64,000 bases of DNA from Podarcis cretensis (taxonomy: Eukaryota): contig OX638155.1 in assembly GCA_951804945.1 (NCBI GenBank), positions 29,450,001 through 29,514,000 of the forward strand, in the 5' to 3' direction. The notes beneath the pieces are model-generated. The model had not been told where the DNA came from. It made no database searches and worked only from the letters and a program-made list of their open reading frames with translations. A program made the translations under genes and the position numbers. Below, piece after piece: positions 1-64,000 of this stretch (its first letter is position 1; every line of letters starts with the position of its first letter).

Positions 1-794
1 AAGGGTGGTTTTGTTTTGTTTTTTTAAAAAACTAGATAAAAAGCAGGCTGTCCCAAAAAAGAAAGAAAGAAAGAAAAAAGTTTCTGTGCAACGTTAAGCT
101 TTACTTACCCTTTAATAAGAAACTGATTTCTTCTTGAGTTAAAAGTGGCTTATCGTTGCCCTCTTAATAAGAAATCAACTGAAGGCAGCAGAAGCCAAGA
201 TAATAACAAAACAAAACAAAAATCGCCATATTTGTGCTATCACAATGTATCACCAGTATTAAATGCTCTGTGCATGGCTTCTAAATGCATTTAAAACGCT
301 AAAACTCAAAGGACAATTTAAAAAGGAAGAACTGTGAATGAAACAATGACAAGGTGGCAATTTTGCATGCAGAAAGTGCTTGCTTCAATGCTGAGGCTAA
401 AACCCCAGAAGGCCACTGCCAATCCATAGGAAACTGAGTTTGCAACTTCCTTCCAGCACATGCATGCAGCCTCCTCCCTCCTCCCTCCCCCCTTTTCTCA
501 AGCACACACCACTATATATTCCTCACCTCTTCCCTCCCTCTTTCTCTCAGAATTCAGATGCCCCCTCAAAAGAACACATTTCCCCATGGAACACATTGCT
601 CCTTCCTAATCCCAAACTGAAGTTGTTCACGCAGACGATAAATAGAAATGAATGAATAGACAACTTTCTTACTATATGTGTGGCAGGAGCACAAACACAC
701 AACAAGTGACATCAAGCAGAACATGACCATATTTCTCCTAACACAGCAACAATTCTCTTTCTCCCAGATCTGCTCCAAAAGGTCCCCTAACATT

Positions 795-885
795 TATTTT
801 TAATATGTATTTTGTGGTTTTATATCTTGATTTTATTCTGTGAACCGCCCTGAGACCTCCGGTTTTAGGGCGGTATATGAATTCT
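795..885 (+). mobile_element. 3' tail of an L2-type LINE
   Basis: T-rich 3'UTR, then an 8-bp stem accgccct(844-851)/agggcggt(867-874) followed by atatgaat; a typical squamate L2-type terminus. Confidence 0.6.
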
Positions 886-1021
886 TTACTACGGAGACTG
901 ATTTGTGTAGAATGCTATCAAGTGACTAGTGCAGAATGATCCTGAATACACTGTACAATGGCCTATGGTCATTTGGCTATAACAATTACATCACATTAGA
1001 AATCAGAATGTTGGGACTTAC

Positions 1022-1228
1022 CTCTACAATAGCACCACTAGGCAGTCTAAGGAAGTGCCTGTACAGTTCTTGGAAGCCCCCAAGATGAACTGTGTATATA
1101 GATACATGAACAGTGACCCCTCCTGAGCTTCCAATAGATTTCAAGATTTCATTTGGGAGATGGAGGCCAGTATTGGAGACACCAGACTTATTAGCATGGT
1201 CTTTCCAGATATAATCACAGACAATGAC
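1022..1228 (-). CDS. OFCC1: OFCC1 coding exon (207 nt, phase 0-0): VIVCDYIWKDHANKSGVSNTGLHLPNEILKSIGSSGGVTVHVSIYTVHLGGFQELYRHFLRLPSGAIVE
   Basis: Minus-strand acceptor ccttcactAG at 1229-1230 and donor GAG|gtaagt at 1016-1021. 69 open codons continue in frame from the 25244-25403 exon. Peptide matches the OFCC1 C-terminal motif VxVxDYIW...HVSxYTV...FQELYRHFLRLPxGAIxE as recalled. Not in the ORF track. Confidence 0.9.
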
Positions 1229-1962
1229 CTAGTGAAGGAGAGATCATATGGTTATTTCATTTCTGCCATGAGCTTGGTCCCTATTCAGCTATTTTACCTT
1301 ATTCAAATTAATTTAATTTTTAAAAGAAACTCAGATCAATAAGATTCATCCTACAAAAGACATACCACAGGCAAAATTAATCATATTCATTATACTTGAA
1401 ATTGCAAAGTATACATGCCTGTCAAGGCAAATAAATAAATGTGATATACAACATTAGCAAACATTATAGATTGACTGGAGTCAGGCATCTCATTTATTTA
1501 TTTATTTCTTTATTTATTTTTGAAGTTAATACAAGTTGCCTAGCTGTGTTTTAATGCTGAAATACATTACAGCAGGGAACTGAAATGTGATAATTTTAGC
1601 AAAGCTGTAAATCTCATAATCAGCTTTGCATATGAGCAATCAGAAAACTTGCAGGATCTCGGTTTCTAAGGCTGCCAAACTTTATTTCTCAAAGTACCAA
1701 GCATAAGAACGGAAATTGCCCACTTTGCTCTGATAGTTGGATTTTGAAGACATGATGCATACAAATCTGTTAGTGATAATGTTTCAGATTCTTGGAAATT
1801 GTGGTTAAAAATATAACCTTGAAGCTCTGGTTTCTAAATATACATTTCACTTGAAGTGCATTTTGGGATATCCATTTTGCCCACTCAATTATATGTAATG
1901 ATATTACTGAGCATTCTGTTGTTGCACTCTTTACAACAACCCTTGGAAGCAACCTAGTATTG

Positions 1963-2470
1963 CCATATTGGCCTGAATATAAGTCTCACTTTTCCCCCAA
2001 ATTCCAACCATGAAAAGTTAAAGTGTGGCTTATATTCGCGACCTTACGGTATGCAACCAGGAGCATGGGGCAAACAGCACCAGGAGCGTAGCAAAGTGGT
2101 GGCAGCCCTGTGCGTAGTCCCCCATCCTCTCCCCCAAGGCTGGGAAGGGAGAGAGCAAGGAAGGGGAAAGGCTGTTGGCAACACAGTGCGGCTCCCCACC
2201 CCCTGCCCAGTACGCAGCCAGAAGCAGTAAGAATTGGAGTGACTTATATTCAGGTATACTCGAAGCTACCAACATGAGTTTGACCAAACTGCGGGAGGCC
2301 GTGGAAGACAGGAGTGCCTGGCGTGCTATGGTGCATGGGGTCACAAAGAGTCGGACACGGCTAAACAACAACAACAACATTCGGGTATTATTTCTTTTTT
2401 TCTCTTTTCCCCCTCCAATTTTAAAGGTGTGGCTTATATTCAGGTGCAGCTTATATTCGGGCCAATATGG
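1963..2470. mobile_element. Tc1/mariner (Tc2/pogo-like) MITE containing a Bov-B insertion
   Basis: 21-bp TIRs ccatattggcctgaatataag (1963-1983) / cttatattcgggccaatatgg (2450-2470), 1 mismatch. Internal repeats of cttatattc. Confidence 0.75.
2259..2378 (+). mobile_element. Bov-B (RTE) LINE 3' fragment
   Basis: LEATNMSLTKLREAVEDRSAWRAMVHGVTKSRTRL plus (CAA)n tail. TSD attc(a/g)ggtat at 2248-2257 and 2379-2388. Confidence 0.93.
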
Positions 2471-3777
2471 TGTTATCCCTATATTGGAGATGGTAGCGTA
2501 AGAGTAGTTTGCCTAGAGGAGGGGTAGGGAGCCTCAGGCATGAGGGCCAAATGCAACACCCTATGGCCTATCTATCTGTCTCATGTGACTCTCCCCAAGT
2601 CACATCCCCTTCCCAACAATGCTTCCTCTCCTCAGGCCACATTTCATAACTGTTCCCTCACCAGAAAGGGATTGATTCTTTGGGAGAAGCCATTATTGTT
2701 TTAAGTAGTATGGTACTGCTTTAACTGTGTAGTCCATAGGTTGAGATCACACACATTCCTGCATAAGAGCAAGCCCCACTGAACTCAGTAGGATTTACTT
2801 AGCAGACCCGCATAGGCTTACATTGTGAATATCCTTGCAGCTGCAGAATAGGTAGGAAGAAGAAGAAAATATTTATTTCCCAGAAAGGGCACAACTATTC
2901 ATTTCAAACAACCTTCCTTTTCTAAACAGGAGTATGAAATCCACTGTAAACTGAGAAATGTGTCTTTTGGAATATCTTTAAAGTGATATGTCCATTCAGT
3001 ATTGAATAATTCAGAATGCATATCTGTTAAGGAGTAGAATGCTTTATCTCTAATGTGCCCTGAATAACCTGAAGTAAGTGCCAAGCAGAAGACTCTGCTG
3101 TCATCTGAAATCTCTGTTGTGAAGTTAATCAAAAACGTCCATTCATCTCCTCATAGGCCAAATGTGGCTTCATAAATCTGCTGAGACAGACTAGTCAAGA
3201 GACAGTGCATATAGGACATGTCAGAGGCATTGAAGACAGCTATGATCTAGATTCACAAGAGCTGACAAGAGACCACAAAATGCCAGTACAGCATCCCGTA
3301 ATCCTAAAGTGAAATCCATCTTTCAGCAGAAAAACAAATTAAGGGCAATAATTCGGTGATAAGAGGCAGGCCAGAACAGGTTCAAAACGCTGAATATTTC
3401 ACAGGGTTGTTTAATTAAAACAGAAGCATGATGCTTTTAATTGCTCTGCAGCAGTTCAGCCTGAAATTAAGCCTGATGTGAATGCACTTGCAGTTGATTT
3501 AAGTTGTTATAATTGCAAAATATTACAAGGAATGAACACCAAGATAACACTCGAATGGGGCTTTCTAGTGCAAATCTTCTCTTCTCGGCTCTGTGCCAAT
3601 TTGTGAGGGAAGAGGTGAGAGAAAGGATCGTAAATGTCAACCTGCCCACATTCTTTAGCAAGCCTCACATGGATTTAAATTTCAGCTCCCGAATGTGATG
3701 CATTTTCCCACACCAACAACATTTTGGTAGTCATTGTTTCCTTCATGGTGGTGGGGGGGGGAGTCATTTAGGGAATA

Positions 3778-3982
3778 CAGTGGTACCTCAGGTTACATAC
3801 GCTTCGAGTAACAGTACCTCGGGTTAAGAACTTTGCTTCAGGATGAGAAGAGAAATCGTGCTCTGGCAGTGCGGCAGCAGCAGGAGGCCCCATTAGCTAA
3901 AGTGGTGCTTCAGGTTAAGAACAGTTTCAGGTTAAGAACGGCCCTCCGGAACGAATTAAGTACTTAACCTGAGGTACCACTG
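3778..3982. mobile_element. Tigger/pogo-like MITE
   Basis: Perfect 18-bp TIR cagtggtacctcaggtta and TA TSD. Confidence 0.9.
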
Positions 3983-4320
3983 TACATAAAAGGTTGGGAG
4001 ATTTCATTCCATGCATGCTAAATACAAGAGAGCATTTAGCAGTTTCAGAAGGTCCTATGGCAGAGTAGAAAGTAGGTTCCCTTCTCCATTCCAAGAGAGA
4101 GTTTTGGTGGGAAGCCTTCAAGTGCTCTTTGTCCTAGTTTACTAGATTCTTTCCAGACCACCTGAAATTTCCACACGCTCCATATGACCTTTTAAACTAA
4201 GGTGTTCAATCAAGGTTTAAACCAAGGGGAAGCTACCATATGGTGGCAGAATAGTGTTCTCTGGCCACACACCCCTTCTCCATTGTTGCTCCACTTGGTC
4301 TCAAAGCCAAGATCCACTTA

Positions 4321-4494
4321 CAGTGGAACCTTGGTTTTTGAATTTCATCCATTCCAGGAGCCATTCAACTCCCAAAACTGTTCGAAAACTGAGGCACAGC
4401 TTCTGATTGGCTGCAGGAGCTTCCTGCACTCAAGTGGAAACTGCACTGGATGTTTGGCTTCTGAAAAACATTCAAGAACTGGAAGGTACGACTG
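4321..4494. mobile_element. Tigger/pogo-like MITE (internally deleted)
   Basis: TA-cagtggaacctt ... aaggtacgactg-TA termini. Confidence 0.75.
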
Positions 4495-5079
4495 TATTTC
4501 CCCTTGAAGCATAAAAAGCAGAACATGGTGGCTTTGAGCAAATGAGCTTCCTGATGCTACTTATTCTGGATTCGCTTGACTTAGTCACCTTGGGAACTTA
4601 TTTGAAGGGCAGGGAAAACATTTCCCTGTGTGAAATAAATAAATCGTGTATTGCCAGATACCTTTATCAATCCCAAGCAAGAGTTCAGCGTTTGAATTCC
4701 TTCTACTCACTGCAGATAGGTACTCATGCAAACAGCACACATATATCTGAGAAACGGCACAATTTTTCTGCAGGAAATTTCTCTGCAGGTTCCAAGCTCT
4801 CAGGTTTAGCCACAGGCAAATAAAAATGTGTGCTTATTTGATAATATTTATTTATTCGCAACTTTAAACGTTTCAGTCACATTCCCAAGGATCAGAAGTA
4901 CAACCTCACGAATGAGGGCCTAAAATTACGAAACGTGGGTGGTGCGTGATGCAGGGCAAATGAGCTTTTGCAATTTGTGTACTCAGTTCCGTTCTTCAAC
5001 TATGTGCTGTGTGAAGAAACATTTCCTTTTGTCTGTCCTGAATTTTCCTACATCCCATTTCATTGCTCATCCCCCCACC

Positions 5080-5351
5080 CCAACACCAGGTTATTTATGA
5101 ACAAGTTAAAAAGTACGATTTCTAAGAGTGATCCTTGAGGAATCCCACTTCTTACACCACTGCGCTGTTAGAACTGTCCTTTTATTCCTCCACTGTTTCT
5201 CATTCTTTTACCACTTACCCTCTCCCCTTATCCAGTGACTGCTAAGGTTACTCACAAATATTGGGTGGGAGATTGTCTCAAAACCTTTCTGAAAGTCTAA
5301 GTACACCATGTTGATGGGCTCACCCTTATCCATACACTCTCAAAGAACTCT
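5080..5351 (-). mobile_element. Degenerate CR1 LINE RT fragment
   Basis: Reverse strand reads remnants of EFFE...DKGEP..VYLDFQK.F...SGIPQGS with frameshifts. Confidence 0.75.
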
Positions 5352-5508
5352 AAAAAAAAAAAAAATTAAGCAGGACTTGACCAGTGTCCAAATCCACACT
5401 GAGCCCAAATATTTCCCTGCCCTACCAGCTTTGATCAATGCCACATTCTAAAATACCAAGAAGTAAGATTTTCAGGCTATTAAGAAACCATCCATAAACC
5501 AGGAATAT

Positions 5509-5840
5509 TAGACCCTCCAAGTGTCCTTATTTTCCAGGGACGGTCCCTGAATTACAGAAGCTGTCTCAGTTTCTGATTTGATCTTGGAATGTCTCACTTT
5601 TCCTTAGGACGTCCCTATTTCCATCGAAAAAAAATTGGAGGGTATGGTAGGATGTCCCTATTTTCATGCTGGAGAGTATGGATGCGACTCCAAGCCAAGG
5701 AGATAAGTAACTATGCAAATTTTAGAAGACATCTGAAAGCAGCCCTGTGTAGAGAATTTTTTTTAAAAAATGTTTAATGTTTTATTATGTTTTTATATGT
5801 GTTGGAGTGGCTGGGGCAACCTAGTCAGATGGGTGGGGTA

Positions 5841-5894
<54 letters not shown>

Positions 5895-5970
5895 ATTATT
5901 ATTAATAATAATAGTAATAATAATAATATAGGAAATCCCTATTTTCATTGGAGAAATGTTGGAGGGTACG
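5509..5970. mobile_element. Composite non-autonomous DNA element carrying an L2-type tail and (ATT)n
   Basis: TIR core accctccaa (5512-5520) / ttggagggt (5959-5967), flanked by gaatat (5503-5508 and 5971-5976). gtccc/gggac subterminal motifs. Confidence 0.65.
5840..5928. repeat. (ATT)n/(AAT)n microsatellite
   Basis: Visible directly; explains the poly-Ile ORF 5787..6014. Confidence 0.95.
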
Positions 5971-6609
5971 GAATATCCTTTTGTGAAGACCCTGACTTCC
6001 TTTTAGCCTGCTAATTGAAGCCATAGTAATATGCCCATTTGTGCTAATACAGACAGCAAAATTTGCCGCAAGAGTACCTTTAGGTTTTGTGAATGAGGTG
6101 AGTCTGTTTGTGCTTTCTGAGTCTAAACTGCTTTATCCACTTTGCAACTGCTATCTCCAATATACGCTGGAGGGGAGAAAATGTTATCTCTGTATTCAAT
6201 ATGCTTGATTTGCAGGGAAACACACACACATAACTGTTCTAGCATTATTCTAACCAACTGCCTGTTAGAGCAATGCCCTTTATTAGTGGAGTGCACTTTC
6301 AGTAATGACTCTGTACAAGACAGCAAAAGATCACTGGCTGGTAAATGTCTGTGAATTCCATTTCCCACTGGAAACAAAACCCATTCTGAGCCACCAGCCA
6401 ACAGAGTCTCCTCCAGCTGCTGGAGAAGAAGGAAACAAAAGTGATTATTTATGAAGAGTGGCAAAATAAGATCCCAAGGAAGCCTGTCATAAAATGCTTG
6501 TTGCATAATACATGATGGATCAGTTCTATTATGTAACTTTCCCAAAGATATAACAATAAAGAGAGTTGCTAAGCATCATAGTCAGCATTAATTTACAGTA
6601 GGAAAAATA

Positions 6610-6738
6610 NNNNNNNNNNNNNNNNNNNNNNNNNNNNNNNNNNNNNNNNNNNNNNNNNNNNNNNNNNNNNNNNNNNNNNNNNNNNNNNNNNNNNNNNNNN
6701 NNNNNNNNNNNNNNNNNNNNNNNNNNNNNNNNNNNNNN
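6610..6738. other. Assembly gap (129 N)
   Basis: Run of N. Confidence 1.
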
Positions 6739-7136
6739 GGGACATAATAGGTTATTTATGTGTCATTTTAATAGAAAGGCCCAACCATCAAGATGGACAG
6801 GAGACTTTATCAGGACTGCTGTTTGCAACTAATCCACCAATTTAATACCCCAGGAAAATACCTGAGACAAAACTGGTCCATTTTTCTTATACACTCCATT
6901 ATACCCAAATCAATATGGGCTCTATTCATCTCCAATCCTTAGCTCGGCAGGTGCCCATCACACTGCACCCCTCCCTCTCGACTCAAAAGGCGAGCAATGC
7001 TGGTTTGCATTCTAAGTCTGCGGTTCAAGCACTGGAAGTGAATGCAGAAAGAAGAGCTGAATAACTTGGGTCGATCCATGCACAACTGGGAAATTAGGGG
7101 TGGATTATGAAGGAGACATATACAGCTCAAAAGGAT

Positions 7137-7253
7137 CAGGTAGGAGGCAATAAGAAAGGTCTATGCTAAGACCCCAGAGAGCTGCTGCCAGTCGGAGAAG
7201 ACAATATTAGGCTAGATGGACAATAAACTGATACGGTGTAAGGCTGCTTCCTA
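7137..7253 (+). mobile_element. 3' part of a tRNA-Ala-type squamate SINE (same family as 62470)
   Basis: gagagctgctgccagtc...ctagatggac...gcttccta matches the tail of the 62470-62650 copy. Confidence 0.65.
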
Positions 7254-7359
7254 ACAGGTAATGCTGTTTTGACTCGTCCATCCCCATTCTGCTAGGCAGC
7301 AGTGACACCACTGCCAGGTGTGTGCCTCTACCACTCCTCATTACAATGTAATTATGGAG

Positions 7360-7495
7360 CAGGCATAGGCAAACTCGGCCCTCTATATGTTTTGGGACTA
7401 CAACTCCCATCATCCCTGACCACTGGTCCTGTTAGTTAGGGATGATGGGAGTTGTAGTCCCAAAACATCTGGAGGGCCGAGTTTGCCTATGCCTC
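7360..7495. mobile_element. hAT-type fold-back MITE
   Basis: Near-perfect palindrome, caggcataggcaaactcggccct...gactacaactcccatcatccct with its mirrored arm. Confidence 0.88.
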
Positions 7496-8477
7496 TTTTG
7501 AGCATTCTTTCTTAATTCTTTCTTAATCAAGATTCACAAACTTTGGACACGCTATGGCGGGACAGTATTTATCCAATGGGTAACGTTTACAATTCATTTG
7601 AAAAATTGGAGATGAACAGCAACAGCAACCAACAACAAGAACTCAGAGGGCAACTGAATCCAAATACATCTCTTTGTGCCTCTGCTCTCCATCAAAATCA
7701 TTATCAACCCAGCGGCTCTACTGCCTGAACTCAGCTACAATGGTTCAATCAATGTCAGGACATTGTGGGTGCTAGCTATTGGGGGGAAATGGCCTCGCAA
7801 TGTGTCATCTTGCGGTTTTCAGAGCTGATTCATCACAGGTCTTTCCCTGGCCATGCTATTTGGACACCTGGCTTTGAACATAAAGAGGGGGAGATTAGAA
7901 AAAGAAGGAAGAACAGCAGCCAATTCCTGTAGAAAAGTGCAATTTCATTTTGCAGGATTAATTAAAATGTGGGAGATCAACTGCAATGCGAGGGAAGGCG
8001 TGGACCTTTTGCCTGTGGATCAATGTTCTGTGAGATATATAACCCTCTCAAAAGCAAAATGGAATTCCTTCAAATTGTCTTGCTCACCAGGCTCTCTGTT
8101 TTGAAGCTATTTCTTTTAGTCAGTACCAGTTTTTTCCTTGCATGCAGTTTTCACTTCTAACTCAAAGTTTCCGTATGTTAAAATATATGAAATCAAAGGA
8201 CACTTCTAAAAACAACTATTCTTAAATAAGCATCTAACATAAAGCCTCCATCTGTCAATCACCTGCTGTCACAATGATGGCAGGTGAGCTGTTTCTGCCC
8301 ACATGCATGGCCATCTGATCTTCAAGACTCAGTAGCTGCATGGCACGTTGCAATCCCTGACAACCTAGTGCCTGCAAATCCGCTTTGGCCTAGTTGAATA
8401 TTTACCTCTCCCACACAGGTATGGCAGGGGCCATAGCATGGCTAAAATAGCCCTAGCTGCACCAATGACAACAAATA

Positions 8478-9063
8478 CAGGCGATCCTTGTTTTGCACAG
8501 GGGTTACATTCTCCACCATGGGACGCGGGTAGCACTGTGGGTTAAACCACAGAGCCTAGGACTTGCTGATCAGAAGGTTAGCGGTTTGAATCCCCGCGAC
8601 GGGGTGAGCTCCCGTTGCTCGGTCCCTGCTCCTGCCAACCTAGCAGTTCGAAAGCATGTCAAAGTACAAGTAGATAAATAGGTACCGCTCCGGTGGGAAG
8701 GTTAACAGTGTTTCCATGCACTGCTCTGGTTCGCCAGAAGCAGCTTAGTCATGCTGGCCACATGACCCGGAAGCTGTATGCCGGCTCCCTCGGCCAATAA
8801 AGCGAGATTAGCGCCGCAACCCCAGAGTCGGCCACGACTGGACCTAATGGTCAGGGGTCCCTTTACCTTACATTCTAGACCCTGTGCCTGTTGGCACAGC
8901 CCATGAAAAGTGTTCCACTCCACCTCTGTTCTGCCCCCATCCCACCCTTTCAGTGATGACTTAGTGGTTTTTTAGTGACTTTGGGGGGCACTTTGAGGTT
9001 TGGCGCCATGCATGTGTGTGCGTTAGCAAATCAATCAGTCATGTCTAAACCAAGAGTTGCCTG
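8478..9063. mobile_element. Old Tigger-like element interrupted by a Sauria SINE
   Basis: TA-caggcgatccttg ... caagagttgcctg-TA; related to 53264-53470. Confidence 0.6.
8520..8867 (+). mobile_element. Sauria SINE, subfamily I
   Basis: gggacgcgggt head with Pol III A/B boxes, Bov-B-like 3' stem, ctttacct tail; TSD core ttacattct. Confidence 0.95.
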
Positions 9064-10014
9064 TATACATGCTTATTTCCTTGGCCTGTACATTGCCTGC
9101 AATTGGTACAAACAAATTAGTGTCAGCTTTGGCAAGCAAAAATGCCGTTAGATATGTTGCAGCGATAGGAGTCATAAAAGCAAAGGTTTTTTTTAAAAAA
9201 ACTCTTACTGATGAATATATTTCCTTACCAGTTGCATGAATTTGAATAATATTCTTTTAGCAGGTAATTATTCATGCACAGCTTCTCCTACTTGTACCGT
9301 TTATTCAAGGTGTCCTATTAAAGCGGTTGTTGGTACGTTGGCTTGATTTTGGAAAGGGGCTAGCAAATTCAGGAAGGAACTGAAAATCACTTCAAGACAG
9401 ATCCTTTTAATCAATCTCAGGCTTGCAGGAGTGAGGATTTATGAGGGTCTTTCACCCCTAGGTGTGATGCTAGTAACATAATCCAATGTAACTGTTAACG
9501 TTTGCATCTGGGCATCCACTGGAGAACCAAACCATAGCCGCGGAGCTAAAGAAGGCAAAAGGCATAACTTCAAGTGTTAATTGTTTGAGACTCTTATACG
9601 AAACATTCACAAACTACATGGGCTCAAGTGCTGTGGAGGCTACAGTGATGGGAAAACTAGGCCTTAATTAACTCCTGGGGTAATTTACAAGTATGCACAC
9701 CACACTAGTTGCTGGGCTTGCTAACAAGACCCTTGATCGATGGCATGTGTTCAGGAAGGGGGCTGAAATGTGGAAAATAATAGGGGGAGGGGATTGAGGG
9801 AACAGATAGGAACAAACTGAGGACCCAAAGCTCAAGGGGAAACCATGTTTGTGGAGGGGGGAAGAAAAAGGTTTCCACTTGCATATCCCCCTCAGCTTCA
9901 CCATTTTGTCTTCTCAAACACTGGCATCACATATGCGGGACAATGTTCATGGATATCTGATTCACACAATTGTTTCCGAAATGGTTCTTTCCATTCCTTT
10001 TCATAAAGCTTTTT

Positions 10015-10165
10015 GTGGCAGCAAGTTTGGCATAGTGGTTAGAATGTGAAGGCTAGAAACAACCCTATGAAACAACTTCATAGGGTTGTTTTTGAGAATA
10101 AGATGAGAAGGCAGAATGTATTCTGCCTTGAGCTCTTTGGAGGAATGGCACAATATAAAGGTAAC
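10015..10165 (+). mobile_element. MIR/Ther1-derived (Squam3-like) SINE, degenerate
   Basis: A-box ggcatagtggttaga, core tcatagggttgtt, tail gccttgagctctttggagga. Confidence 0.6.
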
Positions 10166-10196
10166 AGGTACATGCATACACACATATAATGTATAC

Positions 10197-10332
10197 CAGG
10201 CATCCCCAAACTCAGCCCTCTTGCTGTTTTGGAACTACAATTCCCATCATTCCTGACCACTGATCCTGTTAGCTAGGGATGGTGGGAGTTGTAATCCCAA
10301 AACAGTTGGAGGGCCGAGTTTGGGGATGCCTG
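10197..10332. mobile_element. hAT-type fold-back MITE
   Basis: TIR caggcatccccaaactc / gagtttggggatgcctg; 8-bp TSD at(g/a)tatac. Confidence 0.92.
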
Positions 10333-10502
10333 ATATATACACATTCCTTACCCAGTTTTGGAACTGTGGTAGAATCCAGATGTAACCAGTTGACTACAAG
10401 CATTTAACAGCCTGGACAAGAAGAAAGCGGGTGGCCTACAGTTCTGAATCAACTCTAAGCCCTTCCATAAAGCTCACCAAATCTCATTTGCAGGGCTGTC
10501 CT

Positions 10503-10761
10503 ATGGAAGTTGGAGCAAGTTTGTTTTCTCCTGCTCTGGGGGCTAGGACTTGAACCAGTGGCTTCAAGTTACAAGAAAGGAGATTACAACTAAACCTCAT
10601 GAAGAACTTTCCGACAGTAAGGGCAGTAAGAGTTTGACAGTGGATCGGTCTTCCTCAGGAGGTTGTGGATTCTCCTTCCCTGGAGGTTTTTAAGCAGAGG
10701 TTGGATGGTCATGGCTGCTTTAGCTGAGATGCCTGCATCGCAGGGGGTTGGACTAGATGAC
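10503..10761 (+). mobile_element. CR1 LINE 3' fragment
   Basis: Homologous to 46660-47280 (ttcaagttacaagaaaggagatt ... agggggttggactagatgac). Confidence 0.85.
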
Positions 10762-10839
10762 ATTGAACTAGATGGCATGTTTGTACCGAAGTGAATCCCA
10801 CAGAACCCAGCGGGATTTACTCTCTATTAATAATGTTCA

Positions 10840-11179
10840 GGACGCGGGTGGTGCTGTGGGTTAAACCACAGAGCCTAGGACTTGCCGATCAGAAGGTCGG
10901 CGGTTCGAATCCCCGTGATGGGGTGAGCTTCCATTGCTCAGTCCCTGCTCCTGCCAACCTAGCAGTTTGAAAGCACGTCAAAGTGCAAGTAGATAAATAG
11001 GTACCGCTCCAGCGGGAAGGTAAACGGCGTTTCCGTGCGCTGGTCTGGTTTGCCAGAAGTGGCTTAGTCATGCTGGCCACATGACCCGGAAGCTGTACAC
11101 CGGCTCCCTCGGCCAATAAAGCGAGATGGGCACCGCAACCCCAGAGTCAGCCACGACTGGACCTAATGGTCAGGGGTCC
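10840..11179 (+). mobile_element. Sauria SINE, subfamily I, tail-less
   Basis: Perfect 15-bp TSD ttaataatgttcagg (10827-10841 and 11180-11194). Confidence 0.95.
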
Positions 11180-12010
11180 TTAATAATGTTCAGGGTTGTA
11201 GGCTAAGGCTGCCAGTCTAGGCACACTTAGCTAAGGAGGAAGCCTCATTAAACACAATGGACTTACATCTGAGGCAACCTACACAGAACTGCACTCCATT
11301 TGCCATAGTCTAATGCCTTTATTAAACTGTCTAGGAACAAGGTAAATTAAAGGGGAATGGTACCAATTCAATTCATTCATTCATTTAAATGAAGCTGATG
11401 AGCTTTGAGTGAAATTTTTCCTGCCCTGGAAAGGCAGGAGTTCTACTTTGAATTTACTGCCAAGCCTGTCAGAATAAAGTGTATCACCCCTTTGCTTCTT
11501 TTATTTTTCTTGCAGAACAAAATGTGGGGTGTTTTATGCATTCGAGTAGAACAGCTTGTTTATTCCAGCTGTTTAATATTTGTCAGGGGACCTACCAACC
11601 TCAGGCAACTTTTTCAAGGTTCATTAAACCCAGACCACAGACAAAACCTGCAGACTCATGTTAAGCCCACCTAACCCTTTGGACAGCTGCAAGGCAAGGC
11701 GTGTGGAATGTAGTCACTAATCTGAATAATGCTCCTGAATGAGATCTTACACTGTGTATTCTCCTTGCTTGTTTCAATACAAATATGGGAGCTTGCTTAC
11801 CCAGGTAACTTCCTCTGAAATATTGTCATGGTGAAATTGTCAAAAGAACAAATGCAGTCTAATGCAATGGTTAAGCAGGCTAAAAGATAAGGTTGAAACT
11901 GGAAGCTAAAATCCTAATGTGACTTTTCATTATTACAAAGTGACCCTCTCTTTTTGCTTCATACTCTCATCTTTGAATGAAGGACTATAATGAAGGAGTG
12001 GAAATGAAAG

Positions 12011-12421
12011 TGGTATGGGAGATTTAATTTGCATTTAAGGGCCAAACTGCCTAATTCATACTTTCTGAAACATTATGTAAACAGAAAGACAGTTCTCCTT
12101 TGAAATCCGCAGTTCTCCAAATTTTGCAAAGTAGCTCTTGATCCAAGTAATAGGTGAAAAATGCATATTCCAGAGTAAGATAGCCATTAAAAATGCATAC
12201 ATTGGTGAAAATAACAGAGATGCATTATATCAGGTGAAATTGCTGTGTGTGTGTGTATGTAAAATTGCATATAAAATGTGTGCATTAAAAGAAATTCACA
12301 CATTTTAAAACAACGAGAACTCTTAAAAAATCACAAACTGTGAAATGTGAAGAACTGAATTTAAGATTAGAAAAATGAAAAACCTAGAGCAATTGAAACT
12401 GACAAATTCACTAATTCTTAT
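12011..12421 (+). mobile_element. AT-rich non-autonomous DNA element (hAT-Ac-like TAGGGATG family), degenerate
   Basis: Homologous to 44730-45154 (reverse) and 47989-49213; shared aaaatgcatat...ggtgaaaataac motifs. Confidence 0.65.
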
Positions 12422-13621
12422 GGACAATACACATTCCTGGAGCTGTCTTTATTTTTGCAAACAAACAGAATTCCTCATGCCTTTCACTTCAAATGAATAT
12501 TTCACTTTTCTACAAATTATTCTTTTATGCAAATCTCGATCTTGGATGTCTAATCATTATCTGAATTTGGCTTTTGCCGCCCATCCTTCTCTATGTCTCC
12601 CATCTCAGGTAATCAGCATTTCTGTTTATTGAAAACATCTAGCTATCTGAAAACTTAGAATGTGCTCCAGATCATTCAGTTAAATGCTGCTGTGTATATC
12701 ACTAATGCTGCTTTGTACATGGCTAATATTTTCCAAAGCTTCTGACAGCCCAATCCATAACCCCATTTGCCTGGAATGCTAGTATGCATTCTGATTTACT
12801 TCAACGGCCCTAAATCTGTTTAAATTCAAGAATTTGGGATTCACTGGATTTTAGAGTTGCCTGTTCCAAACTCTCAAATAATTTACTTTGCAGCTTGCTC
12901 AATCTATTTATGATGCCATCCTGTATTATGGCCAGAAACATTTTAAAGGAGATGAACAGTTGTCTTCAACCTCATCAGGAAATAGCTATAACTCAGAGGG
13001 AGCTAAATATTCCTCTTTTTACGATCTTGTTTCTAATGGTTCAGCTAAACACCACACTCTTTCAGGTAGAAACTTTTCAGAAAGCCTGTAGGAATCGTAC
13101 CTTTGGAACTCCCTCCCATTACAGATCAAATAAGTTCCATCTAGATTGCCTTTTTGACAACTATTGAGTACCTTCTTTTTCATCAAGCCTTTAGCGAGAT
13201 TTTTTAATCTCAAATTTATCTGAATTGCATTTGAACATGTGTGTGAGTATCACTTTGAGATTTACAGGATGTGATTCATTAATGGAAATAAATAACAAGT
13301 GGTTCTAGTACCAGTTGTCTTTCAAAGAACGTGGTGGAATTCTTAAGACCCACGATATGCTTCTCTTTGGGTCTTTGATCGAATTTAAGAGATTCTGGTT
13401 GTTCTGTTACCAACTCAGGTTCTGAAAAGGCAGGCAAGGCATGATTCCAAGCATTCTTTATGATAGATTGGCATGTGCCAATGTGGGAGACTAGCTATTT
13501 TTATACTTAGATTCTAAAGCTCCAGCAATATTTTGTTTAAAACAGAAAATATCCTGAGGGATTTCCCTGTTTACTGGAGATTAGTACAGAAAGGAAAGAA
13601 AATAATATACAGAATTATAAT

Positions 13622-13713
13622 ATTACATGATCCCTAAGCAAGTTTACTTGGAAGTAAGTCTCACCATGTTCAGTGGTCTTATTCCCATGTAGATATGCAC
13701 AGGGTTGCAGCCT
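13622..13713. repeat. Ancient ~90-bp palindromic repeat (Penelope1_Vert-like)
   Basis: tacttggaagtaagtctcacc..ttcagtgg..cagggttgcagcc; many relatives in the window. Confidence 0.5.
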
Positions 13714-13841
13714 TAAAGAAGAACATTATTAGACCTAAGAAAGTTATTATTGACTATGAGCACAATTACTGAGGAGCATTTCTTCTTCTTCAATGGGGCT
13801 TGCCTAGGAGGTGTCCCTGCCAGACTGAGCCTCCATGTCTT

Positions 13842-14074
13842 CAGGGGTACCTCAGTTTAAGAACAGCCCTATTTACGAACGATTCGGTTTACAAACTCCG
13901 CAAAGCCAGAGATACTGTCCCAGTTTGCGAACTTTACCTCAGCCTAAGAATGGAATATGAATGGTGGAAGGGCACCTGCGGCAGGAAGCCTCATTAGGGA
14001 AAGTGTGCCTTGGTTTAAGAACGGTTTCGGTTTAAGAACGGAATGGATTAAGTTCATAAACCGAGATACCACTG
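13842..14074. mobile_element. Tigger/pogo-like MITE
   Basis: caggggtacctcagttta ... taaaccgagataccactg-TA. Confidence 0.8.
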
Positions 14075-15256
14075 TATATGTCAAATCAACAGAAGTCTGC
14101 TTGGGGAGGGATTTGCTTGCTTTCCTTAAATGCAAAACCATCACGCAATCTGAAGTGTTGAAATGTTAGCATTGTCAGAAAACTAATTATCATATTTTCA
14201 CTTGCACACTTCAGACCTGCTTGCTAATTAATCTCTGTGGACAGGATGCCTATGAATCAAATATTAATGTAAGTAAGATGATATTGGATGAAATGTGTTC
14301 AGTGCCCCACCCTGAGAGCAAATGCAATGGATTGTTTTCTATAGCAAAACCCTGATTTTCATTGAGCTATTTCTTCCAAGCATCTGATGGCAGGCACACC
14401 TGAAAAAATTGTGACTAAAGAAGAATTGTGACTAAATGGTTTTCAATGCAGATTTTCAAGGTTTGTCCATGATCACAAGTGGTCTTCATACAAGACCAGA
14501 AACCCATTTATTTATTTCTAGACCACCATTCAACCAATGGTTCTCAGGGTGGCTAAACAGTTCAGAAAAGCTATTAGGATAGTAGTGCTGAAATTCACAA
14601 TAATTAACACTAACAACTCAAGCTCACAAAGGCTAGACATAAATATAAAAGGGGTATGTTTTTCCAAAACTGTGCCTAAACTAATTTGAGCAGCCTTGCT
14701 GTAATTCTTTTGAGCAGAATCAAGACATGTGTAGTTTATTTTGAGTGGGCTCCCTACTTCAATTCCACTTGCACAACCCTTCGCTTCCACTGACCTTTAT
14801 ATCCCATCCCATTCCCAATGGGGGGGGGGAATGTGTCTTAGAGCTTATGATGGAGAAGCAAGCAGGCATCTCTCATTCCCATTCAATATTCTGGAAAGTG
14901 AAGAAGATGCTATTAGTGTGGTGATGCTGGCAACATCTTTTACCACTAGGGATCATAGTGATTCTTCTACTTCATCCCCACTACATAAATCCCAGTAGGA
15001 AAATATGCTGGCAGAATCGTCCTGCTGGCACAGCTATCTTAACTTTCAAAGCACATGAAAGGCTGGTTTCACTCTCAGGTCAAGCTGTTGGGTGCTTGTA
15101 CACCCACAGCCTAAACATATGTGTTTTCCTTTCTTAAACAAGGAAGGAAAATGAAAAAGAAAAAGAGCATGCTATCCAACACTATGGGAGAAGGGAATTC
15201 CACCATTCTGGAGCTCACACACTAAAAGGCCTGTTCATTTTTTAAATCAACCTAAA

Positions 15257-15805
15257 ATGATCTTTTCCTTCCACTTCTTTATTCTTTCTTTGTTCTTTTT
15301 TTTCCTTTCCCCCGATATCTTATCTTTCATTTCACTGCTTTATTGTATTATTTTTTATAATAATATTTATTAAAGTTTCAAAAAAATTACAAAAATGAAA
15401 AAAGAAAAAGAAAACAAAAAATACAAAGTACAGAAAAAGTAAAAAAGCAATTAAAAACATTTCAATCTTTCCATGTCTTGTCTTTCATTTACTTATTTCC
15501 CTGACCTCCTCACACCTCCCTCTTTTGTATTCTAGTTCAATAGTTGTTTCAGCAAGTCCTTACCCTTTTTGCATTTATCTTGATACTTTATCGTAATATA
15601 TTATAACTTTACATTTTTACATTATTGTAAACAGCATTTTATAGAGGTATAAATAACTGTAAATATGAAAAGAGACAAAACTTTCTCTAACTGTTTTTCC
15701 TTGGTTAGATGCATTTTCTCTTTCTTTTGTATTTTCTTTTGCTGTGAATATGTATGTTTTTTAAATTTGTACTTAATAAAATTATTTTAAAAATAATGAT
15801 AATAA
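15257..15805. mobile_element. L1-type 3'UTR insertion(s) bounded by a 14-bp TSD
   Basis: taaatcaacctaaa at 15243-15256 and 15806-15819. AATAAA and an A-rich tail at the right end; a minus-strand L1-like 3' end at ~15348-15621. Confidence 0.65.
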
Positions 15806-15924
15806 TAAATCAACCTAAAGTCAGTAAGCACTGAAATTCAGAGCAGGACTTAAAGCCTTAAAGCCTGGGAAGAACAGTAGCTCATCGTGAAGAAGATACT
15901 CAAAATCAAAATCATGACCTATGA

Positions 15925-16703
15925 GAACTGGTGCCTGGATGCAGTGGTGGACTGGGTGAGGTCCAATAAACTGTGTTTTAATCCTGGGGAGATCGAGGCT
16001 CTTTGAGTAGGTGGTTGTCTGCATGTTTGGGAAATTGGCAAGTCACCTGTTCTGGTTGCACTCCCTTTGAAGCAGCAAGGGCATAGTTTGGGGGCACTCT
16101 TGGATACTTTATCAATAGGGGCCCAAATGTCCTCTATGGCCAGGAGTGCCTTTTACCAGCTTTGTCTGGTTTGCCAACTATGACCATTCCTAGACAGGGA
16201 TAGCCTGACTGTAGTCCAAGGCTGGCCCACTCATGAGTCAAGGTGAGACAACTGCTTCAGGCACCAGGAGCCACAACGGCAGCAGATTCTGATGTCAATC
16301 TTTATTGCTCCTTTGTGCCTGATGCAGAACTTCACTCATTCCTTCTTCTTTGGCATGGAGGGGGTGCCATTTTGTGGTTCACCTCAGGTGCTAAAATGTC
16401 TTGGACCAGCCCTGCTGTAGTGCTGTAGTCCATGCATTGGTTACCTTGAGGCTAGATATCTGTAACACACTCTATGTGGAGCTGCCCTTTGGCTTGGTTT
16501 GGAAGCTCCAGCTGGTGCAGAATGCTGAAACCAGATTGCCAGTGGGAGTTTCTGATCAAGAATATGAGACACCAAAACACCTGCACTGGTGGCCCATCTG
16601 CTACCAAGCCAGGTTCAAGGGTCCTGTATTGATTTACAAAGCCCTGAACAACTTAGCTCTGGGATACCTCAGGGATCGCCTGAACCCTTATATTCTAGCA
16701 TGA
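15925..16703 (+). mobile_element. L2 LINE ORF2 fragment
   Basis: VVHALVTLRLDICNTLY..LP...KLQLVQNA..RL...LHWWPI...YKALN: L2 C-terminal motifs. Confidence 0.88.
16217..16414. mobile_element. hAT-type MITE inside the L2
   Basis: TIR caaggctggccca / tggaccagccctg; 8-bp TSD ctgtagt(c/g). Confidence 0.75.
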
Positions 16704-16871
16704 AGGAGGCATGATCAAAACCTTTAATATGTCGTGTTTCTATGCATGTCATCTCCCTCAGGTTTCCTTCTGTCATACATATCTAATTCAACCTTGAGAA
16801 ATGGAATGGAATGAGTAGCCACTGGGTACAAGTCACACCTCATGCAGCCCAAATAGGTGAATTATCCTGTG

Positions 16872-17314
16872 TGTCAGGGACTGGACTGAAGAGGAATGGT
16901 GGAGGCCGCCGCCCCCTCCTCCTGAACCTTCCTAAGAAGAGGAGGACAGTATAATTACAATGGTGGTTTGCAGAAGGTCATGACTCTGAGACAGAAAAAG
17001 GACAAAGCTGGGAGATAATGGAAAGAGAGGTGGGGGGAGCAGCAGAGCCAGAACTGCTTGCTGACACGTTATCATTAGAAAGCATTCCAGACCCCTCCCT
17101 TCTTCTAGGACCAGTGAGAGAGCAGAAAGCAAACAGACAAAGGGCCTTACGCAGCCAAGTGGTGGAGGAGATTACTCAGAGCAACGCCATTACTGCAATG
17201 GAGAGGCACTTTTCAAAGCCTCTATCTATGAATATTGAATAAAGGACTTGGTAAGAACTCTTATTGTTATCGACTTCCTACTGTGGGAGGGATCGGATTC
17301 CCTGAAGCCTGTCA
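16872..17314 (+). mobile_element. Solo LTR (Gypsy-like)
   Basis: TGtcagg...cctgtCA ends, AATAAA near 17238, 5-bp TSD ctg(t/a)g. Confidence 0.75.
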
Positions 17315-18258
17315 CTGAGTAGTTTACTGGCATGCTGTTCCTGTTGTAACTTTGCACTAATGTTTTCTTTCATACCTATTCATCCTTCAGTAGCATATAT
17401 TGCCCCCTTCCCATTTTTCTCTAAATCCATGTCCCACCAGGGCCCTATCCTTTTATCACCTTGATCTGAGCATGCATCTGCACCCCATTTCGCAAAGTCC
17501 TGCAGCACCAGGCCTCACTTTCTAATCCAGAAATGGGGGAGGGGACCAATTTAGCATATAATTGTTGACCAGTAGATGCAATCAATGGGTCTCCCCTTCT
17601 TTGGGCTTGGCTGCCTTTAGCATCAGCACTGGCAACGGCTACATGTTCTCCCAGGTATGCTTGCTGCCTCCACCACTGGAACAAATCTTTCATTTGCCCA
17701 ACAGACAGGCAGGCCCTGATCAAAAGCTATTAGCTCATGTCAACAGAACGTCCCATTAATTACTGCAGAGGAGAGAGAAAATGACAGAAGAGTGCGTTTC
17801 TCCTTTGCCACCACTCAAAGTGCTCTGGTGAAACAGTTTGCATATATGCCTAAGTATTGTGGAAATTAACACCTCCCTTCCAGGTATGGGAATCAGAAGG
17901 CTGACAAGACGACAATTAATTAGGTTCTTCTGCATCACTGCTTCTACATAATTAATGTGCTCATTATGGATTTTCAAGTATCTTTTTTTTTTTCAAGGAT
18001 CACCAGCAAATTTTAGAAACCTAAATGTTCCTAACATTTTCATAGTTTTCCTTAAATTTAAATGAGTGGCAAGCAATGAAAATATCTCCATCGACATCAA
18101 GTTCACAAAATCCCCCCCCCAAACAAAACCCCGTTCTGTTTCACCATGACATTTCATTTTGCCAGAGTTTGTAGTGTGGAACGGCTGCACATTGTATTGG
18201 ATATCATGTGGCAAAGTGAAGGATGCTGTGAGCAGCTCCTGAGAGCTGTTGCTTGCTG

Positions 18259-18286
18259 ACACACACACACACACACACACACACAC
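18259..18286. repeat. (AC)14 microsatellite
   Basis: Visible directly. Confidence 0.95.
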
Positions 18287-18789
18287 TCATATTTATTTTT
18301 CTTCCACTGACATAGTACCATGCAATCATCTGATCTGGGGATGCAGGAATCAATGGCTTGGAGTATTTTATATACCCATTTTTAAGCCATGTTTTATTCT
18401 GTTCCCTTCCTTATTATTCATAAAATAGGAAATCATGCCACCAACATAGGACTGTGCAGAGTCAAACAGCAGCTGCATTCTGCAAGACTGTTTCCATTAG
18501 GTTACTGGTGGGCAACATTCATTCTTCATTATGATAATTGATTAAAGTAGTCCTTTGTGTGTGCACATCTGTTAAAATGTTTTTTAAACTTCCTAACATG
18601 TTTTATGGGCAAATGAATCTTGTTTTTTGTCCAGCCTGCATTTAATTTTCTTCTCCTAATCTCTATTTTCCCTTATACACAGATGTAAAAAAAAGGAGAA
18701 GTGTTTGTAGATTTTGAACCAAGAATTTAATGGCAGAGATCTTTGCCACACCGGTCTAGTTAATTCCAGGTGCCACTCAAAGCTACTCT

Positions 18790-20060
18790 CCCACCTCTTA
18801 AAGATATTCACTTTTTCTGATTACTGGGCCACAGGGAAATGAAAGTTAATATTAGTGGCTGATTGTTTATAATCATGGTTTTCATTTTCTTTTCCTTGCC
18901 CCCCCCTTTCCTTACTTTTAAGGGGTGAGTGTCACTGTTTATATAGCAAAGATGGCAGCATGCTTGAGGGAACCCAAAGGGCAAACCCTTCTCTACATTG
19001 TGCCTGGCACCATGTTGGTGTGTGACTTTCGTTGCTTTGCTTGGATCAAAATGCCTTTGCCCCATGCCTATGTCCCATGATTGAAAAGGGAAACCATTTA
19101 GTTCAGCTAACAAGAAAATCATATGGTTTTTCTATAAGGTTGCATATTCAGCAAATACATTTCCTACGCTGCTGCAAAAATTAAAGGAAAATAACCAAAT
19201 GATTTATTTTTTTTTAAAAGGGTAATATTTTTTGCTCTACATTATTTTTGCATAGCTTTATTTTTTGATTCTAAATTATTTGTAATACTTTATTCAGTTG
19301 TGATGGCATTCCTTTTCTAATTTCTTTTTGCAAAGTGGTGAAATCCATAAATAAAGATTGACTGCACTTGGCAAGGCATTGCATTCTTTATTTTTAGGGT
19401 TTCGGTTTTTCTCTGCAAATATCACTGCTAGGAGCCTGGTGTGCTCTCTCCCTCCCTCCCTCCCTCCCCTCCCTCCCTCCCTCTCTTAAACAAAAGCTGG
19501 AGTGCACCATTGGCAGCAAAAGAGAGAAAAATGCAATAGAAAAATTAGTACCCTGTCTGGATACTTGCATGGAACATGCCCAACATAGATTTGGAGGACC
19601 CATTTATTAAGTTCTCCAAATCCTTGAAAAGCCATATTGAATTTATTGGACTTGATTATCACAAGGATATCTCTTGCAACTGAATGATGGAAGGCAACAT
19701 TAGATCCTTTCCAAAGCAAGGATTTTGCCCTTAACTATTAACAGGTAATTAATGCATTATGGAGGAGGAATAAATAGGTGGCAATTAAATAACATATATT
19801 AATGACTTATTTATTAACATATTAACAAGTTGGCCTGAGAGTAATAAATGCAAATTAGTGTAAAGTGCCAAAAATTGTGTCGATAATAGGCCCCCAAGTA
19901 ATTTTGTGTGTTCAACCTAATTACAAATATATTTTCTTTTCAAAAAAATTACTGCCGGCTAATTTTTTATCGTTTGCTATAATATCATTTTAGAATTAGA
20001 AAATTAGCCCTAGTCTCATGAATCAGTCTCATTTCCAGGAGCAATTGTCCTGTTAACTTT
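18790..20060. promoter_or_regulatory. Candidate conserved non-coding enhancer block
   Basis: Free of interspersed repeats, dense TAAT/ATTA sites, octamer ATGCAAAT at 19848-19855. Function is inferred from locus context only. Confidence 0.4.
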
Positions 20061-20568
20061 GAGGAGGCAACGTTCAAGCCATATCGTTCAAGGATTTCAA
20101 AGAAACTGAGTTGGAAATTCTGCATACATGAAGAGCTTATGCTTTGAATTGAGGCACTGATATTTTCAGGTTCATCTCAGTGTTTTCATTGGACAAAGTT
20201 ACTCCCAAGAAAATTATATGATAAGACTTACTAGGAACTCCATGGAACCAAATGAGATTCAGTTCCAACAAAAGTGCTTAGGATCCAGCTGGATGCACTT
20301 GCATGACTTCCCTTCAGCCAAGGTGCAACTGCATATGAGAATGGAGACGGGGAGAAGTCAAGATGGCAGCAAGGTTTTGCATGGTGCAAACATACCAGCA
20401 GGAGCACTGGATTGACGCCACCAGTGCATTTGCAGCACCGTGACTGCACCACTGCCTCAATCCTTCCCTTCTCTGTCCAAGTATGCAGCAGTGGCAGTCC
20501 AAATGTTGCTGGATGGACTTCAGCACTTATCAGCCCCAGCCAACTTTGCCAGTATTTTGGGATAATGG

Positions 20569-20943
20569 GATGCTTTTGAATTACAGTGCTGAAGGAGATT
20601 CTTGAGAGTCCCATGGACTGCAAGAAGATCAAACCTATCCATTCTGAAGGAAATCAGCCCTGAGTGCTCACTGGAAGGACAGATCGTGAAGCTGAGGCTC
20701 CAGTACTTTGGCCACCTCATGAGAAGAGAAGACTCCCCGGAAAAGACCCTGATGTTTGGAAAGATGGAGGGCACAAGGAGAAGGGGACGACAGAGGATGA
20801 GATGGTTGGACAGTGTTCTTGAAGCTACCAAAATGAGTTTGACCAAACTGCAGGAGGCAGTGGAAGACAGGAGTGCCTGGCGTGCTCTGGTCCATGGGGT
20901 CACAAAGAGTCGGACATTGTTAAACAACTAAACAACAAAAACA
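20569..20943 (+). mobile_element. Bov-B LINE 3' fragment
   Basis: ORF 20602..20931 RVPWTARRSNLSILKEISPECSLEG...; CAA-type tail; inserted in a degenerate hAT MITE (~20485-20972). Confidence 0.95.
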
Positions 20944-21136
20944 TTAGGAGGGTCGCAGCTTCCCCATCACTGTTCAAGGTGTCGATACCTGTAACAGCCT
21001 TGGGAACTGGTAGACAACCTAGCTACTTTTCATGTGACATGAAGATGTATGAATGGGGAATTAAATGCCACAGTTCAGGCATGCTGACAAATGAAGGTCA
21101 TATATGTTTAGGGTTACTCCATGATATGCATCACAG

Positions 21137-21230
21137 TGAGACTGCAACCCTACAGACACTTACCTGGGACTAAGTTCCATTGAACTCAGTGGGACTCACA
21201 TCTGAGTAGGCATGAGGACAATTACAGTTT
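21137..21230. repeat. Ancient palindromic repeat (Penelope1_Vert-like)
   Basis: ctgcaaccct...cacttacctgggactaagttccattgaactcagtgggact. Confidence 0.55.
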
Positions 21231-22183
21231 AAATGAATTTCGTCTCGAACTGAAATCCCATTCGATATTCACCTCATTCACCAACAATTAGAACACAAAT
21301 ACATTTGTAGACATGCAATCTATGTACTTCAAAATATTATTATCCCATTGTTGCTAATGAAGGTCCTAAGGCACACATTGATTAAATGTATACATTTCCA
21401 TGGGGGAATAATTAGATCAATGATATAAAATTCATTGTCCCATTATTTAATTGCAAGGGTGAATCATGAATACAACTTCTAAAATTTGGTTTAATGAAAA
21501 ACACTTCATCCTGACCTAATCATATCAACCTTATGCTATCTAATTAAGGATGTAAAAAAATTAGAGTTGCAAAATATGACTTCCAGTTCCAGCTGCTAGC
21601 TGCCCATTTATTAATATATATTCTCTAAAAAATAAAAAAAACCCTTTTTATAAATACTTAATGATGGGAATGTGACAACATTTGCATGTTGGCAAATTAC
21701 TTTAATAGAGTGATTCTTGACTACAGAAAGTGACCTTTTTTCCTATTTAATGGATGGCTAAAAATACTTTTGAAAATTATGGTATGGCTGTCTTTCTGCC
21801 AATGACAAATTGCTTGTCTGAACAATGTAAAAATTATGAAATAGAAAAGCCTTAAATTCTCATTATACTGTAAATGTATCCTCGACTGCTGCATTTATCA
21901 GTTTAATAAAAGGAAATTAAGCATATTTTAAAATATGCCGTTACAAGACAATTTTTTAAATCTAGAGAATAAAAATCAGAAGCAAGCAGATAAGGATAAG
22001 AAATTATGCAGAGACACAGTAAAATCCCACTGAAATCAACAAGGCATGACGTGTAACCCTATACAGAAGTCCAATTGGATCAAATAGGACTGACTTCCAG
22101 GTAAGTGTGCACAGGATTGCAGCCTGAACTACTTAATTACTTGCTCATATTCCACTGATTAGTCCTTGCCTAACTCTATTTCA

Positions 22184-22533
22184 GGGACGCGGGTGGCACT
22201 GTGGGTTAAACCACAGAGCCTAGGACTTGCCGATCAGAAGGTTGGCGGTTCGAATCCCCTCGACAGGGTGAGCTCCCGTTGCTCGGTCCCTGCTCCTGCC
22301 AACCTAGCAGTTCGAAAGCATGTCAAAGTACAAGTAGATAAATAGGTACCGCTCCGGTGGGAAGGTAAACGGTGTTTCCATGCGCTGCTCTGGTTCGCCA
22401 GAAGCGGCTTAGTCATGCTGGCCACATGACCCGGAAGCTATACGCCGGCTCCCTCGGCCAGTAAAGCGAGATGAGCGCCGCAACCCCAGAGTCGGTCACG
22501 ACTGGACCTAATGGTCAGGGATCCCTTTACCTT
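22184..22533 (+). mobile_element. Sauria SINE, subfamily I
   Basis: Full length; 14-bp TSD taactctatttcag (22171-22184 and 22534-22547). Confidence 0.96.
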
Positions 22534-22906
22534 TAACTCTATTTCAGATTTGGCAGTTATTCGCCTCACTCTCAGCCAAATCCCAATATTTAATATATAA
22601 ATTAAGCTGGTCTTGTCCACACGACACCCACAGTCCCCTTACTGGTGTTTCGTTGGTTTAAAATCCACCAGCCTTGGTTCAGCACTCCAGAGCCCACTGT
22701 TTCTCATGGAAGGAAGCGACCTCTTTTGTTACCTGTAGACAGGTGCAACAATTCTAGGGGGCGAAGGTGTCATCAGCACCATCAATATTCCTTATCAGGG
22801 GGCCCAAGTTTGAGAGGGCAGAGGAGGCCAAACCAACAAGCCAAGTGAGGCATAGAATCAAAGGCAGGCTCCTCCTGACGGCAAAAGAGGAAGGGCTGCG
22901 GCCATT

Positions 22907-23047
22907 GATAAGAACAGAAATCGGGCTCCGGCGGCACGGCGGCAGCAGGAGGCCCCATTAGCTAAAGTGGTGCTTCAGGTTAAGAACAGTTTCAGGTTGA
23001 GTATGGACCTCCGGAACAAGTTAAGTACTTAACCCAAGGTACCACTG
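22907..23047. mobile_element. Tigger-like MITE, one end only
   Basis: Matches the right half of 3778-3982; ends aggtaccactg-TA. Confidence 0.85.
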
Positions 23048-24919
23048 TATCAGGGGAGGGTCTCAAGGTACAGAGAAGGGAAGGATTCAAAGAAGGAATG
23101 TGAACAAAAGGGAGAACACTGTGGATGCTGATAGAGCTTTGTTCGGTGCTTTCGACCTCAGTGCTTTCCAATGCTCCAGAAACACAGATTTCCACAGTGT
23201 CTGTTCAGGAACATCACACAATGGATTGCTTCCAAATAAGACCTAGTCATGCATTATTGAGCACAATAATCAAGCTGCCCTGGGAAGCTGTGAAGGATGG
23301 GATATAAATCAATAAAATAAATACAAGGAAGGAACAGAAAAGGTCAAGATCAGTGTCCATAGATTTGTAATGATGTAAATAGATTCGTCCTCCAGACTAG
23401 AGAAGGTTCCAGAGCTGTGCTCTGTTCTGGGGAAAGTTCATCTGAGATGGATTTCCTAACAGAATTTCTTTCAAATTTCCATCTTGGTTGTGAGTCCTGG
23501 AAGTCATGATGCCTTCTTTGCAGGCACTTGGATTGTGATAAGGTAAGTTTGCCCATCACTAATATATACCACTCACAGAACTATCATTACATACAAAACA
23601 GAAATAAGGTTTAATATGATTGGTTTAATAAGAGAAGATGGTTCTTATTGGGGATTTTGTTGCCCTTCAGATGACAGATGCTGAACTGTAGCTAATGCTA
23701 GTCCTACTCAGAGTAGATCCATTGAAATTAATGAACATCCATAGTTGGATGCAACCCAGTGGTTGTATTGTGATCTAAACTGAAGTTGGCTGACCGGGCT
23801 TGAATTTCCTGGCTTCATTTTGCTCCTCTCTTAAAAATATGGACATCCTTGAACTCTCTTATAATCTCCTAGATCTTTCCTAGAAAGAAACTGAGTGCAT
23901 ACTGAGTTTATTCTGAAAGAGGTTAAAGTCCTTTGTCAGGCAAATATGTGGGGAAAGCATTTCCTAAAGATAAAATTTCCCCTGAAGGTAGAAAGTTTGA
24001 AAACTACCACAATCTCCTGTTACATACCAGGTGCTAAATACTGACAAATGCTGATTTCTACAAATGTTGATGGTCAGATATTAAACATTTAAACCAGATA
24101 TCAATGGACTTCAAATTCCAAATACTAAAATATTCATCGAATATTTGAGCATTGAGAGAGCATCCAGAGAATATTAAGCCCCCAAATTCACAAAGGAGAA
24201 TTTCAGGCACTAATGACTTCACAAACGGCTAAGTGTACAGTATCTGCTTGTTCAATTGACACATTCACCTTTTTATTATGTTTTCCAGGGTCAAAACTCT
24301 CATTGAGAAAGAAACTGGAAAATAATTAGAACAGCACCAGATGTTTATAGCAGTGACAAGTGAGGCCATATATTTATACAAACTGCTGATCTTTCTCAGT
24401 TAAAGCTTTACAGACTTTGCATCCTTTTAGCTGCAGTGCTATTTCATTAGACAGAATCCCCACATTTACTAGTTTTTCACTCCTACTGCCTCCTTATTAA
24501 CCAGCCAAATAATGGAAATGCCACTGTCCCACCTAACCCACCAACAAATTTCTGGGCTGGTCTACATGTTTGGGGGATTTCCTGAAAACTGAAACCTTTC
24601 ACAGGTTCACTTAACTACTTTAACATTGTGGCCCAGTGCATCTCCGATAAAAGTCCAACTGAGGTGAGTTAGACTTACTACCAGGTAAGTGTGTGTTGAT
24701 CTATAGTAAGTGGACTATGAAGTGGCCTCCTTGAGCCAGTTTCCTCTCCCATGTCCTGATTCCTGATAAATGCCTTTAGGTGATTCTCCCTGACCAGATC
24801 TCAGAGTCAGTTCAGTGGTTAGCTTGTCCTCATCATGCCTTTTAATGCCGTTGGTCTTAATAATGGATATTTCACTGACTAATTTATAAACCCAGTTTCT
24901 GAACTTTCATAATATACTA

Positions 24920-25086
24920 CTGTATTTACGAGAATCTAATATTCCTTCGAATCTAATGCGCACCTCAACTTTCAAAACCTTGAAACCAAAAAAGTATTTG
25001 CTGGCACCATCAAATCTAATGTGCATCCTAATTTTTGTGACGTAGTTTGGCCAAGAAAGATGTGCATTACATTCGAGTAAATACAG
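24920..25086. mobile_element. Tc2/pogo-like MITE
   Basis: TA-ctgtatttacgagaatctaat / attacattcgagtaaatacag-TA. Confidence 0.8.
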
Positions 25087-25243
25087 TATGTGGATCGGGT
25101 CAGTTCATACCAGAATTAACAAATGAATTCCTCAAACATCCCTATATTATTCAAAGATGAATCAACTTTTAATGAAAAAAGAAGTTAAAGATACCCCTGA
25201 ACTAACATGCTGCAAAGCTCTGATGGTATATTATTCTACTCAC

Positions 25244-25403
25244 TTTTCGTTTTTCACCATTGATTCCTCTCCACTGTTCTGCCTTTTTCACAATGTAGCT
25301 CAACTCTTGGTTGGAGATTTCCAAGTCAAATGGAACAAATAAAGTTGCCTCATCACTCTGAATCCTTTTGAATATATCCATTAACCAGCCTTCATTGTGC
25401 ATC
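25244..25403 (-). CDS. OFCC1: OFCC1 coding exon (160 nt, phase 2-0): (R)MHNEGWLMDIFKRIQSDEATLFVPFDLEISNQELSYIVKKAEQWRGINGEKRK
   Basis: Acceptor ttttttctgcatttcAG at 25404-25405 and donor AAA|gtgagt at 25238-25243. Lies within ORF 25202..25495. Carries the OFCC1 signature DLEISNQELSYIVKxxEQWRGINGE. Confidence 0.93.
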
Positions 25404-26204
25404 CTGAAATGCAGAAAAAAGAACCCTTCATTACTGTAAAAGCTATACTGCCAAAATCTAGACAAATAAAAAAGAAAATAAGGAAGCAATATCACAATGA
25501 AGTATTATAGTTTAAACAGGTACGCTGAAGTAGGAACCACATCAAACAAAAGAAGAGAAATACCTAGCTCCAATATTATTATTTTTCTCATTCCTTTTAT
25601 TTAAATTCAATTTTTAAAAAATGCATGACCAACAAAACCACTCATGAAGCTTATGATGGTGATGAGTCCTGTCTGTCTCTGGCAAGGACTGGGATGATAA
25701 CTCACAAAATCTCTCAGGGAGCCTTTTTAGTTGTGGCTCCCAGATTGGAGAATGCTGTCCCCAGTGGGTTCTGCTTGATGCCATCTTTAGCTAAAACCTA
25801 TCATCTCTGTGAAATGAATCACGTCAAAATTATACAAATGCCAAATTTGAAAATTTTTGTTCTTTTTCTAGTTGTAAGGAGAGTCAATAAGTCATGCAGC
25901 GAACTGGATCCCCATTCCCTGATAACTGGGATGGGGAAACCTGACTAAAGTTCCTAAGTCAGGCAGATATATGTATTCATTCATTCATTCATTCATTCAA
26001 TCACTCACATCATTATGGTTGGAAGCAGAAATGTTGAACCCTTTTCATTAGGTTGAACCATATCTGCATATGTCTTTCATTCTCCTCCATTTGATCCTTG
26101 ATATCCTAATTGATTTGCAACTAACCTTTGTCAAGGTTAGCTAGACCTGCAGAGGAACTAAACTCTTGGAAGGATCTTGGCTTTGTTCTAATTATCTTAT
26201 GGCA

Positions 26205-26292
26205 CAATTTTGTATATAGATACTTGGATGTAATTTCCATTGAGTTCAATGGAACTTTCTCCTGAGGAACTACACATAGGATTGCAGCCTTA
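26205..26292. repeat. Ancient palindromic repeat (Penelope1_Vert-like)
   Basis: Core ttccattgagttcaatggaa; end cataggattgcagcc. Confidence 0.55.
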
Positions 26293-27482
26293 ATTATCAG
26301 CTTCATTCTAGCCTGTGGGAGGCAAATCTGGTAAATAATCAACAGAAGTAGTTTTGACGGATCAGTTCCACAGTTGGTTATTTGCCATCCAAAACAGGTA
26401 AAGTTTGCAAGTCCTGAGTTAATTTCATGTATAAAAAGCATTTCAGTGAGATTTGTGTTGAAGTGTAAATGGGCAAAAGATGCAAAGTTGATGCATACAA
26501 AAATGTCTATGTGCACATTAAGCCTAAATATCTTAATGTGCAACAAGATACTTCCGTAGCCACTCAGAAATGCATTTATCAATAGACATTTCTGTGCACA
26601 ATAAAACAAAAGTGTTTCTTTTTAAAAATCCAGGTATAATTATATTGTGTGCTTTGTATCTTCCACGGAGCGAAATGCTTGGGAAAGCTTCTGTAACGTA
26701 ACCAGTTTTGTCATGCATGCTTTGGTTTATTATTTTGTTATGAAGAATTTTAAAAGATGCATTGTCCCAATGAAGTACCTTTTTCCCTTTATTGTAAAAC
26801 ATTATGCAAAGATTGATCCAGAAGGGAAAGAATCTTTGATGATCCCACACCTGTTCCCCAGACAATGAAGATGTTCATAATATTCTCATAAAAATCTGCC
26901 TTACAAATGTTTTAATTTAAATTAATTTTCCTGAGTAATAAACGACAGCAGCTAAAACTTATGAAGCCATTTGAAACTATTAAGTCAATGATTAAGAAGG
27001 CATTAACATCTCAAAAACTAATTAACTAGACTACCAGTACATTGGACTTGTGTACAGCTTGCAGGAATGTAGAAGATTTGAATTCCCTTTGTAGGGTTTT
27101 AAATTGCGTATTCCCTCCCCCCACCCCGCTTGATACAATGGCGCTTCTGATAATATAAAGACAGAAATGATTTACTTGTGTGCAAACTATCCATCTCTAG
27201 CAATCTCATTTGCCAGTCTGAAAAAAAACATATATCCATATTGTTTAGCTAGAACACACATTTGTGTTGATATTAGCATTAGCTTCATTCCCCGCGCCCC
27301 ACCAGAGCTGATCTGTGCAAGGGTTCCACTCTTGATTTTCCCCATTCTACTTTCAATGAAGAGAAAGAGAGAGAAACATTCATGTAATGTTAAACCATGC
27401 ACAGTTCCACACCCACCTTAAAAAAGGAAGTTCAGGTCAATGGGAACCTAATAGAGTGGATTAGCATTCTAAGGACAACTTA

Positions 27483-27845
27483 AAGGTAAAGGTAAAGGTA
27501 CCCCTGCCCGTACGGGCCAGTCTTGACAGACTCTGGGGTTGTGCGCCCATCTCACTTAAGAGGCCAGGGGCCAGCGCTGTCCGGAGACACTTCCGGGTCA
27601 CGTGGCCAGCGTGACATCGCTGCTCTGGCGAGCCAGAGCCGCACACGGAAACGCCGTTTACCTTCCCGCTGGTAAGCGGTCCCTATTTATCTACTTGCAC
27701 CCGGAGGTGCTTTCGAACTGCTAGGTTGGCAGGCGCTGGGACCGAGCAGCGGGAGCGCACCCCGCCGCAGGGATTCGAACCGCCGACCTTTCGATCGGCA
27801 AGCCCTAGGCGCTGAGGCTTTAACCCACAGCGCCACCTGCGTCCC
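27483..27845 (-). mobile_element. Sauria SINE, young subfamily II
   Basis: (ACCTTT)n tail, intact CpGs, 13-bp TSD taaggacaactta. Confidence 0.97.
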
Positions 27846-28781
27846 ATAAGGACAACTTAGGATGGTTATTTATGAGCTAAATCTAGGCACCAAATCACTT
27901 GCCATAAGCTTTGGCGAACAGACCGTACTCATCAATTGCACTGATATTATGCCCATTGGTTTACAACTGGTTCACGGTTGATTCACTATCTGGGCTCTGT
28001 TTGCATTTCATGCATACAAATGGACAAAGGTTGTATCCAGTTGAGTCATACACAGAGAAGATCCCCTGAAATCAGTGGATGCAACTAGTCAGTTGATTTC
28101 AGTGAGTCTCCTGGGAATGTGACTTAGCCAGGTACAACCCAAATAGTATTCGTAACTAGTTCTGTGCCCAGCAGTCTATAAATCCAACCCGCCCCCTTGC
28201 ACCGAGGTGGAGGAGAGGTGGATTGGGCAGAGCTAGTGCAGTTTCCCCTTCTGTCTACTAAATGTGCAGGCAGGTGGAAGTGCTACTAGCATGATCATGA
28301 AATGTGGCATTCTGGAATTGGGTAGAGGTCTACTGGATATTGAGCTAGTCCCCGTACCCTCGCATGATGTCAGTGGGCCTCACTGCTATCCCAGTTCCAA
28401 GCTGGTTCAGCAATTATCCTGGCCCCCACCTTCTGCCCCAGCTGGCTGATGGCTGGGGTTTGGATAGTCCCCTAAATTAGCCCCAAAAAGTATTAGACTA
28501 CAACATGTTTCACAGCCCTCCTGCATGCCATCAGTAGCCTGAAATGGGGCAGGAGGGAAAAGCACATTGTGGCTGTTATTCTTAATCACTCCAGGTAAAC
28601 AGCTGTTTACAGGCCTGAATTTGATCTTAAAGCAAGTTTAAGAAGCTCTCTCTCTCAGTACATTTGCTACACCAAATCCGGCATCTTGTGGCATTTTGTT
28701 TGATGAAATCATGGCAGGCCATTTGGGTACAGAGGGAAGAATCTTACATTTTGAAATAGTGAAAAAGGAAGAAGAGCTTAC

Positions 28782-28930
28782 CTCATTAAATACAGGTACA
28801 GGGATGTAGACGAAATGAGAAACAGCATTGTGTAAAGCAGTAGGGTGATCAATATGCCCAGAATGCCAGATTCTTCAATTCTTAAAAAAAGCCAGTACAT
28901 CTTGGCACAGTCAGCAATGGGTTTGCCTGG
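28782..28930 (-). CDS. OFCC1: OFCC1 coding exon, visible part (5' end in N-gap): PGKPIADCAKMYWLFLRIEESGILGILITLLLYTMLFLISSTSLYLYLM(R)
   Basis: Donor AG|gtaagc at 28776-28781; phase 2 matches the next exon. Hydrophobic TM-like segment. The acceptor and about 5 codons are inferred to lie in gap 28931-29062. Confidence 0.9.
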
Positions 28931-29062
28931 NNNNNNNNNNNNNNNNNNNNNNNNNNNNNNNNNNNNNNNNNNNNNNNNNNNNNNNNNNNNNNNNNNNNNN
29001 NNNNNNNNNNNNNNNNNNNNNNNNNNNNNNNNNNNNNNNNNNNNNNNNNNNNNNNNNNNNNN
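28931..29062. other. Assembly gap (132 N) overlapping an OFCC1 exon start
   Basis: Run of N abutting the coding frame. Confidence 1.
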
Positions 29063-29775
29063 TATCATTTCTACTTCATTGTGCATGGTGGTTCACAGGG
29101 ATAGTTAAAGTCTGACAGCAACACTAAAGCGACATGACACTGTAGTAGGTGGTTTCTCTCACCTGTTGCTGGAGGAGTTGTCCATATTTAGGACTGAGAA
29201 GCTGTGCAATTGCTATGAGCTTGACCACTCAGTGTTTCAATTGTCTGACTTGAAAAGAAACTATATACTGTCTGATAACCAATACTATGGCCCAAAGGCC
29301 GAAACAACCCCATCTCGCCCCTGTGGGCCACTTTACAGAACACAAAAAGAAGGGCCCTTTCAGTGATTTTCAGTGTGGTCAGGTGATTTAGCCTCGTTTT
29401 GCTGGCATGTGCCATTCCACTGTCCCTGAATACCCCCAGAATGACACACCAATGTGATGTAGCATCACTGCATGGCACTCAGGAGGGGAAATGTCAATAG
29501 CAGCCAAATGGAGGCCAGAGGAGTTGCAGTGACTGCAGGAGTGGCTTGCAGGTGTGTCCAGGTGCATGGACAGGAGTACGTAGTTGGCTCTGGAAGTGCA
29601 CCCTGAGCTTGCGCCTCCCCCTCACTGTAAGCAGCAGCGACACCCTTGCTGGGAGGCTGTTACTGCAGCTCCACCCCACCTGGGGAGAGACACTCCTGGG
29701 AGAGTGTCACAAATCACACTACAAACATGCAAAAAGGGGGGAGCAATTTCACCCTCTCTTTAACCACTGCAAATA

Positions 29776-30027
29776 CAGTCATACCTCTTGTTACGTTTGC
29801 TTCAGGTTGAATCTTTTAAGGTTGCGTCCCACGGCGACCCAGAAGTAACGGAATGGGTTACTTCTGGGTTTTGCCACTTGCGCATGCACTGATGCTCAGA
29901 ATGACGTCACGTGCATGCACAGACACAGCGAATCATGACCCGCACACATGCAGACGTGGGTTGCGTTCTGTTCATGATGCGAACAGGGCTCCGGAACTGA
30001 TCCCGTTCACATCCAGAGGTACCACTG
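29776..30027. mobile_element. Tigger/pogo-like MITE
   Basis: TA-cagtcatacctc ... gaggtaccactg-TA. Confidence 0.82.
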
Positions 30028-33000
30028 TACTGATCTGATAACTTTTGCCCCAGTCCTCCTAAAAAGCCAGTACAGATTCTGTCAGGCTCAGCCTCTGAAT
30101 CACTAGATTCTATCTTAGGTGTATTCCTGACCTGCCAAGTTTTGCCTTGGCCCTGTTTGGAGGGCCTGCATTTTCAAAACCAATCATTCTCTTTATTTTA
30201 TTATTTCTGGGCCACCCTTGATTTTACATAACAGTCCCAGAATGCTTTCCAACATAATCTATAAAACAGAATATATATAATAAAGCCAAGCAATATTATA
30301 TAATCACATTGGCGCCTAATTATTTATGGAGGAAACAGAACCTCAGATATTTGCAGTTTCTGCTTCATACTGTTTATTATCACATGTCATTGCTTTTCTT
30401 TGTTGTGTTTTTTAAGTGCACTGTCAAGTGATCTGTACTTTCCCCTTTAATAATAATTTTTTAAAAATGAAAGTGAGTCAACATGGGTCCCTATTTTCCA
30501 GGGCTATCAATCTGTCAACTTTCATAAGCACTAAGTCCACTTAGAATTTTTTAAAAAGATATTAGATCATTAAAATAACTCATGTCACATTACCACAACA
30601 TAACATTTTAAAATGCTTGATCTAAAATAAATTGATTGGCAAGTAAATCTGAAATAGCAGCTGAAGGAATGCCAACGGCGGGAAGCAAAATTGCAAGTAC
30701 AAATATGGAAAACACATGTAAGGGATTCAGTTTCATTCTGAAATGGGATATGCCCCTTTTGCGTGGCATTCAGTCAAATGCGTTCCTTGTGCAGGTAGTT
30801 TTGGTGGGAAATATTGGCAATTTTCAACGCAGAGCATGATGTTATTTTTCAGAACTTCTCTTATCCAAGTCAAATTAGAAGTGGTCACAGACATTCAATG
30901 CTCAGATCTGTTTCTGCCTGAACTTGCTGCAGAGGATGGCAATTTATCCAAATTCATCTCATCATCTTCTTTAACCAGAAGCAGGGGCTCTGATGTTCTG
31001 CTAAGTGTTTAATGCATGTTTGAGCAAACACAATATCTATAGGGCGAAACCTGGCCTGTTGACATCAACAGCAATTTGAAAAGATGTGGCCCAGTATTTC
31101 CCCAGTAATTCGGCAAAGAATGTTTTGGGGTTTTTTGATGGCGCTTATTATCAACATGTGTAGGTCTTAGCAGTTCAAGAATCTGCTAGCTAAACCTGGT
31201 TCCCAGGGTATAGGATGCTGCTGCTTTGTCCTGACTGCCTGGTTTAAGATGTGCATTGCTAAGGCTCCACCACAGACTCAGGCAGTTAGTGGAGGGAGGC
31301 AACTGGCAAGCTGAGCTGAGAGTCCTGGGGAAAATCTGGCCCCCTCCCCCCAAAAAAGTTAATAAAACAAATTTTTCTTTCTAATTCCTTCCCTATCCTG
31401 AAAGCACTATTCATACATTACCTGCATGCAGAATACACCCAGTTTCAAGCTGGAGCAGGGCTGCACTCACATCCCACCCCTAACCCCAAACTACTGTGCT
31501 AGTTCTGCCCTTTGAGTAGCTGCTGGTACGTGCAAACTCCTTTGTGCCAGCAGATATTCAAAAATAGCCATGGTTAGATGTTCCAGTCATGTGGAGCATC
31601 TGTGCATGAGCAACTGTTTGCACAAAGGCTGGTGTCCCCAGACAGACAACCATGCTCAACAAGAGAATGGGTTTTTTTCTGTGGTAGCCCTAGAAAGGCC
31701 TGCTTTGGCATCTTCCAGGTGCCATTATGCAGATACATATTTTATCCTCCTGGACATTTGGACAGTGCTGATGGTCAGGCTTTTGGTATTCATTCTACAT
31801 GGAAGGCATGGACATTCCATGCTGTTTTAGGTGACTTTTTATTATTTTATTGGCTTTTTAAATGGACTTCACTTTGTGAAGTGAGATGCAAATAAACCAA
31901 AAACTTGCAGTCATTGGGGGGGAAGTGCTGGTACCCATGGAGGCTGGTCCATTAAGGTGACTGGATCATGGCCCCACCAACCTCAGCCTGTGCTAAGCCA
32001 ACCTCCATCTTACTTGAAACCAGACTAGGGGGTGAGACTGCAAGTCAGTTTCCTCCTTCTTAGTCTCAGGGTTGCTCTTTTAAAACTGAGCAGGGAGCAG
32101 GATGGGGACCAAATTAGCTGCCTCCGCTTACCATTGGTCTCCTTGCCTCCCACCATACCGATCCTGCAAGGGCACCAGTGTCTAGGGCAACAATGGTTGT
32201 GCATGTGAAAAGAGAGGCCTTGATGCAGCTTGAAACTGTGAGTGCTTTGCACAAGAGTAATGTGTGAATTAGGGCTAAAACCATCCAAGCTTGGTCCATT
32301 CCACTGGCCAATTCTCTTCCTCCTGAAAGCATTGGAAAGGGCTACTTTTGCTTCAGTTCACATATTGCCTTGGGGGCACCTCCTTTCTGCATAGTAGAGG
32401 AGCAGATGCATCCACAGCCTCATGCAATTAGTGCCCACTTCTATGCTCCTTCTCCCTTAAAAGAGAGGGGAGAAATAGCACAACCGGGCCCTCCATACAA
32501 GCATCCGGTGGCATTGTGCATAGAACCTTACTTCCCCACTTGCAAAAAGGCAGTACCAATATAATGCCTAAAAAAGTTGTAGACATGAGTGAGAGCAAAG
32601 GTTTGGCATCACAACTGTCAAAGTTTTTATTAAAAACCCCACACTTTTTCTACACATTTTATGCCATGCAGCTATTGCTTTGGGGGAGGGGGTCGGGAGA
32701 CAGAAGTTATACTACATTATTTTTAGTTCACTTCTTTAAAAATATTCCTTAGCTTTCCTGTGATATTGCCGTCATCTCTAAAGTTGCTGCAATTGTCAGA
32801 GCATTTCACTTTAAAGTTTTTTTAAAAAAATCTATGTTTTTGGTTTTAGTTTTATTTATTGGGAAGCAGTGGGAACAAGGGAGATCATATGTCTTACCAT
32901 CAAAACTGTGATTAATAACATAAAATTTTCTAATTTTTTATTTTTTGGGGGGAAAGAAGACAACTTTTGTATGCTGTCGCCAGGGGTGGAATTTCATATC

Positions 33001-33072
33001 ATTTGATGAGTCATTGAAGAAAACAAACTTTTACATCAAGGACTCATATCAAAGTTATTTTAAGTGACTTAC

Positions 33073-33325
33073 CCCCAGGAAGGCATCCACTACAAACACT
33101 GCCAAAGGGTCTAGCATTGTCCACAGTCCCCAAGCAATGATCAGCTTTGACAAGTAAGAAGGGAATGAGCCAAACAACAGCTGACAGCCCCATCTCATCA
33201 GAACCATAAGAAGCATCACTGTGTTCAAGGTCAAAGGTCCCACCACAATCATGGCCAACTCTTCACTAGTGCGTACCAAAGAGTTCTGGTAGCACAAATC
33301 CACCGTATGAGGATAGAACTGGAAT
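33073..33325 (-). CDS. OFCC1: OFCC1 coding exon (253 nt, phase 2-0): (K)FQFYPHTVDLCYQNSLVRTSEELAMIVVGPLTLNTVMLLMVLMRWGCQLLFGSFPSYLSKLIIAWGLWTMLDPLAVFVVDAFLG
   Basis: Strong acceptor cctcttttatttctAG at 33326-33327 and donor GGG|gtaagt at 33067-33072. Open frame; OFCC1 motifs RWGCQLLF and GLWTxLDPLAVF. Confidence 0.93.
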
Positions 33326-34710
33326 CTAGAAATAAAAGAGGAAGCAGAGGGTTCGAGAGACAAGTAGGTTATCTTACTTGATGGGTATACATCACTTACA
33401 CAGTTATTTATGTTGTGCATTTTAATAAGAAAGCAGCTGAAAGATGTATCTCATTGTGCCTCTCCAGTGATGAAAGGTTGCTTTGATCCAGCAGAGTGGA
33501 AGGGGGATATGATTTCTCCCTCTGCAGGCCTCTTATCTGCTTATGAGGGCTGGGGGAGCTTCAGAATGACATTGAAAATGACACAGGAGAATGGGAATGT
33601 TACAGAAATCACATCTCTGTGTTTTCACTCCATGCATCCTCAGGAACAAAGAACCTCCTATAGGTGGAGGAACACCAATACAACTCTGGATTTGTTATCC
33701 AATCATAACTGAACAGAATTTGGGTGTGGGTTTTTTAACACACACACACACACATGTGCCTCTTAAGGCACACTCAGAAAAAGTGTCCTGGAAATCAGTG
33801 GGGCCATGTAGGTATCTAGTGCTCTTTCAGAAGGAACGTCTTTCACCCCTCTCTTAGCAGAGTGAGTAAATTTATCTCCCAAGCCTTGACATCAAGACAT
33901 TCTGTTCTATGGGAGCTGTGGTCCTATTGTTCTGTTTTGAGCAGTGGTATGTTGTGACCCTGCAAGGCAAGGTTTCAGTGGAAACCCTGGACAGCTCCTT
34001 GCAAGTCTTAGACTGCAGAGTTGAAATACTGCTTCAGCAGCAGTCATCATGAAACTGAACTTTAAGTAGGAGCTGCAGCTTTATCTCAGTAGCCAGATTC
34101 ATCTTCCATGATAGCAGTCATTGATTCTGACATAGTGGGGGAGACTGCGGTTCCACTAGCGCTTCTAAGCTGGAGTCAGAGGACTTCTTCAGGCTGGAGA
34201 GGTACTAGTACTTTTGCATGTACACCTAGGGCTGGACCAGAGGGCAATTCCCATTATCATTCCAAATACCTGGTCTCATCCCCTGAATTAGGAGAGTCTG
34301 GCCCCAAGGTCATGACACTAACCAAAAGTCATGACCAAAGGGAGAAAAAATCCAGAACTGTGAAAGATATCAAAACATCAAGTATAGGATTTGCTGCCTG
34401 AATGTATGTTTCAGAACAGACCAAAAGTTTTAAGCTCTTTGCCTATTGGCTAGTCTTTCTTTCAGTAGTGTGGGAAGAAAACAGAGACTGAATGAGATGC
34501 CTATAAGATACTTCTGCTGTCAGCTTTCACAGATAGTCCCCACCACCATTCCAATCTTCACAATTAACCAAGTGAATGGGACGTAAGTAAGAGTGTGGCT
34601 GGTTGCCTATAGACCCAAAGGTGATGCAAACGTTATTGCGCCTCTCTTTTTGTGACATTATGTAGCATAGTGCTATGTTTTCCAAAACGTAACTTCATTT
34701 CCATACTTAC

Positions 34711-34929
34711 TTCGTGACAGGAACTGAAATAGCATGAAGTAAGACCCACTGGCTGAAATAATGAAGATACAGTCGGGCAAACCAGAGCAAAACTACTAGC
34801 AGCATAATAGACCACAGATCCCAGGAATACCAGTGTCCCCTTCCCAGTTCAGAAATGATGGCATATACACCAAAGTAGAGGTGCTTTGTGATGCTTGTGG
34901 ACACTCTGGTTTCAACCGCAGGATGGCAG
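34711..34929 (-). CDS. OFCC1: OFCC1 coding exon (219 nt, phase 2-2): CHPAVETRVSTSITKHLYFGVYAIISELGRGHWYSWDLWSIMLLVVLLWFARLYLHYFSQWVLLHAISVPVT(K)
   Basis: Acceptor tctgccattgcAG at 34930-34931 and donor AA|gtaagt at 34705-34710. AA+A of the next exon gives Lys. OFCC1 motif LWFxRLYLHY...ISVPVTK. Confidence 0.92.
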
Positions 34930-35359
34930 CTGCAATGGCAGAGATAGGAAAGACAATGCAATGAACATAGTCAAACACAATGGACTCTTACCATAAATAT
35001 GAATGTGCACATTGTTTGTCAATGCCTTATGTACTTTGTATCAGTGCTGGATTAAACCCTGTGGAGGTCCCTAGGCAGTCGAAATCTCGGGAGTGGGTGT
35101 AATTTTCTTTCAATATCAAATCAATATTATTTTGATCTGTTGTTGTGGAGCTGCTAAATGGCGTGAGGCCCATAGCCCAGTGCCAACTCTGCCTATCTGA
35201 CAAGCCAGCACTGCTTTGTATTTGAAGTAGTCTGCTCAACTGTATTTAGAGCACAGAACAGAACAAGGAGTTGCTAATTACAGAAAGAGAGGTGTCAAGG
35301 GTCTCACCTACACGGAAGATAAACTCTGCATCTGAGACGCCATTTGCCTGTTCTTAGGT

Positions 35360-35832
35360 GACATCACCTTGCCAACAAAGGTCCGTATAGTTAAAGCTAT
35401 GGTTTTCCCAGTAGTGATGTATGAAAGTGAGAGATGGACCATAAAGAAGGCAATTCACCAAAGAATTGATGCTTTTGAATTATGGTGCTGGAGGCGACTC
35501 TTGAGAGTCCCATGGACTGAAAGAAGATCAAACATCTCCATTCTTAAGGAAATCAGCCCTGAGTGCTCACTGGAAGGACAGATCCTGAAGCTGAGGCTCC
35601 AATACTCTGGCCACCTCATGAGAAGAGAAGACTCCCTGGAAAAAACCCTGATGTTGGGAAAGATGGAGGGCACAAGGAGAAGGGGACGACAGAGGACGAG
35701 ATGGTTGGACAGTGTTCTCGAAGCTACCAGCATGAGTTTGACCAAACTGCGGGAGGCAGTGGAAGACAGGAGTGCCTGGCGTGCTCTGGTCCATGGGGTT
35801 ACGAAGAGTCGGACACGACTAAACAACAACAA
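35360..35832 (+). mobile_element. Bov-B LINE 3' fragment
   Basis: ORF 35369..35905 PTKVRIVKAMVFPVVMY...RIDAFELWCWRRLLRVPW: Bov-B C-terminus with (CAA)n tail. Confidence 0.97.
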
Positions 35833-37765
35833 GGCGATTGACAAAGGTGGCTGCCAAGGATGGCAGTGGGTGAGGAATGAGTGGGTACATAACCAAACAG
35901 TCTAAGCCTGAAAATGCACTGTGTGACACTTTGTTAGCAGTATGCAGAAGGACAGAAGGAAACCATCAAGAGGAGGAACAACTCGCATGGTGAGGCTATG
36001 CTGCTCACCTGACCTCCATCTGGCTGCAATGCTGCTGTAGACTGGGACAGAGCAGGGGAAGGAGAGGTGGCAGCAAGGTTGCATGGGGCAAGTGTGCTGA
36101 CAGAGTCAATCCGGTGTTCCTGTTGGTGCACTTGCATCATGCTGACCCCACTGCCACCTTGCCCATATAGCTTGTTCTTTTGTGGTGTGCAGCAGCAATG
36201 CAGATAGAGGGAGGTCAGGAGAGCCATGCTGCTTGCTATTGAAGAGGGGAACAGAGGCCCCATCAACGCATACAGAGCTTCATGCCTCTAAAACTAATAT
36301 TCAAAATTATAATTAATGGTAGTAATAAAATAAATGAATGAAGATTTCACAAATGCAAGCCTGTTATAAAAGGGCACTTATAAAAAGCAGTAGATAGAAG
36401 ATTGTTCATCATAAAACAAGAGATAACATTGGGAAGCTTTGGCTAGTCAGCTGTTGTTTGATCTTTTAAAGGTTTATTACAACAAAATTTGCCGTTGGTT
36501 AAAAATTAAGCCACCACAGTTTTAAAACCCCGAAACAAATTAATTAATGCTTATAATGATGCAAAAGCACACACAAAAAAACCTTTTGGAAGAGTTCAGG
36601 ATCTCTTTAATTACATAGCTTATTTCTTCTCTGTATTAGCAATAAGGCCCATTTCAGAAGGGAATAATTGTGCCAGCGCTATAGTATAGATTTTTGTTTC
36701 ACAATCAATGAGTTAAGTGTTTAATGGTTCTATGATGCTCATTGGCCCATTTTTATATATAAACCAGCGTGAGAGCTGCTCTGAAACTGGCTGTCATAGG
36801 AGAGAGAAAGCAGAAAGGAAGTTGCACTGTGCAATCATTTACTGCTCAATGTGGTGTGATCTGCCCTTTAGTTAATTACTCTGCTTCTTCAAAGCAAAGA
36901 AAAAAGGCAGGCGAACAGATGCAAGCTTGGCATTATGTCTGCAAGAAACTGGGAAATCTTTGCTGATTCAAAGCTGAAAAGACAGTCGCTTCTTTGACCT
37001 TTGGAAACTTCTAACTGTTGTGCATATCTCCATTGATTAAAATGACTAAGCAGCTCAGGCTGCCAAGCAGGATGTCAACACACTTGTAGCATTATTTTTA
37101 TATTGGTGCTGTACTTTGAACATTCAAAAAGCCTAAAGGTCTTGCTATTGAAGCATGCGGGGAATGCTGCTGTTGCTGCTGTTGCTGTTTTCAAAAGTAT
37201 CCTATGAAGACACGCAATAACCAGTGATCCCTATTTATTTAACCCAATTTCTTGACATGCACAAATCTTTCCCCCTAAAAAGAAGAACAATGGTGTGCTC
37301 TGTCCCTTCTGACTTTGGTTCGCAACAGAGGGCTTCTCACGTATCACAGGGGTGAATACTGCCAACGCAAGCTTGGAAAATGAGCACCACTCCCATCAAG
37401 TAGCCTAGCTATGGCTGACCTAAGATAGCATCACCAATGCATGCTGGCTGGTCAGGAGAGGAACTGATCCTGCACCACCACTGGATGGGCCAGAGAACAA
37501 CAGCTGTTAGATGATAGAGGAAGGAGGTGGGGGAGTTAAAGGGAAGCACCAGATGCAGGGAGAGGGGACTTCTAAGTGCACATAGAAGTAGCCCAGACTC
37601 ATCCTCTTGATAATAGGGTCACTGCTGTTTACCTGGATGAAGCAAGGTGGTAACAGGTATAGGTGCAGGCTGCCATTGTGGCTGGGGTGCCTTTGCATGG
37701 CTTAGGCTGCTGTGGGTACTTTGTCCATCCCTTGATACGTCATATCTGCCACAGCATGCCTTAGT

Positions 37766-38130
37766 AAAGGTAAAGGTAAAGGTACCCCTGCCCATACGGG
37801 CCAGTCTTGACAGACTCTGGGGTTGTGCGCCCATCTCACTTAAGAGGCCAGGGGCCAGCGCTGTCCGGAGACACTTCCGGGTCACGTGGCCAGCGTGACG
37901 AAGCTGCATCTGGCGAGCCAGAGCCGCACACGGAAACGCCGTTTACCTTCCCGCTGGTAAGCGGTCCCTATTTATCTACTTGCACCCGGAGGTGCTTTCG
38001 AACTGCTAGGTTGGCAGGCGCTGGGACCGAGCAGCGGGAGCGCACCCCGCCGCAGGGATTCGAACCGCCGACCTTTCGATCGGCAAGCCCTAGGCGCTGA
38101 GGCTTTAACCCACAGCGCCACCTGCGTCCC
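37766..38130 (-). mobile_element. Sauria SINE, subfamily II variant
   Basis: 15-bp TSD acagcatgccttagt (37751-37765 and 38132-38146). Confidence 0.97.
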
Positions 38131-38153
38131 TACAGCATGCCTTAGTTGCATGT

Positions 38154-38540
38154 AAAAGGTAAAGGTGAAGGACGCCTGGATGAGTAAGTCCATTCAAAGG
38201 TGACTATGGGGTTGCTACGCTCATCTCACTTTCAGGCCGAGGGAGTTGGTGTTTGTCCGCAGACAGCTTTCTGGGTCATGTGGCCAGCATGACTAAACCG
38301 TTTCTGGTGCAAGAGAACAATGTGATGAAAGCCAGAGCTCATGGAAATGCCGTTTACCTTCCTGCCGCAGTGGTACCTATTTATCTACTTGCACTTTGAC
38401 GTGCTTTCAAACTGCTAGGTTGGCAGGAGCTGGGACAGAGCAACAGGCACTCACTCCGTTGCAGGGATTTGAACCACCAACCTTCCGATTGGCAAGCCCA
38501 AGAGGCTCAGTGGTTTAAAGCACAGTACCGCCTGCGTCCC
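38154..38540 (-). mobile_element. Sauria SINE, older subfamily III
   Basis: Same head and tail but a longer middle and CpG decay. Confidence 0.92.
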
Positions 38541-39678
38541 TCTTTGCTGTAATGTATTGTGTATGGAGTTGTCTTTGAGAAGTGTTGGGAAACTTTATTT
38601 GATCAGAGCACTGTGGTTAGACTCCTGAACTGCTGCTGGGTATCAGGAATGCATGATTCCTTAGTTGCCCAAGGCAGATTGCTGATTATGACCTAGAGAC
38701 TGCTATGACATGGACTATGCCAAATTTCTTAAAAAGGCTTACATCTGTTGACTTGAAGAAGGATCTGAAGGATCTGACCCTAAAGATGCCCTGATAGAAT
38801 GCAAATCAAGCTGAGCTGAAAAACAGAAGAGTCAAGTCACCAAATAATGCTTCAAGTGCAAATGGACTTTGGGGGAAAAACCATTGCCTGTTAAACTGAT
38901 ATCACAGAGCACAATATATACCGAATCCCAATGAGTTCCAGAGTGCATTTTCTCAATTTATGAGTATATATCTCCCCCCTCACCCCACCCTAAATGCTAG
39001 GCATGTAAACTCAGCATGGAATCTAAAACTCAAGCTGTGTTATTTCTAGCTCATATTTCATCAACTCTGTTAAAGATCCTGAAGGAGAAATTCTGCCCTC
39101 AGTTACACTTGGGCAACTCAATTATCTTAAAGTGGAATTATACAGGAACAACTGAGAACATGGTGGGGGAGGGATGCTTGCACCTGTGGACCTAAAATGG
39201 AGATTTTTTATTTATTTTTAGTAGCTGAAACATTTCCAAGGTGCAATGGCAGGCATATGATGCTAGCTCTTCTCTACCTCCCCTTTTCTAAAATGAAAGA
39301 CCGGAAAGACTAGAAGTTTATTGATGTCTATGAGATAATAGTGATGGCTGACAACTCTCCTGATTTTCATAGAACAGTGATGAAATCAGTCATAGACTGA
39401 ATTAAAAGCCACTGTTCATGAATTTTTGGGCAGAAGTGCAAATTAGGTAGGGTTCTCATTAAAATGCAAACTGAACCAATTTTCTCTCCCTTCCCTAGAG
39501 AACAAGTGATTTTCTGTCTTAGCAGGCAGGCCTGTACAGGTGGAAAGGGCAGTTTTCAGCACCCAGCAGTCCGTCAGCATACCCTCCCAGGGAGTTCCCT
39601 CAAAAAGCAATAAAAATACAAGTAAAAAAACAATAAAAACAAGTCAGGTAAAGCATAATTGGAAACAATAAAACAGGC

Positions 39679-39804
39679 AGTAGAAACCAATTGCAACACG
39701 TTTTCAAATCAGCTTATGCTCTGATTTGAAGGCCTGTCTAAAGTAGAAACCAATTGCAACACGTTTTCAAATCAGCTTATGCTCTGATTTGAAGGCCTGT
39801 CTAA
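39679..39804. repeat. Perfect 63-bp tandem duplication
   Basis: agtagaaacc...gcctgtctaa at 39679-39741 and 39742-39804. Confidence 0.95.
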
Positions 39805-40925
39805 ATAAAAATATATTTCCCTACCAACTTTGGAGAAAACCTGGTATAATCTTCTACTATATATTTCAGAAAGTGCTTTGTCCATTTTTGATAGATTCAG
39901 CTGCCTCTTAAGATATTGTTGCCAAAATTAGCACAAGGGTTTCTGCAGTGGGAGTGTTTGAATCATGGATGCCATTTTGAATAAAGATGGCAGACCAAGA
40001 TGTGACTTTGGCATGACTTTTGGCACACCAGGTCCAATGTGTTCTGATTTGGAAGCCACTGAAGATATTGTTACACCATTTGGAAGGCCTTCACTAAATT
40101 TGGCATCATGGGTCCAGCCTGCTCCAATCTGAAGACACTGTTGCCCAATTTGATGTGATGAGTGGCAACTGCACCAACCTGAACGCCTCTTGAAATATTG
40201 CCACCCGACTCAGCATGAGGTGAAGGTGACTGTCTTCTTTGATGTTTTGGTGTTGGGTGTCATTTTGAATAAAGATGGAAGACTGAAACATTTGCACTCA
40301 TGTTTGAATGCTGTAGGATGCAATGAGCCATGTATCAATGTGTGTATGTGTGAGCGTGCACACAGCACAAAAATTCACATTATAGAATCCATTTAAAATT
40401 CTCTCCTTTTTTTGTTTTTCGAATTCTCTTTAAGACTGAGTCCACCAGATATTGGATGCAAGAAGGTTGCATGCAATGTACTTAAGTGGCCAGATGGTTT
40501 TGACCTTGATCAGGAAACACCTCTAATGGTAAACATATTATTTAGGGAATTAAAGTAGTACCGAGTACTAGGAAAGAGGCTTGTAGATGCAACAAAGCAA
40601 TAAACACATTTCCAATTTAAGGCAACCAGACACACACAAAATGAAATATCCTAGGGGGGTAAACCATCTACAGAATTTCCCTGTTTTCATTTTTTTTAAA
40701 ATTACAGTGAAACATTCTGTAGAAAAGAAGGGGAAAGAACAACAATAAGCAGACTTGCTTCTGCTCTGAGAATCCCTTGGATATGGTATGTTGTACCTTC
40801 CCTACCTTGACACAGACTATCTCCCCAAGGACATTTGCTTTATCAGGGGGGTGGGGTTTCCATCTTCCTCCAGACTAAATACTGTTTGAAATCCTGAAAG
40901 CGTGTTCTCCCTAACAGAGAGCACG

Positions 40926-42085
40926 TGTTGCGGTTGGGGGAACAGGCCACCCTGCCATGACTAGGCAAATTTGGTCAGCAACCCTAGCCTTTAAGGGGTT
41001 AATTGGGTTGCTGGGGAATTTTGATTGTTGCCAATTCGGAGGAGGGGTCAGAGGCTTTAAATATAGGGGCCAGACATGGGGACGTCCTCTTGGCCATTTT
41101 GCACCGGATCACCCGCCCTCCCTCCCTTTAATAGGGTGGTTTTTTCTTGATCGCTTGACCTTGCTATGCCTGTCATGGGGTCGTTCGCCTTGGAGCGGGG
41201 GCCTGGTAGGAATTTTGCCACTTGGCTGATTGGCTGGTGCCATTTGGTTTTTGCCTAAAGGTAAAGGTAAAGGTACCCCTGCCCGTACGGGCCAGTCTTG
41301 ACAGACTCTGGGGTTGTGCGCCCATCTCACTTAAGAGGCCAGGGGCCAGCGCTGTCCGGAGACACTTCCGGGTCACGTGGCCAGCGTGACATCGCTGCTC
41401 TGGCGAGCCAGAGCCGCACACGGAAATGCCGTTTACCTTCCCGCTGGTAAGCGGTCCCTATTTATCTACTTGCACCCGGAGGTGCTTTCGAACTGCTAGG
41501 TTGGCAGGCGCTGGGACCGAGCAGCGGGAGCGCACCCCGCCGCAGGGATTCGAACCGCCGACCTTTCAATCGGCAAGTCCTAGGCGCTGAGGCTTTAACC
41601 CACAGCGCCACCTGCGTCCCACCTGGTTTTTGCCTACTGCGTAGCAAATCGTCACAACTTGTAAGGTTGGCGGTTAGGCATTGGTTAATTGGTGCTTGGA
41701 GGGGTAAGTGCCTATCCCTCCAAATGATGCGGAAAGGGAATTCCGTTAAAGGAATCCAGGGGCTTGCCATTCTTTTCGTCCTTGTCCGTGGAGCCGGACT
41801 TGGGCCGTGCAAGCCCCACAGGAACATGAGGGTGAGAAGTGTGGGTCTGATTCCCAGCCTCATTTCTCACCCAATACTTGTTTCCCACTCTGGCTTCCGT
41901 TGGTGTCCGGAAGGCCAGCTCTGTCCCTGAGGACATGGACAGATAGTCATAACCAATGCCTAAGCAACCACTCACATTTTTTTGTATTTGAATAAAGTTG
42001 TGGCCGAAATTATGCCAAAAACCTTAAACAAAAATTGATGTGTGAAGTGTGAATTATTTTGGGGGTGGCACTGTGGGACTCAACA
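40926..42085 (+). mobile_element. Solo-LTR-like element with an inserted Sauria SINE
   Basis: TGttg...caaCA ends, TATA-like tttaaatata at 41056-41065, AATAAA at 41991-41996, GC/CpG-rich. No clear TSD. Confidence 0.6.
41258..41620 (-). mobile_element. Sauria SINE, young subfamily II
   Basis: 13-bp TSD tggtttttgccta (41245-41257 and 41624-41636). Confidence 0.97.
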
Positions 42086-42894
42086 CGCAAATGATTATTC
42101 ACTCAAACACCAGCTGCAACGTGAAGGAAATGCACATCTTTGCTTGCAGGGGAAGAGACTCTGGAATTGCTTGTCATGAAAGATCCCCTCAGTATTAGTT
42201 GGAACTTTACATCAAAATAGAGCAATTCTGTGAAGAAAACATCACTGGGATAGCTAGCTAGGCCATGACAGCCAGAATTCTGGTCACCTTTGTTAACTTC
42301 CAGAGATGGAAAAAGAAACAATTTTTTAAAAATACTTATTTGGGGATATATTCATTGAGAATGCTGTATTGTAACTTTTGAATAAATGTTTTTAAAAATT
42401 GAAACAAACAAATAACAAAGGCAGAAGAACCCACTGAACTTAGCAAGTCTCACTACTGTCGACATTCCCTTTTCTACTGTAATATAGCCACATTGCTTGT
42501 GTAGAATAATCTTATCCCCTGCCTCCTATGTTCTTTTTGGTAGTTTCTGCCTAGTTGCTTCAATAAGTTCTCCTGATTTGTGGCTGCTCACCTACTAGGG
42601 AATTATGTCTCTGCTATCCTATCTGGAACTTATGAGATGGCTGTTGAAAGGTTGCTTCCAACTCTGGAGACTGCATATATTTCCACAGCATTTTTAATAT
42701 AGCTTACTATATAATAAAACTGTAAGGACGCCATCATGCTGCAGTTTGTGTGGCAGCCCCTAATTCAGTTTTACTTGCTATTTTGCTGTTTGCTTTTACG
42801 CGTTTGTGGTATTTCTTCTTGAAATGAAAGGCAGCATATATATTCCTTTAACAGATAATAAAACAAGCAAACAGATAAATATTAGCTCAGATAA

Positions 42895-43062
42895 ATTCTC
42901 ACAACAACCTTATCAGATAGGTCACAATTGTCAATACTCTGTTGCAACTGAGGGGCTAAGGCTGAGAAACTGACTTGCTTCAAGTCACCCCATGAGTTGG
43001 TGGCTGATGAAAGATTTGAACTGGCATTTCTTAGCTCACTTTCCAGGCCACTATGCTACAGC
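42895..43062 (-). mobile_element. MIR/Ther1-type (Squam3-like) SINE
   Basis: ctcacaacaacctt...tgacttgcttcaagtcacc...gatttgaact...cactatgcta (reverse B and A boxes). Confidence 0.7.
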
Positions 43063-43916
43063 AGCTCTCATTTTTAAGCATAAAGTTTAGATTGTAAAGT
43101 TTGTAAAATAAAATAAAAATAGTGAATGCAATTAAATATGGGAACAGAATACTCAATGAGTTTGGTTCTGCCTAATTAGCAGCCTTGAAATCAAAACCAG
43201 ACACCTTTCCAAGTACATTTAAATGATTTGGTGTTCTAATACTGGAGAAATGCCAAAGGACCTAGAGTCCATGGCATTATTCTTCTACTTGTATTGAACT
43301 CTAACCATTGTCAGATACATTAACACTGGTTTCACCCACGCTGAACATAATATTTTGCTGTTGGTAGGTGGGAGAAACAAATGTTCAGGGGGAATAATTT
43401 ATTTGAGCAAATTTTGCAAGCTTTTAAATGCAAATCTTATCCATGTTTCTTGTGACGTGTCTCTCAAAATGGAGACAATAGTGCTATTTTATTAAGAAGT
43501 ATTCAATAAGTAAAGAGGGAGCCTCTATCAGAGGAGATACAAATGTTATTAAGAATCAATTGAATAATGACAGGTTTTACTATACTTAAAACTCTTTTCA
43601 ATGTATCTCTTTAGCGGGGAAAGTTCAATTGGTAAGAGGAAGATAAATGGGCTTGGAAAAATTTCAGTAAACTAAAATGCATCATGGAATGCCAGCATTA
43701 AGTTTTTCTTCTCCATTTTATAGCGAGCTATTGTAGTTAGTCAACTCTTTCAGAGTGTAATTTGGGCTGATGGCACTGAAGAAAATCCAGCCATTGAAAA
43801 CTAGATTTAATTCCTTTTGAACCACTCTGATTTTTTTTTAAAAAAATCTTTTTAACATGTCCCAGCACTGCAAAATCTGATGAGAAATCCACCTTGAACT
43901 GTGCGCACTTTGACAC

Positions 43917-43920
<4 letters not shown>

Positions 43921-43948
<28 letters not shown>
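43921..43948. repeat. (TC)14 microsatellite
   Basis: Visible directly. Confidence 0.95.
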
Positions 43949-43954
<6 letters not shown>

Positions 43955-44729
43955 TAAGGCAAAATGATCCTATATTCAGCAGGGTTTTATCACCGTATTC
44001 TAAAGGACTCACACAGAATGTACCTGATAGAACTGGACCAGAATGTCACCCATGATAGAAATTACGATCAAGACATGGTGGATACATAATGAGAACCTTA
44101 TCTATTTTGCAGTGGGCTGTGATTGGTAGAGAGTACCTTTAGGGGGTTGTTTACAGAAATCAGGTCTCCTGCATTAAAGGCGAAGAGGGAGGAAACTGTG
44201 TAAGTCTTTATGCTGTGTAAGTCTATATGACACAATAGATACTGGCTGTATTTATGGTATTCAGACAATGCACAAGCTTGGTCGACTGCTCTTGGGGTGT
44301 TGCTTCCTTACAAACAAAGCCTCAAAGCCCAGAACTTTGTCCTTTGCTTCAATACAATATTACCCAGGTAGTTTAGAAACGAATAGCATCACCATTTCCT
44401 CTGTTTCCAATTCTCAGACTATGAGTGCCTTTTCGATCATGTAGCCAGAATGCCACCTCAGTACAGAAGAGGGAGGTATCAGTGGCCTTGGAGGAACCCC
44501 AAGATTTGCAGAAGAACAAAAAGGATTTGGGGAAATGTATTGGGGGTCCCTCCTAAACAGCTGACTCTGCACTGAATATACACAATGGCCATGTAATGCT
44601 GACTGGGGGAAAACAGAAAACTTGGCGCAGGGAGGACAGAAAGGAGTGGCTGGAATCCCGACCCCCAGTACTCCAGAATGCAACATTTGGTTGCAGTTCC
44701 TGCTTGTTTCATTAGCCAATTCAAGTGGC

Positions 44730-45154
44730 TGAGGGGTGAAAGGATTTGCCCATTTTGGTTCTGCCAGTTTCTCATTTTTTTCAGTCTTAAATTCGATTCT
44801 CCACATTTCCACAGCAATTTGCAAATTTTATTCTTAACCCCCCTCATGAAAATTCATCAGTATTTCAGTGCAAATTTCCCCTAATAAATGCATTTTTGTG
44901 TTTCGGCTATTGTACATATTTTTGCAAGCAATTGCTCCTGACATAACACATTTGGGTATGCTGTTTTCATTAATATGTTCATTTTAGCTAGAATGTGAAT
45001 TTTTGTAAACACTGGTTCGTTGGGGAACTGCATCACAGAATTCAGATAATTTCAAAGGATGACTGTGTTTTTGTTCTTATATTGTGTTGGGGAGTGTGGC
45101 TTTCATAAATTTGGCCTTAAATGTGAACTGAATCAAATCTCTCCCCCACCCCTA
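44730..45154 (-). mobile_element. AT-rich non-autonomous DNA element (hAT-Ac-like family)
   Basis: Reverse homologue of 12011-12421; terminus caccccta. Confidence 0.7.
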
Positions 45155-45807
45155 GTTTGTTGCAGATCCCGATTGTTGCATTCTCCTTTCAAAAAATATA
45201 TACAATCATTTGCCCTCCAGATGTTGCTGAATTCTAATCCCAATCACCCTCTTTGGCTGGTCAGGGATGATGGGAAATGTAGTTCAAAAATTCTCCATTT
45301 CCATTTTAGTGCCTCTAACTGCATTTATATGACCCTGGCATCAATGACCAATCTAGGAAAACATTTCTTTAATTCAGATCTTCCTGCCCAGATGGGACAT
45401 CTGGTATTAGATGCAATCACCTCTTTACCTGGCATGGTTTTCTGAAGCTGAGTTCTGATTGGTGTGTGGCAAAGAGCAAGTCACCTACATTCTAGTCTAT
45501 AATCACATTAAGTGCTAGTTTGTTGAACTCAACTGGATTTGACTTCAAACATCACCTCCTTGAATTGGGCCTGGAAGCACATAGGCAGATTATGGGAACA
45601 TTCTCTTGTATCTTCTGGAAATGTTATCACATTGTAGCAGCGGCAAATGCAAGAAATATCAATCTGTTCGTTATTTCATGGAAATATGCATTTTATGGTT
45701 ATGATATACAGCAGTCTTGTATTAATCATCTACATGTGCCATGTAGATGACACTCTAAAATAGTACATATTAAGTAATATTATTAATATTAGAGTTGATA
45801 TTTCTTA

Positions 45808-47322
45808 TATAGCCTACCTTGATTTCAGCAAGGCATTTGACAAGGTGCCCCATGATATTCTTGTAAAGAAGCTGGTAAAATGCGGTCTTGACTATGCTAC
45901 CACTCAGTGGATTTGTAACTGGCTGACTGACCGAAGGGTGCTCATCAATGGTTCCTCTTCAACCTGGAGAAGAGTGACTAGTGGGGTGCCACAGGGTTCT
46001 GTCTTGGGCCCGGTCTTATTCAACATCTTTATCAATGACTTGGATGATGGACTCAAGGGCATCCTGATCAAATTTGCAGATGACACCAAACTGGGAGGGG
46101 TGGCTAACACCCCAGAGGACAGGATCACACTTCAAAACGACCTTGACAGATTAGAGAACTGGGCCAAAACAAACAAGATGAATTTTAACAGGGAGAAATG
46201 TAAAGTATTGCACTTGGGCAAAAAAAATGAGAGGCACAAATACAAGATGGGTGACACCTGGCTTGAGAGCAGTACATGTGAAAAGGATCTAGGAGTCTTG
46301 GTTGACCACAAACTTGACATGAGCCAACAGTGTGACATGGCAGCTAAAAAAGTCAATGCAATTCTGGGCTGCATCAATAGGAGTATAGCATCTAGATCAA
46401 GGGAAGTAATAGTGCCACTGTATTCTGCTCTGGTCAGACCTCACCTGGAGTACTGTGTCCAGTTCTGGGCACCACAGTTCAAGAAGGACACTGACAAACT
46501 GGAACGTGTCCAGAGGAGGGCAACCAAAATGGTCAAAGGCCTGGAAACAATGCCTTATGAGGAATGGATAAGGGAGCTGGGCATGTTTAGCCTGGAGAAG
46601 AGGAGGTTAAGGGGTGATATGATAGCCATGTTCAAATATATAAAAGGATGTCACATAGAGGAGGGAGAAAGGTTGTTTTCTGCTGCTCCAGAGAAGCGGA
46701 CACGGAGCAATGGCTCCAAACTACAAGAAAGAAGATTCCACCTAAACATTAGGAAGAACTTCCTGACAGTGGAATTTGCTGCCAAGGAGTGTGGTGGAGT
46801 CTCCTTCTTTGGAGGTCTTTAAGCAGAGGCTTGCTATGGGACGCGGGTGGCGCTGTGGGTTAAAGCCTCAGCGCCTAGGACTTGACGATCGAAAGGTCGG
46901 CGGTTCGAATCCCTGCGGCGGGGTGCGCTCCCGCTGCTCGGTCCCAGCGCCTGCCAACCTAGCAGTTCGAAAGCACCTCCGGGTGCAAGTAGATAAATAG
47001 GGACTGCTTACCAGCGGGAAGGTAAACGGCGTTTCCGTGTGCGGCTCTGGCTCACCAGAGCAGCGATGTCACGCTGGCCACGTGACCCGGAAGTGTCTCC
47101 GGACAGCGCTGGCCCCTGGCCTCTTAAGTGAGATGGGCGCACAACCCCAGAGTCTGTCAAGACTGGCCCGTACGGGCAGGGGTACCTTTACCTTTACCTT
47201 TTAAGCAGAGGCTTGACAACCATATGTCAGGAGTGCTCTGATGGTGTTTCCTGCTTGGTAGGGGGTTGGACTCGATGGCCCTTGTGGTCTCTTCCAACTC
47301 TATGATTCTATGATTCTATGAT
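45808..47322 (+). mobile_element. CR1 LINE, 5'-truncated, RT C-terminal region plus 3'UTR
   Basis: ORF 45845..46822 with [11 protein letters not shown] and FADD motifs; (ATTCTATG)n tail; interrupted by a Sauria SINE. Confidence 0.97.
46838..47199 (+). mobile_element. Sauria SINE, young subfamily II, inside the CR1
   Basis: 16-bp TSD tttaagcagaggcttg (46818-46833 and 47200-47215), plus 4 extra nt ctat at the 5' junction. Confidence 0.97.
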
Positions 47323-48124
47323 ATCTATTTGTTAAGACACCATCATGCAAACTGGGCTATAATATCCTATAAAAGAGGTGGTTTTTGAGTTTATTTGTTT
47401 TTTGAAATATTTCTTTCAAAAAGAAAGTAATGAAAAGGAAGCTCAGCTATGAATTTGATTCTAAGGAGCTTACAAAAACTATTTGCCCTTGCCCTTCAGA
47501 CTTGGTTCCCAGAGCCCTTCCTCCCCCTAAAATGCATTCCTTTTTTAAAAAGGGGGGCACTATATTTTATTTTTATTTTGCTGCCAATATACATTCCATT
47601 TTCATTCAGCAAATCCATAGAACACTTTTTATTTCCTTGCAGAGCTTTTGATTCAGCACATTCTTGAAGTGGAAGAAGAAATACAGAGGAAAGGAGGGGA
47701 AAACACTCCCTTGGTGATTTATACATCTTTCTGTGGGGGGGTCATGAAATGTACCACTGCACATGTCAAGAGTTCCTCGTGGCATTTATTGGAGGTCAAA
47801 TGTGACACCAAATTTCCCAGCGCAAAGAAGAAAAGTGGAGGGACTTGAAAAGAATAAGTTCAGATTGCCCTAACAACAATCATTGCAGGAAAATAAGGCA
47901 AGAACTGTTGAATGAATCCTATGAGTTGTGATACGCTGATAGAGCCTTTCCCAACCTCCTGCTCTGCAGATGCCTTTGGACTCCTAACTAGAAATGGGGA
48001 GAGAGATGCAATTCCGTTTTGCATTTAAAGCTGAAACTGCCTAAATTTGTGCCTTTTGAAACAATACTCAAACGAAAGCACAGCTCCCACTTGAAATTGG
48101 CACTTCTTTGAGTTTTGTAATGCA

Positions 48125-48936
48125 CGATGGAGTATGCTGAGTTAACTGGACTAACTGTGAGAATTAGAGAAAAAAACGAGAGAGAAAATTCTTGAAGAAT
48201 GGAAATATTTTGTGGAATAATTGAAAAAAAAATTATCATGGTTATGTTAAAACGTATGCAGGATTTGAAGTATAGCAAGAAGTGAGAATTTATATTTTAA
48301 TAATTTAGAATTAATGTCTATACAGTGGTACCTTGGTTCTCAAACTTAATCCATTCCGGAAGTCCGTTTCAAAACCAAAGCGTTCCAAAACCAAGGTGCG
48401 CTTTCCCATAGAAAGTAATGCAAAATGGATTAATCCGTTCCAGACTTTTAAAAACAACCCCTAAACCAGCAATTTAACATGAATTTTACTATCTAATGAG
48501 ATCATTGATCCACAAAATGAAAGCAATAAACAAGGTACTGCAGTCACACAATCAATCAATCAGTGACTGAACTGGGTTCCACACAGTCATAAAAACAAAA
48601 CAAAAAGAACCGCAAAAACAAAAATGCAAAACAACTAGCAATAACAGACAGACCTCAGTGTAACACTCAAAATGGAAGCATGGCACTCAAGTTCACGAAC
48701 AGGAACACTTACTTCTGGGTCTGCCGTGTTTGGGTTCCAAGTTGTTTGAGTACCAAGGCGTTTGAGAACCAAGGTACCACTGTAATGGATAAAATGTAAG
48801 TAACATAGCAGCTTTATATGGGAATAAAAGAGCACCTTGGAAGGGTCAACAGATATGAGAGATTTGTTCGGATTGTATTTTTAAAGAATTGGTAAAATTT
48901 GAAAATTTAATTAAAAATATTATTTTTAAAAAAATA
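48125..48936 (+). mobile_element. L1 ORF2 C-terminus and 3'UTR
   Basis: MEYAELTGLTVRIRE...EEWKYF...KTYAGF remnants, A-rich tail, TSD ttt(t/g)gtaatgca (48113-48124 and 48937-48948). Confidence 0.75.
48323..48782. mobile_element. Tigger/pogo-like MITE inside the L1
   Basis: Perfect 23-bp TIR cagtggtaccttggttctcaaac and TA TSD. Confidence 0.92.
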
Positions 48937-50049
48937 TTTGGTAATGCAGTTCTCCAGCCAGTAATGTCCACAAAAAAAAAAAGCTTATACTAAGGGAAAG
49001 TGTGCAAAAATATGCATATATTCATGAAACTGAAATGCATTATATTAGGGGTAAACGTGCATCTTAGGAGAAATTCGCAGTAAAATGCTAATTCATTTTC
49101 ATGAGACCTTCTTTAAAATGATCCGCAAACTGATCTGCAAATGTAGAGTACTGAACTTAAATCTGGAAAAAATGAGAAACAGAGAGAAACTGAAACTGCT
49201 CCCTCCATCCACAACTCCAGTTGCCATCAGGTCTAGACCGCATGGCTAATGGTCAGGAGGGTAGATGGAGCCACAATCAAGTAACATCTTGGAGGGTGTC
49301 AGGTATGGGAAGCCAGTACTCCTATTTCCTTCTCTTCAAAGTTATATATTAAAAAATCAGGAATATTCCAGTCCTAAACAAACTTACTAGGTGGTAAAGC
49401 CCATTAATCACTGTGGGCTTTATGTCTGAATGCATAGGATTGCATTACCCTGTTAGTGCATTAGGATCTATCCTAGCCATAGTTCGTTGGCCGCTTTTGG
49501 AACGAAATCAGGACATTTGACTCCTTATTGAATTAGCTAGAGCCAAGCAGCTTAGATATGCATAATGATACAAAGAAAACTTAATTCATGATGTTTAATA
49601 GTGTATTCACTGTATCTTCCATGCTTTGATGTGCCAATTGCCTTTTATCGAGTTACTCGTGCTCTTTTTTTTATTTTAAAGGGCTTGTTCCACAGAAACT
49701 GAAGCAAACCCATTTATGATTGCTGGACTCTTTCCATGTGCTTTTCATATTGTCTCCAAATTGCTGACCTCTTAATAGTAGGGAGGAAGTGTAGAGTGAG
49801 TTAGAGGGCTGTAAAAATAATCACTCCAGCAGCCCATCTCTTCAAGCAGTACACCCACACAAGTTTCAGTGAAATAAATGCCGGCTGCTCTCATAGTTTG
49901 TTTGGGAAAATACCTTCCTTGAGGTTGGAGAACCGAGCCTGATTACAAGATATTAATCTTGCATTTCAGGAGTGTGTTTGCATTTCAAGGAGCATGTATT
50001 GTTAAGAGGTTCCTGCAAGCGGCAGATTCACCAGCTTCCAGCAACCAGT

Positions 50050-50160
50050 GCCATGCAGTGGACAGAGAATTGAACTGGATCTGTAGAGACTCGGTTTCAA
50101 ATCCCTCCTCAACTACAAAGCTCACTGGGTAACTCTGGGCCTCTCACTAGCTCGACCACA
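50050..50160 (+). mobile_element. MIR/Ther1-type SINE head
   Basis: A-box-like gcagtggacagag, B-box ggtttcaaatccc, gctcactgggtaactctgggc. Confidence 0.6.
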
Positions 50161-50195
50161 CAGCAGTTTTGGGGAAAATTCGGGGTATTACCATG

Positions 50196-50460
50196 ATTAT
50201 TATTTACCTTCAACCTAAGGTCCCAGGGCAGGTGACAACAATTAAAACACAATGTTTAAACAGTTTAGAACAATGTACAATCACTGATAAAAGGTGGGAC
50301 CTAAAAGTGTAAATCTTAAAAGTATCAAAAGCCAGGGTAAAGAGGTGTGCCTTCTGTATTTTGCTGAAAACTGTGTGACGAAGATGCCAGGCACACCTCT
50401 GTGGGGAGGGTGTTACACAATTTATGGGCTGCCACAAATAATGGCCTCTCCCAGATTGCA
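50196..50460 (-). mobile_element. L2 LINE 3' end
   Basis: Reverse strand gives LCNTLPTEV..A and KAHLFTLAF motifs plus a terminal stem. Confidence 0.7.
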
Positions 50461-51138
50461 TCAGAGCTGTATCTAGGTGATCTTACGCCCCCTAACCATG
50501 GACAAATTAGCTCTTCTTTCTGCCTCTCCTTCAACCCCCTTCCACCCATTCAATTCCTGATGCACTTCACCTTGATATTTTTATTTATAGACATATTTAT
50601 GGACATGTTTTAGCCAATGTTGTGCCCCCCCTTGCTTGTGTCCCTGGCAGGGGCCCACCTCATCACCCCCTAGCTACAGCCCTGGGTTGCATACACCCAC
50701 CCACACACCAAGCTTCTGAGGCTGTAGGAACTACCAACAGAGCCCCTTTGCCTATCTTAATACCCAAGGGGGTCTGAAAGTAAGGAAGTATTTCAGGTGT
50801 TTGGGGCCTAAGTCATTCAGGACTTAAACACTACTGTTCCCTTGAAAGAAGGATGGAACCAAAAAATGTGGTAATAAACAAAGTGTCATTATTTCCACAG
50901 TTCTGGACTCTAATAGTCATAGTCCCATTGAATGATTTATGAAAGACTCTGTTCCAGGATGCAAAAAAAATAATAATTTGAGGGGCACATCACTAAAACA
51001 TATTAAGACCAACAGGAAAAAAAACAAAAAAAAAACCCCTGCACTGGGTGTGAGCAATGTGCCAAACATCAGGAATTTCAGCAGCCTGTGCTATTAACTT
51101 AGAAAAGTTTAATGGGATTTACTGAGTAAGTATACATT

Positions 51139-51490
51139 GGTGGCGCTGTGGGTAAAACCTCAGCGCCTAGGACTTGCCGATCGTCAAGTTGGCGGTTTGA
51201 ATCCCCGTGGCGGGGTGAGCTCCCGTTGCTCGGTCCCAACGCCTGCCAACCTAGCAGTTCGAAAGCACCCCCGGGTGCAAGTAGATAAATAGGGACCGCT
51301 TACTAGCGGGAAGGTAAACGGCGTTTCCGTGGGCTGCGCTGGCTTGCCAGATGCAGCTTGTCACGCTGGCCACGTGACCCGGAAGTGTCTGCGGACAGCG
51401 CTGGCCCCTGGCCTCTTAAGTGAGATGGGCGCACAACCCTAGAGTCGGACACGACTGGCTCATACGGGCAGGGGTACCTTTACCTTTACC
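51139..51490 (+). mobile_element. Sauria SINE, subfamily II, older variant
   Basis: TSD tataca(t/c)tgg; lacks the first ~8 nt; retains the Bov-B-identical agtcggacacgact. Confidence 0.95.
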
Positions 51491-52800
51491 TATACACTGG
51501 ATAGTGTCTAGGAGAGCTATGATTCTGCTTCCACAGAGTGATGTTGCTGTGAGACTAGATCTGGGATGAGTGGATATACCTATTTCTAGTCAATATCACT
51601 TTTTGCATCCTTCTACTCAAAATTCTGGCCTTCGTTATTCAGCCATTTTATATAAAAAAATCATCACAAAATATGTATTTATATTTGTTTTCTCCCACAA
51701 TATCATCTAAATGTGTGTTTTTTCCTCTCATCATTTTTACTTAAATGCATATTTTGATATATTTAAACTGACAACAATTGCATCACAACATTTGGAGAAG
51801 TGTGACATCCAGTGGATGTTGAAGTTCTGATCCACAGTTTAATGCAAGCAGTGCAGATGAGGTCATTTCATATAACAATTCGGAAAGAGTGAATTTTTCA
51901 AACATCTCAGACTAGCTGGCAAACAGAGGAAGCTCAGCTAATTGGATGAACGATGTTTGAATACTGAGATTCCACCAGATATCAAAGAGTTCTAGGGACA
52001 AAGAAGGTGGCAGTAGAGTGTCATTTACAAAAAGATTCTTCAAGGTTCGTGAGCTGTGAAGAACAGTGGCATAATGCAAAACTGAAAACAAAAGCAAACA
52101 CTTTTTGCAATTAAAAGATAGTAACACTGTACTCTAATTAGTTCTCTCAGGAAGTAAACATGTCTCCAGTTAAGTGAATGAGTGACAATTACTTGGATTA
52201 TTGTCATACTTAAAATGTCAGAGCTGAACGACCGCTTCCAGCTCATAAGAATAAATTCTACACATTTAGGTGTCAGAAACAATAAAGTTACATATAGACA
52301 TGTTTTAATGGACATAAAAATTCACACAGGGAGAAAGAGTCCGGCAGAACAGTGCACTAAACATGACTAATGATCGATTGGGCATGCTGTCTCCCTCAGA
52401 ATAATCACAGTTAACAAATATAAAGGAAAGTTAATCTTACGAGCACTGATTAATACCAAACTTGCACATAGTGGAGGATGGAAATCTAAGCACCACACCA
52501 GAATCACTGCTCTTGGACTGAGAGGGAGGGGCAGCAAAGAGGTTAGCGCTGTGTGGATGTGTCAGAGGGAACACAAGATTGGGTCTGCCAGTGCAGCTGC
52601 ACAACATTGACCTCCCTGCCATGTTCCTTTCCCTTTCCTGGTAAGCTGATGCGAAAAGGCCAGGTGTGCACTGCCAACAGTCCCTGCCAGCTGCTCCAGG
52701 CTATTGTCAGCATCTGACATCCTTGTGCAGTTGCTGTGGACCAGCACTCTTCTCAGGGTCTACTGCTGACACCTGTCTTGCCCATCCTCATGCTTTAAAT

Positions 52801-52935
52801 CAGGTTTCCTCAACCTCGGCCCTCCAGATGTTTTGAGACTACAATTCCCATCATCCCTGACCACTGGTCCTGCTAACTAGGGATCATGGGAGTTGTAGGC
52901 CAAAAACATCTGGAGGGCTGAGTTTGAAGAAGACC
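52801..52935. mobile_element. hAT-type fold-back MITE
   Basis: Same family as 7360 and 10197. Confidence 0.85.
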
Positions 52936-53040
52936 AAACTGCGGGAGGCAGTGGAACAGGAGGGCCTGGCGTGCTCTGGTCCATGGGGTCATGAAGAGTC
53001 GGACACGACTAAACAACTAAACAACAACTACTACTACTAC
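52932..53040 (+). mobile_element. Bov-B extreme 3' fragment with CAA/CTA tail
   Basis: gaccaaactgcgggaggcagtgg...gagtcggacacgactaaacaac. Confidence 0.92.
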
Positions 53041-53042
53041 TA

Positions 53043-53240
53043 GGCAAATGGCGTTTCTGTGTGCTCTGGCACTCACCACGGTCCTCCGTGCAACAGTAGC
53101 GGTTTAGTCACACTGGCCACACGACTCAGAAAACTGTCTGTGGACAAACGCTGGCTCCCTCAGCCTGAAAGAGAGATGAGTGCTGCAACCCCCTAGTCAC
53201 CTTTGACTGGACTTAACCATCCAGGGGTCCTTTACTTTTA
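53043..53240 (+). mobile_element. Sauria SINE subfamily III, 3' half
   Basis: Matches the reverse of 38154-38360. Confidence 0.85.
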
Positions 53241-53263
53241 TCTTTTTTTTACTATTACTAATA

Positions 53264-53470
53264 CAGGCAGAGACCATTTTACGTGCATCCGATTGATGAC
53301 CACAGACACGCCCATCACCGCAGACCCTGAAGTAACCGGAAAATGGGGCAGAATGGGGCTGGCCTTTATGGAAGTGGTTGGGGGCATAACAGGGTGGGGC
53401 AGGTTTATGCAAGTTCTGCTGATGTGTGGGGGCCAGGAATGCAACCCCCTTGCAAATGGGGAGTTGCCTG
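53264..53470. mobile_element. Old Tigger-like element
   Basis: TA-caggcag ... gagttgcctg; related to 8478-9063. Confidence 0.6.
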
Positions 53471-54961
53471 CAATAACAACAACAATAATACCAGAAGTGA
53501 AAAGCCGAAATAAAACCCTCCCCAGGCTTCTGCTCATTTTTAAAATGGGAGAGGTTGGGGCAGGAAATTGTGTCCCTTTTGCAATCTGCTGCCTGGAGCA
53601 ACTACTCCACAGTTTTTCCTAATAAAAGTGTCCCCGGAATGAATGAATGAATGAATAAGAATACCAGAATAAGCGAAGAGTACTGCCTATTCCATAAAGT
53701 GGTGAGAAAGGAAAAAGTTTTTTAAAAATATTGTATAGTGAATGTATTCCCCCCCCCCCCAACCCCACGCTCATAAAATGAATCTTTTAGGATTCCTTTT
53801 AGGAATGCTTTAAAAAAGAAAAGTCACTTTAATTGTAGTCAATGCCGACATTGATTTGCTTCACACCTGCTGTGAAATTCAATATGTGGTTGTGTGATGG
53901 GGACACAAAAGTGTGTTTTTCTGCTGCAGAACACACCAACTGCGATGATTTATCATATGATTGCTGTGTCATTAATTTTGTCTATACTATAGGAGATACT
54001 TATTGCTACCTTGTCATTTTGTTTAATGAAGAAACAACATGGCTGCAAGCCTTCTTCATTGTGCTAGGCCAGGAAACTATTTTCATTTAAACATACCATA
54101 ATTTGCTAATTGCTTATGTTCCCAGTATCTCAAACATTGCTTCTGGCGTAAAGACTTCCTATTAAAAAAAAAAGAAAGGAAAGGAAAGAAGCAGACACAC
54201 TGCCAATTAATTAAATAGCAAAGCAACTATGCCTACGTATTCCAAAAAGCATCTCTAGCAGTGAATGGTAGGTGAAAAAATCAATGACCTGCATGCACGT
54301 CTGTGTCTGATATTTTGTGTGTCGACACATGTAAAAGGGGCTTTGCTTCTTATGTAAATCCCAATTTGCATGCAGAACCAATTGTGAGCTTGCATAAACG
54401 TAAAGAACAGCTTGGAAAAGAGAGCATAATTGACAGAGTGTTGCTGAGAGAAAGCATGAGAAACTGTGGCTCAGATCCAGGCCTGTCCTTGACTTCTTCA
54501 GCAAGAGAATGGGGCAGATAATGAACTATCTCACAGGGTTACCATGAGGATGGATCAGATAAGAACTGCAATGGACATTGAAATCCCATTTAAGACAGCG
54601 GTTTTCAAAAAATCTTACCTCAGGGATTTAATATCCACCAGAAACCTATCAGAGCATTGTCACTAAGGCATTTGGGAATGGTGGACACAAGAGTCTGTTT
54701 GTGTCCTGATTTTCTCTGCAATATATAGCCATGGGAGAGTGTTCTGGGACAAATTCATTTGGTGTAGAACAGGAGTACCATTCTCTTAGGTTGGGTCTGT
54801 ACACGCAGCAAAATGAAGTGGAAATGAGATCCTGCTTCAGGCTGGGGATTATAACATTCTAATGTTCTCCCACTAAAAAACACCCTTGCAAACAGAAAGT
54901 GAGCGCACCAGGGCGAAATGTTCTAGCCTGCTTTTCCTTGTGGCGAATGTTTCATGTAGAG

Positions 54962-55065
54962 CAGGGTTTCCAAAACTTGGGTCTTCAGCTGTTTTGGACT
55001 ACAATTCCCACTGGTTGTGCTAGCTAGGGATGATGGGAGTTGTAGTCAAAAACAGCTGGAGACCT
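54962..55065. mobile_element. hAT-type fold-back MITE, partial
   Basis: cagctgttttggactacaattccca / tgggagttgtagtcaaaaacagctg. Confidence 0.8.
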
Positions 55066-55929
55066 CTGTTTCAACAGGAATCAGTGAGCAGCCTTCCATT
55101 CCATACTTCCTCTTGACTCCATTTTTCATAACTCATAGAACTAAAAGAGAGGGGAAAGTACCCAAAACAAATTTAGGTGTTGTTGTTTTTTAATTTGCTC
55201 CCTATCACTCACAGAAGGTTTTATAGTAAACAGCATGGGAGATAATGGAAGGTAAAATTTCCATCTCAAAAGGCTTGATTCATCCAAATTATTGGGACAA
55301 TCGCTTAGGTTAAATATTTAGCCCAGAAGGCAGTATAAAATTTCATCAAAATTCAAGCCATGCATAAATGATCTCAACCTGCAGCATCTATTTACTCCAG
55401 ACAACATGCCAGTCACATTTCTCACACAGCAGATTGGAAGTAATGATCAAACAGATAAGGATGAAAGACTAAACGTGCCATGCCACCCATATATAATTCA
55501 GTTGGAGGCAAACCTATTAATAGTGTCCTGAAACAGCTTACAGGGTTGTTGTTGTTGTTGCTGTTGTTTCCCAGGCAATTGAAAAATTTGTGTCAGCTAT
55601 TACAGAAAAGGAAGGGGGAAACAGTAAAAAAGCTAATGAAAAACATGTGGCATATACAAAGAAGCCAGATTTGGAGGTTGGGGGATGATTTAGCAAAGCT
55701 GTAGGATGCTTTTTGGTAGGTCATTGAAAACAAATGTGCTGCTAGGAAACAGACATTGGAATATGTTCAGGATGATGAGAGCAATAAATGTCCCTCAAAT
55801 GAGAGATGTTCATTTAGGTGGCTTGGTACATGTGCACATATATTTTCTATCTGCCACACATGTGAGGATGAGGGAAAAATTGTTCCAGTTCACATTCAGA
55901 GGCAGGCCTTTCTAACTCACATTTTCTGA

Positions 55930-56518
55930 GGCCGCATTTGCATGATACAGTCATACCTTGGGTTGCGAACATGATCCGTGCAGGAGGCACGTTCGCAACC
56001 CGCAGCATTCACAACCCGCAGCGCATGCGCGTGACACGATTTAGTCTTCTGTGCATGCACATGATGTCATTTTGTGATTCTGTGCATGCGCGAGCGCCGA
56101 AACCCAGAAGTAACCCATTCCGGTACTTCCAGGTTCGGTACGGTCCGCAAGCCGAAAACGCACAACCCGCAGCATTCGTAACCCGAGGTATGACTGTACA
56201 TTTAAAGCACTATGATACCACTTTAAACTGTCATGGCTTCCCTCAAAGAATTATGGGAGCTGCAGTTGGTTAAGCGTGCTGAGAGTTGTTAAGAGATGCC
56301 ACAATTCCCTTACAGAGCTGAAATTCCAATAGTGGTTTAATGGTCAATCCCTCTTCTCAGGGAACTCTGGGAACTGTAGCTCCGTGAGGGGAATGTGGAG
56401 GTCTCCTAAAAACTCTCACCATGCTTAACAAACGGCAGCTCCCAGAATTCTTTGAGGGAAGGCCATGACTGTTTAAAGTGGTATCATAGTGCTTTAAATG
56501 TGAAGTGTGAATGTGGAC
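55930..56518. mobile_element. PIF/Harbinger-type fold-back MITE with a nested Tigger-like MITE
   Basis: Perfect 30-bp inverted arms at 56199-56228 and 56471-56500; termini ggccgcatt / aatgtggac; 3-bp flanks tga/taa. Confidence 0.75.
55948..56196. mobile_element. Tigger/pogo-like MITE
   Basis: TA-cagtcataccttgggttgcgaa / ttcgtaacccgaggtatgactg-TA. Confidence 0.9.
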
Positions 56519-56604
56519 TAAAACAATGTGTGGGCAAAAACACATCCATCTTTCAAAAGCCGTGCTTCTCTTAATTTTGCAACGCAATCCTCCAGCCAAG
56601 ATGT

Positions 56605-56848
56605 GTGTACCAAAAAAATGCATATACTAGGGCAAAGTGTGCATAGGAATGCATATATTGGTGAAAATAACATTTAAAAATACGCTATCTTGAGAGGAAT
56701 TGCATACAAGCATATGTTTATCATGAGAAATTTGATGATTAATTTTCATGAGGACTTAAAGGGGGGAGAGTAAATCTCAAACTGATGTGGAAAGGACTGG
56801 GGGAAAAGGAAATTGAGGGAATCCAAAATTGGCGGATTCATCTATCCT
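56605..56848 (+). mobile_element. hAT-Ac-like AT-rich element, partial
   Basis: Homologous to 48960-49213. Confidence 0.6.
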
Positions 56849-59172
56849 GACACACATATCACTGTTTAGTGTAATATTTTGAATCAGTCCTCTGTGGCCT
56901 GGAGATAGGATGGGGAAGAAAAGGACATACAGAAACTAGGATTGGGGGAAAATATTTAGGCAGGCTACATCACACAGCTGGACAGTTCATAGCATGGACC
57001 TGCCCAAGCCCAGAGCTCTTTATGACAGCTGAGTGACAGGAAGCTGCAGCTACATAGGAACTGCACTGGGAGTGATGGTTATATATGCAATCATGTGCCA
57101 AAGGATGGGTGTCTTTTCGTGTAATGCAAACTTCTGTGAACTAATTCAGAGTGAAAAACAAGCTGCTTTCCTTTTTGGGAGGCTTGAACTTGATCTAAAT
57201 TCAAATCCATTTAACCCAAGGAGGTAAAGTAAAAGACAAAGAGAAATATCATATTCACCTCAAGAAAGATCCCTTGAGATCCCGCTCACCTCAGGCGAGA
57301 TAGGGCTCAGCAAAGGTCACCATTTGGGAACCAAGATGTGACATAATTTAGCACCCCGGATAAGTCCAGTGTCAGACTGGAAAAGAAATGGCTTTTTTTC
57401 TTTCCTGTCTTCTCCCATTTAATGCAAAGCAGTAAACGAAAATGCTACAAGGCACTCATGCTGGCATGACAAATTTCAAGTCAATAAGTCTTTCTTGCTG
57501 TTGCCAAGATGTACACTGAGATTTGGTGCTTGGCATTCAAAATTAGATAACCTTCCTTGAGTAACTACATTCACTGTATCTACAAGAACGAGGAATAAAT
57601 CAACAATAATTGAAGTACTAAAAGTGTCTAATTTCCAGCACAGTGCTTCAAGCAACAACTGAAATTAAAAAACTGTTAAAACGCAGCTACATACCCATAC
57701 GATCTTGTCATGAATGCACTGAAGCAGAGGTTAAGAAAAAAAGAATAAATATGCATTCTTAGTTGAAAGTAATGTTCTTCCATAAACGGGTGGGATGAAT
57801 TGAGGAAATGTCAGGTCTCATGTGAGTACCATGCACCTCATAGGCAAAGATTCTGTATGAACATCTCTCAAGCAAGAAATGGAATGGCTGTTGTGCATAG
57901 GCTTTGCATAGGTAGCAGTGGGGATGGGCTGTTGTGTAAACCTGGTTCTCCAGTCCCACGTTCAACACTTTTAACCAATATTCAATAACTTACGACTCCC
58001 AGAGTCATTTCTGGGATGTGTCTTCCCCCTGGAGCACTGAATCATAGGATCCATCTGCAAAGGAGCCAAAATTCACATCTGAAACTCCATCAAGTGGACA
58101 GCACATTTAAAAATGCTTTTACCTGCTGAGCCGGCTTCTATTTTTAAGCTGCTGCTGTATTCCTTTTGTGGGATTGCTTAGATTTTAATCACCATAAGCT
58201 GCCCTGAGTAACGTGAATGCACTAGAAGGGTGGGGTAAAACAAGTGTAACTCATCACCTGAATCCTTTTTCAGGTAATGCCCACTGTTCCCACCCCTGTC
58301 CTTAATGAGATCATCTTCTGTATTATATATCATGCCCACCAGAAAGTCTTTTCCCTATAGCTGTGACCTTTGGTCCCCACTTTGTTCATTCCCTTGGGTT
58401 TTGTATTCACTGGACAGCTCCACCTCTACTCTCCCCGCCCCCAGATGCTCCAACCCCTCTGAATTGCTGCAGGAGCCAAACTTTTTCAGCTTTACCTAGT
58501 TCCCTTCCCTTTCTTCATCTCCCTGTCCCCATGATTTTAAACTGTGTTTCTTGGTTTTGTTCAGATTAGTCAAGACCCACGCAGGAAACCTTTGCCTATT
58601 TTTAACCACATCCATAAGGAGCTTTCCTAACAGTAGTGGACTGTGTGGTGGGAAAGGGGAAGAGGAAGCCTGAATGCATCTGGGATTGGGAAGAGAAACA
58701 AACTATGGTTAAGGAAAGGCACTGAGTTCACACATAACAACATGCAATAGTTAAGTCAAGGTTCACTAGCCAACAACAAACCAGGGACGAACGTTGGTCT
58801 TTCAAATTTCAGCAGCACCCTGTGTGAGGCCATAGTTTGGCACCCTCATCCAGCCTCCTGCTTTCTGTTCTGCTCAATTCACTACGTCATAGTTCTTTTG
58901 CCCTGTGACACCCCCTAGGCTTCGTGCTCAGGTCAGCAGAATCAGTCGTGCTGCTCTAAATCCGTCTCTGAACAAACCATAGCTTCAGATCATCATTTGA
59001 GGGCAGTAAACAAGCTACAGTCAAGCTGCTGGGCAAGGTTAGAACATAATGTTTAATAAACCATAGTTTAATAAAGCATGGCTTAGCATTATGTTTGGAC
59101 TTGGTGAATGTCTCAGGGTCCACACTTGAACTTTATCTTCTAGTTCCTTTTAGTTTCTGTCCAGTGTCATTA

Positions 59173-59414
59173 CAGTGGTACCTCGGGTTAAGAACTTAAT
59201 TCATTCTGGAGGTCCATTCTTAACCTGAAACTGTTCTTAACCTGAGGTACCACTTTAGCTAATGGGGCCTCCCGCTGCCACTGTGCTGCCGGCACACGAT
59301 TTCTGTTGTCATCCTGAAGCAAAGTTCTTAACCCGAGGTACTATTTCTGGGTTAGCGGAGTCTGCAACCTGAAGCGTCTGCAACCTGAAGCATCTGTAAC
59401 CCGAGATACCACTG
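59173..59414. mobile_element. Tigger/pogo-like MITE
   Basis: TA-cagtggtacctcgggtta / taacccgagataccactg-TA; reverse copy of the 3778 family. Confidence 0.92.
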
Positions 59415-60509
59415 TACTGCAATACGAACATCCTGTTTTCTGTATTAAAAGGTTTTGGTTTTTTTAAGCCATTTGGTAGTATGCTTCTTCAAATTAAAAG
59501 ATTTTGAATGTGGGCACTTCAATCAGAAAAAAACAACAGTGCCAAAACACAACAGAACACTCAGACAGTACATTTTGAGTTGAGAGCCAAAACAAATAAA
59601 ATTAGGGAACCATCTCCATCTCATATGGTATACATAGCTGCTCAAGGTGCTTGCACTTCCTTAATGTAAAGGGAATTTCAAAGGGGACTGGCTTTACAGG
59701 CAAGCAATGCCTAGGATAAACATCAGAGGCTAATTTAAAGCTCTATAAAAATGCTCCACCATGTACAGTATATCTGATAGGGAGACATTAGTTTTTACAC
59801 TTTGATTGAAAAGTTAAAGGGGGAAGCGGTTGTTTCTCAGAGAAAAAACAACTTTTAAAAAACAGCACTCAGGCATGCTGCAAGCAAGGATGATTGAACC
59901 AGAGGATTTTGTCTCTCACGTGGCCAAGCTAAATCCTGCAAAAGCAAACTGCACAGAGTGTTTTCAATCATTATACCTCAGTGGAAAACTAAAAATCAAA
60001 AGTGGGCAAGATCTAGGAATGAGCACTAGGAGCCTCCTCCGCCCCCTGACCGGCCGCCTGCCTAAATCACACCAGTGCGCTCCCTCGTCTCTTTAAAGCT
60101 CAGCTAGAGAATGTAATTCACACCTCTGTAACATTCGTGAACAACTGCTGCAAATTCCCAGTTTACAGGGCTTCCTGTTAAATCAAGAGACAGATAAAGT
60201 ATAGTTTTATTCACAATTGAACAAGCAGGCCTTTAAACACATCCTGTACATATAATCCATTTGCCTATCCTCTTTCCCTCTTCCCAGATTCTCTTCTGCC
60301 TGCCAGAGCCATTTCAAGATGATCTGCAAAGACCAAAAACAACAACAACATTTCCTGCTCCCTGCTAACCCCAAGTAGTCAGATGTTCCAAGATCAGTTT
60401 TGGACCAGAACTGAAAATAAAGACAAAAGGAGTGAGGTATGGGTTGAACTTGGGGCATATTTAGGAATTGCAAGACTCTCTGCAGAGGGGGAAATAACAA
60501 TATGGGATG

Positions 60510-60884
60510 GGTAGCTAATGTAAAGGAAATCCGTTGACCTGCACTTCAAGAACCAATCCCCCTGCCCAGGGTGAGGGACATGATACATTATTGCCCGTTT
60601 ACGCATTGTGAAGAGAATAAGAACTTACGGGGTTAAACAGTTCTGAGTGACGTCTCACATTCTGAGGCGTGGCCATGTTCGCAGAGGGGAGTGTTTCTCT
60701 GTGTCTTTTTTTCTTTCGCTTTTGCGGCGAGGCAGCAAGATGTGCGCTCTCTCGCCGGGCTGATTTATGATGTTTTTTCTACACGATTAAAGACTGTTAG
60801 AGATAAGCAAGAACGCTTGCATGCAGTCTGATTTATTACACACACACTGCAACAGTTTTCTACCGCTGCGACGACTCTGCTACA
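60510..60884 (+). mobile_element. Solo LTR (Gypsy-like)
   Basis: (g)gtagc...gctaCA ends, 5-bp TSD gga(t/a)g, ATTAAA near 60786, CpG-rich. Confidence 0.6.
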
Positions 60885-61237
60885 GGAAGCTGACGGAGAG
60901 CTATCCACAGGAGTCCAGTGGGGCACAGGGAAGCGTGCCGGACTCCATCCAAAAAGCCACACGCATGACATACAATTAAGGATTGTAGGGAAGCCCCTTC
61001 CCTCCTGAGGGTCCACAATTCTGATCAGGTAGATGTTCCATATCCAGCCCACAGGACCCACAGCCCAGAGCAACTGGTCTCAGGAAATGCCCATCATCCT
61101 GTAGGGATGGTGTACAACAAAAAAAGCTAGAAGCCCCTAAGGTGTTTCTTGATCCTGCAGGATTATTTAGATGGCTCTGAGTGCTGATGGTGTTGTATGA
61201 GATGTACTAAAGATAATGTACAAAAGCACATCCCTTG

Positions 61238-61394
61238 GAATCATAGAATGGTAGAGCTGGATCCCTACCCCAGGGGTCCTCTGGTCCAACACCCTGAAAT
61301 GTAGGAATCCTGTCCACAACTGTCCCTGTGTGGGTTCGAACCACCAACTTTCTGGTTAACTGGCAGGTGAACTGACCCGCTGCACCACAAGGGG
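61238..61394 (-). mobile_element. tRNA-Asn-derived SINE with a CR1 3' tail
   Basis: Reverse strand: tgtggtgcagcgg...gttaaccagaaagttggtggttcgaacccacacagggac (tRNA-Asn-GTT-like), then a CR1-like tail ending attctatgattc. Confidence 0.75.
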
Positions 61395-62469
61395 GCCGTT
61401 TGGTGGGGGAGCACAGTTTGATGGATCCCTATTCTTTGCCAACACACTGCCATATTTAAGATGAAGAAGGGGTTCTCTTTGATGATTTTGGGGGGTCTTC
61501 TCACCTTCCATTGTAGCATGTGAATGTTTGCTTGCTTGCTTGAACTGACCATTGGCTATTGTCTGGGTGGTTGGTGGGAAGTGAATTCTAAGACACTTGT
61601 CCTGGAGGCACTTCTAGCATTCATGAATATATGAAATTCCCTTATACTGAATCAGGCCATTGGTTCATCTAGCTGTCTTCTCTGTAGGTCTCCAAGATCT
61701 CATGTAGACAGCCTAGCCAATTCTACTATCTGTGTTCTTTCTGAATAGAGATGCCAGGAGCCATCTGCATACAAACTGTGTGATCTGCTGTTGAGCGGTG
61801 ATATCAGCCCCATGCTCCTCGTGGTCTCTCTTCTTACAGCTCATACTAACCTGGGTGAAATGGGACATTACAGAACATCTGGATGATATTGAACCGATAG
61901 GAATGTTTGTACTAATAGAAACCTCCCTCAAGCTGGAATAAATGACTTTGAAGCCTCTTTCATCTCTGTTGTTCTATGATTCTACAGGTACTAGCATATC
62001 CTCTGGAATAATCCTATTACAGTAAATGGGATTTCTTCATAATGAATAGACTCTGAGCTACAACTCTGACTCACATGCAAATTAATATTCCCCAAATATT
62101 TGCAGTGCTGCAGCTTAATCTTGTACCCCTTAATAAGAGCCAGAAGCTCCTTACAGCACTTTTGTTTGTAGTTCTCTTAAAAGGGAAATGTTGGGCTTAA
62201 CATGATTTTTCTTGTTCCTTATTGTTTATTTTCATCACTTATTTGGTTTCACATGAAATGCATCACAACCCTCATATCAACCATCCTCTCAGCGGGCCTT
62301 TGAAACAGATAGTTGTTGCCAATTTGGGGATGAAAAGCTGAGGATGGTGCGCAGCAATTTATTCATTACAACGATTCACTTACTTGCATGGAACTTGTGA
62401 GGTCTAATCCCATCCCATGCACCTAAAGATGGTTACAGTCCCATCCACTGACTTCAGGAAATTGGAGAA

Positions 62470-62650
62470 GGGCCATAGCTCAGTGGTAGAGCATCTGCTT
62501 TGCATGAAGGTCCCAGGTTCAATCCCCAGCATCTTCAGGTAGGGCTTTGTGAGGACACTGCCTGAAACCCTGGAGAGCTGCCACTCGTCGGTGTAGACTA
62601 TACTGCACTAGGTGGACCAATGGTCTGACTTGGTATATGGCAGCTTCCTA
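62470..62650 (+). mobile_element. tRNA-Ala-derived squamate SINE (Squam2-like)
   Basis: A-box tagctcagtgg, B-box ggttcaatcc, CR1-group tail ggaccaatggtctgact...gcagcttccta. Confidence 0.8.
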
Positions 62651-64000
62651 CAGGCTTGATCTGCCATTGGTCATGCTGTGTACCACTTAGTGTTGTGGCT
62701 AACTGGTGGATCTGAGAGAGTGAAGTCAACCTTCAGGGATACCAGAAGTCATTGAATTTGGATAGTTATTCATGAACAAACTGCAGAGAACTAGCTTTGG
62801 TAAACGAAATGATCTGTTGTCATACTGGCAAGACAGACTGTGCATTTGGGGCATCCTAAGGACAGACACTACCATCTCTAAGTCAGCTCCTTACTCCATG
62901 GTCACATAGATGCACTTGAGGAACAACCCTCCCCTTAAATCCATAGGGTCTGGCCCCTAAGAATGTCCATAGCTGAAATGGAATGAGAGTCTAGGTAACT
63001 CTGGAGCATGTTCACCAATACTTCAACTGCGGTTTGAGGCTGACTCAGTGTATATATTTCTTTGTTAAAATTTGAATGGGGAGGAGGGAGCCACCAAAGG
63101 GAAGAATGAATTGCAGAAAGTTTTAGGTACCAAATTATTTCCTAATATGCTTTGTGTACATATTAAGCAACAAGCATGAACAATAGTTATGGCACTTAGT
63201 TCCATTCGTTTGTTGTGGATCTCCTTTAACTCCAGTTTGGTAAATGTGTCCTTTCATCATATAAATTATATATATGGCACCTGCACAACAGAATCACTCT
63301 CCCTCCATCTCTCCCAGTTGCAAGATATCTGAAACCTTATCCGTTGTGTCATGTTGGATTACAGACAGTCAGTTCTATAAATTTTGGTCATCTCAATCCT
63401 CATCTCCCCAACTGCCTTGGTAAGATACTCAGACTGAGTTTGCTTGTGTTCTCACCAAGACCCCCTCTACTCAGAGTATTCATTTCAATGGAAAAATGGG
63501 GGTGTCCCTTTTTTGTTTATTGAAGGAGAAGGAGAAGAATATACAGGTTCATTGAGGCATATTATTTAAACAGAGGCGCATAAACCAGGTTCATATGGCA
63601 GAAACTCAACTCATAAACTAAACTCCATTAGACCTGAATATGTTCATTAACTGGTGTAAGCAAAAAAAAAAAAAAATCCCATTTGTTTATGGAATTTTAA
63701 GGGCAGAAAGGACTTGTGGTATAAGGCCCTTTTCAATGGGAAACACTATTTCCCACCCTTTTTTCTCTAAAAAAAAAAGCTCTTTTATCAAAATGTGTTT
63801 TACATGTGAGAGCTTCATAAAGCAGATAGGGAACAGGGCACATGTCCTGTGTAGTTTCTGGAAAAGAAAATTTAGGTGTGCATGCCAGGGGAAAAAGTGA
63901 TCATCACCATTCTTATCACTATCCTACTAACCTACGATTGCTGACAAAACTACCTTAATCCTGTGCATGAGACCATCTATAAAGTTTACATGCATACAGA

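Follow-up and report, generated by a model that had tools for sequence, protein, structure and literature searches.

An intact OFCC1/ojoplano gene in Podarcis cretensis and the probable fold relationship of its membrane domain to site-2 proteases

Five exons in a 64,000-nucleotide window of Podarcis cretensis DNA (the whole stretch that was analysed) belong to an intact OFCC1/ojoplano gene and encode the C-terminal third of its protein, which spans the membrane. The identity and integrity of this gene in P. cretensis are as good as certain, whereas two further proposals are graded lower: structural modelling makes it probable that the membrane domain is related in fold to site-2 proteases (S2P; MEROPS M50), and leans towards a pseudoprotease that would grip client membrane proteins and steer their trafficking, with no cutting. 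OFCC1 is annotated across vertebrates, including Podarcis, and a lizard would be expected to retain it; the assignment as an S2P pseudoenzyme is likely new, and structure databases may already classify the domain.

The OFCC1 locus and its window exons

A search with exon 19 returned 82 protein matches, headed by Podarcis muralis (97%). Those carrying a gene name were all OFCC1, and all 82 mapped back to exon 19. The Pfam OFCC1 domain (PF15680) was detected in five of six relatives scanned, the sixth being a C-terminal fragment, and scored E 4e-57 on the P. muralis protein; the upstream exons of P. cretensis match that protein at 92-95% and encode NPAF, an NPxF motif. When the genome was searched with the P. 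muralis protein, 20 of 20 matches fell at a single minus-strand locus (C7:29.445-29.581 Mb, a 136-kb stretch), in which the window exons are numbers 15-19 of 20; this search did not recover the four-residue exon with the start codon. The 20 ordered coding exons assemble into an open frame of 1,022 codons to the first stop, 984 of them identical to the P. muralis protein, with AG acceptors in 19/20 and GT internal donors in 19/19. Exons of an AP-2-family gene lie 216 kb upstream on the same strand, and in human TFAP2A adjoins OFCC1. The gene-named best matches, the PF15680 region in the same gene and the one locus near an AP-2-family gene bear out the assignment to OFCC1 made in the sequence-only reading, and the 20-exon frame holds no disablement outside the window. 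Over the window part, identity was 98% (323/329) to P. muralis, 65% to quail, 57-59% to mammals, 55% to Xenopus and 52% to zebrafish ofcc1, in a comparison set that did not include the medaka, mouse and chicken proteins. We found no notable difference between the P. cretensis gene and OFCC1/ojoplano (Opo), with which it shares orthology, the upstream NPxF motif and Pfam domain, and four hydrophobic segments. The intact P. muralis protein bears the UniRef name 'Orofacial cleft 1 candidate 1 (pseudo...', and many orthologues are called 'uncharacterized LOC'; the 'pseudo' label was probably inherited from the human gene name.

All five window exons lie on the minus strand. Exon 15 (34711..34929; 219 nt, phase 2-2, AG/GT sites, matched by 74/82 homologues) encodes an amphipathic helix, the first membrane helix with its H-Y-x-x-Q motif (codons His 34763-34761, Tyr 34760-34758 and Gln 34751-34749) and the beginning of a beta-hairpin. 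Exon 16 (33073..33325; 253 nt, phase 2-0, homologue matches, AG/GT sites) encodes the beta-hairpin and membrane helices 2 and 3; the G-P motif, whose Gly is invariant (33240-33238), sits in helix 2. The conserved Asp of D-x-x-K (28912-28910) and membrane helix 4 are found in exon 17 (28782..28945; 164 nt, phase 0-2, GT donor seen, 74/82 homologues). Exon 18 (25244..25403; 160 nt, phase 2-0, homologue matches) holds the post-membrane segment with the most invariant residues of the family (D..R, P-x-D-x-E), and exon 19 (1022..1228; 207 nt, phase 0-0, homologue matches) a part of the C-terminal domain with an R-x-F ... G motif that is predicted to form its beta-sheet. The final coding exon is situated 5.4 kb past the left end of the window.

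Each window exon is matched, in order, by 74-82 of the 82 family proteins. Donors are GT in all five and acceptors are AG after a pyrimidine tract in four. The window contains two N runs, 6610-6738 and 28931-29062, the second of which covers the exon 17 acceptor and first 15 nt (five codons). This exon is readable from 28930; its 5' limit and phase were placed by homology, and a contig from a relative's run guessed to be RNA, in which exon 16 is joined to exon 17 with 15 extra letters, agrees with that placement. Once joined, the five exons give 334 codons with no stop and five codons unknown. In agreement with the sequence-only reading, we thus recover five minus-strand exons with outer limits 1022 and 34929, the same five phase pairs (the 5' phase of exon 17 by homology), a stop-free frame that it had put at about 330 codons, and several hydrophobic helices. 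Random window pieces of the same lengths would all be stop-free in one given frame with a probability of ~1.3e-7 before any correction for searching, and homology is the stronger argument for the exons. A blind minus-strand splice-site scan had three of the five among its five best rows.

Selection, expression and other features of the window

Against eight other lepidosaurs, 31 lineage-specific substitutions were counted among 283 scorable columns. Columns conserved in 94 distant homologues accounted for 5/31 of those substituted versus 110/252 of those unchanged (Fisher p=0.003), and P. cretensis kept 33/35 near-invariant columns. This pattern, which is not a dN/dS, favours purifying selection along the lineage leading to lacertids and so lends indirect backing to the selection claimed earlier for this part of the gene. 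Among the exonic differences listed in relatives, at least four were synonymous (~222 sites) and at least three non-synonymous (~765 sites), too few for dN/dS.

The exon 15-16 joint (33325 to 34711, CT..AC ends) was present in two runs guessed to be RNA, which come from two related organisms and two studies, and in 0/2 DNA runs. Contigs covered exon 18 in 3/3 runs guessed to be RNA from relatives. The joint between the third and fourth window exons (exons 17-18) was absent from the 15 of 39 joints that were listed, because a high-copy repeat swamps the joint table. At 27480-27850 the window carries a very high-copy repeat, which a DNA run covers millions of times over and which we take to be Sauria-SINE-like. 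A 352-codon stop-free frame with reverse-transcriptase-like motifs (45764-46819, plus strand) lies inside a 34.8-kb intron and is matched by a bird protein labelled reverse transcriptase or similar chimeras; presumably it belongs to a LINE of CR1/L2 type. A 189-codon frame on the plus strand (35336-35902) resembles, we assume, the 3' part of an RTE/BovB LINE. The window also contains a 63-bp unit in two tandem copies (39679-39805) and an ATT microsatellite (5841-5904), and at 34111 it is missing 26 bases that two related species have in addition.

Fold of the membrane domain and flanking domains

The predicted core of the membrane domain consists of a helix with His, a beta-hairpin, a helix with a GP motif and a broken third helix leading to Asp, the elements in which it would resemble site-2 proteases such as B. 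subtilis SpoIVFB, RseP and M. jannaschii S2P. The GP motif follows the His by 46 residues, compared with 46-47 in SpoIVFB-like proteins, and the putative cleft residues are His699, Gln703 and Asp812 (P. muralis numbering). Structure comparison placed three solved S2P groups on top, by two methods and on two models, with His, Gly and Asp in register and with middling Z and high rmsd. The first AlphaFold model (37 vertebrate sequences) was poor, with a pLDDT of 38.6, and served as a secondary check only. Among 123 homologues, HExxH is kept in none and an HYxxQ-type motif stands in its place: His is conserved in 121, Tyr or Phe substitutes for the catalytic Glu in 119, and Gln for the second His in 111. 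The Asp is kept in 117 at the matching register, as G/A-D-x-x-K-L, the N-P part of N-x(2-3)-P-x(n)-L-D-G being absent. Conservation of the HYxxQ, GP and DxxK motifs extends across eukaryotes. OFCC1 further differs from site-2 proteases in having no PDZ or CBS domain, in having its membrane domain preceded by a predicted C2 domain and followed by an unclassified alpha/beta domain, and in a predicted membrane orientation that is opposite to theirs.

An M50 profile matched 1/52 members weakly (E 0.0025), and hhalign against M50 gave probabilities of 0.2-10%, above shuffles for the best subset. There was no significant Foldseek hit for the membrane domain and no Pfam family for it or for the C2 domain. 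A sequence-profile search of solved structures returned low-complexity matches only (best E 0.002, none S2P), and the ESM Atlas returned for residues 644-990 only the family's own cluster. A short-protein search with RseP yielded RseP-type fragments among the 120 matches listed and was set aside.

Upstream exons 8-9, outside the window, are predicted to encode an eight-stranded C2 beta-sandwich. For residues 255-445, the best structural and language-model matches were calcium-independent C2 domains (AIDA, PI3K, DOCK DHR-1, jouberin, NPHP4, RPGRIP1), at 8-16% identity and with no Pfam C2 match. The family residues of highest invariance (D, R, P-x-D-x-E, R-x-F) follow the membrane helices, in exons 18 and 19, within the alpha/beta domain. 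That domain gave no match to a solved fold in searches that used the whole model only, an outcome that is uninformative.

Family range, proposed mechanism and competing explanations

With E 0.001 as the limit, a profile search for the OFCC1 family retrieved 1,713 cluster representatives. Of these, 150 were listed, and the 30 looked up comprise 11 with non-animal names, five animals and 14 without an organism name. The non-animal members are four choanoflagellates, Chromosphaera, Pygsuia, Platysulcus, a chrysophyte, Aphanomyces, Amorphochlora and Cyanophora; invertebrate members also include molluscs, annelids, echinoderms, a brachiopod, a nemertean and a hemichordate. The window peptide aligned to eight protist proteins at 27-38% identity over ~300 residues (E 2e-75 to 3e-31). 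The occurrence of the family in unicellular eukaryotes means that its original job cannot be eye folding. PF15680 itself spans just the first 113 residues, and this NPxF-bearing N-terminal domain was found in 0/23 invertebrate and 0/8 protist proteins; from these sequences it therefore appears to be a vertebrate addition.

In the mechanism that we propose, the C2 domain would dock on cytosolic membrane lipids, and the former substrate cleft, with His, Gln, Asp and the beta-hairpin, would take hold of a client by beta-strand addition, at an extended segment within or next to the membrane. In vertebrates, the added NPxF tail would compete for Numb, presumably by an NPxF-PTB interaction, so that integrins stay at the basal surface. 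The available text of the SpoIVFB study describes a substrate held by beta-sheet addition (PMC11486902). Much more tentatively, OFCC1/Opo could be an ancient, eukaryote-wide family of C2-anchored S2P pseudoenzymes, the S2P counterpart of iRhoms, binding integrin or other single-pass clients in a dead cleft that possibly faces the cell outside, possibly at the ciliary or flagellar membrane, to which vertebrates added a Numb-binding tail and which humans lost. The only pointers to a possible ciliary role are the C2 look-alikes and the host lineages, which are mostly flagellated.

Known systems offer two parallels for a pseudoprotease. The iRhoms, reported in the portion of text available to route rhomboid substrates to degradation (PMC3149277), have a protease fold without catalytic residues, as proposed here for OFCC1, and would act by client binding, but their fold is that of rhomboids. 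Arabidopsis EGY3, as excerpted, is an S2P-family protein without HExxH that stabilises other proteins (PMC10978774); unlike OFCC1, it resides in chloroplasts and can be recognised from its sequence as an S2P. OFCC1 would stand apart from both as a C2-bearing lineage that diverged much earlier.

The middling Z, the high rmsd, the lack of significant Foldseek or Pfam matches for the membrane domain, the weak M50 profile match and the predicted opposite orientation would all be consistent with an unrelated four-helix anchor, in an intact OFCC1 whose S2P likeness is a common helical arrangement and whose function is carried by the C2 domain and the N-terminal Numb-binding tail. We consider this explanation rather unlikely, since three solved S2P groups rank on top by two methods on two models, His, Gly and Asp fall in register, and polar residues in or beside the membrane helices are near-invariant from lizards to glaucophytes, beyond what an anchor needs. 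The tightness of the site (121, 119, 111 and 117 of 123, as given above), greater than a decayed site would suggest, could instead point to an S2P fold that is still active, with a His/Gln/Asp metal site and Tyr for the catalytic Glu, serving as an atypical hydrolase or as a sensor of metal or lipid. The lack of HExxH in all 123 homologues speaks against activity, as does the use of Gln, a poor zinc ligand. In the SpoIVFB text available, changing the Glu of HExxH to Gln abolished activity (PMC11486902), and we judge an active enzyme to be improbable.

It is least probable, to the point of being very hard to maintain, that lizard OFCC1, like the human gene, has recently become a pseudogene or has come under relaxed selection. 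The human gene is catalogued as a pseudogene in the excerpt at hand (PMC7555810), the mouse knockout is nearly normal, with no eye or face defect reported in the passages available (PMC3248446), the protein evolves fast (see the mammalian identities above), and the stretch was in no run recorded as RNA for P. cretensis, which is evidence neither way. Against this stand the 1,022-codon frame over 20 exons, the depletion of substitutions on conserved columns together with the near-invariant columns kept, and the spliced contigs in relatives. The mouse allele removed exons 3-4, and exon 18-21 transcripts are still made according to the same excerpt (PMC3248446), so this mild knockout may have left the ancient core in place. 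The pseudoprotease reading remains the one that we prefer.

Both the role of medaka opo, stated in the sequence-only reading, and the pseudogene status of the human gene, which that reading gave as disrupted, are in print (PMC4931046, PMC5742352; PMC7555810, as far as excerpted). The portions available on fish describe Opo as antagonising Numb-driven integrin endocytosis at the basal surface of the optic cup (PMC4931046, PMC5742352, PMC5380436), and the literature examined, in the parts available, presents it just as a transmembrane protein antagonising Numb, without a mechanism for the conserved core. Among the papers listed by our literature search, whose scope did not extend to the primary papers on Opo (Development 2009, Dev Cell 2012), none tied OFCC1 to intramembrane or site-2 proteases, pseudoproteases, C2 domains or cilia. 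If true, the S2P-pseudoenzyme reading points to three residues and a hairpin as targets for mutation, predicts that clients bind within the membrane, and adds an animal protein to a group of pseudoproteases that so far has rhomboid members and plant EGY3. Together, the fold assignment and the eukaryote-wide range make a poorly understood morphogenesis gene directly testable. As regards expression in mammals, the excerpts available state that Ofcc1 is a marker of inner hair cells in the mouse cochlea (PMC10716316) and that it is said to be testis-only in adult rats, with data not shown there (PMC9263446); both are ciliated or flagellated cell settings.
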